From NCBI GenBank assembly GCA_965178125.1, contig OZ237752.1, positions 620,001 to 684,000 on the forward strand: DNA of 64,000 nucleotides, given 5' to 3'. Source of the DNA: Bilabrum cf. latius. Lineage: Eukaryota. A program made the translations under genes and the position numbers. Each line of letters starts with the position of its first letter. The first letter of the stretch is position 1. The notes below the pieces were generated by a model. It saw nothing but the letters and a program-made list of their open reading frames with translations, did not search any database and was not told the origin of the DNA. Shown here in pieces: positions 1 to 64,000 of this stretch.

Positions 1-1533
1 AGTTCTGCTGGCACTGCGTCCGAGCTGCATGCAGTTGCGCTGTCGACCGCGAGCGCGTCCAACGGCGCGTCTGCCTTGGCAGCTGCATCCCGAGCTGTTG
101 CCAATGGATTGCCAAGGCTGTAGGCACTGCCGCCTGACCAACAGTTCGCCAAGGTGGTCCGGTGCATTCCCGCGTCACATCCTTCCGGTGTGTCCACTTT
201 GCATCTGGAGCTACCCGCGTGTGTTGAGACGTCCAGCATCGAGTGCATCCTCAGCCGGCTGAGTGTGGTGATCGACAGCGTCAGGCAGGACGCCGCCGCG
301 GAGGGCATGCACCGTGGCGATGAGGTCGAGAATGGTGTGGCTGAGCCAGACACCAACATGACGGTCCTCTCTCTGGTGCCGAGAGACGAGCTCGCTAGCC
401 ATCGCGGCCCACCCCATGCGGCGCACGATGGGCTCGCGGGGGTGACTGGACAAGACTCTGGGGGTGATTCTGGGCCTTCTGACGGCCATATGGGGCCGGG
501 CGCTCACAGATCAAAGTAGAGTGGGCTGCAAGCCTGGAGGGGTATCGATCGAGCTGATGAGGATGTGGACGTGAGTCTGAGGCAGATGGGACGCAAGTCG
601 GCCCGTAGGACCATGAGATCAAGCGCCGCCGACGGCGAAAGTGCCCAGTGGTCCCGGAAGCCGCACGCTGCAAGTTCTAGTACGAACGGCCCGGGGATAG
701 GCTCTGACGCACACCCCAGTGATGGTGGCCCATCATCTCGGGCTGCGAAGAGGCCACGCCTGTAGGATGCTATGCTGCAGGGCAATGGCACTGGGTCTGT
801 CAATGAACAGCAGCAGTAGTTTGGTGGCATGGCACTCCTCTCTCAGGTGGCTTAGTCGCGACTAGGGGCGCGCAGTGAAGCTGTCCGAATGCCTGCAGCC
901 CGCAGTGCGGCGGCCTCGGCTGGGTCTTGGAATGAACGGACTGGGAATGGAGCGAGCACCGGAATGGACGGTGAGGGCGGCAGACAAGGCAGCACGGGTA
1001 CGTCTATGGCAGCCGGTGAGTCATTCGTCCAGGGGCTCAGTGGTCTTTCTTCGATGGGATCGCCCGTTGGGCCAGTACCTGGGTCCATGCCACTATAGCA
1101 GTATGCAATCGAGGGGAGCTCCATGTCGTCGCTGCCTTCTGCACCCAGTGCTGGCTCCAATGGGGGCGGTGGGTCTGTTGGCATGAGAAGGCATGTCGCA
1201 CGTTATGACGGTGCTAGTGCCAGTGCAAGTGCTTCTGGTGTGGATGGATCGGCTTCTTCGAATGCGGAGATCGCCAACGGACGCCGCACGGTGCGCTGGA
1301 AGCATGCACATGACACGGAGCAAGCTAGTGCTAGTGCTAGTGGCGGCACTTCTGATGCAGCTGGAGCGGGCCAAATATCGCAAGCAGGTATTGAACAGGA
1401 TGACGTTTTGCTCACCCTGGACACTTCGCACCCGGATGGACCGCGGTGGGTCCGCCTTGACGCGCTGGAAGGGGCTTCAGCCAAGGTTGTTGAGCAGGCA
1501 TCATTGCCCCAGGGGGATGCTCGGAATCAGTGA
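1..1533 (+). CDS. Hypothetical Ser/Gly/Ala-rich protein, 5'-partial (TAG=Gln)
   Basis: ORFs 154, 565, 889 and 1123 share one frame and are separated only by TAG (e.g. CAG CAG CAG TAG at 808-819). Open from base 1 to TGA 1531-1533. No recognisable domain. Confidence 0.7.
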
Positions 1534-1766
1534 GGAGCTGGTAGCTATAGACTGAGGTGATTGGGAGCATTAAAACTGCTAGTTGTCCAATGCACTACAA
1601 CATGATGACTACTGCACCATTGCTCATCACTTCCAGATGGGTGGAGGTGGGAAACCACCGCCACTCCGTGAAGTAAACATCAGACGACTAGAATGGCCAT
1701 CATGATGGGACACTCGTCACTGTAGCTCGCTAGTCTACCGTTTGGAATTTCGACATTTCAGCCATA

Positions 1767-2729
1767 ATGGCCCAAGAAACTGTCGAGGGCGACCCAGATA
1801 TTCTGATTGGCGCGGCAGCAAAAAGCGCGCCGTCATTGCGAGGGGCTTTTGAAGGCTTCTTAAAGCGTCGAAGAGATGCTGCCGAGTCCGACGCATCCGC
1901 TGCTCGTGGCAAAGCTGGGGCTAAAGTAAAACCATGGCAAAGAAAGCCAAAAGCAGGCGAATCTAAAGAAACAAAACCAAACAATGCTGTGAAAGGCCCA
2001 GTGCCAGCGACTGGTACCTCTGAAGCAGTCACTGTGGCGAAGCCAGCAATTTTAAATTCGTCAGAACTACGAGTCATGTTTCTTAGACAGGCCCTCAGGT
2101 ACGTTGGTGTAGGTTATAAGAAGAAATACTTCCATGAGGACGAGGAAGAATTTAAACAGCCCTTAAGTCTGGACTGCTGCGGGCTGGTACGCCGCACGAT
2201 GTGGGACATGGCAGAAGAGCTTGGCTACAGACTTGGCAGATGGAACTAGGCCTACATGTTTGATACCTTGATATCACACGAGGTATATTCAATCGGAGAG
2301 ATGCTTCCTGGGGACCTTGTGTTCTACTAGGGTACCTACACGAAGCCAGGAGCACGCCAGCAAAAGCATCGCATGGTGCACATCGAAATATTCTTGGGCG
2401 GGCCATCCGGCATGGCGACATTAGGCTCGCGGTGGCGCAGTGGGGTCGTGAGCATATTTCCCTCGATGCGGTTCTCGAGCACGAGCTGGAAAGACGTTAC
2501 GATCCGCCTGTGCCGCATCGAGCCGTGGCTGCGTGGCCTCTGCGTACCCGAGCACCCCACGCTCTGGGAGGGCAGCACCGCCAAGCGTGCGCGTGACAAG
2601 CGGTCCGTGTTCTTCAGCGGGTCGGGAAAGGGTGGGAGCGGGGCAGCGGCTGGTGGAGCCGATGGGGAGGATGAGGGCGAGCAGGATGAGGGCGAAGGCT
2701 CGGAGGGGCAGGACGGGGACCAAGGGTAA
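1767..2729 (+). CDS. NlpC/P60-like cysteine-peptidase-fold protein (~320 aa, TAG=Gln)
   Basis: Motifs ALRYVGVGY...LDCCGLVR...WN[TAG]AYMFDTL...PGDLVFY[TAG]G...MVHIEIFLG. ORFs 1767 and 2373 join through two TAGs and end at TAA. Confidence 0.8.
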
Positions 2730-2870
2730 CTCCGCCCGTGGGACTAGACCTAGTGCCAGCATGGCATCGCCCGGGTCGCTCGTGTATGCCTGGCTCACAC
2801 GCTGCAACATCCAGAGCAGCGACTCGGAGTTGGATCGCAGGTGAATCGATCAACCCTTGCCCACCTTGCA

Positions 2871-5800
2871 ATGGCAAGCTGGAAGCTGCTCGTGCCTGGC
2901 TTTCCTGATACTAGGTAGCCGCTAGGGAGGAGTGGGAGCACGACTAGTCGAGCAGAGCAAGAGGCAAATGCGTGTGCCGCAGCAGCGCAATCTGCGACAG
3001 CTGTTGTGACGGAGAACGCTGGGACGTCTCCTTCAAACTGCTTTGTGGTCAACGATGCCGCTTCCATTGCAAGAATGGCTTCACAAATAGCAGGCAGTGG
3101 CGAGACTGGGCAGGAAGGGCTCGTTTTGTAGCTAGTAGGACATCCGTCATCTAGCGATAGAATTCACGGTGTGCTTGTCGGAAAGGTGGGCCCAAATCTC
3201 GAATTGAGATCAACGTTTTTTGCATCTGGTCTATCAAAGGAGCAGCAAACACCGCGGAAAATGTGGGTTGATGCGTGCATGGCAGCTCTGGCGAGCTCTT
3301 CACATTCATTTAAGATAGCGTTTCATTGGCAGCCTCAGGCCTCTGCGATTATCGATGCCCTCGGTGGAGTCAAACATGACTCATGTATAAATGCTAATGT
3401 AGAAGATGCCCATCTCTTGTGCTGGGCGACAAATCCAGACGTGTGGGGCGCCTTGGGGCCTGACTGCTCGCTGCAGTCAGCACTATCCAGCATTCCGAGC
3501 AAAGTGCCCCAGTCAAGGTCTCGCGATGTAGACCCGAAATCAAATCCAGCTGCTCCTGCCTGGATTGCGGCTCAGCGGTACCTGCAAGGCATCATTTCCC
3601 TGTGGGGCGCGGCGAGGGCGAGGTGCCGGGCGAGGGCACTCCTCCCCTCGATGCGAGCCCTCCGGTTCAGCATTGCACCTTGGCTAGCGCAAACAGCGGC
3701 AAATGGAGTACCTGTTGACGCAGGCATGCTGAGGTGGGCGCTGCAACGGTCTCGCCAGGCTGCGGACGCGTGCGAGCGCGAGACCATCACGCTCGCTAGA
3801 CGCCTCGCCGCCTTGTCCCCCCGCGCGGCCACTGGGGCCACCCTGGCTTCCCTGCTGCAGCAGCTCTCCACGCCATCTGGGCTCGGCCGGTTTCTGTTCG
3901 AGCATTTAGGACTGCCCACTCCCTCGCACGCGTACCGCACGGAGTCCACCTCGGCGGCAGCGGCGGCCAGGCAGGCGATGACTGGCAGGCGACGACGGAC
4001 GGCAGGACAGTAGGACGGTCGCGCGGGGCCCGGCGGGAAGAAAGGAGCCGACAGTGGATGGGTGAGCACATCAAAATCAGTGCTACAGGATGTGGCGCGA
4101 TGCACGGCTGCCTGGTGCCGGCTGCCGCCAGATGCCATCGATGGATGGGTGCCGCATGGTGCTGGTGCTGGTGCTGGTGCTGGTGCTGGTGCTGGTGCTG
4201 GTGCTGGTGCTGGAGCTGCAGAATCAAATCCATAGCTGGACGCCAGCAACAACCAGATCATGTCTGAAGATGGCACTGGGTTTGACAAGGCACCAAGCCA
4301 ACAGGTTGTGCTGCCACCTGCGGGGGCAGTCATATCGCCCTTTCTGCCACGAATGCTCCGGCTCGTGGCACGGTCTCGCGCCCTGCGCAAACTGAGCGAA
4401 TCTGTTCTGCAGGCCATGGTGGACTCCCTCGACAAACGCAGGGCACTGGCATCCAGCAAAATTTCTAGGAATACCAAAGCAGATAGCGAGGCGATTGCCT
4501 GCGATTCGGGGCCTGCTGTGAACGGTAGTACAGCGGTTTCGGCGGCGAATGCACCCGCTGCTGCATCTGGAGCTGGTGGTGATCTCCCCACAGACGGGAT
4601 AATCGCGCCCATGGATGCAGCCACTGTCCCAGATGACTCTGCCATTGGCTCAGACTTAACCCCAGCGCCCGGCCGCATCATGGCTCGCCCCTGCCAGGTG
4701 TCCTCTGCCACAGGCAGGGTCGTGGTTACAGAGCCCTCAATGCAGGCACTGCCGGTGGCCAAGGGCACCCCAATTGAGCTGAAAGCCGCTCCACCGCTGG
4801 AGTCGGGTGCTACTGGTGTGGCCAGCGGCACTTAGGTAGGCAAGCTAGAGAGTGAAGCCCTGGACGGCGATCTGGGATACCTGTGGGAGTGCTGCAGGAA
4901 CGCCGTGCGACCGGTGCCGATTCGCACACGAACAGCCTCGGGTACTGAAGAAGGATCGTGCATCCGTCCATTGGACGGACCTTTAATCGGATCAGGCCCT
5001 GGCCCAGGTTGGCTCACTGTCTGTATCGACTACTCGCAGGTGGAGATGAGGATGCTGGCGCACCTGTGTGGCGATACGGTATTGCAGTCTGCATTCCGCA
5101 GCGAGAGCGGAGAGGATGTCTATGAAGAGATAGCTAGACTTGCCTTTCACATACCAAAGGAAGAGAAGGTGACCGTGGAGAAGCGGCGGTAGGCCAAGGC
5201 AGCTTCCTTGGGGGTGGTGTACGGGCTGGGGTCGCAGGCGCTGGCCAGCCAGCTCGGTGGCGACGTGGATGCCGCCCAAGACGTCAAGGAGAGGCTGCTC
5301 GTGGCTTTTCCCGGGGTCTTGTCTTGGCAGCAGAAGCTTCGCGATTTTGCAAGGGAGCATGGGTTCATCCCCACCGCGGGTGGGAGGCGGAGGGTGCTCG
5401 CAGCTGCCCAGGGTGGCGCCTCCCGACAGGCGCGAGCCTACGGATAGAGGCAAGCGGTGAACTCCATTGTGCAGGGCAGCGCGGCGGATCTCCTCTGCGC
5501 TGCTGTCGCTCTCGTACACGGTGTGCTGCTGCCAGCCGCAAACATTCTATCGAAACCGGCTTCGAAAGCAATAGGTGTGGGTGATGTCGAATAGCTATCT
5601 GCGTGCCTGGGGAACCACAGGGACGATCCTTTGCTCCATGTGGCAGTCCTGAGGATATGCAGGGCAGTGGTAGCCAAGCTCGCAGGCCTGGATCTGCCAA
5701 CCCTTGATGTTCTGGCACGATCCAGGCTCACCCTGTCTGTCCACGACGAGCTGGTCCTTGCCGTTCCGTGCGACTCGCCCGCCATAGAGAACAAAGGTGA

Positions 5801-6347
5801 GGGCAGGGCCGTTAGCTAGAGCGGGCAAGCGCTCGCGTCTCCTGCCAAGCAAGCCGCTGGAGCGATTGCTTGGGTGATGAAGGAGAGTGCGGCCTCGCTT
5901 GTGGCAGCCACGGGTCAAGCACACGTCAGGGGGCTCATGCGGCAGGCGCAGCTGGCTGGGTGGCTGAAGCTAGGGCAGGACCGCCGAGGGAGAAGTGCAG
6001 GCGGTCGGGCTGCAGAATCGAAGGAGGTCGAGCAACTTAGTTTTCCAACGGAAGATGAGTAGCGCAGGCTACAGCTGGTGAAGGTGCCTCTGCAGCACCT
6101 GCCAGCACCCTCGACAGAGACGCCGTGGGCAGGGGGTCAGTGGGTGTGGGCAGACGCAAGGCGGTGCGTACTGGCGAGGGATGCTGCGTCTCTCCTGGGA
6201 AGCAAGTAGAAAACGCAAGAGGCCGGTGCAGGCGCATCGGGGCACCCTGCAGACAGCGATACTTCAGAGCCGTCCTTGGCCGTGCCGTTCTCGTGCAAGG
6301 TCTCTGGAGGCCTGTCGTACGGCGAGCAGGAGTCTTGGCTGGATTGA
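2871..6347 (+). CDS. Family A DNA polymerase (Pol theta/nu-like polymerase domain, no helicase domain; ~1158 aa, TAG=Gln)
   Basis: TGRVVVTEPSMQALP; motif A IDYSQVEMRMLAHL; motif B RR[TAG]AKAASLGVVYG; RQAVNSIVQGSAAD; motif C LSVHDELVL; C-terminal LAVPFSCKVSGGLSYGE before TGA 6345. One frame throughout. Start ATG 2871 is tentative. Confidence 0.9.
4158..4211 (+). repeat. (GGTGCT)n hexamer repeat encoding (Gly-Ala)n inside the polymerase
   Basis: Directly visible tandem hexamer, in frame with the polymerase ORF. Confidence 0.9.
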
Positions 6348-6479
6348 TTGCGTCCAGAGCAATTACATTCCATTTGAGTCCCGTGCCAAAACGCTCCAAC
6401 CGCGTGTCATGTTAGGTCAACAATACCAACAAACACCGATTCCACTCCCCTCCCCCCCTTTGCCCGACTCTGTGCTAAG

Positions 6480-8993
6480 TCAGTTCGCCAGCGGGTTCTC
6501 CTCGCCTCCAATGAACCTGGCAAGCACGAGTGCCACTGTCCCGATTACAGAAAAGACTCTGAAGACAAAACCCGGCGTTACTGGCGTGCCAAAGATGGTA
6601 ACCGCGTCCATCATATCAGACGACTACAGCAACGAAGCCACCCTGCTTTCATTCCGTCTCACGGTCCACTCCAGCGCACTGCCATGCGGGGCCCGCATGA
6701 CCGCCAGCATCGCTGCTTTCATGCCTCTTGATACACCAGCAGGCAGCAGCAGCATAAGGCAAGCCACGATCTCAAACATTACCCCAAATACGAACACCTA
6801 TGCCGCTACACCCGAGTCTAGACCCACTGCGACCACCGCGAAGCTGACCCCCACCAGCACAAGCAGCCCAGCACAAGCGCCATAAAGCGCACCAACGGCA
6901 TGCGAGTAGAACGCCACGCATCGGCGAAGCTCGCCCTGCCGATCCAAAGCCAGCTCAAACGCAGTCTGCGCGAGCCACGGCGGGAGCTGCCCTTGCGAAA
7001 TAGCGCCAGGTTGAGTGCTTGCTTTCGGCTGCGCACCAGCAGGTGACTGTACCGCCTCCTGGGAGGAATTTGGTGGTGAATGCCGACGACGAAGACCTGT
7101 TTGATCCGCATCTTGGTCGGGCACCTGGCTCTGCACCAACTCAGCCTGTTCAAACTCATCTGACACGTCGTGAGCAGGGGCGCGCAGAGCAGCCAGCAGC
7201 TCGACCAAGCCTCTTTGCCTGGAGGTGGCCGCCAGCATGAACGAGAAAGACACGTAGACCCAGTATATTCCAAAGATGAGCGAGCTGGCTGGAGCAAAAA
7301 ACAGCACAGTCACGAGCAGCCCGTCTGCCCCCACGCCACCGCTTGTGGCTTGCGATACCAGGTCCATCCCAACTGGAATCGCAAACAACACAAGAAGTAC
7401 AGCCGCAAAAATTTCTCCGGATGAAGATATCGCTTCAGGCGGGAGCATATCCAGACAGTATAACCCGGTGCGCAGCACTGGCTTTGCCCACTCTCGCGCC
7501 GAGGGCACTGCATGCAGACCACACCTTGTCGGCTCCCTTCGGCTTTCGTGTCGGCCCGCGGCTTTCCAGTTAGCATTTTGCATCAGACATGACATGGCTC
7601 CCACAAATGGACCGACAGCCAGGTGGTCTTGCAGTGCGCTGTCACGTGGCTCCACAAAGGCCTCGGGGGGCAGCGTGCCGCACGCCGTGCCGGTGTCGCC
7701 GCCTGTCGACAGCGGCTCATCTCCCGCACGCCGCTCGTTCTAAGACGCGTCAGTGCTCAACTGTATCGGCATACTGTGACCCGTAGGGGGCAATTCAGTC
7801 GCTCCAGGGGTGGACATCGATGCGCTGTGCCGACCGGTCACCGGGTCTGACTTGCTCTGCCGCGGCGATACACGGTTTCCTGTGTTGGATCCTCGGGCAT
7901 CGAAGCAAGCACAAGAAAGGCAGCTAGCAAGACAACTGCAACATCCAGCTGCGGGATCTGGTTCCGGTGCCAGCCTCGCGTGCCACTCTGCGCGCTTGCA
8001 TTGCACGTATTGACGGAACGGGTCCGCGGTGGCCTGCTGCCGCCGAGTCTCGTGGCCGGCACTGGTCTGTGTGCAAGCCACCGCGGATGCTGGCGCTGTC
8101 GATCTGCGCAATGGTTGCAGTTGTACCTGGACATCTCCACCGGGAGATTCATTGGCGTCTGTCGGTGCTGCAGTCGGGGGTTGATCTGATTCGACTTGCA
8201 CTGTGGCTACTGGGATGGAAGCGCTGCTGGCAGCGGCTGACGCTGGAATGTACGGCAATGTACTACTGGACGATACTGGCTGGTCTGCTTGCCTACAAGG
8301 TGCCGTGTTGGCATCATTGGCGCTATGAAAATTTCCAATGGAGCCAAAGCGAATGGCTCGGCTGCTGCTTGCCTGCTTCCACAGGGGTCTGTCGCGTATT
8401 GCCGGCCTTGCCTGCCGGCCGCACCCGCACATGTCGCTGAAGGGTTCCCTCGGCAGCACGGAATGTCGATCACCAGTCGACCACTCCCAGCTACCCAAAA
8501 AGGGTGCATCTGGGACCCCACCGCCACCTACTGCGACCACAGGACCCAGCGCGACGGTCGACACCGTGAACGTCATCACAATGGCAGTTGGGAGCGCAAT
8601 CCAAACGCATGCAATGAAGAACCATCGCAAGTCCCATGTTGGAACGAAACCATCCAGTTCTGTGGCTTCAAATCCAGCTGCTCGTCTCGCGGCAGGAAAC
8701 GTGATAATGAATTGAACTGTGCATACGAGCAGCATCCCGACTTGCCAGCATGGCTACCAGCAGGCCAGACAACCACACCCATTGTTGGATGACGTAGGAC
8801 AAACCGATCCAAACGATGGCGGATGGGATATTTCACATAAATCACTCGAACGCTGCGGAACGTGAACTGTGGGACCGCCAGATCCTATCTGATCGCCACG
8901 AAGGATGGGGTAGGTCACTCCCATATACTGTGAGAATAGATGAAACCGAGAGCTTTCCAATCGCGCTAGATATTTCTTGATCGGATCAGCCAT
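6480..8993 (-). CDS. Seven-TM membrane protein, candidate gustatory-receptor-like (7TMIC/GRL, DUF3537-like) ion channel (~837 aa, TAG=Gln)
   Basis: ORFs 8754-9074, 7740-8735 and 6798-7655 share a frame, are joined by TAGs and continue to TGA 6480. Seven hydrophobic segments. C-terminal AVTIFGTPVTPGFVFRVFSVIGTVALVLARFI resembles the TM7a/TM7b pattern. The ORF is solid; the family is inferred. Confidence 0.65.
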
Positions 8994-9140
8994 TTTATAC
9001 TTCAGTCGGTGAGGTAGGAGGGTTGCAAGGCGTTGGCCTCGAGGCCCTCGCCCAGAACGAAGCAACGGAAGCACGAGGAACGTTCGCTATCAGCGTCGCG
9101 GTTCACTGACTTTTATTGCTCGTTATCACAAGCAATTGGA

Positions 9141-12100
9141 ATGAAATGCCAAGTTAGAGGCACAGGATTTGTTGCATAGTAGCTAGTTGGTGTGCTTGCT
9201 CGACACTTGCATGCAGCTAGGCCAGTTCGTCGCACTGGTCGACACTGGCGTCGCGGCAGGCCGAGACCTCTGACTGTCCCGTCTTTAGGATGGAATCAAT
9301 GGCATAACGGGTGCACCTGTCGGTAGAATAGATTTTAGCGTAGTATTTCATAGCAGAGCATCGGAGGCCTGCCGCAAAAGCGACAGTCATCCACGACGAC
9401 ATCTGTGCTTAGAGACGCCGCAGAGCTGTCAATTATTTTGCGGTCTGATCGATCGCAATAGTAGCGCTTGTTCGAACGGTAGCTAAGTAACCAAGAGAGA
9501 GATGATGCAGCCCTGGAGTTGTCCGAAGCTTTGCACAAATTGGATGCGAAGGCCAAGTTGTTGTCGTTGGAAGAGCTCAGCGTAGCTGCTGAGATCGCAG
9601 GAACATCCGGCATCTGGAGGTCAGGATCGCAGATGAGCGCCGCAGGCATCCTAGGTACCATTGTATCGGAGACACGGCTGCGGTGGGAGTGCGATGGCCC
9701 TGTCACCACAGAGCCAAGCCAGCCTGGGGGAGGCGAGCACGATCGGGAGACTCCAGTCGACGTTGCCAGCGCAAGCGCACGAGATCCGGAATCAATGTCC
9801 CGGTGGCCGACCGCAGCCGCTCACACTGAGAGCATCGTCCGATTCAGCAGGGCAGCCGGGGCTGCCATGCTGCACGCCGCCCTGCAGGCTCGACTCAGCC
9901 GGTCAGCAGCCAGCGACCCTGACTCTAGTGCACCGGACGTAGCCCCTCCACCAGAGGAGGCCGAGTGGCTGGCAGCGTTTGCTGCAAGTGGAATTGCCGC
10001 AGCAGCGCGCAATATTCCTGAGGCTCGTCTAGCGAAGTATCCTGACGAAATTGGTCGTTAGGCGGCATCTGCGGGGCATGCTGGCACCGCTGATCTGCGG
10101 GCGGTCGCTGCAGCTCTGCAGGCACTAAGCCCCTAGCGCATTCTAGCAGGGGCGTGCGATGGAAGCGTTGCTTCAGTGGTTGATGATGACGCGGGCTCGG
10201 TGGTTGAGGTTCTTCACAGGGATAGATAGGAATTGCTGAGCGTGCTGAACCGCTGGATCGGCCCGTTCTATGTGGGTGCGGCCCGTGCCGTAGCGAGCGG
10301 GCTCGGTCGGCTGAGATCGAAGGCAACAGTGTACACATACATGACAGCTATCGGGCGGGGTCACTCCAGAGAGGCAAATGATTTGAAAGGTGGGCTGGGC
10401 GATGGGATGAGCCCGCGCATGCATCTGTTGGCCGGCAGAGAGGCAGAGCCCTCGAAGGTAGGCACGGTGGAGGGGGTGCAGCTAGCTGCAGACTTGGGCA
10501 AATGCATGCTGGAGGCAAGAAAACTCGTATCTGAAGTGGACCTCCCGCGCCCCTCCCCGCGTCTGGTAACGCGAACGGGGCCGTTCTCGCCTTGGGCAAG
10601 CCTGAGCCGCATAGTGCGCTGGTCTCTGCGCGCTGGAGCCAGCTCGGAGATTGCGCAACGGGGCGGGCACGTGCTGGCCTTACCACTCGCAGAGGTGATT
10701 CTGACCCTTAGAGCCGCAGCTGCTGCCACAGCATAGGCAGATCTTGCACCTAGCGGGCCATAGACTGATGTCATTCATTGGCCTGCAGATCCAGAGCTCC
10801 AGCTGCTGGCCTTGCCAGCGATCATTGGCTCGAATGCCCCACCGGATGACGATGTGGCTCACCCCCCTGGCGTGCTGACTCGGGCCATAGGAGCGATGAC
10901 CTCGTGGATAGGCAGCCAGCTCGGCGTGAGGGCCTTCAGCATCAGCCCTCGGGCGGTGACTGCCCCTCGTCTGTACGCCGCCATCCACGTGTGGCCCTCT
11001 AGCCAGCGCGACCGAGTCGGCACCGAATCTAAATCTGAACCAGGAAACCTCACATCTGTGCGCGCGCCCCCTCCGCGCCAGCGACAGGACGCAATGCAGC
11101 TGCTCCTGGACCTGACCGAGGAATCGGCGTCAAAACTCGTCCGAGAGTGGGCGGCATCGGCAGACAGCTTGAATACCTCTCGAGATGACAGCACGCTGTG
11201 CATGCTGCGTCCACCAGAGCATGGAATCGTGACCGAAAACCATTTTGGTTCGTCTGTTGAAGAGGAGGGGGCCAGTGATAGCACAAGTGCCCCGATTCCA
11301 TTCTGGGACCTAGGGCCGTTGGACAAATCCGGCGGTTCCGGTGCGCCACAGGTTGAAGCGGTGAAAGCAACCAAACCAGATCCAGCTGACACGGAAAGCA
11401 CGAACACTGAAGAGCATAGCAAGACCATTGCAAAGCCAAAGTGGCTCGAATAGATCGGTCCCTTGGGCGGAGCATTGGCTGGGGACGATGGGTTGTCTTC
11501 ACAAGGCGCCGATGACGGCGCGTGGGAGGAGGCTGATCCTCGTGGTGACCTCGCAGCTTCCGTGCTTAGCGCGGCCAGCGAAATTATCCCGTCTGACCTT
11601 GCCGCTGCTCTGCTGGGATGCAGGCGCGATGACGAGAGCCTCGTCGGGGTCTCGCCTGTCTATAGCGCCACGGACATCAGGGCAGCGATCGACACTCTGT
11701 CATAGGAAGAGGACAAAGCGCCTTTGGAAGACGCAGTTCAAGAGCCTGTGACTCGAGTCAAGGTGCGCATCGGTCCCACTGGCGATGAACCAAATAGCGA
11801 CAGCTGCTCCCAGCAAGGTCAAGGCCATAGCTCGCACCCGGATGCTCGCCTGCAAGACGTCAAGATCAGGGGGCCTTTCGCTATTCTGAGGCGATTCAGA
11901 AGCGGCCTTGGCGCGGGAGTAGACAGCTAGGAAGGAGAGTAGTGGGTGCTGCAGTGGTCAACGCCAGGCACTGGCAGCGAGGGCGCCCTGGCCCACCAGC
12001 GGGAGGGTCGCATGCCGTGGGAGGCCGAGTTCGATTTCGAGTGGAGCGCGCCGGAAGACTCGAACAGAGCAGAGCCGAAGCATCCAGCCCACGTTAGAAG

Positions 12101-14438
12101 AGGAGCCACAGCCACGGGCATCTTACCAGACCCTGCGGGCATAAGCAGCTAGGCAGACCCTCTGTTCGTGCCCCCGTCAGTACTCGCGGGCGTCCAGGAG
12201 GAGGATTTCACGAGGGAATCCGATGCGCGCGCTGGCTCAAAGTTTGGACCTGGCCGCAGGCACGGCCACTCTCTGCGATACCGCACCCGCAGCGCCATCC
12301 TTGATCTGGCCCGGCAGCATGCCAAGGACTCGGTCGACGCCACCACGCTGGCCCGCCACATGGAGGCCGTGGTGGGGATGGGCGAAGATGAACTGGAGCG
12401 CTGGATGCTAGACGACGACTCAGAGGCGGTTGGTATGGCGCGTGCGCGCCATGTGCTCGAATGCCTGGAAGCGGATGAACTGACAGCCAGCAATTCAACG
12501 CACGGCCACCCCGCATCCACGTGGGCGGTCAGCTCTGCAGCCTCCACCCTCGCTGCAGCTGAGAACGACCACAGCCGAACGGGCGAGGGCAATGGGCTAG
12601 ACGTGAGAAATAGAGGCATTGCACTGGGCCCAGGCTCGTAGAGGATTGCCCTCGCGTGGCGAGACATCACCCTGGATGCAGTGTCGCAGCAGGGGGAGAG
12701 GTTCCCCGAGCTGGCCGAGCTGCCTGAGGACAGCAGAGGCGATGGCCGAGTGCGTGTGGTGGAGCACAAAGGAAGCAAAGCGAAGTCATCGTGGAGCAGG
12801 AACAGGAGCTGGATCGCAGCCGAGAGGATGCTTCGGCAGCACCTGGGGCTGCCCAAGGAGCATGCGCCGCGAGTGAGGCTGATGCCCGCAGATTCGAGGG
12901 AGCATGGCAGTGGTGCTGGCCTGTCGCTCGATGGCGGTGATAATCCGTAGCATTTGGACGAGTATGATGACGATCAGACTGTTCCCGGCGGTTCACCTGA
13001 CACAGTTTCGCTGGTCGGCACGCCGACCCGATCGCCGGGCCCCTCGGAGCACCTGGCCATGATGGTGCTGCAGCTGGCTGCTGGCCAGCTGCAAACCAAT
13101 GGCAGGGCCGCAGCCGAGCACTCTCTCCGTATGGCATGCAGCGTCCCCGATGCGGCCCTAGAGCAGGCTGGGAGAGGCTCCATCCATGCCGGAACCGATG
13201 CGGGTGATGGCTTGCCTGCAGGGGCGGGGCACGAGCTCCTCAGGCACGCTGATGATGAGACGCTCGTGGCGACCGGCTGTGACATTGCCGCCTGGTACGG
13301 CGCTGATGCCACGCCGACCCTTCGGCACGCAGTGCACTGCATTGCAGACGAGCTACTCGCGGTGCGCGGGCCCCGCCTCGCGAAGGAGAACCGTGGCCTG
13401 CTCGTCGAGGCGCTGCGAGGCCTGAGGCCCGTCTCGGCGGGGTCGTGGTCTCCTCATGGAGTGGATATTGTGGCCGAGCGTCAAGTTTTGTGCGGGCTCC
13501 AGCATGGCACTGATGGTAGCCGGCGAGCGTCTGGCGAGGGCGGCGATGCTGCATCCTCTGGCAGTCTCAGCTACTTGCTGAGGCCGGTCGGGTCCGGACC
13601 ACCAGGCTACGAGCCGGACGGTAGCAGCACAGGTGAAATTCCTGGACGAACCAATGCGAATGGTGAGTGGGTGCCCATGAGTCCTGCGGCGACAGGCGCT
13701 CAGCCTCAACTGAGCGTAGTCGCGGCTTCGGGAGCTCGACGCTGCCTACAAGCGATTTGCTCAGCAGTTGCGACAAACGAGCGCTGCGTGTCTAGTTCAG
13801 CAAATGAACATCTAGCAGACGAACTTCTGGCTTGGGGAGCGGCGAATGGTTGCAAGCTTGCCAGGTCTGTACATCCGAGCGTGTCCGGGCCGTCTTGGGC
13901 CGCATCGCAACTACGGACCCCACTGGATAGCCTAGACTAGCGTCGGCAGCAAGATCTTCTGGAATGCAGTTTAGGTAATATTGCAACCGGATTTGCAAGA
14001 GGCCGAGGACCATCCGGAGGACAGATGCAAGGGTATGATCGGGTACCACTCGATGTGGCCGAGTTGATACTTTCGTACGTGCGGGATTGCGCACGATCCG
14101 GTACAGCAAAACAGGCAAGCGAGCACAATGGGATCCCGATGTCTAGGATAAAGCTCTCGTTGGGGGGTGGTGTTCAGGGTCAATAGCGTCCGACTGCACA
14201 TCATGCGACCACAGCATCCCAGTGCGACCTCGCGCTAGATGCTATTCGTTCCGCCAGGCAACGAAGTCTAGAGGCACACTTGGAATCATACCCCGACGTT
14301 AACCTGCCATGTGAGGTGGTTTAGGGCTGGAGACGCCACATTGAGAGACTCTCAGGCTCCAGCGACCTCGATTTGCAGGATTTCAGCGATACTCTCGGTC
14401 CATTGGGCAGCGCAGGCGCTGCAATTTCCAACATTTGA
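9141..14438 (+). CDS. Large hypothetical protein (~1765 aa, TAG=Gln) with a mitochondrial-presequence-like N-terminus
   Basis: Nine listed ORFs (9519 to 12954) share one frame and are separated only by TAG. Runs ATG 9141 to TGA 14436. The first ~90 aa are Arg-rich with no Asp/Glu. Confidence 0.75.
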
Positions 14439-14816
14439 TTGGCGCAGGTTGTTGTGCATTTCTTTTGGCACTAAAGGGTAGGGTGGCCGCACTTGAAAGG
14501 GACTGTTCGTCGGACTCTGGTTTGCATTGGTGCAACCTATCCACGTGGTATTATCAGGTGGACTCTCGACCGTCTCGGTAAATGCAGGTTAATAATCCAT
14601 AATCACTCCACAATTTTTGATCATATCGTCCTTTACGGGCTCCACAGGCGCTCCAGAGTATCTGGTTTATCATAGCTGTTGCGCGCTTTTTCCCAGCTAT
14701 AAAAAAGTGAACTCGCGACACAGCTCCACTTCACTCCCTATCGACCTCAATATCGACATCCAAGCAGCGAATATCGGGACAATCGATAGAAATACCTTCA
14801 GTACCCCTCGCATTCA

Positions 14817-17800
14817 ATGTCTGTCGGAGATACATCCTTGAATGTCGCAGACTTGAGCGGGCAGCGGAAGACCACAGGCAAGGTCGATGCAGCTACGCAA
14901 ACCTCGTTTCAGAGGTTCATTTCGGCCGCTCAACGCGGCATGTTTGGACTGGGATTCGTACTGGCTAAAGATTTTGAAGTAAGAGCTTGATCGCTCGAAA
15001 TGTAGGCCATTGCGACCTCGAACCGAACCGCGCAACGCATTCAAGAGCCGCTAGTCCCTCACCCTCTGCCACGCTCGCAGCCGATCACTCTCTTCCTTGT
15101 CCTCGGGTACATGGTTGATTTGGGCCAGCTTCTTTCGTTTCCGCTGAGTGACGATGATCGGATGCCATGGAATGATGCTCCAGGAGTGGGCAGTATCACA
15201 AGCATGCTAAGCTTCCTTACTCGGCTTGTCTCTGCGGACGAGAACCCCATCGCGTTCATGGCGCTTCTCGTAGTGGCATTCCTATGGATTGTTTGCTACT
15301 TGGGGATTGCCTACAGCGTTGCCGCTCGGTTCAGCGAGGACCTGCCGCAGTCTGAAATGGCTCTGAGGGCATTGCGCGCAATCACGAGCTTGTCGTCCGG
15401 TCCGCTCTACATCCCGACATCCACGGTGATCCTGCAAGGAATCGCTTGCGAAGGCGACAACTGGATCCAATCTGGTCTCGAATGCGGTGGGCCGGGACAC
15501 GGGATTATCGCCTTTATTCTATCGATCGGTCTACTGGGGTTCTCTGGACTTGCTGTCTTCGCATCCCTGATCTGGGTGGACCGATCCCCTGCCAGCCTCA
15601 ACTGGGGAGCTCGGCAGCACGGGAGGTATGATGCCGCCATGGTGGTAATCAAGCTCCTTCTAGGTTTCTGCTACTCCGTGCTGAACCGGCAGATCGTCGG
15701 CACGGTTTTTATGGCCGTCGTGCTCATGCTCCTAGGTCTCGGGCAGGCCTACGTGTACGCCTTCAGGCCGGTCTTCGTGCAGCGGGACATCAACGCCATG
15801 TACTGCGGCGGAGGGTGCGCCATGCTGTACGCCTCTCTTTGCCTGCTCATTGCCTAGCTCATCGGCGCCGACCAGGTGTACCTGTCCGTGTTCATCGGCA
15901 TCCCCGCTTTCTTCGGGATCGGTTTCTTCGCCGCGAGGAGGAGGCTCGACCTCGTGGGCAGGGGGCACCTGAGGCAGTGCCAGTCCCTCGCAGACGTGCA
16001 CGTGTGGGCCCGCCGCCGGATGCAGAGGTACGCCGCTCTCAAGCACCTCGCCGAGAGGAGCGGGGTGTAGCAAGGGGGCCAGCACACCGCCGACAGTGCC
16101 ATGGTCCTCGAGAGCAAAAAGGGGCACATCAGCAAGCCCGGGTGGCAGGGGAAGGACCAGGACCAGGACGAGTACGACGACGACGACGTGCTTGAGAGCG
16201 CATCCGGAGACATAAACGACGCGGCATCGGCACACGACGATGGCGCGAGCGTACAGTCCGGCAACTCCAAGCCCTCGCACGTGGGCAACCGCTCCACGCT
16301 GAACACCTCTCGCAAGCGTCGCACCGCCAACTTGAGTGCCAGCGCCAACAGCCACTACAAGAGCGCCACTCTACTCGCGAGGGGCGTATCGCTTCAGGTG
16401 GCCGACCAGCTCAACCCCGAGGACGTGCAGGCCGAGCTCAAGAGGGTCAAGGCGGAGGCAGAGAGGGGCTACCAGTACGGGATGGAGCGATTCAACCGCG
16501 ATGAGATGGCCTTCTTGCAGTACGGCGTATTCATCCGGTTCTTCTCCTCCTTCAGCTTCCTGGAGTGCATCGCTCTCAGCAGGGCACTGAAGCTCAATCC
16601 CAGCGTGGACTCGCGCTTCTACAGTAAGACGTACTGGCATCCGAGAAAGTGCATGGTCTCTTATCTGGTGTACTAGCTCGCTGCACTTGCACTTGATTGA
16701 CCACCTGCTTGCTACCTAGCTGTATCCACTCTTTCCATTCGCAGTCTTCACTCGCGTGCGCGCCCTCAGGGAGTCGGACGGCAGCGGGCTCAGCCCGGTG
16801 GACCGCGTGCTCTTTGACGGCGCCTACAAAGAGGTCATGACCATGCGGCTGCACGCGTACAAGTACATGTCCAGGATCTGGAACACGCTGGGCTCGGCCC
16901 GCCCAGATGTCGCCGTGGTGCTCAGCACCGGCATCGAGATGAAGGCCACTCTGGAGAAGATCGACGTGGCCTTCCGCCGACTCATGGCCCTCAACTCGGA
17001 GAGCACAGCGGTGCTCCGGGCCCTGGCGTCCTACCTGATCGACCTGAGGTCCCAGCCCGAGCGTGCCACGGAGCTCTTGAACAAGGCCAACCGCATCGAG
17101 GACTCGTCCAGGAAGTCTCGCATGAAGCTCGTGCAGAACGTCGAGTTCGGCACCTCCACGCACACGCAGTCCATCCTCGAGGACGGCGCAGCCATCATCA
17201 CCATCAGCGGAGCGGCAGCCGTGGGCAGCGACTCCAAGCTGGGTGAGATCGTGCAGGTGACGCCGTCTGCATCGCGGCTCTTCGGCTATGGGGCCTCGCA
17301 GATGATCGGCCAGAACGTCGCCATCATTGTCCCGCCTCCCATCGACCTCGTGCACAACCGGCTGATGGCTGCATTCGGCAGGAAGCGCACCTCCGCGATC
17401 GTTGGTGCAACAAGGCTGGTCTTCGGGCAGAAGCGCACGGGAGACGTCTTCCCCATGTGGCTGCAGGTGTCCGAAGCGCCTCCGGACGAGCAGACCGCTG
17501 AGCCCCGGTTCTCTGCGGTGGTGCACGAGGTAGTGACCCAGCAGGATTTCGTCGTCTTCGGTGGTCCCGAGGTGCAGTTCAAGATCCACGGGTGCAGCGC
17601 TCGCACCCTTGAAATGCTGGGCCTGGAGAACGAGGCGCTCCAGTCGGAAGAGATCAGCATGGAGCAGTTCTTCCCGTCCATCGACTCCACCTACAGCGAG
17701 GAGATCCCGCTCAGCGAGGAGGACATCAGGGCCATTGCTGCTGTGCCCGTCGTGCAGAACCTGGAGGACGTGCTGGGCTCTTTGAGGCTGCAGTCGCGGA

Positions 17801-20800
17801 CCATCTCGGGCCGCGCCCTGATGCGACCCATGCACGCGCATCAGCACCACGTGGGCATTCATGAACCGGCCGGTGGCGGCGCCTCGATCGGATCTGACGC
17901 GGCTGCGCACGGTGACAGCTAGCATGACAGCGAGCATGCCGCACACCGTGGCCTCGCTCCCATCATCGGAGAAGGGCGAGTGCGAGACGGAAAGAATCTT
18001 CGCCAGTCCGTGGGCTTCAAGATGGAGAAGAGAGGGAGGCCCGAGGACGATGAAGGCGAGCGATCGGGAGGCAGCCGGTCCAAGTCGAAGAGCAAGAGGA
18101 AGAAGAAGAAGGATGCAAAGGCCTCCCGACACGACCAGCTCAAGGCCGCCATCGCCAACTGCCAGTCAGCTCGCGCCAAGCCCATGCGCCAGCAACGCAA
18201 GCCAGGGATCATCCCTGTGCGGGTGCTGGGAGTGGATTCACTCATCGTTGGGTGCTGCCAGCGAGTCGTGATCGGCAGCGTGCCCACGTTCTACGTCCTC
18301 AAGTACAATGCGCTCCAGTACAGCGAGATTGAGGGCGAATCACGCCAATCGTTGGGTTCCTACCGCCGGCACTCGAGTGCTGGCATGCACGATGGTGGGT
18401 TTGCAAGGCAGAGCAGTCCCTCGCGCCGCGCCTCTGGAAGCACGGCAGCAAAGGGGTAGTACTCGCAGCTCGCGTCATGGCGGTTCGACAGCAAGATCGA
18501 CATTCCATCTGGGACCACCTCACGGCAGCGCGCCGGGTCAGATGCGCTGCATGAGGGCGGTAGCGCAGATGCAGCCAAATTCGAGGTGGAGGTGGCATCG
18601 AGGAAGCTTCGCTCCACCCCCACCGCACCCACACGGCCAGGGGGCATGACTCTTCCGGCCATCCCAGCAGAGAGGAGCCACGAATCTGAGAATCAAGAGA
18701 TCTCCGCAGTGGCCATTGGCCCCGGCCCGGACGCCAGCAGCGACTAGCGGCCCGCGCCCGTGCCGGAGTCCAAGGACGAGGATGCCAACGAGGACAACGA
18801 GGACGCCCTGGGCCAAGTGGAGCAGGACGCTACGGCACAGGCGGACGGGTCGCAGGCAAGCGCAGATGCTGTGGTCCGTGTGATGCACGGGACGGGCGAG
18901 GACGAGACAATGAATCGCAGCCGCGGGTCAGACAGCAGCGCGGACGAGCACAAGAGCTCTGACACGAGAGACCCGAGCTCGCCGGACGGCAACGGGGCTG
19001 CCGCTGCTTCTGCTGCCGGGGCGCACTTCCGATCAGGGGACCGGACATCCGATCGGACCCCAGCACTTTCACTCGTCATCGCGTCGGAGAGAAGGCCCTC
19101 GCAGAGCCGAGGCATCCTCAAGCGGGGCACCATCCAGCGAGACCATGAGCACGAGGCTGGCAATGGGACAGCATCGCACAGTCTGCTAGGCAACGATGAC
19201 GTGGACGAGGATGGCGACACTTCGTTCCTGCGGTCGTCATCAATACGGTCCGAGAGCACGAGCGAGAGGAGGCGCAGAGATAGCAAGACCGAAGTGCTGG
19301 TCGTTGACAGGGCCAAGAGCTTCCACAGCGGCACCGGATCCACTCGGTCCAGCATTGCCCGGATCCAGCAGCTGTCCAAGGGTGCGGTCGAGCCGGAGAT
19401 CCGATCCATCAGGGTCATGCTGATCGTGCTTGGCACTGCGGTGCTGGCGCTTGGCATCGGCATCGTCCTCTACATGTCCAACGTGGTCAATAACATCCGG
19501 AACAACTCGGCCTCCGTGTGGATCGCGGGGCAGAGGCGCAGGGCCATGCAGACGGGCATCGATGCGGTGCTGTGGATGAGCTTCCAGAGCTTTGACGCAA
19601 ATGGCACGGTGACGGGAGCCTCCTCTGTCCTGGACTCGATCGAGGACACCGTGCGACGGCTGCAGATCTCGAGGGCGGCGAGCGACGCCCACCTCGCGGC
19701 GTATCGCGCATCCAGCGAAGCGGACCTGGCTGCCCTCGATGCAATGCGTGGCGCTGAAGAGGAAGCTGCCAGCCTCCTCGACGACGTAGCTCTGCGCGGG
19801 GAGATGTACGAGCACCGGCGGCAGCTCCAGTACAGCACGAATGCAGAGACGGCAGCCATGGCCAGCCACGGCAAGGGCGCCCTGGAGCTGCTGGCGCTGA
19901 TCGCGGACGAGATCCAGATCGCCCAGGCGCGCATGTTTGAGATCAAGACGGATGACTAGGTGCGCTAGTTCGAGGCAGAGCACCGCACCGCCATGCGGCT
20001 GCCGCAGCAGGCAGGCGGGGGCACGGTGTTCGTGCCTCTGGTGCAGCACGTGCAGGAGATTGTCGCTGCCATGCGGAGGATCTCCCGTCTCAACCCTCAG
20101 AACGTCACCGTCACCCAGCGTGACGTCCTGTTTCTGAGCCTCAACACTGAGGTGTGGGACATGGCCATGGGTCACTCTTTGGAGATGAGGTACGTGGTGT
20201 ATGCTGCTGTCTTCCCCAGGACCGTGCAGGAGGTGATGATATTCGGGTCTTGCGTGTTCGTGGTGTACATCCTCCTGGGCTCGTGCGTGTTTGCCAACCT
20301 GACCACCCGGCTGGGCGCCAAGGTGAGCCTGGTGCTGCAGACCTTCCTTTTGCTCCCACGGTCGACTGCCCGGCGATTGGCCAGCCGCTCCCAGAGACAG
20401 CTCAACAAGGTGATGAGAGAGATCAACAGCGAGCTGGCCTCCGACTCCGAGGACGAGAGCGAGGAGGAAAGCGACCAGGAAATGATGCGTGGCCTGGAGA
20501 CGGGCTCCGATGCGGATGTCACCACGCGCCTCATCAAGAAGCAGGGCCACGGGGCCGACGAAACCGACGCGGACAGGGACCAGCTCGCCAAGTCGCTGGG
20601 ACAGGGCGGTCGCAGTGCAGCGGCAGTATACCCCGACAAGGAAGACGGAGCGAGCTCGGCCGTGGTGCGCATCAAGGAGCCCATCAGCTCAGGCAGGTCA
20701 CAGGGATCCCGCAGGAGCAGGCACTCGTCCCGCTTCTCCTCTCGGAAGGCGCGAGATGCAGCCTACGTGGCAGCCATGGCCAACTTGAGGAACCACACGG

Positions 20801-22425
20801 ACAGCTCTCAGTTCGTGTGGAGGTCGACGGTGTGGCTGCTCGTGCCTATCCTGCTTGTCCTTGGCTTCATTGTCTTCTTCGTCCTGTGGCAGCTGTCCTT
20901 CACCCAGGTCATGCTCAGGACCTCACAGAGGATCATCGCGGCGTCCTCGCTGGAGTCTCAGCTTGCGGGTACCACCAACACGATGCTGGGCCTGAACTCG
21001 GCCATTGCTCGCAATTCCGGCAGCGACCGCATCATTGAGCTCGCCAAGCTGGCCGACCTGCAGGGACAGAAGACAACCGCCGTGTCCTCTGTGCTGACGT
21101 TCGGCGGGAAGGCAGTGCTGACCAAGCTGCTAGTTGCGAACTCCACGCGAGCTGAGGAGGTATTCGGCCACATCTCAGAGGATGAGGTCACCCTGGATGC
21201 TATTGAGAGCTCCAAGGACCCGGGAGGGAGCCAGGCGTACGAGGTGATGCACAGCGACACGTGCAGTGCGGTGGTGTGGCCCAACACCAGCACAGTAGTG
21301 TCTCTGGAGCGGATCGACCGCGCATAGAGCCGTCCGTCCGAGAGCGAACTGGCCAGCCAGGAGTACGCCGATGCTCTTCAGATGTGCCTGGAGACCGAGG
21401 GCGGCGTGCTAGGCGAGGGAGCTCTGTCCGCCATCGCCACTGTGGTGTTCAATTTGAGGCAGGCCGTGTCCGCCGTGTTCCTGGACCTGACGGGCCTGCC
21501 GCCCCCGTCCATGCGAGGCAACTCGGCCGACGACGTCTCCGTGATTCGGCGGCAGAGGCGCGCCCTGCTGGGCCTGGCCGACGACGACTGGCATGATGGG
21601 GATGTCAATGGGGCTCTGTTTGGGGACACGGACGAGATGGCCGGGCTCTTTGGAGAGGATGGTGTAGACCATGGGTAGCCCGTGGGCTCCGTGCAAGGAC
21701 GCGATGGCAGCCTGTGGAGCTCTGGTTGGGAGCAGCAGCGGGGCGAGGGCGGGTCCTGGGACTGGGGAGGGGAGGGGCTCGGCAGCGAGAGCACCATCCG
21801 GAGGAGTGACGGGCGGGCCCGTGGGGTGCCGCAAGCATCGCGGTCGACGGGCATCGGTGCGCCGCCGACTGCTAGCCAGAGCTAGTCATTCGAAGCGCCA
21901 GTTGCCGCGTCGCTGTCCAAGCACCACGAGCCTGAATCCAGGGAGCTGAACGGTGGCAACACCACCGCAGGTGCTCTGGACAGCTCGGGTACCCAGACGC
22001 AGAATTCCACGGAGCCTGCGCTTGCGTTCAGCACGGTCGCCACGATGCTGGACTTCACTTTCAGGATCAGGTCGATCGTGAACCCGTTCCTGCTGCACTC
22101 CATCTCGGCAGTGCGGGTGAATTTCTTCCTCGGCCTGAACGCCTCCTTGATCAGCGGTTAGAACCTGCTCAACATTTCCGCTTGGGTGTTCGTGGGCGTG
22201 TTCCTGGTGACCACGGCCTTCTACTGGCCGGCCGTGGCAAGCCTGAACGTGCCGCTCACTTCGGCGAGGCAGATGCTCCTGCTGCTGCCAGAGGAGACCA
22301 TCCTGCGGATCACGGTGCTACGGACGGCTCTGTATCGGATCGCGACCGACCATGAGAGGGCAGCGGCAGGGCAAGCCAAGGTGGCTCCCGAGGGGGGTGA
22401 TGCGGCCGCGGGCGCTGGAAAGTGA
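14817..22425 (+). CDS. TmcB-like multi-pass membrane protein with PAS domain (~2461 aa; exons 14817-14978, 15081-16623, 16745-22425; TAG=Gln)
   Basis: N-terminal multi-TM block, helical region, PAS motif (EIVQVTPSASRLFGYGASQMIGQNVAIIVPPPIDLVHN...GQKRTGDVFPMWLQV), further TM segments, TGA end. Splicing restores KDFE|PITL and SRFY|IFTR. Confidence 0.85.
14979..15080 (+). other. Spliceosomal intron (102 nt)
   Basis: GTAAGA...CGCAG; contains an in-frame TGA; removal joins two coding segments in phase 0. Confidence 0.75.
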
Positions 22426-22605
22426 TTGAACATTGTGCATCCATCACGATACAATTGCACTGCAACTGGGTGCTCTGCCTGGCACCGGCTAATTGCCCTC
22501 ATTCTCTTTGCGCCCCGGTCGACTTGTGCCCCCCGCGGCTAGAGTCCCCGGCGTCTGCCATGAGGCGGCGGGTGGCTCGTTTGGTGCGAGTTGTCAGGAC
22601 ACGTG
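15981..22605 (+). repeat. Segmental duplication A, copy 1 (~6.6 kb; copy 2 at 25383-32007)
   Basis: Near-identical sequence at a constant offset of 9402, from CAGTCCCTCGCAGAC to TTGTCAGGACACGTG. Confidence 0.95.
16624..16744 (+). other. Spliceosomal intron (121 nt); duplicate at 26026-26146
   Basis: GTAAGA...CGCAG; phase-1 removal fixes the frame change; about 9 substitutions between the two copies, whereas the downstream exon is nearly identical. Confidence 0.9.
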
Positions 22606-22635
22606 GTGCCGAGTCCTTGCTTTTTGCTGCAAGGA

Positions 22636-23070
22636 TACGTCAGGATTGCGGCAGTGCGGAAGTCCACGCCCCTCGAGTCCATCGCACTGCGGAGCGGGGA
22701 GCCGGTGCCTGACAAGAGAGCCGCGCAGGAGGCGCTGGCCCAGGCGTGGTACGGCCACCCGAAGGGGGTCAGGGCATCTACAGCGAGCCTGGCCCACGCA
22801 TCACCTGTGGAACAGGGTTAATCCCAGGGGAATGCGGGCCAGGTGGCGCTGCCGCTGCCTACTGCGGCCGAGGAGGAGCGGGAGCGGGCGATCCGCAATG
22901 CAGGCGTGCGGTGGAGGGCTAGATGCGAAAGTAGAGGGGGTGGATGGCAGGCCAGGTATATTAAATAGTATTTGGGGGACTGTTATGCTACAGCAAGCCA
23001 GAGCAAGCCAGAGCATTGGCACTTGTTGCGAGAAGCGTGGCTCGACCGGGCAGTCCCTGTGAGCCGGGCA
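22636..23070 (+). pseudogene. Degenerate non-LTR ORF2 fragment (pre-RT linker/domain 0-like)
   Basis: Frameshifted peptides LRSGEPVPDKRAAQEALAQAW, LPTAAEEERE, AKVEGVDGRP and LLREAWLDRAVP resemble the LINE P-T-xx-E...KAxGxDG...W-xxx-VP region. Confidence 0.45.
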
Positions 23071-23446
23071 GGCTCTGTGCACATTTCGCATACTAGTAGG
23101 AATCACGAACACCTTATGCTCGGCGCAGTGTCGAAATCATTATTATTGACTATCACTATCTTGTGGGAACAACAACATGGCAGTTCTCGATCATTTCCGC
23201 CGTAGCTTTGAAGGATCGGATCAAAGCACCTGCCGATGCAGCAGTGATGCTCGGTTCCGGACTGCCATCAGCCTCCACGATCTCTCACACAACCTCCATT
23301 CCAAAAGCAAGACTTGCAGAAGAACCATGCCATTGGGATTTCTGACCAATTCAGATGGCACGTACTCTTTCTAGCCCAAGGCAGTCTTCTCTGTTCTCTT
23401 AATAAGCGCAGCAGCAGCTCTCATCCTGCTCGCTTATCGCGAAACC

Positions 23447-23965
23447 ATGGATGCCGACCAGCAGGCAACTGCTTCGATAGCGCTGCTTGGTGGGCAGCTC
23501 CTGCTATCGTCTGACTATGACAGTCCAGTTGTGGCAAGGGGGAGGTTCTGGCTCGCGTATTGTCACGTAAGCGAGCCGTTCAAGAGCTACTTGAATGAGC
23601 CAACCATCTTGGTGGGAATCCTGACCGTACTCGGCTCAATCATTTCGGCACTGGCAATCCGTAACAAAGCGACAGGACTGCTATGGATTCTGCTACTTTG
23701 TGAAGCCATACTCCGCTGGATTTTCGTCGGCTTGGTCAAGGCAAGGGCCGACCTGCACGTGCAGCAATTGAGGCAGGAGCTTCAAAAGGCGAACGAGACT
23801 ACCCTGAAGCTAAGGCGCGAGAATAAAGGGCTGGCAGATGATAAAAGACGCCTGAAACAGCGTGACGCAGACAAGTCGGTGGAAATAAAAAAACTGAGGG
23901 AGCAACTAGCAGCGGCAACTGCTGCAACTGCAGCTCATCGCGCAAGTGTCGCCAGTGGGGAGTGA
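23447..23965 (+). CDS. Small two-TM plus C-terminal coiled-coil protein, copy 1 (172 aa)
   Basis: ATG to TGA; two hydrophobic stretches followed by a heptad-rich basic tail; conserved second copy. Confidence 0.6.
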   Translation: MDADQQATASIALLGGQLLLSSDYDSPVVARGRFWLAYCHVSEPFKSYLNEPTILVGILTVLGSIISALAIRNKATGLLWILLLCEAILRWIFVGLVKARADLHVQQLRQELQKANETTLKLRRENKGLADDKRRLKQRDADKSVEIKKLREQLAAATAATAAHRASVASGE

Positions 23966-24219
23966 CAGGCTGATGTTGGCAAGAACCAGAGTGCGTATAG
24001 TATGATCTAGTTTGCGAAATCTTGATTTGTAGTTGCTTCAATCTTCTCGATTGGAATTTACTTAGTACAGCTGACATCTGGCAGTCAATACCAAAAGAAT
24101 GCGCAGCCACCATCAAGCTCACCAAATAACACACAGTTAGAGTTATCAAGTGCTTAAGTAATTGTTGACCCGGTGAAGCAAAGACTTGAATGCACTACTT
24201 GGATAGCAGTCTCGCCACC

Positions 24220-24795
24220 TCAGTCTCGTTTCGCTCGCTCCGTTGAAGTAGGCGCTGCGACTATTGGAAACGAGCCCCCACAGTCTTCACATGCATAGTC
24301 TTCCTCAAACGTTCTATGCTTTTTCATCCATTTGCCTTCTATTATACTCGAAGGTAAGCACTCGCTTAGCCAGTGCTGCACAGCTGCCGCGCAATTAGGG
24401 TTGGAACCCCCATTCCGTGTCGAGTACAGTGATTGAGCGAACTCTAGAGGCATGTTGGTATACACCTCAGGATATCCCAAGCACTCCACTAGAGCATCCG
24501 CGTCCTCTGCGTACTTGATGTCGACGTCGATTCTCTTCAACCGCCCGTCCGAGTCGAACCAGTGAGACACGAGCGCCACGTGCCGTTTTCCAAGGTACTG
24601 CACCAGCTCGCGTTTCACTTTGCCTGCATACGCAGTGCATGCCTCCGTAGAGGGCTTGCATTCACCTTCATGGCTTGCTGCTATTCGGCACGTCTTCGTG
24701 GCAGGTTTCGAGGTTTTGTCCGTCGTGCCCGGTACGCGTGAAACCGTCGACGATGCCGCCACCGCTCCGGTCCACTCGAAAATGGACAAGGCCAT
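24220..24795 (-). CDS. Unknown ~190-aa family (RRM-like fold plus Cys/His C-terminus), copy 1
   Basis: ATG 24795 to TGA. Motifs YAGKVKRELVQY, RIDVDIK, NPNCAAAV and CEDCGGSFP are shared with a strongly diverged paralogue. Confidence 0.75.
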   Translation of the reverse strand: MALSIFEWTGAVAASSTVSRVPGTTDKTSKPATKTCRIAASHEGECKPSTEACTAYAGKVKRELVQYLGKRHVALVSHWFDSDGRLKRIDVDIKYAEDADALVECLGYPEVYTNMPLEFAQSLYSTRNGGSNPNCAAAVQHWLSECLPSSIIEGKWMKKHRTFEEDYACEDCGGSFPIVAAPTSTERAKRD

Positions 24796-25313
24796 GCTCA
24801 ATCACGCATGGTTGCGGCTGTTGCGTTAGCGCGGAATCAGCTGCTAAGAGTCGGGAAAGTGCTTGGCTGCGAGCCGCGCGATTCTGCGGAACCGGAACCT
24901 CGAACAGTGTTGGCTTGGTCTGATTTTGGACGGGCTGATGAGCGGGAAATGAGGGGGATGCGCAAGGGGATGGATAGAATATGGTGCAGGATCGGATTGA
25001 GAGCGATCCGAGGCAATGTTAGGGTGAAGGCCGGAGAAAGGAAGCTTTGGAACAGACCGTCACCACAGACCCATCCCCCCGTCGCCGCCCTCTTCCTTCT
25101 CGTCCACCCCCGACTGCCGCTCCTGCGCGTGCCCCGCTGGACTTGTCTGACCGCTCTCTCCTCCGCTTCGCCATCAGTTCCTGCACCTTGAGCGGGTACT
25201 GCACCCAACGTGCGACCTCAATCTCATTGGCCTCACCAGCAATCTGTGTGGCCAACTTCGAGACTCTGTGAACCAATCTGCAAGATTCACGCGGGTACAG
25301 CCAACCCCCCGTG

Positions 25314-28300
25314 ATGGGACACTGGTACATCTGGAGCTCCTGGGTTCTCGGGCTCGATCTCCTCTGTGGATGGGCTTTGGGTCAGTCCCTCGCAGACGTG
25401 CACGTGTGGGCCCGCCGCCGGATGCAGAGGTACGCCGCCCTCAAGCACCTCGCCGACAGGAGCGGAGTGTAGCAAGGAGGCCAGCACACCGCCGACAGTG
25501 CCATGGTCCTCGAGAGCAAGAAGGGGCACATCAGCAAGCCCGGGTGGCAGGGGAGGGACCAGCACCAGGACGAGTACGACGACGACGACATGCTTGAGAG
25601 CGCATCCGGAGACATAAACGACGCGGCATCGGCACACGACGATGGCGCGAGCGTACAGTCCGGCAACTCCAAGCCCTCGCACGTGGGCAACCGCTCCACG
25701 CTGAACACCTCTCGCAAGCGCCGCACCGGCAACTCGAGTGCCAGCGCCAACAGCCACTACAAGAGCGCCACTCTACTCGCGAGGGGCGTATCGCTTCAGG
25801 TGGCCGACCAGCTCAACCCCGAGGACGTGCAGGCTGAGCTCAAGAGGGTCAAGGCGGAGGCAGAGAGGGGCTACCAGTACGGGATGGAGCGATTCAACCG
25901 CGATGAGATGGCCTTCTTGCAGTACGGCGTATTCATCCGGTTCTTCTCCTCCTTCAGCTTCCTGGAGTGCATCGCTCTCAGCAGGGCACTGAAGCTCAAT
26001 CCCAGCGTGGACTCGCGCTTCTACAGTAAGACGTACTGGCATCCGTGAAAGTGCATGGTCTCTAATCTACTGTACTGGTTTGCTGCACTTGCACTTCATT
26101 GACCACCTGCTTGCTACCTAGCTGTATCCACTCCTTCCATTCGCAGTCTTCACTCGCGTGCGCGCCCTCAGGGAGTCGGACGGCAGCGGGCTCAGCCCGG
26201 TGGACCGCGTGCTCTTTGACGGCGCCTACAAAGAGGTCATGACCATGCGGCTGCACGCGTACAAGTACATGTCCAGGATCTGGAACACGCTGGGCTCGGC
26301 CCGCCCAGACGTGGCCGTGGTGCTCAGCACCGGCATCGAGATGAAGGCCACTCTGGAGAAGATCGACGTGGCCTTCCGCCGACTCATGGCCCTCAACTCG
26401 GAGAGCACAGCGGTGCTCCGGGCCCTGGCGTCCTACCTGATCGACCTGAGGTCCCAGCCCGAGCGTGCCACGGAGCTCTTGAACAAGGCCAACCGCATCG
26501 AGGACTCGTCCAGGAAGTCTCGCATGAAGCTCGTGCAGAACGTCGAGTTCGGCACCTCCACGCACACGCAGTCCATCCTCGAAGACGGCGCAGCCATCAT
26601 CACCATCAGCGGAGCGGCAGCCGTGGGCAGCGACTCCAAGCTGGGTGAGATCGTGCAGGTGACGCCGTCTGCATCGCGGCTCTTCGGCTATGGGGCCTCG
26701 CAGATGATCGGCCAGAACGTCGCCATCATTGTCCCGCCTCCCATCGACCTCGTGCACAACCGGCTGATGGCTGCATTCGGCAGGAAGCGCACCTCCGCGA
26801 TCGTTGGTGCAACAAAGCTGGTCTTCGGGCAGAAGCGCACGGGAGACGTCTTCCCCATGTGGCTGCAGGTGTCCGAAGCGCCTCCGGACGAGCAGACCGC
26901 TGAGCCCCGGTTCTCTGCGGTGGTGCACGAGGTAGTGACCCAGCAGGATTTCGTCATCTTCGGTGGTCCCGAGGTGCAGTTCAAGATCCACGGGTGCAGC
27001 GCTCGCACCCTTGAAATGCTGGGCCTGGAGAACGAGGCGCTCCAGTCGGAAGAGATCAGCATGGAGCAGTTCTTCCCGTCCATCGACTCCACCTACAGCG
27101 AGGAGATCCCGCTCAGCGAGGAGGACATCAGGGCCATTGCTGCTGTGCCCGTCGTGCAGAACCTGGAGGACGTGCTAGGCTCTTTGAGGCTGCAGTCGCG
27201 GACCATCTCGGGCCGCGCCCTGATGCGACCCATGCACGCGCATCAGCACCACGTGGGCATTCATGAACCGGCCGGTGGCGGCGCCTCGATCGGATCTGAC
27301 GCGGCTGCGCACGGTGACAGCTAGCATGACAGCGAGCATGCCGCACACCGTGGCCTCGCTCCCATCATCGGAGAAGGGCGAGTGCGAGACGGAAAGAATC
27401 TTCGCCAGTCCGTGGGCTTCAAGATGGAGAAGAGAGGGAGGCCCGAGGACGATGAAGGCGAGCGATCGGGAGGCAGCCGGTCCAAGTCGAAGAGCAAGAG
27501 GAAGAAGAAGAAGGATGCAAAGGCCTCCAGACACGACCAGCTCAAGGCCGCCATCGCCAACTGCCAGTCAGCTCGCGCCAAGCCCATGCGCCAGCAACGC
27601 AAGCCAGGGATCATCCCTGTGCGGGTGCTGGGAGTGGATTCACTCATCGTTGGGTGCTGCCAGCGAGTCGTGATCGGCAGCGTGCCCACGTTCTACGTCC
27701 TCAAGTACAATGCGCTCCAGTACAGCGAGATTGAGGGCGAATCACGCCAATCGTTGGGTTCCTACCGCCGGCACTCGAGTGCTGGCATGCACGATGGTGG
27801 GTTTGCAAGGCAGAGCAGTCCCTCGCGCCGCGCCTCTGGAAGCACGGCAGCAAAGGGGTAGTACTCGCAGCTCGCGTCATGGCGGTTCGACAGCAAGATC
27901 GACATTCCATCTGGGACCACCTCACGGCAGCGCGCCGGGTCAGATGCGCTGCATGAGGGCGGTAGCGCAGATGCAGCCAAATTCGAGGTGGAGGTGGCAT
28001 CGAGGAAGCTTCGCTCCACCCCCACCGCACCCACACGGCCAGGGGGCATGACTCTTCCGGCCATCCCAGCAGAGAGGAGCCACGAATCTGAGAATCAAGA
28101 GATCTCCGCAGTGGCCATTGGCCCCGGCCCGGACGCCAGCAGCGACTAGCGGCCCGCGCCCGTGCCGGAGTCCAAGGACGAGGATGCCAACGAGGACAAC
28201 GAGGACGCCATGGGCCAAGTGGAGCAGGACGCTACGGCACAGGCGGACGGGTCGCAGGCAAGCGCAGATGCTGTGGCCCGTGTGATGCACGGGACGGGCG

Positions 28301-31300
28301 AGGACGAGACAATGAATCGCAGCCGCGGGTCAGACAGCAGCGCGGACGAGCACAAGAGCTCTGACACGAGAGACCCGAGCTCGCCGGACGGCAACGGGGC
28401 TGCCGCTGCTTCTGCTGCCGGGGCGCACTTCCGATCAGGCGACCGGACATCCGATCGGACCCCAGCACTTCCACTCGTCATCGCTTCGGAGAGAAGGCCC
28501 TCGCAGAGCCGAGGCATCCTCAAGCGGGGCACCATCCAGCGAGACTATGAGCACGAGGCTGGCAATGGGACAGCATCGCACAGTCTGCTAGGCAACGATG
28601 ACGCGGACGAGGATGGCGACACTTCGTTCCTGCGGTCGTCATCGATACGGTCCGAGAGCACGAGCGAGAGGAGGCGCAGAGACAGCAAGACCGAAGTGCT
28701 GGTCGTTGACAGGGCCAAGAGCTTCCACAGCGGCACCGGATCCACTCGGTCCAGCATTGCCCGGATCCAGCAGCTGTCCAAGGGTGCGGTCGAGCCGGAG
28801 ATCCGATCCATCAGGGTCATGCTGATCGTGCTTGGCACTGCGGTGCTGGCGCTTGGCATCGGCATCGTCCTCTACATGTCCAACGTGGTCAATAACATCC
28901 GGAACAACTCGGCCTCCGTGTGGATCGCGGGACAGAGGCGCAGGGCCATGCAGACGGGCATCGATGCGGTGCTGTGGATGAGCTTCCAGAGCTTTGACGC
29001 AAATGGCACGGTGACGGGAGCGTCCTTCGTCCTGGACTCGATCGAGGACACCGTGCGACGGCTGCAGATCTCGAGGGCGGCGAGCGACGCCCACCTCGCG
29101 GCGTATCGCGCATCCAGCGAGGTCGACCTGGCTGCCCTCGATGCAATGCGTGGCGCTGAAGAGGAAGCTGGCAGCCTGCTCCACGATGTAGCTCTGCGCG
29201 GGGAGATGTACGAGCACCGGCGGCAGCTCCAGTACAGCACGAATGCAGAGACGGCAGCCATGGCCAGCCACGGCAAGGGCGCCCTGGAGCTGCTGGCGCT
29301 GATCGCGGACGAGATCCAGATCGCCCAGGCGCGCATGTTTGAGATCAAGACGGATGACTAGGTGCGCTAGTTCGAGGCAGAGCACCGCACCGCCATGCGG
29401 CTGCCGCAGCAGGCAGGCGGGGGCACGGTGTTCGTGCCGCTGGTGCAGCACGTGCAGGAGATTGTCGCTGCCATGCGGAGGATCTCCCGTCTCAACCCTC
29501 AGAACGTCACCGTCACCCAGCGTGACGTCCTGTTTCTGAGCCTCAACACTGAGGTGTGGGACATGGCCATGGGTCACTCTTTGGAGATGAGGTACGTGGT
29601 GTATGCTGCTGTCTTCCCCAGGACCGTGCAGGAGGTGATGATATTCGGGTCTTGCGTGTTCGTGGTGTACATCCTCCTGGGATCGTGCGTGTTTGCCAAC
29701 CTGACCACCCGGCTGGGCGCCAAGGTGAGCCTGGTGCTGCAGACCTTCCTTTTGCTCCCACGGTCGACTGCCCGGCGATTGGCCAGCCGCTCCCAGAGAC
29801 AGCTCAACAAGGTGATGAGAGAGATCAACAGCGAGCTGGCCTCCGACTCCGAGGACGAGAGCGAGGAGGAAAGCGACCAGGAAATGATGCGTGGCCTGGA
29901 GACGGGCTCCGATGCGGATGTCACCACGCGCCTCATCGAGAAGCAGGGCCACGGGGCCGACGAAACCGTCGCGGACAGGGACCAGCTCGCCAAGTCGCTG
30001 GGACAGGGCGGTCGCAGTGCAGCGGCAGTATACCCCGACAAGGAAGACGGAGCGAGCTCGGCCGTGGTGCGCATCAAGGAGCCCATCAGCTCAGGCAGGT
30101 CGCAGGGATCCCGCAGGAGCAGGCACTCGTCCCGCTTCTCCTCTCGGAAGGCGCGAGATGCAGCCTACGTGGCAGCCATGGCCAACTTGAGGAACCACAC
30201 GGACAGCTCTCAGTTCGTGTGGAGGTCGACGGTGTGGCTGCTCGTGCCTATCCTGCTTGTCCTTGGCTTCATTGTCTTCTTCGTCCTGTGGCAGCTGTCC
30301 TTCACCCAGGTCATGCTCAGGACCTCACAGAGGATCATCGCGGCGTCCTCGCTGGAGTCTCAGCTTGCGGGTACCACCAACACGATGCTGGGCCTGAACT
30401 CGGCCATTGCTCGCAATTCCGGCAGCGACCGCATCATTGAGCTCGCCAAGCTGGCCGACCTGCAGGGACAGAAGACAACCGCCGTGTCCTCTGTGCTGAC
30501 GTTCGGCGGGAAGGCAGTGCTGACCAAGCTGCTAGTTGCGAACTCCACGCGAGCTGAGGAGGTATTCGGCCACATCTCAGAGGATGAGGTCACCCTGGAT
30601 GCTATTGAGAGCTCCAAGGACCCGGGAGGGAGCCAGGCGTACGAGGTGATGCACAGCGACACGTGCAGTGCGGTGGTGTGGCCCAACACCAGCACAGTAG
30701 TGTCTCTGGAGCGGATCGACCGCGCATAGAGCCGTCCGTCCGAGAGCGAACTGGCCAGCCAGGAGTACGCCGATGCTCTTCAGATGTGCCTGGAGACCGA
30801 GGGCGGCGTGCTAGGCGAGGGAGCTCTGTCCGCCATCGCCACTGTGGTGTTCAATTTGAGGCAGGCCGTGTCCGCCGTGTTCCTGGACCTGACGGGCCTG
30901 CCGCCCCCGTCCATGCGAGGCAACTCGGCCGACGACGTCTCCGTGATTCGGCGGCAGAGGCGCGCCCTGCTGGGCCTGGCCGACGACGACTGGCACGATG
31001 GGGATGTCAATGGGGCTCTGTTTGGGGACACGGAAGAGATGGCCGGGCTCTTGGGAGAGGATGGTGTAGACCATGGGTAGCCCGTGGGCTCCGTGCAAGG
31101 ACGCGATGGCAGCCTGTGGAGCTCTGGTTGGGAGCAGCAGCGGGGCGAGGGCGGGTCCTGGGACTGGGGAGGGGAGGGGCTCGGCAGCGAGAGCTCCATC
31201 CGGAGGAGTGACGGGCGGGCCCGTGGGGTGCCGCAAGCATCGCGGTCGACGGGCATCGGTGCGCCGCCGACTGCTAGCCAGAGCTAGTCCTCCAAAGCGC

Positions 31301-31827
31301 CGGTTGCCGCGTCGCTGCCCAAGCACCACGAGCCTGAATCCAGGGAGCTGAACGGTGGCAACGCCACCGCAGGTGCTCTGGACAGCTCGGGCACCCAGAC
31401 GCCGAATTCCACGGAGCCTGCGCTTGCGTTCAGCACGGTCGCCACGATGCTGGACTTCACTTTCAGGATCAGGTCGATCGTGAACCCGTTCCTGCTGCAC
31501 TCCATCTCGGCAGTGCGGGTGAATTTCTTCCTCGGCCTGAACGCCTCCTTGATCAGCGGTTAGAACCTGCTCAACATTTCCGCTTGGGTGTTCGTGGGAG
31601 TGTTCCTGGTGACCACGGCCTTCTACTGGCCGGCCGTGGCAAGCCTGAACGTGCCGCTCACTTCGGCGAGGCAGATGCTCCTGCTGCTGCCAGAGGAGAC
31701 CATCCTGCGGATCACGGTGCTACGGACGGCTCTGTATCGGATCGCGACCGACCATGAGAGGGCAGCGGCAGGGCAAGCCAAGGTGGCTCCCGAGGGGGGT
31801 GATGCGGCCGCGGGCGCTGGAAAGTGA
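25314..31827 (+). CDS. 5'-truncated chimeric duplicate of the TmcB-like PAS gene (exons 25314-26025, 26147-31827); lacks the N-terminal TM block
   Basis: The duplicate starts at 25383. Upstream sequence supplies an in-frame ATG and a 23-aa leader (MGHWYIWSSWVLGLDLLCGWALG). Frame is intact to TGA. Expression unknown. Confidence 0.6.
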
Positions 31828-32669
31828 TTGAACATTGTGCATCCTTCACGATACAATTGCACTGCAACTGGGTGCTCTGCCTGGCACCGGCTAATTGCCC
31901 TCATTCTCTTTGCGCCCCGGTCGACTTGTGCCCCCCGCGGCTAGAGTCCCCGGCGTCTGCCATGAGGCGGCGGGTGGCTCGTTTAGTGCGAGTTGTCAGG
32001 ACACGTGAAGCGGCATCCATGCGTGTGACAAGTGAGATCATTGAGTTTGGCATGCAAGGAATGGATATCTCTCAGTCGGTAGAGAGCCGAAGTGAGCAGA
32101 GCGGGCTCGGAGACTTTGTCGGCATTCCCGACGCCCCGGTACTACATCACTGCAGTATCGTCTCCTTAGCACCTCATGCCTGGTCCATGCGTCTGCTGTG
32201 GAACAGGGTGGATCCCAGGGGAATGCGGGCCAGGGGGCGCAGCCGCTGCTTACTGCGGCCGAGGAGGAGCGGGGGCGTGCGGTGGAGGGCTATATGCAAG
32301 AGTTGCGGGGGTGGATAGCAGGACAGATGCATAATCATATGCGTGATAAACGATGATGTCGCCGTGGGAAGCTAAGTAAGACTTTCCATGGCTGCTTCTG
32401 AGCTGAGCTGAGCTGGCTCCCACGAGCCACGGGACAATCCATGCCCGGCTTGAGTCACTCTACCTTGCCATATTTATGAGCCAATCCAACGTATCCTGAC
32501 CCGCCATTCATTTCAATGCGTGCAACTGACTTGCAAATGTACCTACACTACGCCACCATTCGGGTATCTCGCAGATCTATCGCCCAACAGGCCATCGGGC
32601 CGCAGTCCTTGTGCTCATGTAGGCCTAGCTAGACCAAGCGAACGAAAGGTTCTGGATTCAATCCAGTTA

Positions 32670-33056
32670 ATGTCTATTATATTCCATCTTGGGTGTTTCA
32701 GTTGGTTGATAAAGGCGTGCCTGGGCACACGAGCAAGTTCTCGGGCAAGTGCTCGAATCCGGAAATGGCACGGAGCCCGTCCAGTACGTTGCATCGTCAC
32801 AAGCTCAGCAACATTTCAGCAGCAGTAGCAACAACGAAAATCTCAAGCCTCTGTTGACTCCCAGGTCAATATGGGTGACAATGATCGCAATCGTCCTGTA
32901 CGCCATCGCCCTTGTGGGCTGGAATCGGACGACGATGGCGGCTACCCCTGTTCGTTTGGAGCAGAAAAATTCCTGCCCCCGGTCCCGCAGACCCACTGGG
33001 CTTCACCCCGAACGACTGGTTCTTCACCGGTCCACCTGAATGCGGTATTCATCTGA
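32670..33056 (+). CDS. Possible short hypothetical ORF with poly-Gln (TAG=Gln)
   Basis: ORFs 32520 and 32871 are joined by CAG CAG CAG TAG CAA CAA; no domain recognised. Confidence 0.25.
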
Positions 33057-33506
33057 CACTACGAATGTACACGCCACTTTCCCCATGCACCCGACTGGCC
33101 TCGTCGCCACATGGCTTCCTGTTCCTGTTCCCCGCCCTAGGGACCGTGTGCTTTGCTCCCTGCATTGCCACCTTGGCCCTATCCTTTCAGCTTGCACGCG
33201 CCAGTCCTGGCCGACCTGCCGTGCGCCCCATCTGTCCACCCACCTGTTGGCCCTCTGCGTGCTGCTGGCCATGCAGCCCGCTGCCACCCGCGTCTCCCTC
33301 GTGCGTTGCACCTGGAGCCCCCATTCCTCCCGTTGTGTTCTCCCTGTTGACACCGCACTGTCCTCGCCTGTGCCGGTGCCCCCCTCTTCTTCTCCACCTT
33401 CTGTCCTCCTGCGCCCACCTCGTCTTCCGTCTCACCTCTGCTCCCCGTTGCTTCAATCCTGAAATTCCTGATGTCCGAGTACATATAACAAGATCTACGC
33501 GGCTGA

Positions 33507-36020
33507 TCTTGTCGCTTCTATAGGAGTTGCGATCGTCAGCCAGATCAGTAGCTTTGGCCCAGTACAGGCTCTCCCTCTTGCAAAGCTTGCGATCAGCTGC
33601 TTCTTGCAGTCAGACTACAGCAAACCTGTTGTCCCACCCGAGCACCAGCTTCGCAGTTCGGCTTCACGCTGCGCCGTGACCGAGTGATCGCAATCCTGAA
33701 GATTCTGCAGCAGACCTTCACCGCGGGGAAGCAGGGCCTCGTGCTCCTGTTCGGAGACTTGAAAGCAGCATTCGACCGAGTCCAATGGCCTATCATGCGG
33801 TACACGCTAGAGAAGGCTGGACTGAGCGCGACCGCTTCGAGTGCATTCGTCAATAGGATGAAAGCTAAAGCGGAGGTGTACCACCGCCCAAGCAACACCC
33901 GATCGGAACCATTCGAGCGAGGAAAGGGGACATGCCAGGGAGATCCCATCTCCCCAGATGGCTTCGCGGTATCAATGGTACCTGCGAACGAGTACGTCAG
34001 GCAGGCGTGCGCAGGACCGCAAGCGGCACCACTGACAGCCGATTGGGACATCGCACAGAAGGAGCCACAGACGCTGTACGCGGACGACACCTGCGTCACT
34101 ATGTTGTGCAAGAGCGGCTCGCTGACGGCTGTAGCAGTGCTCTCCATTGGACACCATGAGTCTGGCCATGAGTTGGGCGTAAGAGCAGTCAGCAATGGCT
34201 ACACGAGCAAGACAGCTGTGATGGCGACCGGACTGACCCGTGAGGCGTTCGAAGCAACTGACGACGACGTGGAAAGCGGACGTGCAGTTGCATTCACCCC
34301 AGAGGAGCTCAATCTCAGGATCCAAGAGCAACTTCCTGGCACTCTAGCCACGGCACCACTGGAGCCAATCCGACTGGTCCACAAGTACGACTACCTCGGC
34401 TTCCGTCTACACACCAGACGGGCACCGGTCAAAATGGCCGACGGAAGTACTAGACAGCTCCACGTCCTGGACCCAGTGAAACACTTGGAGAGGCAAGCCG
34501 GCAAGGCAAGACGAAGCATTGCGGACATCTGCCAAGCAGCCGTGAACTCTGACTGGAGCCTTGCACAGCTGTCCTCGATCCTGTACAGTGCAGTCTACGG
34601 GACGGTGCTGCAAGACCTCCACCTCTCAGCGGCACCAGCAGGCTTCGAGCAGGAGCTAAAACGCAAGACAGTGAAATGCACCTACGTACCAGGTATAGTC
34701 TGGAACAAGGCAGCTTTGAACATTGTCGACGAGGTCCTAGACTGTGCCAGGGCCGCCCTGGTCGAAGCAGCCCCCCGACTTCCTAAGAAAGGAGGCGGCC
34801 GTTTCCTGCCGAAGGACACGGTCAGGGCGCTGGTCTGGCCGGCCGACGCGATGGCCAGAGCTGTCTCACAGGCGTACGGCTGCTCACTGGTGCTGCTGAG
34901 CGGAGACACGCCTGCCCACATGCAGCTAACCGCGTGGTACATGGTCAAGCACGAACCTAGTGCCCAGGGACCTATGGCGAACATGGCCGCAGTCTACAGG
35001 TGCCAACATGGCGCACGAGACCAGTCCGTCTTCCAGATGATCTTCAACACCAAGAACCGCAAGCAGCTGAAACGAACGTTCACCTCGTGGCTGTGCCCGT
35101 ATATCCTACGGGACGCGACTGCACTGCTGAAGTCGAGCTCCAGCACGCACGCTGCCGGTATACTGCGCGAAGCAGAAACGATGCACCCGGTAGCGACAGA
35201 CGCCTGGGCAAAGTTTGACGAGGACTCTGTAGGCATGAAATACCTACAGAGCTGCATCGGTTTGGACAATTCCCGGATCCTCGGCCCTTCGGCCATGCCG
35301 GCGATAGCACGGAGCACCTGGCGAGGCCGAGACGGCCGCCTCATCCTACGATGGCTCACTGGGCGTTACCCTCGGGAAGGGACCATGCACCACAGAGGAG
35401 AACGCTCGGTACAGGCCGAGATGATGCGCGCGGAAGCCACGCACACGGACGTACCCTGGGCACCCACGGCAGTGGGGAGAGCACTATGGATGGAACACGT
35501 CAAAACGGAGCAGGTGCTGACACAGGAACACCGAGGGGACGCAGACTCCTTGGAGCTCTCTATCGTCCAAGGCACCCTCGAACAACTCCAAGAACGGTGC
35601 CGACGTGCAATCCGACGCTTGTAGCAGAGGGCCAATGAGAGCTTCGGACGAGCCATTGAGGGGTTGTAGTCCTGCCAACTGTGCGTAGCTGAACAACTCA
35701 GCTCGGGCAGCCCAACAGCCCGAGACCTTGCAATCCGAGCCCACCCGCTCGGACACATACTGAATCCCTCCGAGAACTAGTTCATCGGAGAGTGGATGAC
35801 AGGAACGCTGGGCCGTTGCGCCCTCAGCAAGGAGCTTCAGGTGCTAGAACGCATCTGGGCGAAGGGAACGGCAAGGCTAGCACGCTCCCGGATCTGGAGC
35901 AGGCAACAAGTCCTAGAGGCGGACTATATGGCGGTCTGGTGGCGAGAGGCTGAACGCCTCACGCCTCGCCAGGCCTTCCTCGCGCATGCTCCCTCACTGC
36001 GGACGTTCGACTGGGTCTGA
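33507..36020 (+). CDS. Non-LTR reverse transcriptase with C-terminal CCHC-like motif (TAG=Gln; N-truncated)
   Basis: SQFGF, LFGDLKAAFDRV, GTCQGDPISP, LYADD, YDYLGF. Reading through TAG 35622/35667/35778 gives CQLC...GH...RC...ERIW, ending at TGA 36018. Confidence 0.88.
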
Positions 36021-36247
36021 CTCCCAGGAGATCTCAACGCGATGCGCTTAGGACACGGGTCCTAGGCATGTATCGGTCTTAACCAGACCAACTATTTCTT
36101 CAGAGGCCTTTTCAGGTCCTGACTGGCTCCGCCAACGCGGGTACAGCTGGGTCCCCTGTTAAGGTGCGCGTTACTTTGGTGGCAGTCCTCGGATTGTCTC
36201 TGGTATTGAATTGCGTGCGAAAACTCTATTTTCTCTCTCTCTCTCTC
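33507..36247 (+). mobile_element. 5'-truncated non-LTR (LINE-type) retrotransposon
   Basis: RT ORF without an endonuclease domain or upstream ATG, followed by a hairpin-containing 3' region and a (TC)8 tract. Boundaries approximate. Confidence 0.7.
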
Positions 36248-36535
36248 ACCTGCTTTCATGGCAGAGAGGTCTCCCACTATCAGCCGACGAATCTGGCCGA
36301 CGATGTACTCATTGGTTGAATTGTTGAGATCATAATTCTGGCATCAGAGACCACAACGCATTCTGTAAAGCAATTCCCATGACTATAGATTTAAGACTCC
36401 ACTTTGGACCAGCCGACTCTTTCCCATTCATCCCACGAGCTGTCACCCCCCCCCCCCACCTCACCTATACAGATCCTGTTAGCTACGATGCCCCCAAGGT
36501 GTAATGCTTGCTGGCGTTATCTTTCTCCGAGCCAT

Positions 36536-37108
36536 TTAGTCTCGCTTCGATCTCTCGGTTGAGGTTGGCAGTGCCACCACAGGGAAGCTACCACCGCAGT
36601 CTGCGCATATGCGACCAGCCCCAAATGATCTGTGACACTTTAAATTGATCACTTTGTCGTCAATTTTGCTCGAAAGTTTGCACTCCTCAAGCCATTTGAG
36701 CACTGCAGCTGCACAATTCGGGTTCGCACCTCGCGTCAAGAGCGAGTACTGCGTCTGTACGAATTCTAAAGTAAAGAATGTGAACCGCTTAGGAGTACCT
36801 AAGCTTTCTACGAGCGCCCTGCCGTCATCTGGGCTCTTGATATCGACATCAATCCTGCTTAGCTGTCCACGCGAGTCGAAATGGCGAGACACTAGCGCGA
36901 TGTGTCCCTGTCCAAAGTACTGCACCAGCTCGCGTTTCACTTTACCTGCATAGTCCATATCAATTGCTTCAACCGATACGCCGGTACTTGCGCCCTCAGA
37001 TCGCTTAGCAGAAGTGTCATGGCAAGCAGCTGAGACGCGAGCTTGGATGCCTGTGGTCACAGAAACGGCCTGTGCCGTTTCTCTCCTGAAATACAAGAAA
37101 TATGACAT
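36536..37108 (-). CDS. Unknown ~190-aa family, diverged paralogue (copy 2)
   Basis: ATG 37108 to TAA. Same motifs (YAGKVKRELVQYF, RIDVDIK, NPNCAAAV, CADCGGSFP, PTSTERSKRD) despite many nucleotide changes. Confidence 0.75.
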   Translation of the reverse strand: MSYFLYFRRETAQAVSVTTGIQARVSAACHDTSAKRSEGASTGVSVEAIDMDYAGKVKRELVQYFGQGHIALVSRHFDSRGQLSRIDVDIKSPDDGRALVESLGTPKRFTFFTLEFVQTQYSLLTRGANPNCAAAVLKWLEECKLSSKIDDKVINLKCHRSFGAGRICADCGGSFPVVALPTSTERSKRD

Positions 37109-37250
37109 AAATTTGAACTCTATGCTGGTATTATGGCCACATGATGTACATGCTGACGTCTTCACAACGAGAATCTGGAAAAAGAATCCAGGCGAGTTCC
37201 TGGCTTGCGGCGCCGCGCCACAGAACGAACCGTAAGTTCCGCTCAAGATG

Positions 37251-37278
37251 TCCCGGACTCCCGGGACTCCCGGGACTG
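37251..37278. repeat. Short tandem repeat (TCCCGGGAC-like x3)
   Basis: TCCCGGAC TCCCGGGAC TCCCGGGAC visible directly. Confidence 0.7.
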
Positions 37279-37493
37279 CGTCGCATCCTCGGATTCAACT
37301 TATGCTCCATCACTGCACACCATTGACTGGGTTTTAGTACCTATTGGGCATGGATTAGCTTGCTTGAAATTGAGACTTGTGGCTTTTTGACCCCCCCCAT
37401 GGGGGGCACCAAATCTCCTCAGATGCCTCCTCACTGAGTCCTCAGGCCCTGGTGTGTGTGTCCATTGGACTCCACCAGCAGGTTCCTCTTTAG

Positions 37494-38100
37494 GTGCGCG
37501 CTACTTTGGCTGCAGTCCTGGACGGCCGCTGGATCGGTTGGCTAGATTCAGCTCTACCGATTAGGATGAGGTTAGGAAGCCAAGGTAGTCAGTCAGTCAC
37601 ACGAGGGTACCATCGGGATCTCTTCGAAGTCGGGCGTAAGTTAGGCATCGCCAAGATGCGAGGGTACGTCAGGATGGCGGCAGTGCGGAAGTCCACGCCC
37701 CTCGAGTCCATCGCACTGCGGAGCGGGGAGCCGGTGCCTGACAAGAGAGCGGCGCAGGAGGCGCTGGCACAGGCGTGGTACGGCCACCCGCCGGCGAAGG
37801 GGGTCAGGGCGTCTACAGCGAGCCTGGTCCACGCTTCTGCTGTGGAACAGGGTGGATCCCAGCGGAATGCGGGCCAGGTGGCGCAGCCGCTGCCCACTGC
37901 GGCCGAGGAGGAGCGGGAGTGGTCGATCCGCAATGCAGCCAGGCGTGCGTTGGAGGGCTAGATGCGAAAGTAGAGGGGGTGGATGGCAGGCCAGGTATAT
38001 GAGATAGTATTTGGAGGACTACTATGCTAGAGCAAGCCAGAGCATTGGCACTTGTTGCGAGAAGCGTGGCTCGACCGGGCAGTCCCTGTGAGCCGGGCAG
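37494..38100 (+). pseudogene. Longer copy of the degenerate non-LTR pre-RT/domain 0-like fragment
   Basis: RDLFEVGRKLG...LRSGEPVPDKRAAQEALAQAW...AQPLPTAAEEEREWSIRN, KVEGVDGRP (shifted frame), LLREAWLDRAVP. Confidence 0.5.
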
Positions 38101-38474
38101 GCTCTTGCACATTTCGCATACTAGTAGGAATCACGAACACCTTATTCTCGGCGCAGTGTCGAAATCATTATTATTGACTATCACTATCTTGTGGGAACAA
38201 CAAGATGGCAGTTCTCGATCATTTCCGCCGTAGCTTTGAAGGATCGGATCAAAGCACCTGCCGATGCAGCAGTGATGCTCGGTTCCGGACTGCCATCAGC
38301 CTCCACGATCTCTCACACAACCTCCATTCCAAAAGCAAGACTTGCAGAAGAACCATGCCATTGGGATTTCTGACCAATTCAGATGGCACGTACTCTTTCT
38401 AGCCCAAGGCAGTCTTCTCTGTTCTCTTAATAAGCGCAGCAGCAGCTCTCATCCTGCTCGCTTATCGCGAAACC

Positions 38475-38984
38475 ATGGATGCCGACCAGCAGGCAACTGC
38501 TTCGATAGCGCTGCTTGGTGGGCAGCTCCTGCTATCGTCTGACTATGACAGTCCAGTTGTGGCAAGGGGGAGGTTCTGGCTCGCGTATTGTCACGTAAGC
38601 GAGCCGTTCAAGAGCTACTTGAATGAGCCAACCATCTTGGTGGGAATCCTGACCGTACTCGGCTCAATCATTTCGGCACTGGCAATCCGTAACAAAGCGA
38701 CAGGACTGCTATGGATTCTGCTACTTTGTGAAGCCATACTCCGCTGGATTTTCGTCGGCTTGGTCAAGGCAAGAGCCGACCTGCACGTGCAGCAATTGAG
38801 GCAGAAGCTTCAAAAGGCGAACGAGACTACCCTGAAGCTAAGGCGCGAGAATAAAGGGCTGGCAAATGATAACAGACGCCTGGAACAGCGTGACGAAGAA
38901 TAGTAGACGGAAATCAAGAGTCTGAGGGAGCAACTAGCAGCAGCAACTGCAGCTCATGGCGCAAGTGTCGCCAGTGGGGAGTGA
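38475..38984 (+). CDS. Small two-TM plus coiled-coil protein, copy 2 (TAG=Gln)
   Basis: Reading through TAG TAG at 38901-38906 gives the same ASVASGE-TGA end as copy 1. Confidence 0.6.
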
Positions 38985-39239
38985 CAGGCTGATGTTGGCA
39001 AGGACCAGAGTGCGTAGAGTATGGTCTAGTTTGCGAAATCTTGATTTGCAGTAGCTATAAAACTTCTCGATTGGAATTTACTTAGTATAGCTGACATCTG
39101 GCAGTCGAATTGCAATAGAATGCGCAGCCACCATCAAGCCCAGCAAATAGCACACAGTTAGAGCAACCAAGTGCTTGATAAAGTGTTGAGCCGGTGAACA
39201 GCAGTCTTGAATGCACTACCTGGTAGCAGTCTCGCCGAA

Positions 39240-39821
39240 TCAGTCTCGTTTCGCTCGCTCTGTTGAAGTAGGCGCTGCGACTATTGGAAACGAGCCCCCA
39301 CAGTCTTCGCATGCATAGTCTTCCTCAATCGTCCTATGCTATTTCATACTTATTGACGTGCCTTCTAGTCCACTCGAAGGTTTGCACTTACTTAGCCAGT
39401 GCTGCACAGCTGCTGCGCAGTTAGGGTTGGACCCCCCATTCCGTGTCGAGTAAAGTGATTGAGCGAACTCTAGAGGCATGTTGGTATACACCTCAGGATA
39501 TCCCAAGCACTCCACTAGAGCATCCGCGTCCTCTGCGCACTTGATGTCGACGTCAATTCTCTTCAACCGCCCGTCCGAGTCGAACCAGTGAGACACGAGC
39601 GCCACGTGCCGTTTTCCAAGGTACTGCACTAGCTCGCGTTTCACTTTGCCTGCATACGCAGTACATGCCTCCGCAGAAGGCTTGCATTCACCTTCATGGC
39701 TTGCTGCTATTCGGCACGTCTTCGTGGCAGGTATCGAGGTTTTGTCCGTCGTGCCCGATACGCGTGAAACCGTCGAAGATGCCTCCCCCGCTCCGGTCCA
39801 CTCGAAAATGGACAAGGCCAT
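39240..39821 (-). CDS. Unknown ~190-aa family, copy 3 (TAG=Gln)
   Basis: Reading through TAG 39339 restores HRTIEEDYACEDCGGSFP...RAKRD-TGA. Confidence 0.72.
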
Positions 39822-40286
39822 GCTCAATCACGCATGGTTGCGGCTGTTGCGTTAGCGCGGAATCAGCTGCTAAGAGTCGGGAAAGTGCTTGGCTGCGAGC
39901 CGCGCGATTCTGCGGAACCGGAACCTCGAACAGTGTTGGCTTGGTCTGATTTTGGACGGGCTGATGAGCGGGAAATGAGGGGGATGCGCAAGGGGATGGA
40001 TAGAATATGGCGCAGGGTCGGATTGAGAGTGATCCGAGGCAATGTTAGGGCCCGTCGCCGCCCTCTTCCTTCTCGTCCACCCCCGACTGCCGCTCCTGCG
40101 CGTGCCCCGCTGGACTTATCTGACCGCTCTCTCCTCCGCTTCGCCATCAGTTCCTGCACCATGAGCGAGTACTGCACCCAATGCGCGACCTCAAGCTCAG
40201 AGACCTCACCAGCAATCTGCGTGGCCAACTTCGAGACTCTGTGAACCAATCTGCAAGATTCACGCGGGTACAGCCAACCCTCCGTG

Positions 40287-40725
40287 ATGGGACACTGGTA
40301 CAGCTGGAGCTCCTGGGTTCTCGGGCTCGATCTCCTCTGTGGATGGGCTTTGGGTCAGTCCCTCGCAGACGTGCACGTGTGGGCCCGCCGCCGGATGCAG
40401 AGGTACGCCGCCCTCAAGCACCTGGCCGAGAGGAGCGGGGTGCAGCAAGGAGGCCAGCACACCGCCGACAGTGCCATGGTCCTCGAGAGCAAAAAGGGGC
40501 ACATCAGCAAGCCCGGGTGGCAGGGGAGGGACCAGGACCAGGACGAGTACGACGACGACGACGAAGAGCGCTTCGGAAGACATGAACGACGGCACACGAC
40601 GATGGCGCGAGCGTGCAGTCCGGCAACTCCAAGCCCTCGCACGTGGGCAACCGCTCCACGCTGAATACCTCCCGCTCCCGCAAGCACGCCACACCGCTGG
40701 CCCCAACTCAGGCGCCGACAGCCAT
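40287..40725 (+). pseudogene. Leader plus frameshifted fragment of the TmcB-like gene
   Basis: Matches 25314-25760, with deletions after YDDDD that cause a frameshift. Confidence 0.75.
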
Positions 40726-40742
40726 TAGCAGTCTCGCCACTT

Positions 40743-41324
40743 TTAATCTCGTTTTTCTCGCTCCGTTGAAGTAGGCGCTGCGACTATTGGAAACGAGCCC
40801 CCATAATCTTCGCATGCATAGTCTTCCTCAATCGTCCTATGCTATTTCATACTTATTGACGTACCTTCTAGTCCACTCGAAGGTGAGCAGTCGCTTAGCC
40901 AGTGCTAGACAGCTGCTGCGCAGTTAGGGTTGAACCCCTTACACCGGTTCGAATACACTGCTTGGGTGAACTCTAGAGGCAAGTGAGTATACACCTCAGG
41001 ATATCCCAAGCACTCCACTAGAGCATCCGCGTCCTCTGCGTACTTGATGTCGACGTCAATTCTCTTCAACCGCCCGTCCGAGTCGAACCAGTGAGACACG
41101 AGCGCCACGTGCCGTTTTCCAAGGTACTGCACTAGCTCGCGTTTCACTTTGCCTGCATATGCAGTACATGCCTCCGCAAAAGGCTTGCATTCACCTTCAT
41201 GGCTTGCTGCTATTCGGCACGTCTTCGTGGCAGGCACCGAGGTTTTGTCCGTCGTGCCCGATACGCGTGAAACCGTCGAAGATGCCTCCCCCGCTCCGGT
41301 CCACTCGAAAATGGACAAGGCCAT
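40743..41324 (-). CDS. Unknown ~190-aa family, copy 4 (TAG=Gln; CEDC changed to CEDY)
   Basis: Reading through TAG 40905 (CAG in siblings) and TAG 40842 reaches TAA 40743 at the homologous position. Confidence 0.68.
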
Positions 41325-41791
41325 GCTCAATCACGCATGGTTGCGGCTGTTGCGTTAGCGTGGAATCAGCTGCTAAGAGTCGGGAAAGTGCTTGGCTGCG
41401 AGCGGCGCGATTCTGCGGAACCGGAACCCCTCGAACAGTGTTGGCTTGGTCTGATTTTGGACGGGCTGATGAGCGGGAAATGAGGGGGATGCGCAAGGGG
41501 ATGGATAGAATATGGCGCAGGGTCGGATTGAGAGTGATCCGAGGCAATGTTAGGCCCCGTCGCCGCCCTCTTCCTTCTCGTCCACCCCCGACTGCCGCTC
41601 CTGCGCGTGCCCCGCTGGACTTATCTGACCGCTCTCTCCTCCGCTTCGCCATCAGTTCCTGCACCATGAGCGAGTACTGCACCCAATGCGCGACCTCAAG
41701 CTCAGAGACCTCACCAGCAATCTGTGTGGCCAACTTCGAGACTCTGTGAACCAATCTGCAAGATTCACGCGGGTACAGCCAACCCTCCGTG

Positions 41792-42230
41792 ATGGGACAC
41801 TGGTACAGCTGGAGCTCCTGGGTTCTCGGGCTCGATCTCCTCTGTGGATGGGCTTTGGGTCAGTCCCTCGCAGACGTGCACGTGTGGTCCCGCCGCCGGA
41901 TGCAGAGGTACGCCGCTCTCAAGCACCTGGCCGAGAGGAGCGGGGTGCAGCAAGGAGGCCAGCACACCGCCGACAGTGCCATGGTCCTCGAGAGCAAAAA
42001 GGGGCACATCAGCAAGCCCGGGTGGCAGGGGAGGGACCAGGACCAGGACGAGTACGACGACGACGACGAAGAGCGCTTCGGGAGACATGAACGACGGCAC
42101 ACGACGATGGCGCGAGCGTGCAGTCCGGCAACTCCAAGCCCTCGCACGTGGGCAACCGCTCCACGCTGAACACCTCCCGCTCCCGCAAGCGCGCCACACC
42201 GCTGGCCCCAACTCAGGCGCCGACAGCCAT
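41792..42230 (+). pseudogene. Leader plus frameshifted fragment of the TmcB-like gene (second array unit)
   Basis: Near-identical to 40287-40725. Confidence 0.75.
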
Positions 42231-42247
42231 TAGCAGTCTCGCCACTT

Positions 42248-42823
42248 TTAATCTCGTTTTGCTCTCTCCGTTGAAGTTGGCGCTGCGACTATTGGAAACG
42301 AGCCCCCACAGTCTTCACATGCATAGTCCTCCTCAAACGTTCTATGCTTTTTCATCCATTTGCCTTCTATTATACTCGAAGGTAAGCACTCGCTTAGCCA
42401 GTGCTGCACAGCTGCCGCGCAATTAGGGTTGGAACCCCCATTCCGTGTCGAGTACAGTGATTGAGCGAACTCTAGAGGCATGTTGGTATACACCTCAGGA
42501 TATCCCAAGCACTCCACTAGAGCATCCGCGTCCTCTGCGTACTTGATGTCGACGTCAATTCTCTTCAACCGCCCGTCCGAGTCGAACCAGTGAGACACGA
42601 GCGCCACGTGCCGTTTTCCAAGGTACTGCACTAACTCGCGTTTCACTTTGCCTGCATACGCAGTGCATGCCTCCGCAGAGGGCTTGCATTCACCTTCATG
42701 GCTTGCTGCTATTCGGCACGTCTTCGTGGCAGGTATCGAGGTTTTGTCCGTCGTGCCCGATACGCGTGAAACCGTCGACGATGCCGCCCCCGCTCCGGTC
42801 CACTCGAAAATAGACAAGGCCAT
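42248..42823 (-). CDS. Unknown ~190-aa family, copy 5
   Basis: Nearly identical protein to copy 1 but ends in TAA; unique upstream sequence beyond ~42872. Confidence 0.75.
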   Translation of the reverse strand: MALSIFEWTGAGAASSTVSRVSGTTDKTSIPATKTCRIAASHEGECKPSAEACTAYAGKVKRELVQYLGKRHVALVSHWFDSDGRLKRIDVDIKYAEDADALVECLGYPEVYTNMPLEFAQSLYSTRNGGSNPNCAAAVQHWLSECLPSSIIEGKWMKKHRTFEEDYACEDCGGSFPIVAAPTSTERAKRD

Positions 42824-43358
42824 GCTCAATCACGCATGGTTGCGGCAGTTGCGTTAGCGAGGAATCAGCTGCTATAAATCAAAGCGAGTGCTTGGTCATC
42901 GCCGCGCCGCGGCGCGGTTCCGGTTCCGTTTTGCGGAGCTTTTTTGTCGTTGTCGAGGTCTGATGATGCCTTGAAGTCGGTGGCAGTACATATGAATATC
43001 CCCGGCTCGATTAGAAAGGGCGATTGTGGAGCTGTAGAATATCAATTGGGGTTGGGGTGGGGGGGGGGGGGGTCATGAAACATGGACGGATCCTCTGGTG
43101 CTACGGCTGCCAACAGCCTCACCGGCAGAACTGCAAAGCTTGGAAGGGGGAGGGGGACACCTAGTAGGCGACCGACGCCACGCTATGCTCGATCCAAACG
43201 TACAGTCCTGAGTCCACAAGCGCGCATCAACTGGCAGGTTCCTTGCTTTGATCCGATCCATCGTGGCGGAGTGACGACCAGGCGAACAGTCAAGTCAACG
43301 TGCCCCATCACGTCGCCAAACAAGCACCAACAATCTCCAGTGAAGTCTTCAGTGAATC

Positions 43359-45806
43359 ATGGCTACAATAGTATAGCGTGACATCTCAGCGACGCCGCTG
43401 GGCACCTGTGAAATGCTAGTTCATCTGGATTTGAAAGGCGCGCCACCGACGATCGACTACTTGTGCGGATTGCTGCCGCTTCTAAGGAAGTGGGGCGCTA
43501 CTGGATTACTGGTAGAGTGGGAAGATATGCTACCGTGGGGAGGGGTATTTGGCTGTATTCGCCACCCAGAGGCATACTCGGAAGCCGATATCAAGCGTTT
43601 CGGGGATTCTTGCCGGGAATGCAAACTGGACATCATTCCATTGGTACAGACATTTGGACACATGGAATCGGTGTTAAAACACGTAAAGTTTGAGGCTCTC
43701 CGCGAGGAGCCTGATAACTACATGGATCTGGCACCGTGCGTCGAAGGCGCAAGGCGATTGGCATCGGAGCTCGTGATTGAGATCCTCAGGGTGCATAGGC
43801 GGGCGGGAATCCCGGTCAGTCGGTTGCACGTTGGGTGTGATGAGGTGTTTTCCCTGGGTTCGCACCCGCAGAGTGCAAAGAAAGCAGCTGAGCTGGGGTC
43901 TGGGCGTCTTTTTGTGGACCACCTGGAACACGTCTGCTCAGCGTGCCGCTCCGCAAATGTGCGACCGATGATATGGCACGACATGGCCGGCAAGTTCGAC
44001 GCAGCTGCTTTAAGGCGTGTCGGCTCTCTCGCAGATGTCGTAGTTTGGAGCTACGTCCCTCGCATTGACGACGCCCTTGCGACCGGGCTCTGGGACCGCC
44101 TGGCTGCGGCCGGCGTCGACGTCTGGGGCGCAAGCGCCTTCAAAGGGGCGTCGCTTCCCGATGCGGACTGGGTTCCCGAAGTTAGGCACGTTTCTAACCA
44201 CGAGTCGTGGGTGCGTCGCGCTCGCCTCACGCGCCTGAAGGGCTTCGTGGTGACTGGCTGGTCTCGGTTCAACCACACGGCCGCACTGTGCGAGACCCTG
44301 CCCGTCGCGCTTCCCACGCTCGCCCTGTGTATGGCGGTGCTTCGGCAGGGCGGACTTCGAGACACTGCTGCCATGCGTGCGAGGGTGGCCTCCGAGCTGG
44401 GCCTGCCCGCCCCCTTGCCCGGTGCCTCAGGTGCACCGCGGGCTGGACCTCTGCAGGCGCTCGCAGATTCGCTGGACAAGGAGGCCCCGCACAAGGGACT
44501 GCGAGCAGCTGAGCCCGGACCACCTTCGTCCTCGTCCTCGTCCTCTTCGTCGTCGTCGTCGTCATCAGCGGCAGCATCTTCATCTTCATCCTCGTCACCG
44601 AAGCCCAGGGGGCCGTACCCTGGCGCGGCGCTGCTCGGCGCAATCGCAGCTCTCGAGGCGGCGAGGCTCGCCCTTGCGCGCACGGAGGAGAACGAGAGGC
44701 TGTTCTGCCCCCCTCACACCCACAGGCTCAACCCACCCATGTGGGCGAGGCTGTACTGGCACGCGGGTCAGACGGTGCGGCAAGGGCAGCAGATCAGGGA
44801 CCGAGTGCTCCGTGCGTGCAAGGGCGTGCTGCTGCCCCGCGGGGCGGCTGAACTGGCAGACTGCAAGGCGGGGCAGCTGCTGAGGGACGCAGAGGCCTGT
44901 CAGGGAAGGCTGGCTCGGCTGCTGCAGGCGTATTGCGGCGGGCCCGTTCCTGTCGCTGCTGCGGGCGGGCCCCTACCCAAGGGGGCCGTAGTGCCCGACC
45001 CCAGTGCGAGCGCGGCCGCCATGCTGAGCGGTACCGGCGGGGGTTTCTCTGGGCCTGGCACTCGCGCTAGCGTGTCCGAGGCGATCCTCTCCCGCGCCGC
45101 TGCTGCGAGCGCGGTGCCGGGTGCTCCGGGCGTGGAGGGCACCCTGCTGCTGCTGGACGCTGGGCGTCCGGGGGCCCTGGTGTACCCTCTGCCGGCATCC
45201 GTGACAGATGCAATCAGAAGGACTGGCGGCGGTGCGGGTGCAGCGCACGGTGGTGCGGGCCCTGCCGGCTCGCCCTCGAGGGGGCCCCCTCCTCCGGGCA
45301 GCAGTACTTTGACCCCCGGCATGGGCGTTGGTGCTGGGCCGCCCGCCGGACGGGGGGGGCAGGGAGCGGTGGGCAGCGCAGTGCCTGCCAGTCCGCCCAT
45401 GATACCAGGCGATGCAGATGAGTCTGCGCTGCCGGGGCAAGGTGCGATCAGCCAGGTCGGCTCTGAGCTTCAGCTCTCTCCGGCGAGTGATTCTGGCAGC
45501 TCTGCTGCTGGCATGGGCGTGGGAATCGGCATGGGCGTGGGCATGGGTAGCGGTAGCGGTGGCAATGGCGGCTTCGGTCCCATGCGGATGTCGTCGAATG
45601 GCAGCAGCATCATGGGGAACAGCGTCATGGATGCGGCGTCTGATGCAGGCACCGAGCCCGTAGGGATGGATGGGATGGGGCAGGGAGGTGCCCCGGGTGC
45701 GGGTGGGGGCCTGCAGCGGCCTTGCAGTGCGATGAGCAGCGGCACGGAGGAATCAGGCATGGCGTCCACGATGGGGTCTGGGGGGGGTGCAGCCATGCGC
45801 TCGTGA
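43359..45806 (+). CDS. HEXD: Hexosaminidase D-like glycoside hydrolase family 20 with long low-complexity C-terminal tail
   Basis: LVHLDLKGAPP, GLLVEWEDMLPW, IPLVQTFGHME, catalytic HVGCDEV, IWHDM, WGASAFKGA, TGWSRFNH, LCETLP. Start is ATG 43359 (via one TAG) or 43413. Confidence 0.9.
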
Positions 45807-45988
45807 GAGGCGGTGGCGCGGTGCCTGCGGTGCTTTGCGTGGCATGGTGACTTTTAGTACTGCAACAATTCGCGATCAGCTTGAATAACACTGTCTGTGG
45901 CACCATACAATCAGATAACAACCAAGCGTCGTGACGATCCGGAGCCGGAAGAATCCATGCAGCAAATGTTTCGCACTCGCCCACACAC

Positions 45989-48298
45989 ATGGCGCTAGTT
46001 GATGCGGTGCGGGCGCTTCGAACAGGTCGAACTACACCATCCGAGCTGGCTTCTTCAGTCGTAGCGGCCTCGAATGCGCGACTGCTTCGGCAGGGCCATT
46101 CATAGCGATCTACCGTAAGCCCCTGTCAATGTACGCCTTTTGGCGGTATGTGTGCCTCTTGGCCTAATGTGCGTCTACCAATGCGTTTTCATAAGTTATC
46201 GCAGTAGTTGATTTAGTTGCCTTGCTCTGTAAGATGCATGGACGTGGAGTCCGTGTCTGAGCAATACATGGTGACTGGTGACGGCAGAGGCGGAATCGGC
46301 CTGTGGGACCTTCGCACTGCTGGACGAGGAGCAGTCGATACCAAGGACTATATTTAGATGCTGCATGGAGGCAGCTCAAGCAGTTTGTCTTCCGATGCGG
46401 TCAAGCAGCGCGTTCGGTGGCTCGCGACGGTGCATGGCTCTGCTGGTGGTGGCCGCCGGGCACCCGCAAGCGAGTGCGCGGCAAGGCTCCTGCGACCTAT
46501 CGCGTATCGATCGCCACCGCCGCGACGGAAGGCATCGAAAGGCACGGCTGCAGCCAGCGGGCGAGTTGAAGGCCACTCCCGCTCAGTGACGGTGGTGCAG
46601 TGGCTGCCGCACGATCGCAACGTTCTCGTGTCGGCTGGCACCGACGGGCAGCTGATGGCGTGGGACGTCAGCAGAATGACGCCATCGCTCAAGGTGGATG
46701 TTGGCGCGATCGTGAGGCAGCAGGGGCACCTCTCCACGGACGCGATGAGGCTGGCAGCCGAGACGGGCGTGAGTCTTCCGTCCACTGGCGCCTCGTCTGC
46801 GAGCAGCGGCACAGCACCCATCGTGGCAATGGCGGCGGCTGCTGTGCCTGGGTACGGGCACGGAGCCTCCTCCAGCGAAAGCTTCAGCGATAAAGGCGGG
46901 AAAGAAGCAGAGAGGGCGAGGAGAAAGAGGAGAAAGACGGGGGGATTCGGGCTTGGTGCCCTGGATGATGACGGTGATGATGATGGGGACAGGAGCGAGG
47001 GTGCTGAGAGGAAGAGTAGGAGGAGGGGTCTGGAACGCAGTGGAAACGCCGCGAGCGGGAGATGCAGTCACTCGTCACACCATTTGCGACCAGTACCAGT
47101 TCCGCTGGTGGCCGTTGCGGCCGGCGGGGATCCGAGAATCAGGCTGGTCGACCTGAGGACTGGTGACCCCGCGCATTCCCTGCCGGGTCACGGGGCCCCG
47201 GTCACGGCCGTGTGCTGGAGTCCTGGCAGCGAGTGGCTGCTGGCCTCTGGGGACAGGGCAGGGGCGGTGCTCCTGTGGGACGCTCGCATGGCTGGGAGGC
47301 GTGCGTGCATCGGCGCGCTGGACAGGTTTGGGGCACCTGGCGGGAGCGGTGGGGTGGGGCCTGGGACATCCGGGGGGATGAGGAGTGCAGCCGACTCTTC
47401 GTCTTCGGTTTCGCAGTCTGCGTCTGCTTTCTTGGCTGGCACGGCTGCTCACTCTGGCCCTGTTCGGTCGCTCCGGTTCGTGGCCAGTGGCACCCGCACT
47501 GGCAGCGGGAGCGCCAGCCCTCCTGCATGGCTTCTCCTGTCAGCGGGTTCGGATGGGTCGATTCGGCAGTGGGATACTCTGTCCATGCAAACGTGGGGGC
47601 GGGCTTGGCACACTGGGGCTGAATTAGCGCCTGATACAGGTGCCAGTGGGAGTATTGCTGCGGTAGGCGCTTCCGATGAGCTCTCGCTGTCACCGTCTGT
47701 GGTGGCCCCTCTCCCAGCCCGCTTGCCAGCCGTCAAGGTGACCCACAGGGGCCTCCCCGTCCCTGCCGCACTGAGAGTTCCCACTCGTCACACTGCATCG
47801 GGGGTGGTGGGCTCGCGCGGTGCTGCTGCCATCCTGTGGCCTTGCGCGGCGGGCACAGCCCCACCCACAGTTGGGAGCCAGGGCAGCAGGGGCAGGGGGG
47901 GGCAGGGTGGGCAAAGTGGATCCGAGGGGGGGCCAGGGGGTATGCCAATGGACGTGCGGGAGGGCCTGGATCCGGCCCCTGGGGCCGTATGGGGCCTGTG
48001 CGCGGCGACAGGGCGACCCCTGTGCTGCTGGTCTGCCCACTTCGGCGAGGCCACCGCGGTCGTTTCGTTGCGCGGGGGCGGGGGCGGTGGGGTGCTTTCG
48101 TGCGGAGAGGATGGTGCGGTGGTGCTGCATGAAGTTAATTGGGGCAGGGGAAAGGCTGGGGTGGCGTTGGGGGCGGGAGACGGGGCCTAGCCTCTGGACG
48201 TGACGGAGGTTGCGATTGCCGGAGAGGGTGCGTCCGCGCGAGCTGCCAGGCTGCTCTCCCAGGCGGCCTCCAGGGCTGGGGCTCGGGTGTGGGGCTGA
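45989..48298 (+). CDS. ERCC8: WD40 protein, ERCC8/CSA-like (TAG=Gln; probable in-frame intron 46115-46204)
   Basis: VRCMDVESVSEQYMVTGDGRGGIGLWDL; GHSRSVTVVQWLPHD; IRLVDLRTGDPAHSLPGH...VCWSPGSEWLLASG...LWDAR; AHSGPVRSLRF. Motif order matches CSA. Ends at TGA 48296. Confidence 0.8.
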
Positions 48299-48504
48299 TA
48301 GAAGTGGTAGGGATGAATTCGTTGGAGGCCATCGTTGGTTGTTTACCGCGCACTGCACACAAGCCACATCAACCACACGTACCACGGGCACCACGGGTGG
48401 GTGGGGGCACTGGCATTTGCGGCCAGCTCGTCACATTTCGTGCACCTAGAGAAAATAGGCTCCAGTACCACTTTCGACGATTATTTTCGCATGGTATCAT
48501 CCAG

Positions 48505-49794
48505 ATGAAGTCGCTCCACGTACGATTTTGCATAGCTGGGTCGGCAGAGCTAAATTGGCTTCAACTTGCCGGCCCCGGTGAAACAATTGGGCAGCTGCTG
48601 GATAGGACTTCAAATGAGGCGGCTTTGCTCAACGGTGAGTGGAAACAATTGGGGTCAACACCCATCTCCGTCAGAATTATTTGTTTATTTAGCGTCTTTG
48701 GCCTACCTTAGAGTTGCAGGCAATTTTCTGGGACGGGGCACTTGCGTGGCGACATCCGCCGAAGCTGCAACCCGACTACTGACGGAGAAGGATGCGGCGT
48801 AGCCCCCATTGCGAGGCCCAGAGTCCAGCTTTGTCGTATTATGTCCATATTCAGGCACAGCACCAATAGATCGGATTGGTGCTGATTCCGAAATAGAAAT
48901 CGCAGTGCAGCAGCAGGCAGCAGGTATTGAATCACAGCTCAAATCGATCGGAGTTGAATCTACGACTGCCAATACGGCTGTAGTATATGCCATAGCCAGC
49001 TAGAATCTTTAGGGTTGCATCTCTGGAATCGGCTCTGGCGGTGCTCCTGTGGAGGAGGTGGCGATGCGGTGGGGCGGTACCGGCCTATCATCGGCCAGCA
49101 GTTTCTCTGAAGACGGATCCCACGCGGGGCCGAACAACGGCAGCCTGCGAAGTGGTGCCGTCAATAGCGCAATGATGATTGCCACATCACCGTGCTTTGC
49201 CTCGGATCGGACCACAGAACAGGCGGTGACCGCCCTGACAGCCGCGGCTGGCATCTCGCTGGGCACCAGCCCCGCTGGACCGCTGCTCCGGTACGCCGAT
49301 ATCCAGGTAAGGGACGGCCCGGACGGGACGCCGGTTAGGGTGAGCAGCGAGGTTGGTGCCTATTTCGACTCCGAGTCGAGGAGTCTGCTGGACGCGGTGA
49401 GGCAGCGGGCGCTCCGGGCGCCAGAGCACGACGATACTGGCCGCTGGCTGAGGCGCGGCGCCGTTGCGGAACCAGGTATCCTGTCGTGTCTTGCTGCTCT
49501 GCCGAAGGCCGCCGCATCGGCGCTACTCGGCCCGCCGGGCGGCACTCGTCACACTGCGAGCAGCTGGTCCGACGCGCTCTGCCGTGCCAGAGAGGCGATT
49601 GAGGCGGTGGAGTCGGCGGCGCAGTGCACCGACGGCGGGGCGGGGCTGCAGGTGCTGCAGCAGGCAGGGCTCTTGCAGCAGTAGGATTCAAAGTCAATGG
49701 GACAGCTTGGTGGTTTGGCGAGCGGAGGGGGTCGCGGTGCAGATGGTCGTGCGGGTGGAGCAACCGATGAGCAGGGAGTGGCGTCAGTGCAAAC

Positions 49795-49834
<40 letters not shown>

Positions 49835-50344
49835 GCAGCTACAGCCGGTTAGGATAGGCCCGGGGGGCATGCAGGTAGTGCCCCTACCGAATTCATCATA
49901 ATTGAGGATAGTGATGATGAGGATGAAGGAGAAGACGAGGACAAGGACGCGGATGTTGAGGACGACAAGGACGGGAGAAGAAGAGGCAGCGTGCCAGGCG
50001 GACAGACGGAATCAGGCACAGCACAGAGCTTAGCATAGTCAGAAAGTGCGTCAAATTCAGGCGGAGGCGCCATGGCTGCGGGTAAGCTCGGCCAAAAGCG
50101 CCCAAGAAACGAGACGGGGCAGGCTGAAGCCACAAATACTAGCACTAGCAAGCGGCTCCGCTCGGAGGAGGGGGGCAATGCCAGCGGGGCCAAACACACT
50201 GCTGCTGATACACGGGATGAACTGGTGTGCCAGCTGATGGAGATCATGGGGGCTGTCAGCGGTGTGACCGAGAGCTCTGCCAAGCAGGTGCTGCTGGCGT
50301 GCGGCGGCAACCTGGAGCTCGCGGTAGGAACCCTCCTCGGATGA
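48505..50344 (+). CDS. Hypothetical protein with SIM-like motif and C-terminal UBA-like domain (exons 48505-48634, 48720-50344; TAG=Gln)
   Basis: An 85-nt GTGAGT...TGCAG intron restores the frame; FIIIEDSDDEDE; C-terminal QLMEIMGAVSGVTESSAKQVLLACGGNLELAVGTLL before TGA. Confidence 0.7.
49796..49832 (+). repeat. (AGC)n microsatellite encoding poly-Ser
   Basis: Directly visible; in the frame of the UBA-like gene. Confidence 0.9.
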
Positions 50345-50542
50345 CTGCCCGCGCTTGAACGCCGTGTGAGTTGCGTAGAATAATGCCAGTGGCAACTGTA
50401 CTTTTGCAGCAACTTTCCGAGGTCTTTAAAATAGGGGGGAAAGCTTGACCAGCGGTCGGCTTTTGAGGTAGCGAGTACTTTTGTGCAATAATCACACAAG
50501 TAGGGGTTGAGTCTGGGATGCACTTGTCGGCCCCTAGTCAGC

Positions 50543-53500
50543 ATGTCGGGGTCGGGAGATGCATTAGCTGCATTAAGATAGGCATCTGCAGCGCAGTGGA
50601 CCCCAGCGAAAGCATCGAACGGCCAAGGTAGCACACACGGGTAGCTCGAAGATGCCGTGGAAGATGTTGGCGGTGCTGCAGCTGCCGGAGCAGGAGCTTC
50701 TTCGGAGGAAGAGGATCTCATGAAGCTTGATCAGCTGGCATCACAGCTAGCCTCGCAGGTGAGTCGGTGGCGGTCATTTATTGGACTGGCAGCTTGCGCC
50801 CGAACACTGCGCCGTGACGCATCACCCAGCACTGGAACCGCTCTTGTCCTACATCATGCCAGCGCTTCGAACCGCAGGTCGACTACAACAACTAGCTACT
50901 AGGATAGATCCAAACATTGGAAGAGGAGCAGCTGCAGAACCAAAGAATGCTGGCACAGAAGCAAACCGAGCTGCGCCAAGCGCTACAGATCGCGGAGACC
51001 TCGCGGTCAGAGGCATAGGAGATTCGCCGGAACTTAACAACTGCTTAGGATTCAGCTGCTCGCTTGCTTGAGGAAAATAAGGCTCTGCGGGTGGAAGCTG
51101 GCTCTGCCGTGCGAAAGGCGGAAGAGCTCGGCGGAGGCCATGACCAGATGGCGTGAGGCTGCTGATCCACCAGCCATGCTCGCTCTCATTGTTTTTGCAA
51201 ATGCCGCACACAGCCTTGCACCCCGAATTTCAATCGTGTCCGCAGTAGTGATTTGCAGCAAGCGCGCGAGGAAGCCGCGGCCGCCAAGGAGCAGGCCGAT
51301 GAGGTGAGGCGCGAGTGCCGGCGCCTGCAGTCGGAGCTGGACGACCACGAGCAGCGAGCCGCCAGCAAAGGCGCGCTGGTGCAGGCCGAACTCAAGGCCG
51401 CCAAGGAAGACGCGGCCATGCTCCGCGAGCGGCAGGCTCCCCTTCAGGCCGAGCTAGAAGCCGCCAAGGGCAACATGCGGCGGTTCCACGACGAGGCCGA
51501 AGCCGCAAAGGAGGGCATGCGGGCAGCCCAGGCAGAGGCGCGCACACAGCGCGAAAAGGCGTCTTCCCTGCAAGACCGGCTCCGAGAGGGCTAGGCAGCC
51601 GAGGGGCAAGTCTCGCGGAAGGTACAGGAGGCACAGCACCGCCTGGAGGAAGCGGAGGAGCGCGCCTCGAGGGCCCAGGAGCAGCTGCACCTCAAGGAGG
51701 GGGAGGTGGACGGGCTGCGGAAGAGGCTGTCCAGCGCCAAATAGGAGGCAAGGACGGCACAGGAGGAGGTGGCTCGCCTGAAGAGAGAGCTGGAGGCCGC
51801 TGGGGCAGACTTGCTCGCGCAGGCACAGGCCAGGCAGAGGGACGCTCAGCTGGCGCAGGGCAGGGTCAGCGACCTGGAGGCACAGCTGAGGCACGCACAG
51901 GAAGAATCGGGGCACAGGGAGGCCGCGTGGTCCTAGGAGAGCCAGCGCAAGACCGCTGAGCTGCTGGAGGCGAGGCAGGCCTCTGACGAGGCCCTCGAGA
52001 AGCTGCAGGAGGAGCACCAGAAGATGCACGACCTGACGGAGCAGGAGAGGAACCAGCGCAGGCAGGAGAGAGAGGCCCTTGAGGAGCGGCTCGCTGCCAC
52101 GGAGAGGGCCCGATCCGATCTCGCTAGGAAGCTGAGCGTGCTGTCCGAGGAGCACACGGGGCAGGAGGCCCAGCTCCGCGCCGAGAGGGACGCGCTCAGG
52201 GACACGGTCGAGAAGCAGAGCTCTGACGCGCTGTCGAGGACCACTCGGCACGTGCAGATGCTGTCTGCTCTCAAGTCGGCGGTGGCGCAGATCAAGAGCG
52301 ACTGCGAAGACGCGCGGGCAGAGGCGGCGGATGCGAACGCGAGGGCCAAGCACCTGCAGGACCAGCTTGCGCGCGCCTCTGGGGAGGAGGGCTCCCCCCT
52401 TCAGGACTGGTACGGTGAGGTGAGGCGAGGATTCCTGTTCTTGATGGACGCGGTGACTCTTGCGAGGAAGCAGGCAGAGGGCCAGAGGGACCAGTCGGAG
52501 GAGCTCGAGGCTGCTCTGGAGGAGGAGAGGGGCAGGGGCATCATGCTGGAGGAAGAGAAGAGCAGGATGCATAGCGACCTCGAGAGCATGCAGAGGAGGC
52601 TCGAGGAGGCAGAGTAGGCGCACGCAGGCCGTCTGCAGGCGCTGCAAGGGGAAGGCAAGGCGCTGCTCGCGGACAAGGAGGACCTGGGAGCCAAGGCAAA
52701 GCGCCTGCAGGCGCAGCTGGCCTCCACCAACTCCCACAACGTGCGGCTGCAAGAGGCCGTGAGCAAGCTTCAGAGCGAGCTGGCGGACGTCAAGTCCACC
52801 GCCTCGGCCAGGGCACAGCAAGTGGAGGAACACGAGAAGGTGCAGGAGGAGGCGAGGCGCTCCGCGGAGGCGAGAGCGGACGTGCTAGACAAGGAGAAGA
52901 GGGACCTGCAGGCCAGGGTGGATTCTCTAGAGGCTAGGGTGGCTGAACTCGCTAGCAAGAGCGACGGGGCGGACGCGCGCGTGTCTGCAGCGGACCAGAA
53001 CGCGAAGAAGAGGGTGGCTGCCTACGGGCAGCAGGTGGGCAAGCTCCGGGGAACGGTGTAGCAGCTTACCTCTCAGGTGCAGAGGACGCAGTCGCTGCTC
53101 ACACTGGCAAATGAGCAGAAGAGGCAGCTTCAGGTCCAGAACGCCGAGCTGAGGCAGGAGCTGGAGGAGGCTCTGGATGCGCCGGGGGCTGGCGCGGGTG
53201 CTGACGGTGGGGGGGTTGGGATGGACGGTAGCAATGGAAGGGGCGGGAGTTAGTACGGGTCTCCCCAGCTGTATCGCGGCAGTGGCGGCGGTGCCTCTGG
53301 CCATCAGTCGTTCGGGCAGGGCGGGAGCGGAGGTTCTGGTGCCTCGCCCGGCCTGGCTAGCACGGGGGGATCTGGGTCCGGCCCTGGGCCCTCCTCTGCC
53401 GGGGTATCGCACGGTAGTACGGAGGCAGCTGGGGCGGGCGGCGAGGCAGGCGGGAGTGGCGGGTACATGTCAAAGATGCAGGAAGCGAAGAACATCATCG

Positions 53501-53583
53501 CAGGCTTGCAGGCTCAGGGTGACCTCACTGGTAGCAGCAGCGGTGGCGCGTAGGGGGCCTCGGGGCAGCCGGGGGGCACGTAA
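50543..53583 (+). CDS. Long coiled-coil protein (exons 50543-50758, 50878-51152, 51246-53583; TAG=Gln)
   Basis: E/Q/A/R/K-rich heptads. Introns GTGAGT...CGCAG (119 nt) and GTGAGG...CGCAG (93 nt) are phase-compatible. Many TAGs in Q-rich context; ends at TAA 53581. Confidence 0.8.
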
Positions 53584-53912
53584 TCTGTATTGCTGTGATT
53601 TGGTTGGTTTAAGTATCCTAAAAATACGCAATGACCTTCTGGACTGGGGCATGAACACCGTCTGAACGGAACCTCGTGCTGCGCGGCGCCTTGCATGGAT
53701 CGGTGACGTACCGAGTTTAAGACGGCTCTGCGGCGTGTCAATATCGCCTTATCAAACAAGGATCCAAGTCCGTTGGCACCTTTCGTACTATTTGATTAGT
53801 TTGGGTTCTTTGCTACTGCATAGCATTAAAGCTACGACTGCGCTCACAGCGGTGTGAAGTCACTGTTCTAGGTACATTTTCAGCCTTTGATTCGAAATCT
53901 GGCGGGACTGCG

Positions 53913-56900
53913 ATGGATAGTCCCAGTGCAGATGGTCTACCCCCACCACTTTCGTTGGATGAAGGGATCCCAGCCGGTGGACTTGCTGCTGGGGCGAGTT
54001 TCTCACTGGACGATGGTCGCTCGGAGATGCCATCAGGAGCCTTGTCTCCACTAAATGGTGCTGGATCACGCCTGTCACAGGCACAATCATCCTTAGTACT
54101 ATCAGATAATGACCTGGGTGTGGCGTTGCCTGCGCTTCTTCGACGAGCGGTCGTAGCGGGGATACCTGCTGCTCACGGTCCAGGACACCGCATGCTTGCC
54201 GGGCCCCCGTAGATTGCGCTCGGCGAAGCCGCAGCATCAGCAGCTAGGCTACTGCCACCTATACCACTACCAGAGGCAGCCCCGGGGATGCTTCAGCGCG
54301 ATCAAAACGCTTTGCAAAACGCGATCGACGCAATCCAAGCGTCTGGACAACGCACGAGAAGGATCGAATCCGCGCTCTCTGCTCCAGTGCTACGGACCAT
54401 GTCATTAATTTTCAGTCAAACGGAGCAATGCCTAGATGGTGGCACGGCAGAGCTTCCGGCAGCTGCCAGGACTGCGATACAGTCAGCTGAAACTGTGGAT
54501 GAGGCAGTGAAAACCCGCCCCATCAGCTCTGAGGCGGTCAATGAAGCAATCACTGGCCTCGCTGAGCACATCAAACTACTTTGCGATTCGCAAAGCGCTG
54601 TGCAAGAACATACGGGCGGTGCTGCCGAGCCTTTGGCAGCCCCCGCTGCTGATGGGTTGGGCAGAGCCACGGATGCCTTATGGCAGTGCGGTGCTGCGTG
54701 CGCCAGGACGCTTTCCCAGCTCCTGGAAGGATCCGAGCTGATTAAGGTTGAGACCAATGGCGCAGATGATGCTCCCGCTGGAGTCTCGCTATCCGGTGAC
54801 GCCGTCATCCTGGCTGGCATCCGGCAGTGCCTCGGCCTGTGCTTGCGAGGGCTGCGCGGGGCTCTCAGGGGTCCTGCCGGCGAAAGGGCTGGAGATCTAT
54901 CGCCTCGCGATTCTACGGTGCTGAAGCTGCGGCAAGACGCGCGAGTTGCTCTTCTGTAGGGGCTCGTGGAAGTCCTCAGTGCTGGCGAGGAGCAGCCCGG
55001 CCACGACGGAGAGGGAGAGGGAGAGGGGGAGGGGGGTCGTCGCGATGAGGCAGAGACAAAGCACGAGGCTGCGGTGATCGCGCTGCAGGCCAATTGGACC
55101 CCTGGCTGTGTGTTGCGGAGTGCTTCCGTCCAGCCATGTGCCGCAGATGCCGAGGTGGCAGCGCTGGCACTCGCTGCTGGAGTGCCTGCGGCTGCAGCCG
55201 GGCCGATCCAGTCCGCTGTCTCCGACCCCGGATTGGCCGTGGGACCCTTCTGGTTCGGCACTGTGGGGTCTGCGGCAGGTGTTGGTCCTGACCAGGTCTC
55301 AATCTATGTGGATCTGATGCATGGCGCCAGTTCCGCATGCGTCGGCGTGGCGCCGGCCTCACCTGGCCTTTCCTCGACGGGAAGCGCGGGGGGGCCAGGA
55401 CATGGTGCCTTTGGAACGGCCGCCAAATCATATGCAGCAGAACCAAGCGCGGGATCACTCGATGGGACCCAGCGAGATGCCCTGCTTCTGCTGGACCGCT
55501 GGGGACTCTCCCTCGTGGAGCGAAGCGGTGCGCCTGCTGGAGATGGCGGCGGCCCTGCTGTGGCGCGTGACAGGCTCCTGGCGAGGATCCCGCTCGGCAG
55601 CCTTCCAGGGCATATTGGAGAGCAAGCGAGGTCTGGACGCTGCGCTCTGGTGTCAACGGGTTCATATGTCAGCAGATCGCGAGGGGGGCGCGCATCACTC
55701 GCAGGAGACCCGTGCGTGGTGTCGTGGGAGCCAGAGGAGGACGGGGGCGAATCGAGGGGTAATACCCATGACGACGATTCAGAAATGCTCCATGTCACGC
55801 CTATGAAGACATGGCTGAGGCAGTCACGAAGGAACCTGTCCCCTGCCTCTCGTCGGCTCCTCGGCCGCATGTAGGCGGACGGCCGCGGGCAGGTGCAGCC
55901 AGACGATAACGAGGATCGCCCAGGATCCGCTCTGCTGCACCAGGCCAGGCAAGCGGCGCATACGGCCGTCTCCTCAGAGATGTCCGACGACACCGCGCAC
56001 TCTGCAGAGGAGGCGGCATGTGCCAGAGGCATGCAGATTCCCTTGCCTGCGTGTTCCGTCCTGTTGGCCATCGCCTGCGATCAGCACGATGGTGATTCTG
56101 CCTCTGGGGTTAGTCAAACGGGTTTCGTGACGATTACTAGGGAGCCCGTAGCCCTGTCTGGTGCTGGGGACACAGGCAAATCACTTGCGCCCATTGGGTG
56201 GAGGGTGGTGCTTCGTCGGTTTGTTCCAGCTGCCAGCGACGGCGCTAGTGCTGGTGACGGCGCGCACGGCGGCAACACTCAGCGGGATTCATTGCAGTGC
56301 GTCGCAGCCGGTGTCATTCCGATCAGCTGGGACTCAGCTGGTTAGATCCCACCGTCTGGGCTTGTCACTGAGTCCCAGGAGGGGTGTTTCGGAGCTGCGT
56401 CCCGCTCGCTACGATTGCCTTGGGGCTGGGATGGTCACGGGGCAGGACGCACCCACATGGAAGGAATGCCCTCTCCGCGACTACTGAGGGTGGGCGTCGC
56501 AGCTTGGCCCGCGCTAGGTCTGGTGTCAGGGCTGCTTCCCATTGCGGATTACTCCGCAGCCGGAGGTGAGAGCAGGGGATGCGATGCAGCGCACCTCGCC
56601 ATTCTAGTGCCTGGCAACGATCAACAGGGTGGCAGCGACAAGCACATGCGGCCTGGTGCCCCGTCAGTTGTGAGTATGCATGCAAAGTTTGACGGAACTT
56701 TGGTCAGCATCAGCTCCAATGCAGGCGCTTCTTCGCAAGGTATCAGACCGGTGGGTGCGCATCTCGTTGCAGCCGGAGAAGCCGCGGTTGGGTCCTGCGT
56801 TGGATTCCGCTCGATGGCCGTTGAAACGCCACCGATGCACGCGAGGATGCTACGCCCCCCGCGGCGTCAAGCCGAGGACGACACCAAGGCGGGTGGTGAA

Positions 56901-59900
56901 TCAACTGTTGCCAGCTCTGGCATGACCGTACAGGAAGCCGGCATGCTTGTCAGCGCTCAGTTTGTCAAAGGCACAGAATAGCTTAGGTCGCTCCTGTCCG
57001 GGCCAGCATCTCCGGCTCCAGCGCAGGAGGAGCAGCATGACAAGCCCGCTGGTGGCTCTGACGGGACCCATCAAGAGCCAGCAACCGTGACATTGGAAGC
57101 AATCACTGCGTCAGCGCAGCAGGCCAGCAAGCTCCCGGCGGAGCCATCAACTGGTGGGATCTCGAGCGAGTGGTCTGTGCATCTCACCACAGGACCAGTG
57201 GGTGGCGGTGCTGTGACCGCACCGGAAGCGCAGGCGGTGGCCCGGTCGGCTGCGCTGCTTCCGCTCGGAGTGACACGACTACAAGACAGAAGTGGTAGCG
57301 GTAGCCCAAAGCTCGCCAGGCTGGTCGCCGTGTATGGAGCAGGTGTGAGGCCCACATCGGACCTGCGACTGGCTGCTGGAACCTGCGCCCATCGCCCCTT
57401 CGTGTCCACTCTTGGAAGCGACCCGGGAGCGCGCAGGTCTTTGCACGCCCAGGCACCACAAGGAAATGACGCTGGTGCTAGTCTGGAGCTCGATCCGAGC
57501 AGCCGCAGGACGGCAGACCCGCCCGGTTCATCCTCCAGCTGGTGTTGGCACGCGCTCGAACTGCCGGTTGGGAACAGGTTCCAAACCAAGCCTGGTTCTG
57601 GTTCTGCGTCGGTTAGGCTAGCAGCAGAAGGCCTGCAGCTGATTCAAAGGGCTTCACACACTGTGGTGCACGAGCATGGCGACACCGCCTCCATGGATCC
57701 AGTTGCCGTGTCCTGGATCAAAGCAACTGCGACCATGGAGCGCTCTGTAGCGCCAGCAGAAACACTACTGCTGACCAGAGACGGTGCAACGATCAGGCCA
57801 AGATTGTGCAGGGGCTCTTTGGCCATCATGGCCGAGCATGCACTCAAGGGAAGTGCGGTGAGCGCCGTGCTTCGTACATGTCACGAACGGTGGCTGGCCG
57901 CGATTGCCGCTCAGGGAGCCATGTACGGCAGCAATCTTGACAGTGCTGGACGGTTGTCCCTCCTGCGATCGCTGTGGGAACCGTCATTTGAGGGTGTGAT
58001 GACTCCGGTGTGCGACCTCCCAGTGCGCCAATCACCCGCAACTGACGCGAGGAATCTTGCCAGGGCCCATGCCGCCGCCAGGCTGTACCCAGTTGCCACC
58101 CTGGGTGATTGGATGCTGGTGGCATGGCCACAATCGGACGAAGTCGCCGGCCGCGTGCGGGTGATGGAGCCCACCGGTGGCGTTAGGCGAGAAGCTGTCA
58201 TGCAGCAGCTACTTGAAGAGGTTGTGGCTGAGTCAGGTGGTCAGACAAATCCTTCCGTAGCACCTGCTACCACCCTGCTGCAAGGTGTGGAAATAGAAGG
58301 TGCCGATCAGAGATAGGGGCTGCTGGCACCCGTGCCGCTGGGCCTGTCAAATTAGTATGACGCAGAGGCTTCGTTTGCCACCAGCTTAGTATCTGCCGTG
58401 TGTACGGAATCAGAGCATGGTATCACCGCAGACTCGGCCGGGGCAAACCATGGTGGAAGTCTGGCGCATTCACGGGCAGCCTCCGCTTCTAGCGAAGAGG
58501 ACGACCCCATAGCAGGAATTGGTATGCGCTGTCGAGCTGAGTTTGTGCGCATGGGCTGGATCAGGCAGCGGAGCGTGTACTCTGGCGCGGTCTCCGTCGT
58601 GCCCTACTCGCTTGCTGCTGCGAGGTGCAACGCCCTGGTGCGAGCCCTGGCTGACCAGTACATCCTGGAGACTGCGGGCCTCGGGTCTGGAGACTCGAGC
58701 GCGAGCTCGGGTGCTGACGCAGACGCCATGGAACAAGAAGAGGCGGGTCGGTCGGCAAAGCCTAACGCCTCTTCTCGTAGAAGAAGCAAGTCAGGGTCTC
58801 CGCGAAGGAACAAGAGGCGGCGGCACAAGGAGCTGGACGGCCACATCGACCGCCACATGCAAGGGCACGCTGGTGCCCTGGCACGAGCCGCTGCAGCCGC
58901 TGCTAGAATTGTAACGGGAACGAGACCTGGAGCTGTTTTCGGCCGCACAGCGCAGGCGGCAGCCAGGGAGCAGGCAAGGCGGATGGGCTTCGTCCTGAAG
59001 CGGCCTCAAGCGCCCTACAGGAGCCGGCGCGGCACTGCGGGTGCTAGCTTGCGCGCAGAACCTGCGCCTTCCGTGTCTGCTCTGCAGCGAATGCCTTCGC
59101 ATGGTGACAGCACAGGTGCTGCTAGCCCATAGCACCCGCTGCTGCCTACTCCAGTCCGTATCGCACGAAGTCGTAGCTTTGACGGCGGTCGAGGCGGAAG
59201 CCCCAGGTAGCATAGATCGGTCAAGAATGCCCCGCCGTTGGAGTTGCTCGAACCGCAAGTTCCGGAGCAATTTGCCGGCCCAAGCATCGCTTTACTTGGC
59301 TGCAGGCTTTCTGTTATGTGGGCTATGAACAACTGGTACACTGGCACGTGCATGTTTGTTGAGAGCCCCGAGCCGGATGGGCGCATCTACGTCAAGTATG
59401 ACGACGGTGACGAACGCTTCTATAGGCCCAGAGACAAGACTTTTGTGGTCCTGGCTACACCTCCGCCGGCACAGTCAGGAGACTGCGCGGGAGACGAGGG
59501 GTCAGTGCTGACTGCATCCGCCTACCCGAGCCACCGGCTTAGGAAGAGCTTGCTGTCTACGCTGCCCAGCGCTGCGCTCGACATGCTGGCAGCGGGGGCT
59601 GTAGGGGCACAGGATGCTGCAAGCCACGCGCCATCGCTAGCTTTGAGCTCTGCTCCGTAGTAGCCAGCTTTCTTAATGACGGGAGGCGCAGAGCAGCCCG
59701 GTGCGTCGCTGCAGCTGTCGGAGCTTGATATCACGGGCCTGCATGCCATGGTAGCGTCTGCAGCAAGTGGCGGCGGAGACGTGTTGCGAGCGCTCAGCCA
59801 GCTCCAGGGTCAGAACCCGGAAGTCAGCGAAACCATCGCGACGACCCTCGAGCTGAAGCGCACAGCTGCATCCAATGTGCTGTCGAGCCGATCCATCGCG

Positions 59901-62900
59901 GATGAAATCGATGCGTGCAATGACGCCGATAGCGTGAAGGCCTGCTTGCGGCACTGCCTTTCCCTGCTATGGATTGCGGCAGACAGGATGCGAGCCTTGG
60001 TACGGTATGGCCTAGCTAACGCCGATTCCCACACAGTGGTTCTGCTCGGTCATGAGGCCAGCTCATGCAGGCGCAGCTTGATGCAGCTAGTTGCACTCGC
60101 CGGCAAGCTCGATTCGCCGCCAAGTGCCGCAACACAAGCTGCAGAACGAATATCAGATGCGACTATGGCATTCGTGGACGCGGCTATTTCGTCGTCAAAC
60201 GGCGCAAGCACTGGCCTGCACCTGGTGGAAACCGCCGGCGTTCCCTAGGACCAGCAAGTCTCACTGCTGCACGTGCTCGAAGAGTGCATGCAGGAAGCTT
60301 CCATGGGTTTCACGAGTCTCAAGTCAGATTCCGAGGCTGCCGTTTCAAAGGATGGCACTGATGGAGATGCGCCTGCTGCGCTCGACAACACCAGCGTCAG
60401 CCCGAATGCGCCGCTATCCTTTGCCAGGGCCTCGCGCACCAATGTATCCGGCGGCTTGCTACAGTATGCCCAATCGGCTGTCCGTGATGGCGATGTCCTG
60501 CTGCAGGCCAGACGGTTCGCAGACGCCCTTCTCTAGTCAGACCCAAGCGGTAGTATAATCGAGAATGTCAGAATGGTGGGTGCAACTGCAGCCGTGTGGG
60601 CCAGCGCTGCAAGGCTCCGCCCCACTCATGCTGACCCCATCGGGGCCGTCTCCCGCCGTGAATACCGCCGGATGAGCCAGTGGGCATGGGCGGTTCTTGT
60701 CCGTATCATTGTTTGTGGGGCAGATGAGCACGTTGAGAAGGCTGCCAGGAGCGCTGTACGGGCGCTGCTAATTCATCCGAGCGCTGCTAGCGTGCTAGTT
60801 GAGAGCCCATCCCGCCTCATGGTTGAGCTCTTGCGGGGATTGGGTTCGCAGCTGAAGGCATGCCATAGTAGCCTGCGTGCTGCAGCTACGAATCATGATC
60901 CTGACAGTGTGGACGTGGGGCTCACGGTTGGGCTTGTGCTTATGCGGGTGGCCCCAAGATCTCAGGCGCTTCACGAGGGTGCGCTACTGCCTGCTCAAGC
61001 TGCCACGCGGCCAAACTAGCCCGACGCTCCCCTTGGAGGGCTCGCCCTATGTATGTTTCTTGCGTGCGGATTCGAAGTCGCCAAGTCGCAGTTCGGCGCA
61101 GCAGTTGCAGCTGCTGCCAAGCAGCAGTGGAAATCTTCTGGTGCTCCGACGCCAGCCAAGGTCGCCAAGGCGCTTGACAAGTTCACGAAGGTTCGTAGCA
61201 GGCACATGGCACGGTCTGTGGCCGATTTGTACGCGTCTCTGAAGCTGGCTGCATTGGTATCTGGCTTGATATCATCGCCCACCACGCGCGCCGTTCTGGG
61301 ACTGAATGATTGCCTGCTTAGGTCTGGCTGGATAAAACCCACGGCGGTGGCTGCCCCTCCCTTAGGTGAGGATGAGGGCAAGACAGCCATTCAACCCAAA
61401 GAAGCGCTAAAGAACGAGTGGTCTGCCTGTGCGTCTGCAACGGACGCGTCGCTGCCGTTCTGTCTGGCTGCTCGGGAGATTATCGTCGGTGTGGCCGCAC
61501 AAGCCGGCTCCGGCATACGGGCGGACTCCAGCGGAGCTGAGGCCGACGCACAGCTGCGTCAGGTTGCTTCCCATAGCCTTATTTACGGTGGTAGTGGTGT
61601 TCCTGCCCTGCCCTCTGTTTCGAAGCTTGGTGCACCGCACTGGTGCGATGCTACGATGACACGGGCTGCTGCAGCTGCCAAGCGTGGCCTGTCGTCCGCT
61701 GCAGGGATGGCAAGAGTATTGGGTCTCCCCCCTGTCCTCGTGTCCCTTGCTATCAAGAGCTTGCTTGAAAATGAGGACGAGCAGGCATCACCAGCGAAAC
61801 TGATGGAGTCAGTCTCGGCGCATTTCGTGTGCAGTGGGGCAGTTGCAGCCATCAAGCAGGCAGTCGAGCTGCACGTCAACGGCATTGAAACGTTGGTAGC
61901 TGACGACGTTGATGATGATGAATTGGTCGCAAAGCAGATGAAGATGTCATCGGCAGCGGGGTCAGTACGAGCTTAGCGAAGCTGGCGCCGGGAGAGTGGG
62001 GCTGCCAGTCTACACGGCGAGGGTAAAGAGGACGAGGACGGACTGGCCACCGATGGTTCTCAAACCGCTGGTATTCTGGGATCGGGTGGTACCGCAGCCC
62101 ATGGCGAACTGCACGGCGTGACAGGTTCCCCGAGCATGGAGTCGGAAGCTGCCGGTGTCGGTGAGAGCAAGACTGGAGACGGCGATACAGACTAGGGTGG
62201 CCTCAGCAGCGCATCTGCAGCTGCTGCTGTTGCCCTCGTGGATGCGGTGCAAGATTCTGCTGCAGACGCTTCAACCCCCAGATAGGGGAGCGCTGCAGCT
62301 GCTGCCATGCAGTTCTTGCCTGGCTGCCAACAAGATAGATCCATGGCAGAGCAGGCTGCGGTGGCGCTTGCGATCGGAAGGTCTGGAGCGATGTCGGGGG
62401 GCCCTGGGCTCGAGGACTGGGCGCTATCGGTCGAACTACAGGCTGGCCACAACACTGGGACAAGCAGTGGCGTTTTCCCCACCTCGGAATAGTCAGTGAC
62501 AGACGCATGCAGGGACTGCCTAATGGCTTGCCTTCCTGGTGCGGATGCGAGATCGCCGTCCAGTAGAAGCTGTGTGCCTGCTGTGTTGGCTGTCTGCGGC
62601 CCAACTATTGCCCCCCTTCTCACCGATGCATCCGTCTGCGAAAGAATTATCGGCGCTGCTACAGCCGCAGTATCGCATGACTGTGGTGGTGAAACCGGCA
62701 GCGCGGTCGCCTCCAGCGGCACTCTTGCCCTTGTACAAGCCGCCCTCCAGGCGATTACGTCCGCGGTTAGTCCTATCAACACGGGTGCGCCTGTTCAGTA
62801 GAAGGCCGTAGTATTCGCCAATGCACTTGCAATTGCGCTCGGGAGTGCTGTCCTTGCTGCCAACGGTGATGACTCTAGCACGGCTTCCGCATTGGCAGCA

Positions 62901-64000
62901 ATACCCATGAGCGGGTCGACAGGCATGATCGTGGCCGTGGACGAGGAAGGCACAAACGGACATACCAGCACCGCAAAGTATTTTGCCTTGGCACTAGAGA
63001 TTACAACATGCATTCTTGCCAGCGCGATTCGCAGTGACCCATCAGATGGCGCGGTGTCAGGATTCCCGGCAGTTCCATTGTGCGCCATTGTATGCGCGTC
63101 TGCCGTTGCTTCTTGGCCGAGTGGCAGCGCTCGACACCATACTGCTGCCAGAGTATGTATCTCGGGCTGCAACTCGTTGCGGCGGGCTGGCCTTGCGACC
63201 GCTGTAGGCAAATGCTGCCCTGGTATGGCTTCACAGGCAGCGCTGGCGCTGCTTTCAACTGTTTTGCGGGACGGCTGCAGCGATCTGATGCGCAGCGGAT
63301 CAGCCAGCGAGCTGCTAGTTGGGACTGCGATTGAGCTCCTCAGGGGTATCGCATCCGCACAAGACTTCTTCCCAGTTTCATCTGAAGTTGATCCTGCTGT
63401 CCTGCGTGCGAAGTGGTACACTGCAGCTGTTGATACCCTTACTGCGCTGCCTTCACTGGACAAGGGAGAGCACGAGGCGGTTGTCCATGCGCGCACCCTC
63501 GCAGAACTGGTCCAAACGGCTCCTAAAAGTGCGCCTGAAAGTGCTTCAGCTGCGAAGGCAGCGGCATTCATGGTGTTGTTGAGCCTCTCGGGCGACTCTA
63601 CCCTAGAGCACCTGGGTTGGAAGCTAGCATCTGGAGCGCTTGGAAGCACCGTGTCACCTGCCGCCGTTCAGGTCGGCGCGAGCGCACGGGCAACTCTACG
63701 CCTGGATGGAACGCCAAGCCATCCGCTTGCATCAGCATCCCCAGAGCTGATGGAGGAGCTGCAATCGGCCGTAGCTCGCGCCGTTTCCATGGCCGAGTCG
63801 AGTGCCCGGGCCTCTGTGAATGCCCTCACGGAGGGTTCGGACAGCTCCGATGACGACGAGGACGAGCACGATACAACTGGCAGGTACTCTGCAAGAAATT
63901 CGGTGAGACGCTCGAGCTCAGCTGCGCTGATTACCAAGCTATCTGGTTCCCGTGGCTGGTAGGACAGCTCGAAGCTTCCTGGCGCAGCGAGCGTCTTGGC
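53913..64000 (+). CDS. Giant Ala/Gly/Ser-rich protein (>3360 aa, 3'-partial) with a Tudor-like domain (TAG=Gln)
   Basis: Fifteen listed ORFs share one frame and end only in TAG. Tudor-like LLGCRLSVMWAMNNWYTG...IYVKYDDGDERFY at ~59292-59423. Confidence 0.8.

What the first reader, a model, noticed from the sequence alone, without database searches (positions are those of the whole stretch)
1..64000. Variant nuclear genetic code: UAG = Gln, with UAA and UGA retained as stops
Seen: dozens of in-frame TAGs, but no in-frame TAA or TGA, break otherwise continuous frames of up to 10 kb. TAG falls at Gln positions of motifs (Pol A motif B RR*AK at 5190; NlpC/P60-like WN*AY at 2247) and in CAG runs (817, 32826, 49682). 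Known: UAA and UAG are usually reassigned together. UAG-only Gln (the mapping of NCBI table 15) is rare, reported e.g. in the fornicate Iotanema spirale and some phyllopharyngean ciliates. Inference: this GC-rich, Ala/Gly-rich genome does not look like a ciliate and recalls bicosoecid stramenopiles such as Cafeteria, so it may be an independent, undescribed reassignment. Caveat: TAG 5445 lies where Pol A often has Glu (xERQAVN).
Basis: partly seen in the sequence, partly recalled or inferred. Interest (0 to 1): 0.95.

Follow-up and report, generated by a model that had tools for sequence, protein, structure and literature searches.

The report
Eukaryote reads stop codon TAG as glutamine
This stretch of nuclear DNA from an unidentified GC-rich microbial eukaryote uses the stop codon TAG as an ordinary codon, most likely for glutamine, while TGA and TAA still end genes; this rare code variant is known from a few other protists, but I found no report of it in an organism like this one.

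Summary
In 11 plus-strand gene models (12,636 codons) there are 86 in-frame TAG, 0 TAA and 0 TGA. The other two frames of the same DNA hold 207, 60 and 491. The longest TAG-open frame is 3401 codons, against at most 709 in 100 shuffles. Contigs from three separate studies carry the same TAGs.

TAG sits between the catalytic motifs of a family-A DNA polymerase, so it must be translated. TGA (11) and TAA (2) end the 13 frames. Reading TAA as sense adds nothing.

Glutamine is the best-supported meaning. Two environmental relatives of one gene are broken into fragments. In 5 of 13 alignment columns where a fragment stops, the window has CAG or CAA (P about 1e-4). One window TAG aligns with CAG in three in-window paralogues. 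A substitution-matrix likelihood over 22 columns favours Gln over Glu by about 9 bits. Leu is disfavoured.

No tRNA gene, eRF1 gene, rRNA gene or whole genome was available, so mechanism and taxon remain open. Amoeboaphelidium is excluded. Stop usage and GC content differ from those reported for Iotanema and the phyllopharyngean ciliates. It is a probable new member of a known kind of code.

The parts
1..1533 (+). 3' part of a gene of unknown family (5' end outside the window). It has 6 in-frame TAG, including 817 after CAG CAG CAG, and ends in TGA.
   Evidence: no Pfam family
1767..2729 (+). NlpC/P60-like protein gene. TAG 2247 and 2328 lie inside the domain. The gene ends in TAA.
   Evidence: Pfam PF00877. 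Domain score by reading of TAG: Q 24.5, K 24.0, R 23.8, E 23.2, S 23.0, L 20.0 bits; curated cut-off 23.
2841..6347 (+). Family-A DNA polymerase gene with no helicase part and 11 in-frame TAG. TAG 4833, 5190, 5445 and 5592 lie within the stretch that aligns to the polymerase profile, between DYSQVEMR, RRxAK, RQAVNSIVQGSAADL and VHDELV. The gene ends in TGA.
   Evidence: Pfam PF00476 at 1.3e-50; PDB alignments to Taq, Klenow and Pol theta; local profile alignment over residues 607-978
6480..9074 (-). Gene for a multi-pass membrane-like protein of unknown family, with 4 in-frame TAG, ending in TGA.
9534..14438 (+). Large gene of unknown family (at least 1634 codons) with 15 in-frame TAG, ending in TGA. 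The open frame starts at 8934, but 8934-9530 looks non-coding.
   Evidence: no Pfam or PDB match
16687..22425 (+). TmcB-like gene (TPR_TmcB plus PAS, then membrane part) with 10 in-frame TAG, ending in TGA. Codons CAG 19531, 19585, 20098, 21061 and CAA 22372 align with the stops that end fragments of two environmental relatives. TAG 19966 aligns with Gln in a relative.
26089..31827 (+). Second copy of the TmcB-like gene, part of a tandem duplication offset by 9402 bases. It has TAGs at the same 10 places.
33684..36020 (+). Reverse-transcriptase frame (retroelement) with 3 in-frame TAG, ending in TGA.
   Evidence: Pfam RVT_1 at 1.2e-9
40743..41330 (-). One of five copies of a small gene family; the others are at 24220-24801, 39240-39827, 42248-42829 and 36536-37246, all on the minus strand. 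Its TAG at 40905-40907 aligns with CAG in three paralogues inside the conserved block NPNCAAAV-x-HWLS. Its TAG at 40842-40844, and the TAG at 39339-39341 in copy 39240-39827, align with AAG in two paralogues.
43359..45806 (+). Glycoside hydrolase family 20 (hexosaminidase D-like) gene with 1 TAG (codon 6), ending in TGA.
45989..48298 (+). WD40 protein gene whose best PDB match is ERCC8/CSA. It has 5 in-frame TAG and ends in TGA.
48566..50344 (+). Gene with a weak C-terminal UBA-like match lying after its last TAG. It has 6 in-frame TAG, including 49682 after CAG CAG, and ends in TGA.
   Evidence: UBA_4 at 19.3 bits, below the cut-off of 21.8
50507..53583 (+). Coiled-coil protein gene, ending in TAA. 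The main exon holds 7 in-frame TAG. Two upstream exons appear to be joined by frame-consistent GT-AG introns at 50759-50877 and 51153-51245; the second upstream exon holds 4 more TAG.
   Evidence: The introns are inferred from sequence only.
53913..63998 (+). Very large gene of unknown family, at least 3362 codons and open at the window end. It has 20 in-frame TAG, 0 TAA and 0 TGA.
   Evidence: The log10 probability of no TAA or TGA at the off-frame rate is -31.4.

Best explanation
The window is nuclear DNA of a GC-rich (about 60%), gene-dense, intron-poor eukaryote. In this organism UAG is an ordinary sense codon, and translation terminates at UGA (mostly) and UAA. UAG most probably encodes glutamine and makes up roughly 15% of Gln codons here: 93 TAG against 539 CAG plus CAA.

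Shown: TAG is translated, and TAA and TGA are excluded from reading frames.

Supported by comparison: the meaning is Gln.

Inferred from what is established in other UAG- or UAR-reassigned eukaryotes: decoding is by a tRNA-Gln with anticodon CUA, one base away from the CUG isoacceptor, and eRF1 no longer recognises UAG but still recognises UAA and UGA.

At least two related environmental organisms appear to share the trait. Their copy of one gene is cut into collinear fragments, apparently on single long contigs.
For: 1. Frame statistics. There are 86 in-frame TAG, 0 TAA and 0 TGA in 12,636 codons of 11 gene models. Off-frame counts are 207, 60 and 491 in 25,272 codons. TAG-open frames reach 3401, 1944, 1834 and 1205 codons, against 809 under the standard code and at most 709 in 100 shuffles.

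2. Translation through TAG is needed for function. The polymerase profile aligns in one frame over residues 607-978, across four TAGs that lie between the catalytic motifs. The NlpC/P60 domain spans two TAGs.

3. The TAGs are not an artefact. Contigs of four runs from three studies cover the TAG sites without differences. One example is a contig over 5048-5450 with 0 other letters. Only four isolated single-base differences were listed in 1-15,000, none of them at a TAG; a further cluster listed at 15,306-15,969 comes from a diverged repeat copy.

4. Terminators. TGA ends 11 and TAA ends 2 of the 13 frames. Reading TAA as sense lengthens no large frame except by fusing two unrelated genes. A 770-aa relative ends one residue from the window protein's TGA stop.

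5. Meaning from relatives. An exhaustive search with the TmcB-like C-terminal part found 42 relatives, many of them short fragments at 48-77% identity. Of 16 fragments aligned to their last residues, the window residue opposite the fragment's stop is Q in 7, S in 2, T in 2, and E, N, H, K, V in 1 each. After cluster members and two N-terminal fragments were added, there are 13 distinct columns at 45% identity or more: Q 5, E 2, S 2, T 2, N 1, H 1. P(5 or more of 13 at the 4.2% Q background) is 1.3e-4. As a control, the residue before fragment starts is Q in 1 of 14. Window TAG 19966 aligns with Q in a relative of 71% identity.

6. Meaning from paralogues. Window TAG 40905-40907 aligns with CAG in three paralogues.

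7. Likelihood. BLOSUM62 log-likelihoods over 22 columns are Q -75.0, E -84.1, K -90.9, R -92.7 and S -93.3 bits.

8. Profile scores summed over PolA and NlpC/P60 are Q 230.0, E 229.9, K 228.9 and L 220.7 bits.

9. The sequence around TAG is polar (mean hydropathy -0.42; Leu -0.13).
Against: The single strongly conserved column under a TAG (5445) is Glu in 115 of 120 polymerases and Gln in 2. Profile scoring alone cannot separate Gln from Glu.

I never saw the DNA of the relatives' fragments. That their ends are TAG codons is an assumption. That several fragments share one contig is inferred from equal contig lengths.

In one column a relative's stop faces Glu both in the window and in the other relative. 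Three window TAGs face Lys or Ser in paralogues, and one faces Arg in a relative.

Neighbour-residue, composition and poly-Q tests gave no significant signal.

No tRNA gene is in the window. No eRF1 gene, no RNA data on record and no peptide data were available. Whether UAG also terminates some genes cannot be decided, because frames were delimited by TAA and TGA.
Confidence: 0.85

Rival explanations
1. TAG is a sense codon but encodes glutamate (as UAG does in some ciliates and UAR in Blastocrithidia) or another polar residue such as Lys, not Gln.
For: TAG 5445 lies in a column that is Glu in 115 of 120 polymerases. The polymerase profile scores E 206.7 against Q 205.5 bits. In two of 13 columns a relative's stop faces Glu, one of them in two homologues. 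Window TAGs face Lys in paralogues at two places. The mean hydropathy around TAG (-0.416) is nearer to that around Glu (-0.417) than around Gln (-0.294), though within 1.1 standard errors.
Against: Q faces the stop in 5 of 13 columns, against E in 2. Glu is not among the eight residues listed for the RR-x-AK column 5190, where the two nearest homologues have Gln. The NlpC/P60 profile prefers Q to E by 1.3 bits. Over 22 columns the likelihood is 9 bits lower for Glu and 16 bits lower for Lys. One TAG aligns with CAG in three paralogues inside a conserved block.
Confidence: 0.06
2. [quoted passage not shown]
For: Frames were delimited by TAA and TGA, so a true TAG terminator followed by a short random extension would go unseen. 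In four genes the last TAG lies only 10-46 codons before the TGA or TAA, and about 45-60 codons would be expected by chance.
Against: The tail after the polymerase's last TAG aligns to the right end of the family profile, but the score is no better than shuffles. A weak UBA-like match follows the last TAG of its gene. In the UAG-only lineages I read about (the rhizarian exLh, Iotanema, and the phyllopharyngean ciliates and TARA MAGs), the authors report that UAG does not serve, or is unlikely to serve, as a stop.
Confidence: 0.07
3. The TAGs are not translated. They would be sequencing or assembly errors, nonsense mutations in dead genes, or codons removed from the mRNA by editing or splicing.
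For: No run on record as RNA holds the stretch, so editing could not be tested directly. C-to-T change at CAG is a common route to nonsense mutations, so on its own it could mimic the match between stops and Gln.
Against: Independent assemblies from three studies agree at the TAG sites. Dead genes would also accumulate TGA, TAA and frameshifts, yet there are none in 12,636 codons, where the off-frame rate predicts about 275. Introns would not all be in frame and free of the other stops. The relatives keep 71-79% protein identity across their stops.
Confidence: 0.02

Closest known systems
Iotanema spirale (Fornicata): UAG = Gln with UAA and UGA as stops (Panek et al. 2017, PMC5304391; outline and sections 6 and 7 read)
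   Same: The same codon mapping. UAG is a fairly rare Gln codon spread through genes. UAA is not reassigned.
   Different: In Iotanema UAA is the terminator in 104 of 119 transcripts and UGA in 15. Here TGA ends 11 of 13 frames and TAA ends 2, and the DNA is about 60% GC. Iotanema is an anaerobic gut flagellate known from a transcriptome.
Phyllopharyngean ciliates Hartmannula sinica and Trochilia petrani, and Protocruzia tuzeti: UAG = Gln only (McGowan et al. 2024, PMC11687900; passages read)
   Same: The same mapping. UAG is reassigned independently of UAA.
   Different: Those ciliates end 86.9-98.3% of genes in UAA, and phyllopharyngean GC content is 27.4-53.6%. The window is 60% GC and mostly uses TGA. 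It also appears to have GT-AG introns of 93 and 119 nt. No data on P. tuzeti stop usage or GC content were seen.
UAR = Gln codes (NCBI table 6 type): many ciliates, hexamitid diplomonads, some ulvophytes, oxymonads, Amoeboaphelidium protococcarum
   Same: A stop codon is captured for Gln, presumably by a mutated tRNA-Gln.
   Different: There TAA is also a Gln codon. Here TAA is absent from 12,636 in-frame codons and ends two genes. Amoeboaphelidium genomes are about 40% GC (PMC10608142, Table 1).
Rhizarian exLh (UAG = Leu) and Scotinosphaera (UAG = Ser)
   Same: UAG alone is reassigned, and UAA and UGA are kept as stops.
   Different: The amino acid differs. Leu scores about 9 bits below Gln on the two domain profiles, and the surroundings of TAG are polar. 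Ser is 18 bits below Gln over 22 columns. exLh ends 56 of 71 genes in UAA. The Scotinosphaera case is known to me only from one sentence in PMC11687900.

Membership tests
UAG-only Gln nuclear code (mapping of NCBI table 15) | UAG occurs in frame inside conserved protein-coding genes and must be translated | tested here: met
   86 TAG in 12,636 codons. Four TAGs lie inside the aligned polymerase core and two inside the NlpC/P60 domain.
UAG-only Gln nuclear code (mapping of NCBI table 15) | UAG positions correspond to Gln in homologues | tested here: met
   Q in 5 of 13 columns opposite relatives' stops (P = 1.3e-4). One TAG faces CAG in 3 paralogues and one faces Q in a relative. The 22-column likelihood favours Q over E by 9 bits. 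The sample is small, and the relatives' DNA was not seen.
UAG-only Gln nuclear code (mapping of NCBI table 15) | UAA is not a sense codon | tested here: met
   0 in-frame TAA against 60 off-frame. Reading TAA as sense lengthens no large frame other than by fusing two unrelated genes. TAA ends 2 frames.
UAG-only Gln nuclear code (mapping of NCBI table 15) | UGA is not a sense codon | tested here: met
   0 in-frame TGA against 491 off-frame. TGA ends 11 of 13 frames. A relative's C-terminus coincides with one TGA stop.
UAG-only Gln nuclear code (mapping of NCBI table 15) | UAG is never used as a terminator | tested here: inconclusive
   Frames were defined by TAA and TGA. The C-terminal profile match of the polymerase tail is no better than shuffles. 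The UBA match after the last TAG is below the cut-off.
UAG-only Gln nuclear code (mapping of NCBI table 15) | A tRNA-Gln with anticodon CUA | not testable with these tools
   ARAGORN found 0 tRNA genes in the window, and no whole genome is held.
UAG-only Gln nuclear code (mapping of NCBI table 15) | eRF1 altered in its stop-recognition motifs | not testable with these tools
   No eRF1 gene is in the window and no genome is held.
UAR = Gln code (NCBI table 6) | Both UAA and UAG occur in frame as Gln codons | tested here: not met
   There is no in-frame TAA.
UAG = Leu code (rhizarian exLh type) | UAG positions correspond to Leu or hydrophobic positions | tested here: not met
   Leu scores 4.5 bits (NlpC/P60) and 4.8 bits (PolA) below Gln. 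The hydropathy around TAG (-0.42) lies 2.5 standard errors from that around Leu.
   No Rfam match is in the window. The only named relative is a Cafeteria roenbergensis TmcB/TmcC protein at 30% identity. Atlas neighbours carry ciliate labels.

The most novel reading that the evidence does not exclude
This would be an independent, so far undescribed reassignment of UAG alone to glutamine in a GC-rich, UGA-terminating, non-ciliate eukaryote lineage, possibly a heterotrophic stramenopile. The trait would be shared by at least two environmental relatives and so would be clade-wide. It would be the first UAG-only reassignment in a genome where UGA rather than UAA is the main terminator. That is awkward for explanations that tie loss of UAG to AT pressure and UAA-dominated termination.
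Probability: 0.45. Interest if true: 0.78.

Novelty: new member of a known kind. Interest (0 to 1): 0.66.

Why it matters
Departures from the standard nuclear code are rare. Changes that separate UAG from UAA are rarer still. The papers I read list Iotanema, Protocruzia tuzeti, two phyllopharyngean lineages (Gln), a rhizarian and one ciliate clade (Leu), Scotinosphaera (Ser) and one ciliate with UAG = Glu and UAA = Lys.

Where I saw figures (exLh, Iotanema, the phyllopharyngeans), UAA is the main terminator. A further case in a 60% GC genome that ends most genes in UGA would widen the conditions under which UAG can be captured. It would also give a new natural eRF1 that discriminates UAG from UAA and UGA, which is of interest for engineering genetic codes.

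There is a practical consequence too. Standard gene callers cut this organism's proteins and those of its relatives into fragments, as the public protein collections already show. Its genes are therefore mis-annotated in metagenome resources.

Tried and rejected
- **Whole genome:** none is held. Codetta, a tRNA search, eRF1 inspection and 18S placement were therefore impossible.
- **RNA genes:** no tRNA and no Rfam family is in the window. No long tandem repeats were found.
- **Sequencing runs:** no RNA holder is listed. Two runs guessed to be RNA carry unchanged TAGs, but their kind is not on record.
- **Other collection scans with the TmcB-like protein:** Genome contigs and viral contigs gave nothing. 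A degenerate-motif scan of genome contigs gave 37 chance hits, none of them related by tblastn.
- **Word-based protein searches:** these found no close relatives of the polymerase (best 37%) and one distant TmcB relative.
- **PDB searches:** nothing for the two giant proteins or the NlpC/P60 protein.
- **Neighbour and composition tests:** the neighbour-residue likelihood had no signal. Local composition and per-gene counts showed Q as the most enriched residue within 20-50 residues of TAG, but this was not tested for significance, and the multinomial across genes was flat. Adjacency to QQ occurs at 2 of 93 TAGs, which is not significant.
- **Recent tandem gene copies:** they have TAGs at identical places, so they are uninformative.
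- **Polymerase C-terminal tail:** it aligns to the correct profile nodes but scores no better than shuffles.
- **Rejected taxa:** Amoeboaphelidium is rejected (40% GC, UAR = Gln). Iotanema, exLh and phyllopharyngean ciliates are judged unlikely because UAA is their main stop and, for the ciliates, GC is lower.
- **Earlier findings of this scan:** none concern this genome. Those on TAG reassignment concern phages and bacteria.
- **Literature:** searches for this code in a GC-rich protist, stramenopile or bicosoecid found no such report. Subscription journals and supplements were not searchable.

Full report
**What is there.** The window is about 60% GC. Read with the standard code, no stop-to-stop frame exceeds 809 codons. 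If TAG alone is read as sense, frames of 3401, 1944, 1944, 1834 and 1205 codons open. Reading TAA alone as sense changes almost nothing. In 100 shuffles of the window the longest TAG-open frame is 709 codons.

I built 11 plus-strand gene models, trimmed to plausible starts, totalling 12,636 codons. They hold 86 in-frame TAG, 0 TAA and 0 TGA. The two other frames of the same DNA hold 207 TAG, 60 TAA and 491 TGA in 25,272 codons. TAG is thus about as common in frame (0.68%) as out of frame (0.82%), while the other two stops are completely excluded. For the largest gene, the probability of no TAA or TGA at the off-frame rate is 10^-31.

Two cautions apply. About 11 TAGs at 8934-9480 lie in a stretch without the GC1 > GC2 pattern of the genes, and are probably upstream of the real start. 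TAG 32826 lies in a short frame of uncertain status.

**Not an artefact.** Contigs of four public runs from three studies were laid on 1-16000. They cover the TAG sites without differences. One contig from a third study spans 5048-5450, which holds both polymerase TAGs, with no other letter. Only four isolated single-base differences were listed in 1-15,000, none of them at a TAG; a further cluster listed at 15,306-15,969 comes from a diverged repeat copy. Dead genes or introns would also bring TGA, TAA and frameshifts, and there are none.

**What the genes are.**
- A family-A DNA polymerase without a helicase part (Pfam 1.3e-50).
- An NlpC/P60-like protein.
- A TmcB-like protein with TPR and PAS domains, present twice in a 9.4-kb tandem duplication.
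- A reverse transcriptase.
- A GH20 hexosaminidase D-like enzyme.
- A WD40 protein whose best PDB match is ERCC8/CSA.
- A protein with a weak UBA-like end.
- A coiled-coil protein.
- Two giant proteins with no recognisable family.

This is eukaryotic nuclear gene content. Nearly all genes are on the plus strand, with short intergenic regions of lower GC.

**TAG must be translated.** The polymerase profile aligns in one frame over residues 607-978. That span crosses four TAGs lying between the DYSQVEMR, RRxAK, RQAVNSIVQGSAADL and VHDELV motifs.

**Which stops remain.** The 13 frames end in TGA (11) or TAA (2). Reading TAA as sense as well leaves every large frame unchanged, except for fusing the NlpC/P60 and polymerase genes across a TAA. 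A 770-residue relative of the TmcB-like protein ends one residue from the window protein's TGA stop.

Whether UAG also terminates some genes cannot be decided here, because the frames were delimited by TAA and TGA. The polymerase tail after its last TAG aligns to the correct end of the profile but scores no better than shuffles.

**Meaning of TAG: domain profiles.** Only four TAGs lie in domain profiles.
- Column 5445 is Glu in 115 of 120 polymerases and Gln in 2.
- Column 5190 (RR-x-AK) is R 59, K 18, A 15, Q 9. Glu is not among the eight residues listed, and the two nearest homologues have Gln.
- A profile built from the 120 homologues scores E 206.7, Q 205.5, K 204.9 and L 200.7 bits.
- The Pfam NlpC/P60 model scores Q 24.5, K 24.0, R 23.8, E 23.2 and L 20.0 bits.

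Together these exclude hydrophobic readings but leave Gln and Glu tied. The residues around TAG are polar on average. Neighbour, composition and poly-Q tests were not informative.

**Meaning of TAG: relatives.** An exhaustive HMMER search with the C-terminal 1033 residues of the TmcB-like protein found 42 relatives. Many are fragments of 41-290 residues at 48-77% identity. A word search added two N-terminal fragments at 74-79% identity.

The two sets are 71-78% identical to each other. I read them as two related organisms, or paralogues in relatives, whose gene is cut by in-frame stops in the same way as the window's.

A fragment's last residue is followed by its stop codon, so the window residue opposite that position shows what the stop replaces. 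Of 16 fragments aligned to their ends, that residue is Gln in 7. Counting distinct columns at 45% identity or more, it is Gln in 5 of 13 (CAG at 19531, 19585, 20098 and 21061; CAA at 22372), Glu in 2, Ser in 2, Thr in 2, and Asn and His in 1 each. At the protein's 4.2% Gln content the probability of 5 or more is 1.3e-4. As a control, the residue before fragment starts is Gln in 1 of 14.

In the other direction, window TAG 19966 faces Gln in a relative of 71% identity, and TAG 19957 faces Arg.

**Meaning of TAG: in-window paralogues.** In a five-copy family of small minus-strand genes, TAG 40905-40907 faces CAG in three paralogues inside a conserved block. Another TAG faces AAG in two.

**Meaning of TAG: combined.** A BLOSUM62 likelihood over all 22 columns gives Q -75.0, E -84.1, K -90.9 and S -93.3 bits. 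For scale, in Iotanema only 41% of well-conserved columns under UAG, and 44% under canonical Gln codons, were dominated by Gln (PMC5304391, section 7). One Glu column is therefore no refutation.

The main weakness is that I could not see the relatives' DNA. That their stops are TAG is assumed.

**Mechanism.** By analogy with other UAG- or UAR-to-Gln lineages, I infer a tRNA-Gln with anticodon CUA and an eRF1 that has lost UAG recognition. Neither could be looked for. There is no tRNA gene in the window and no genome is held.

**Comparison with known cases.** The mapping is that of NCBI table 15. It is reported for Iotanema spirale, Protocruzia tuzeti and two phyllopharyngean ciliate lineages (PMC11687900, passages; PMC5304391, outline and sections 6 and 7).
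- Where figures were reported, UAA is the main terminator: 104 of 119 transcripts in Iotanema and 86.9-98.3% of genes in the ciliates. Phyllopharyngean GC content is 27-54%. The window is 60% GC and uses TGA in 11 of 13 frames.
- Amoeboaphelidium protococcarum is reported to read both TAA and TAG as Gln, and its genome is 40% GC.
- The rhizarian exLh reads UAG as Leu.

So the window does not match any described organism for which I could find data. The sample of 13 terminators is small, though.

**Taxon.** This is unresolved. The only named relative of any window protein is a Cafeteria roenbergensis TmcB/TmcC protein at 30% identity. Cafeteria is 70% GC and was annotated with the standard nuclear code. 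The Atlas neighbours of the TmcB N-terminus carry mainly ciliate labels. Two frame-consistent GT-AG introns of 119 and 93 nt and the high GC argue against a ciliate, but this is inference.

**Novelty.** Five literature searches found no report of this code in a GC-rich protist or a stramenopile. Subscription journals and supplements were not covered, and the runs date from 2025, so a description may exist or be in preparation. I rate it a probable new member of a known kind of code variant.

Noticed in passing
window 15981-22605 and 25383-32007: A 6.6-kb segment carrying the TmcB-like gene is duplicated in tandem at an offset of 9402 bases, at 98.97% identity (68 mismatches, no gaps). Of 50 codon differences, 24 are synonymous.
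   Followed up: partly
window 24220-24801, 36536-37246, 39240-39827, 40743-41330, 42248-42829 (all minus strand): A five-copy family of small genes (193-236 aa) with conserved blocks YAGKVKRELVQY, NPNCAAAV and C-x-DCGGSFP and no Pfam match. The copies sit in repeats of 1.5-3.1 kb at 67-97% identity.
   Followed up: partly
window 50759-50877 and 51153-51245: Two candidate spliceosomal introns (119 and 93 nt; GTGAG...CGCAG) upstream of the coiled-coil frame. Removing them joins three coding-looking exons in frame. The middle exon holds four more in-frame TAG. No RNA evidence was available.
   Followed up: partly
window 1636-1695: A 60-base intergenic element is present in many other contigs of the same runs (summed depth 261 against 19 for the flanks, 8 contigs, 6-7 mismatches). 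It is probably a dispersed short repeat or a shared intergenic signal.
   Followed up: no
window 1-64000: Nearly all confident genes are on the plus strand and GC skew is positive almost throughout, which suggests a long same-strand gene array. Intergenic spacers are 110-900 bases at 46-64% GC; most are below the roughly 60% of the genes.
   Followed up: no
window 33507-36020: A reverse-transcriptase frame (RVT_1, 1.2e-9) also carries in-frame TAGs, so the retroelement is adapted to the host's code or decays only at TAG.
   Followed up: no
window 23177-23965 and 38205-38984: A pair of small paralogous genes is identical over the first 630 bases but sharply diverged in a 40-base patch near the 3' end. 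There one copy has TAG TAG where the other has AAG TCG.
   Followed up: partly
window 4151-4228: A GC-dinucleotide-type repeat encoding (Gly-Ala)n inside the polymerase gene. Contigs of all runs break there.
   Followed up: no
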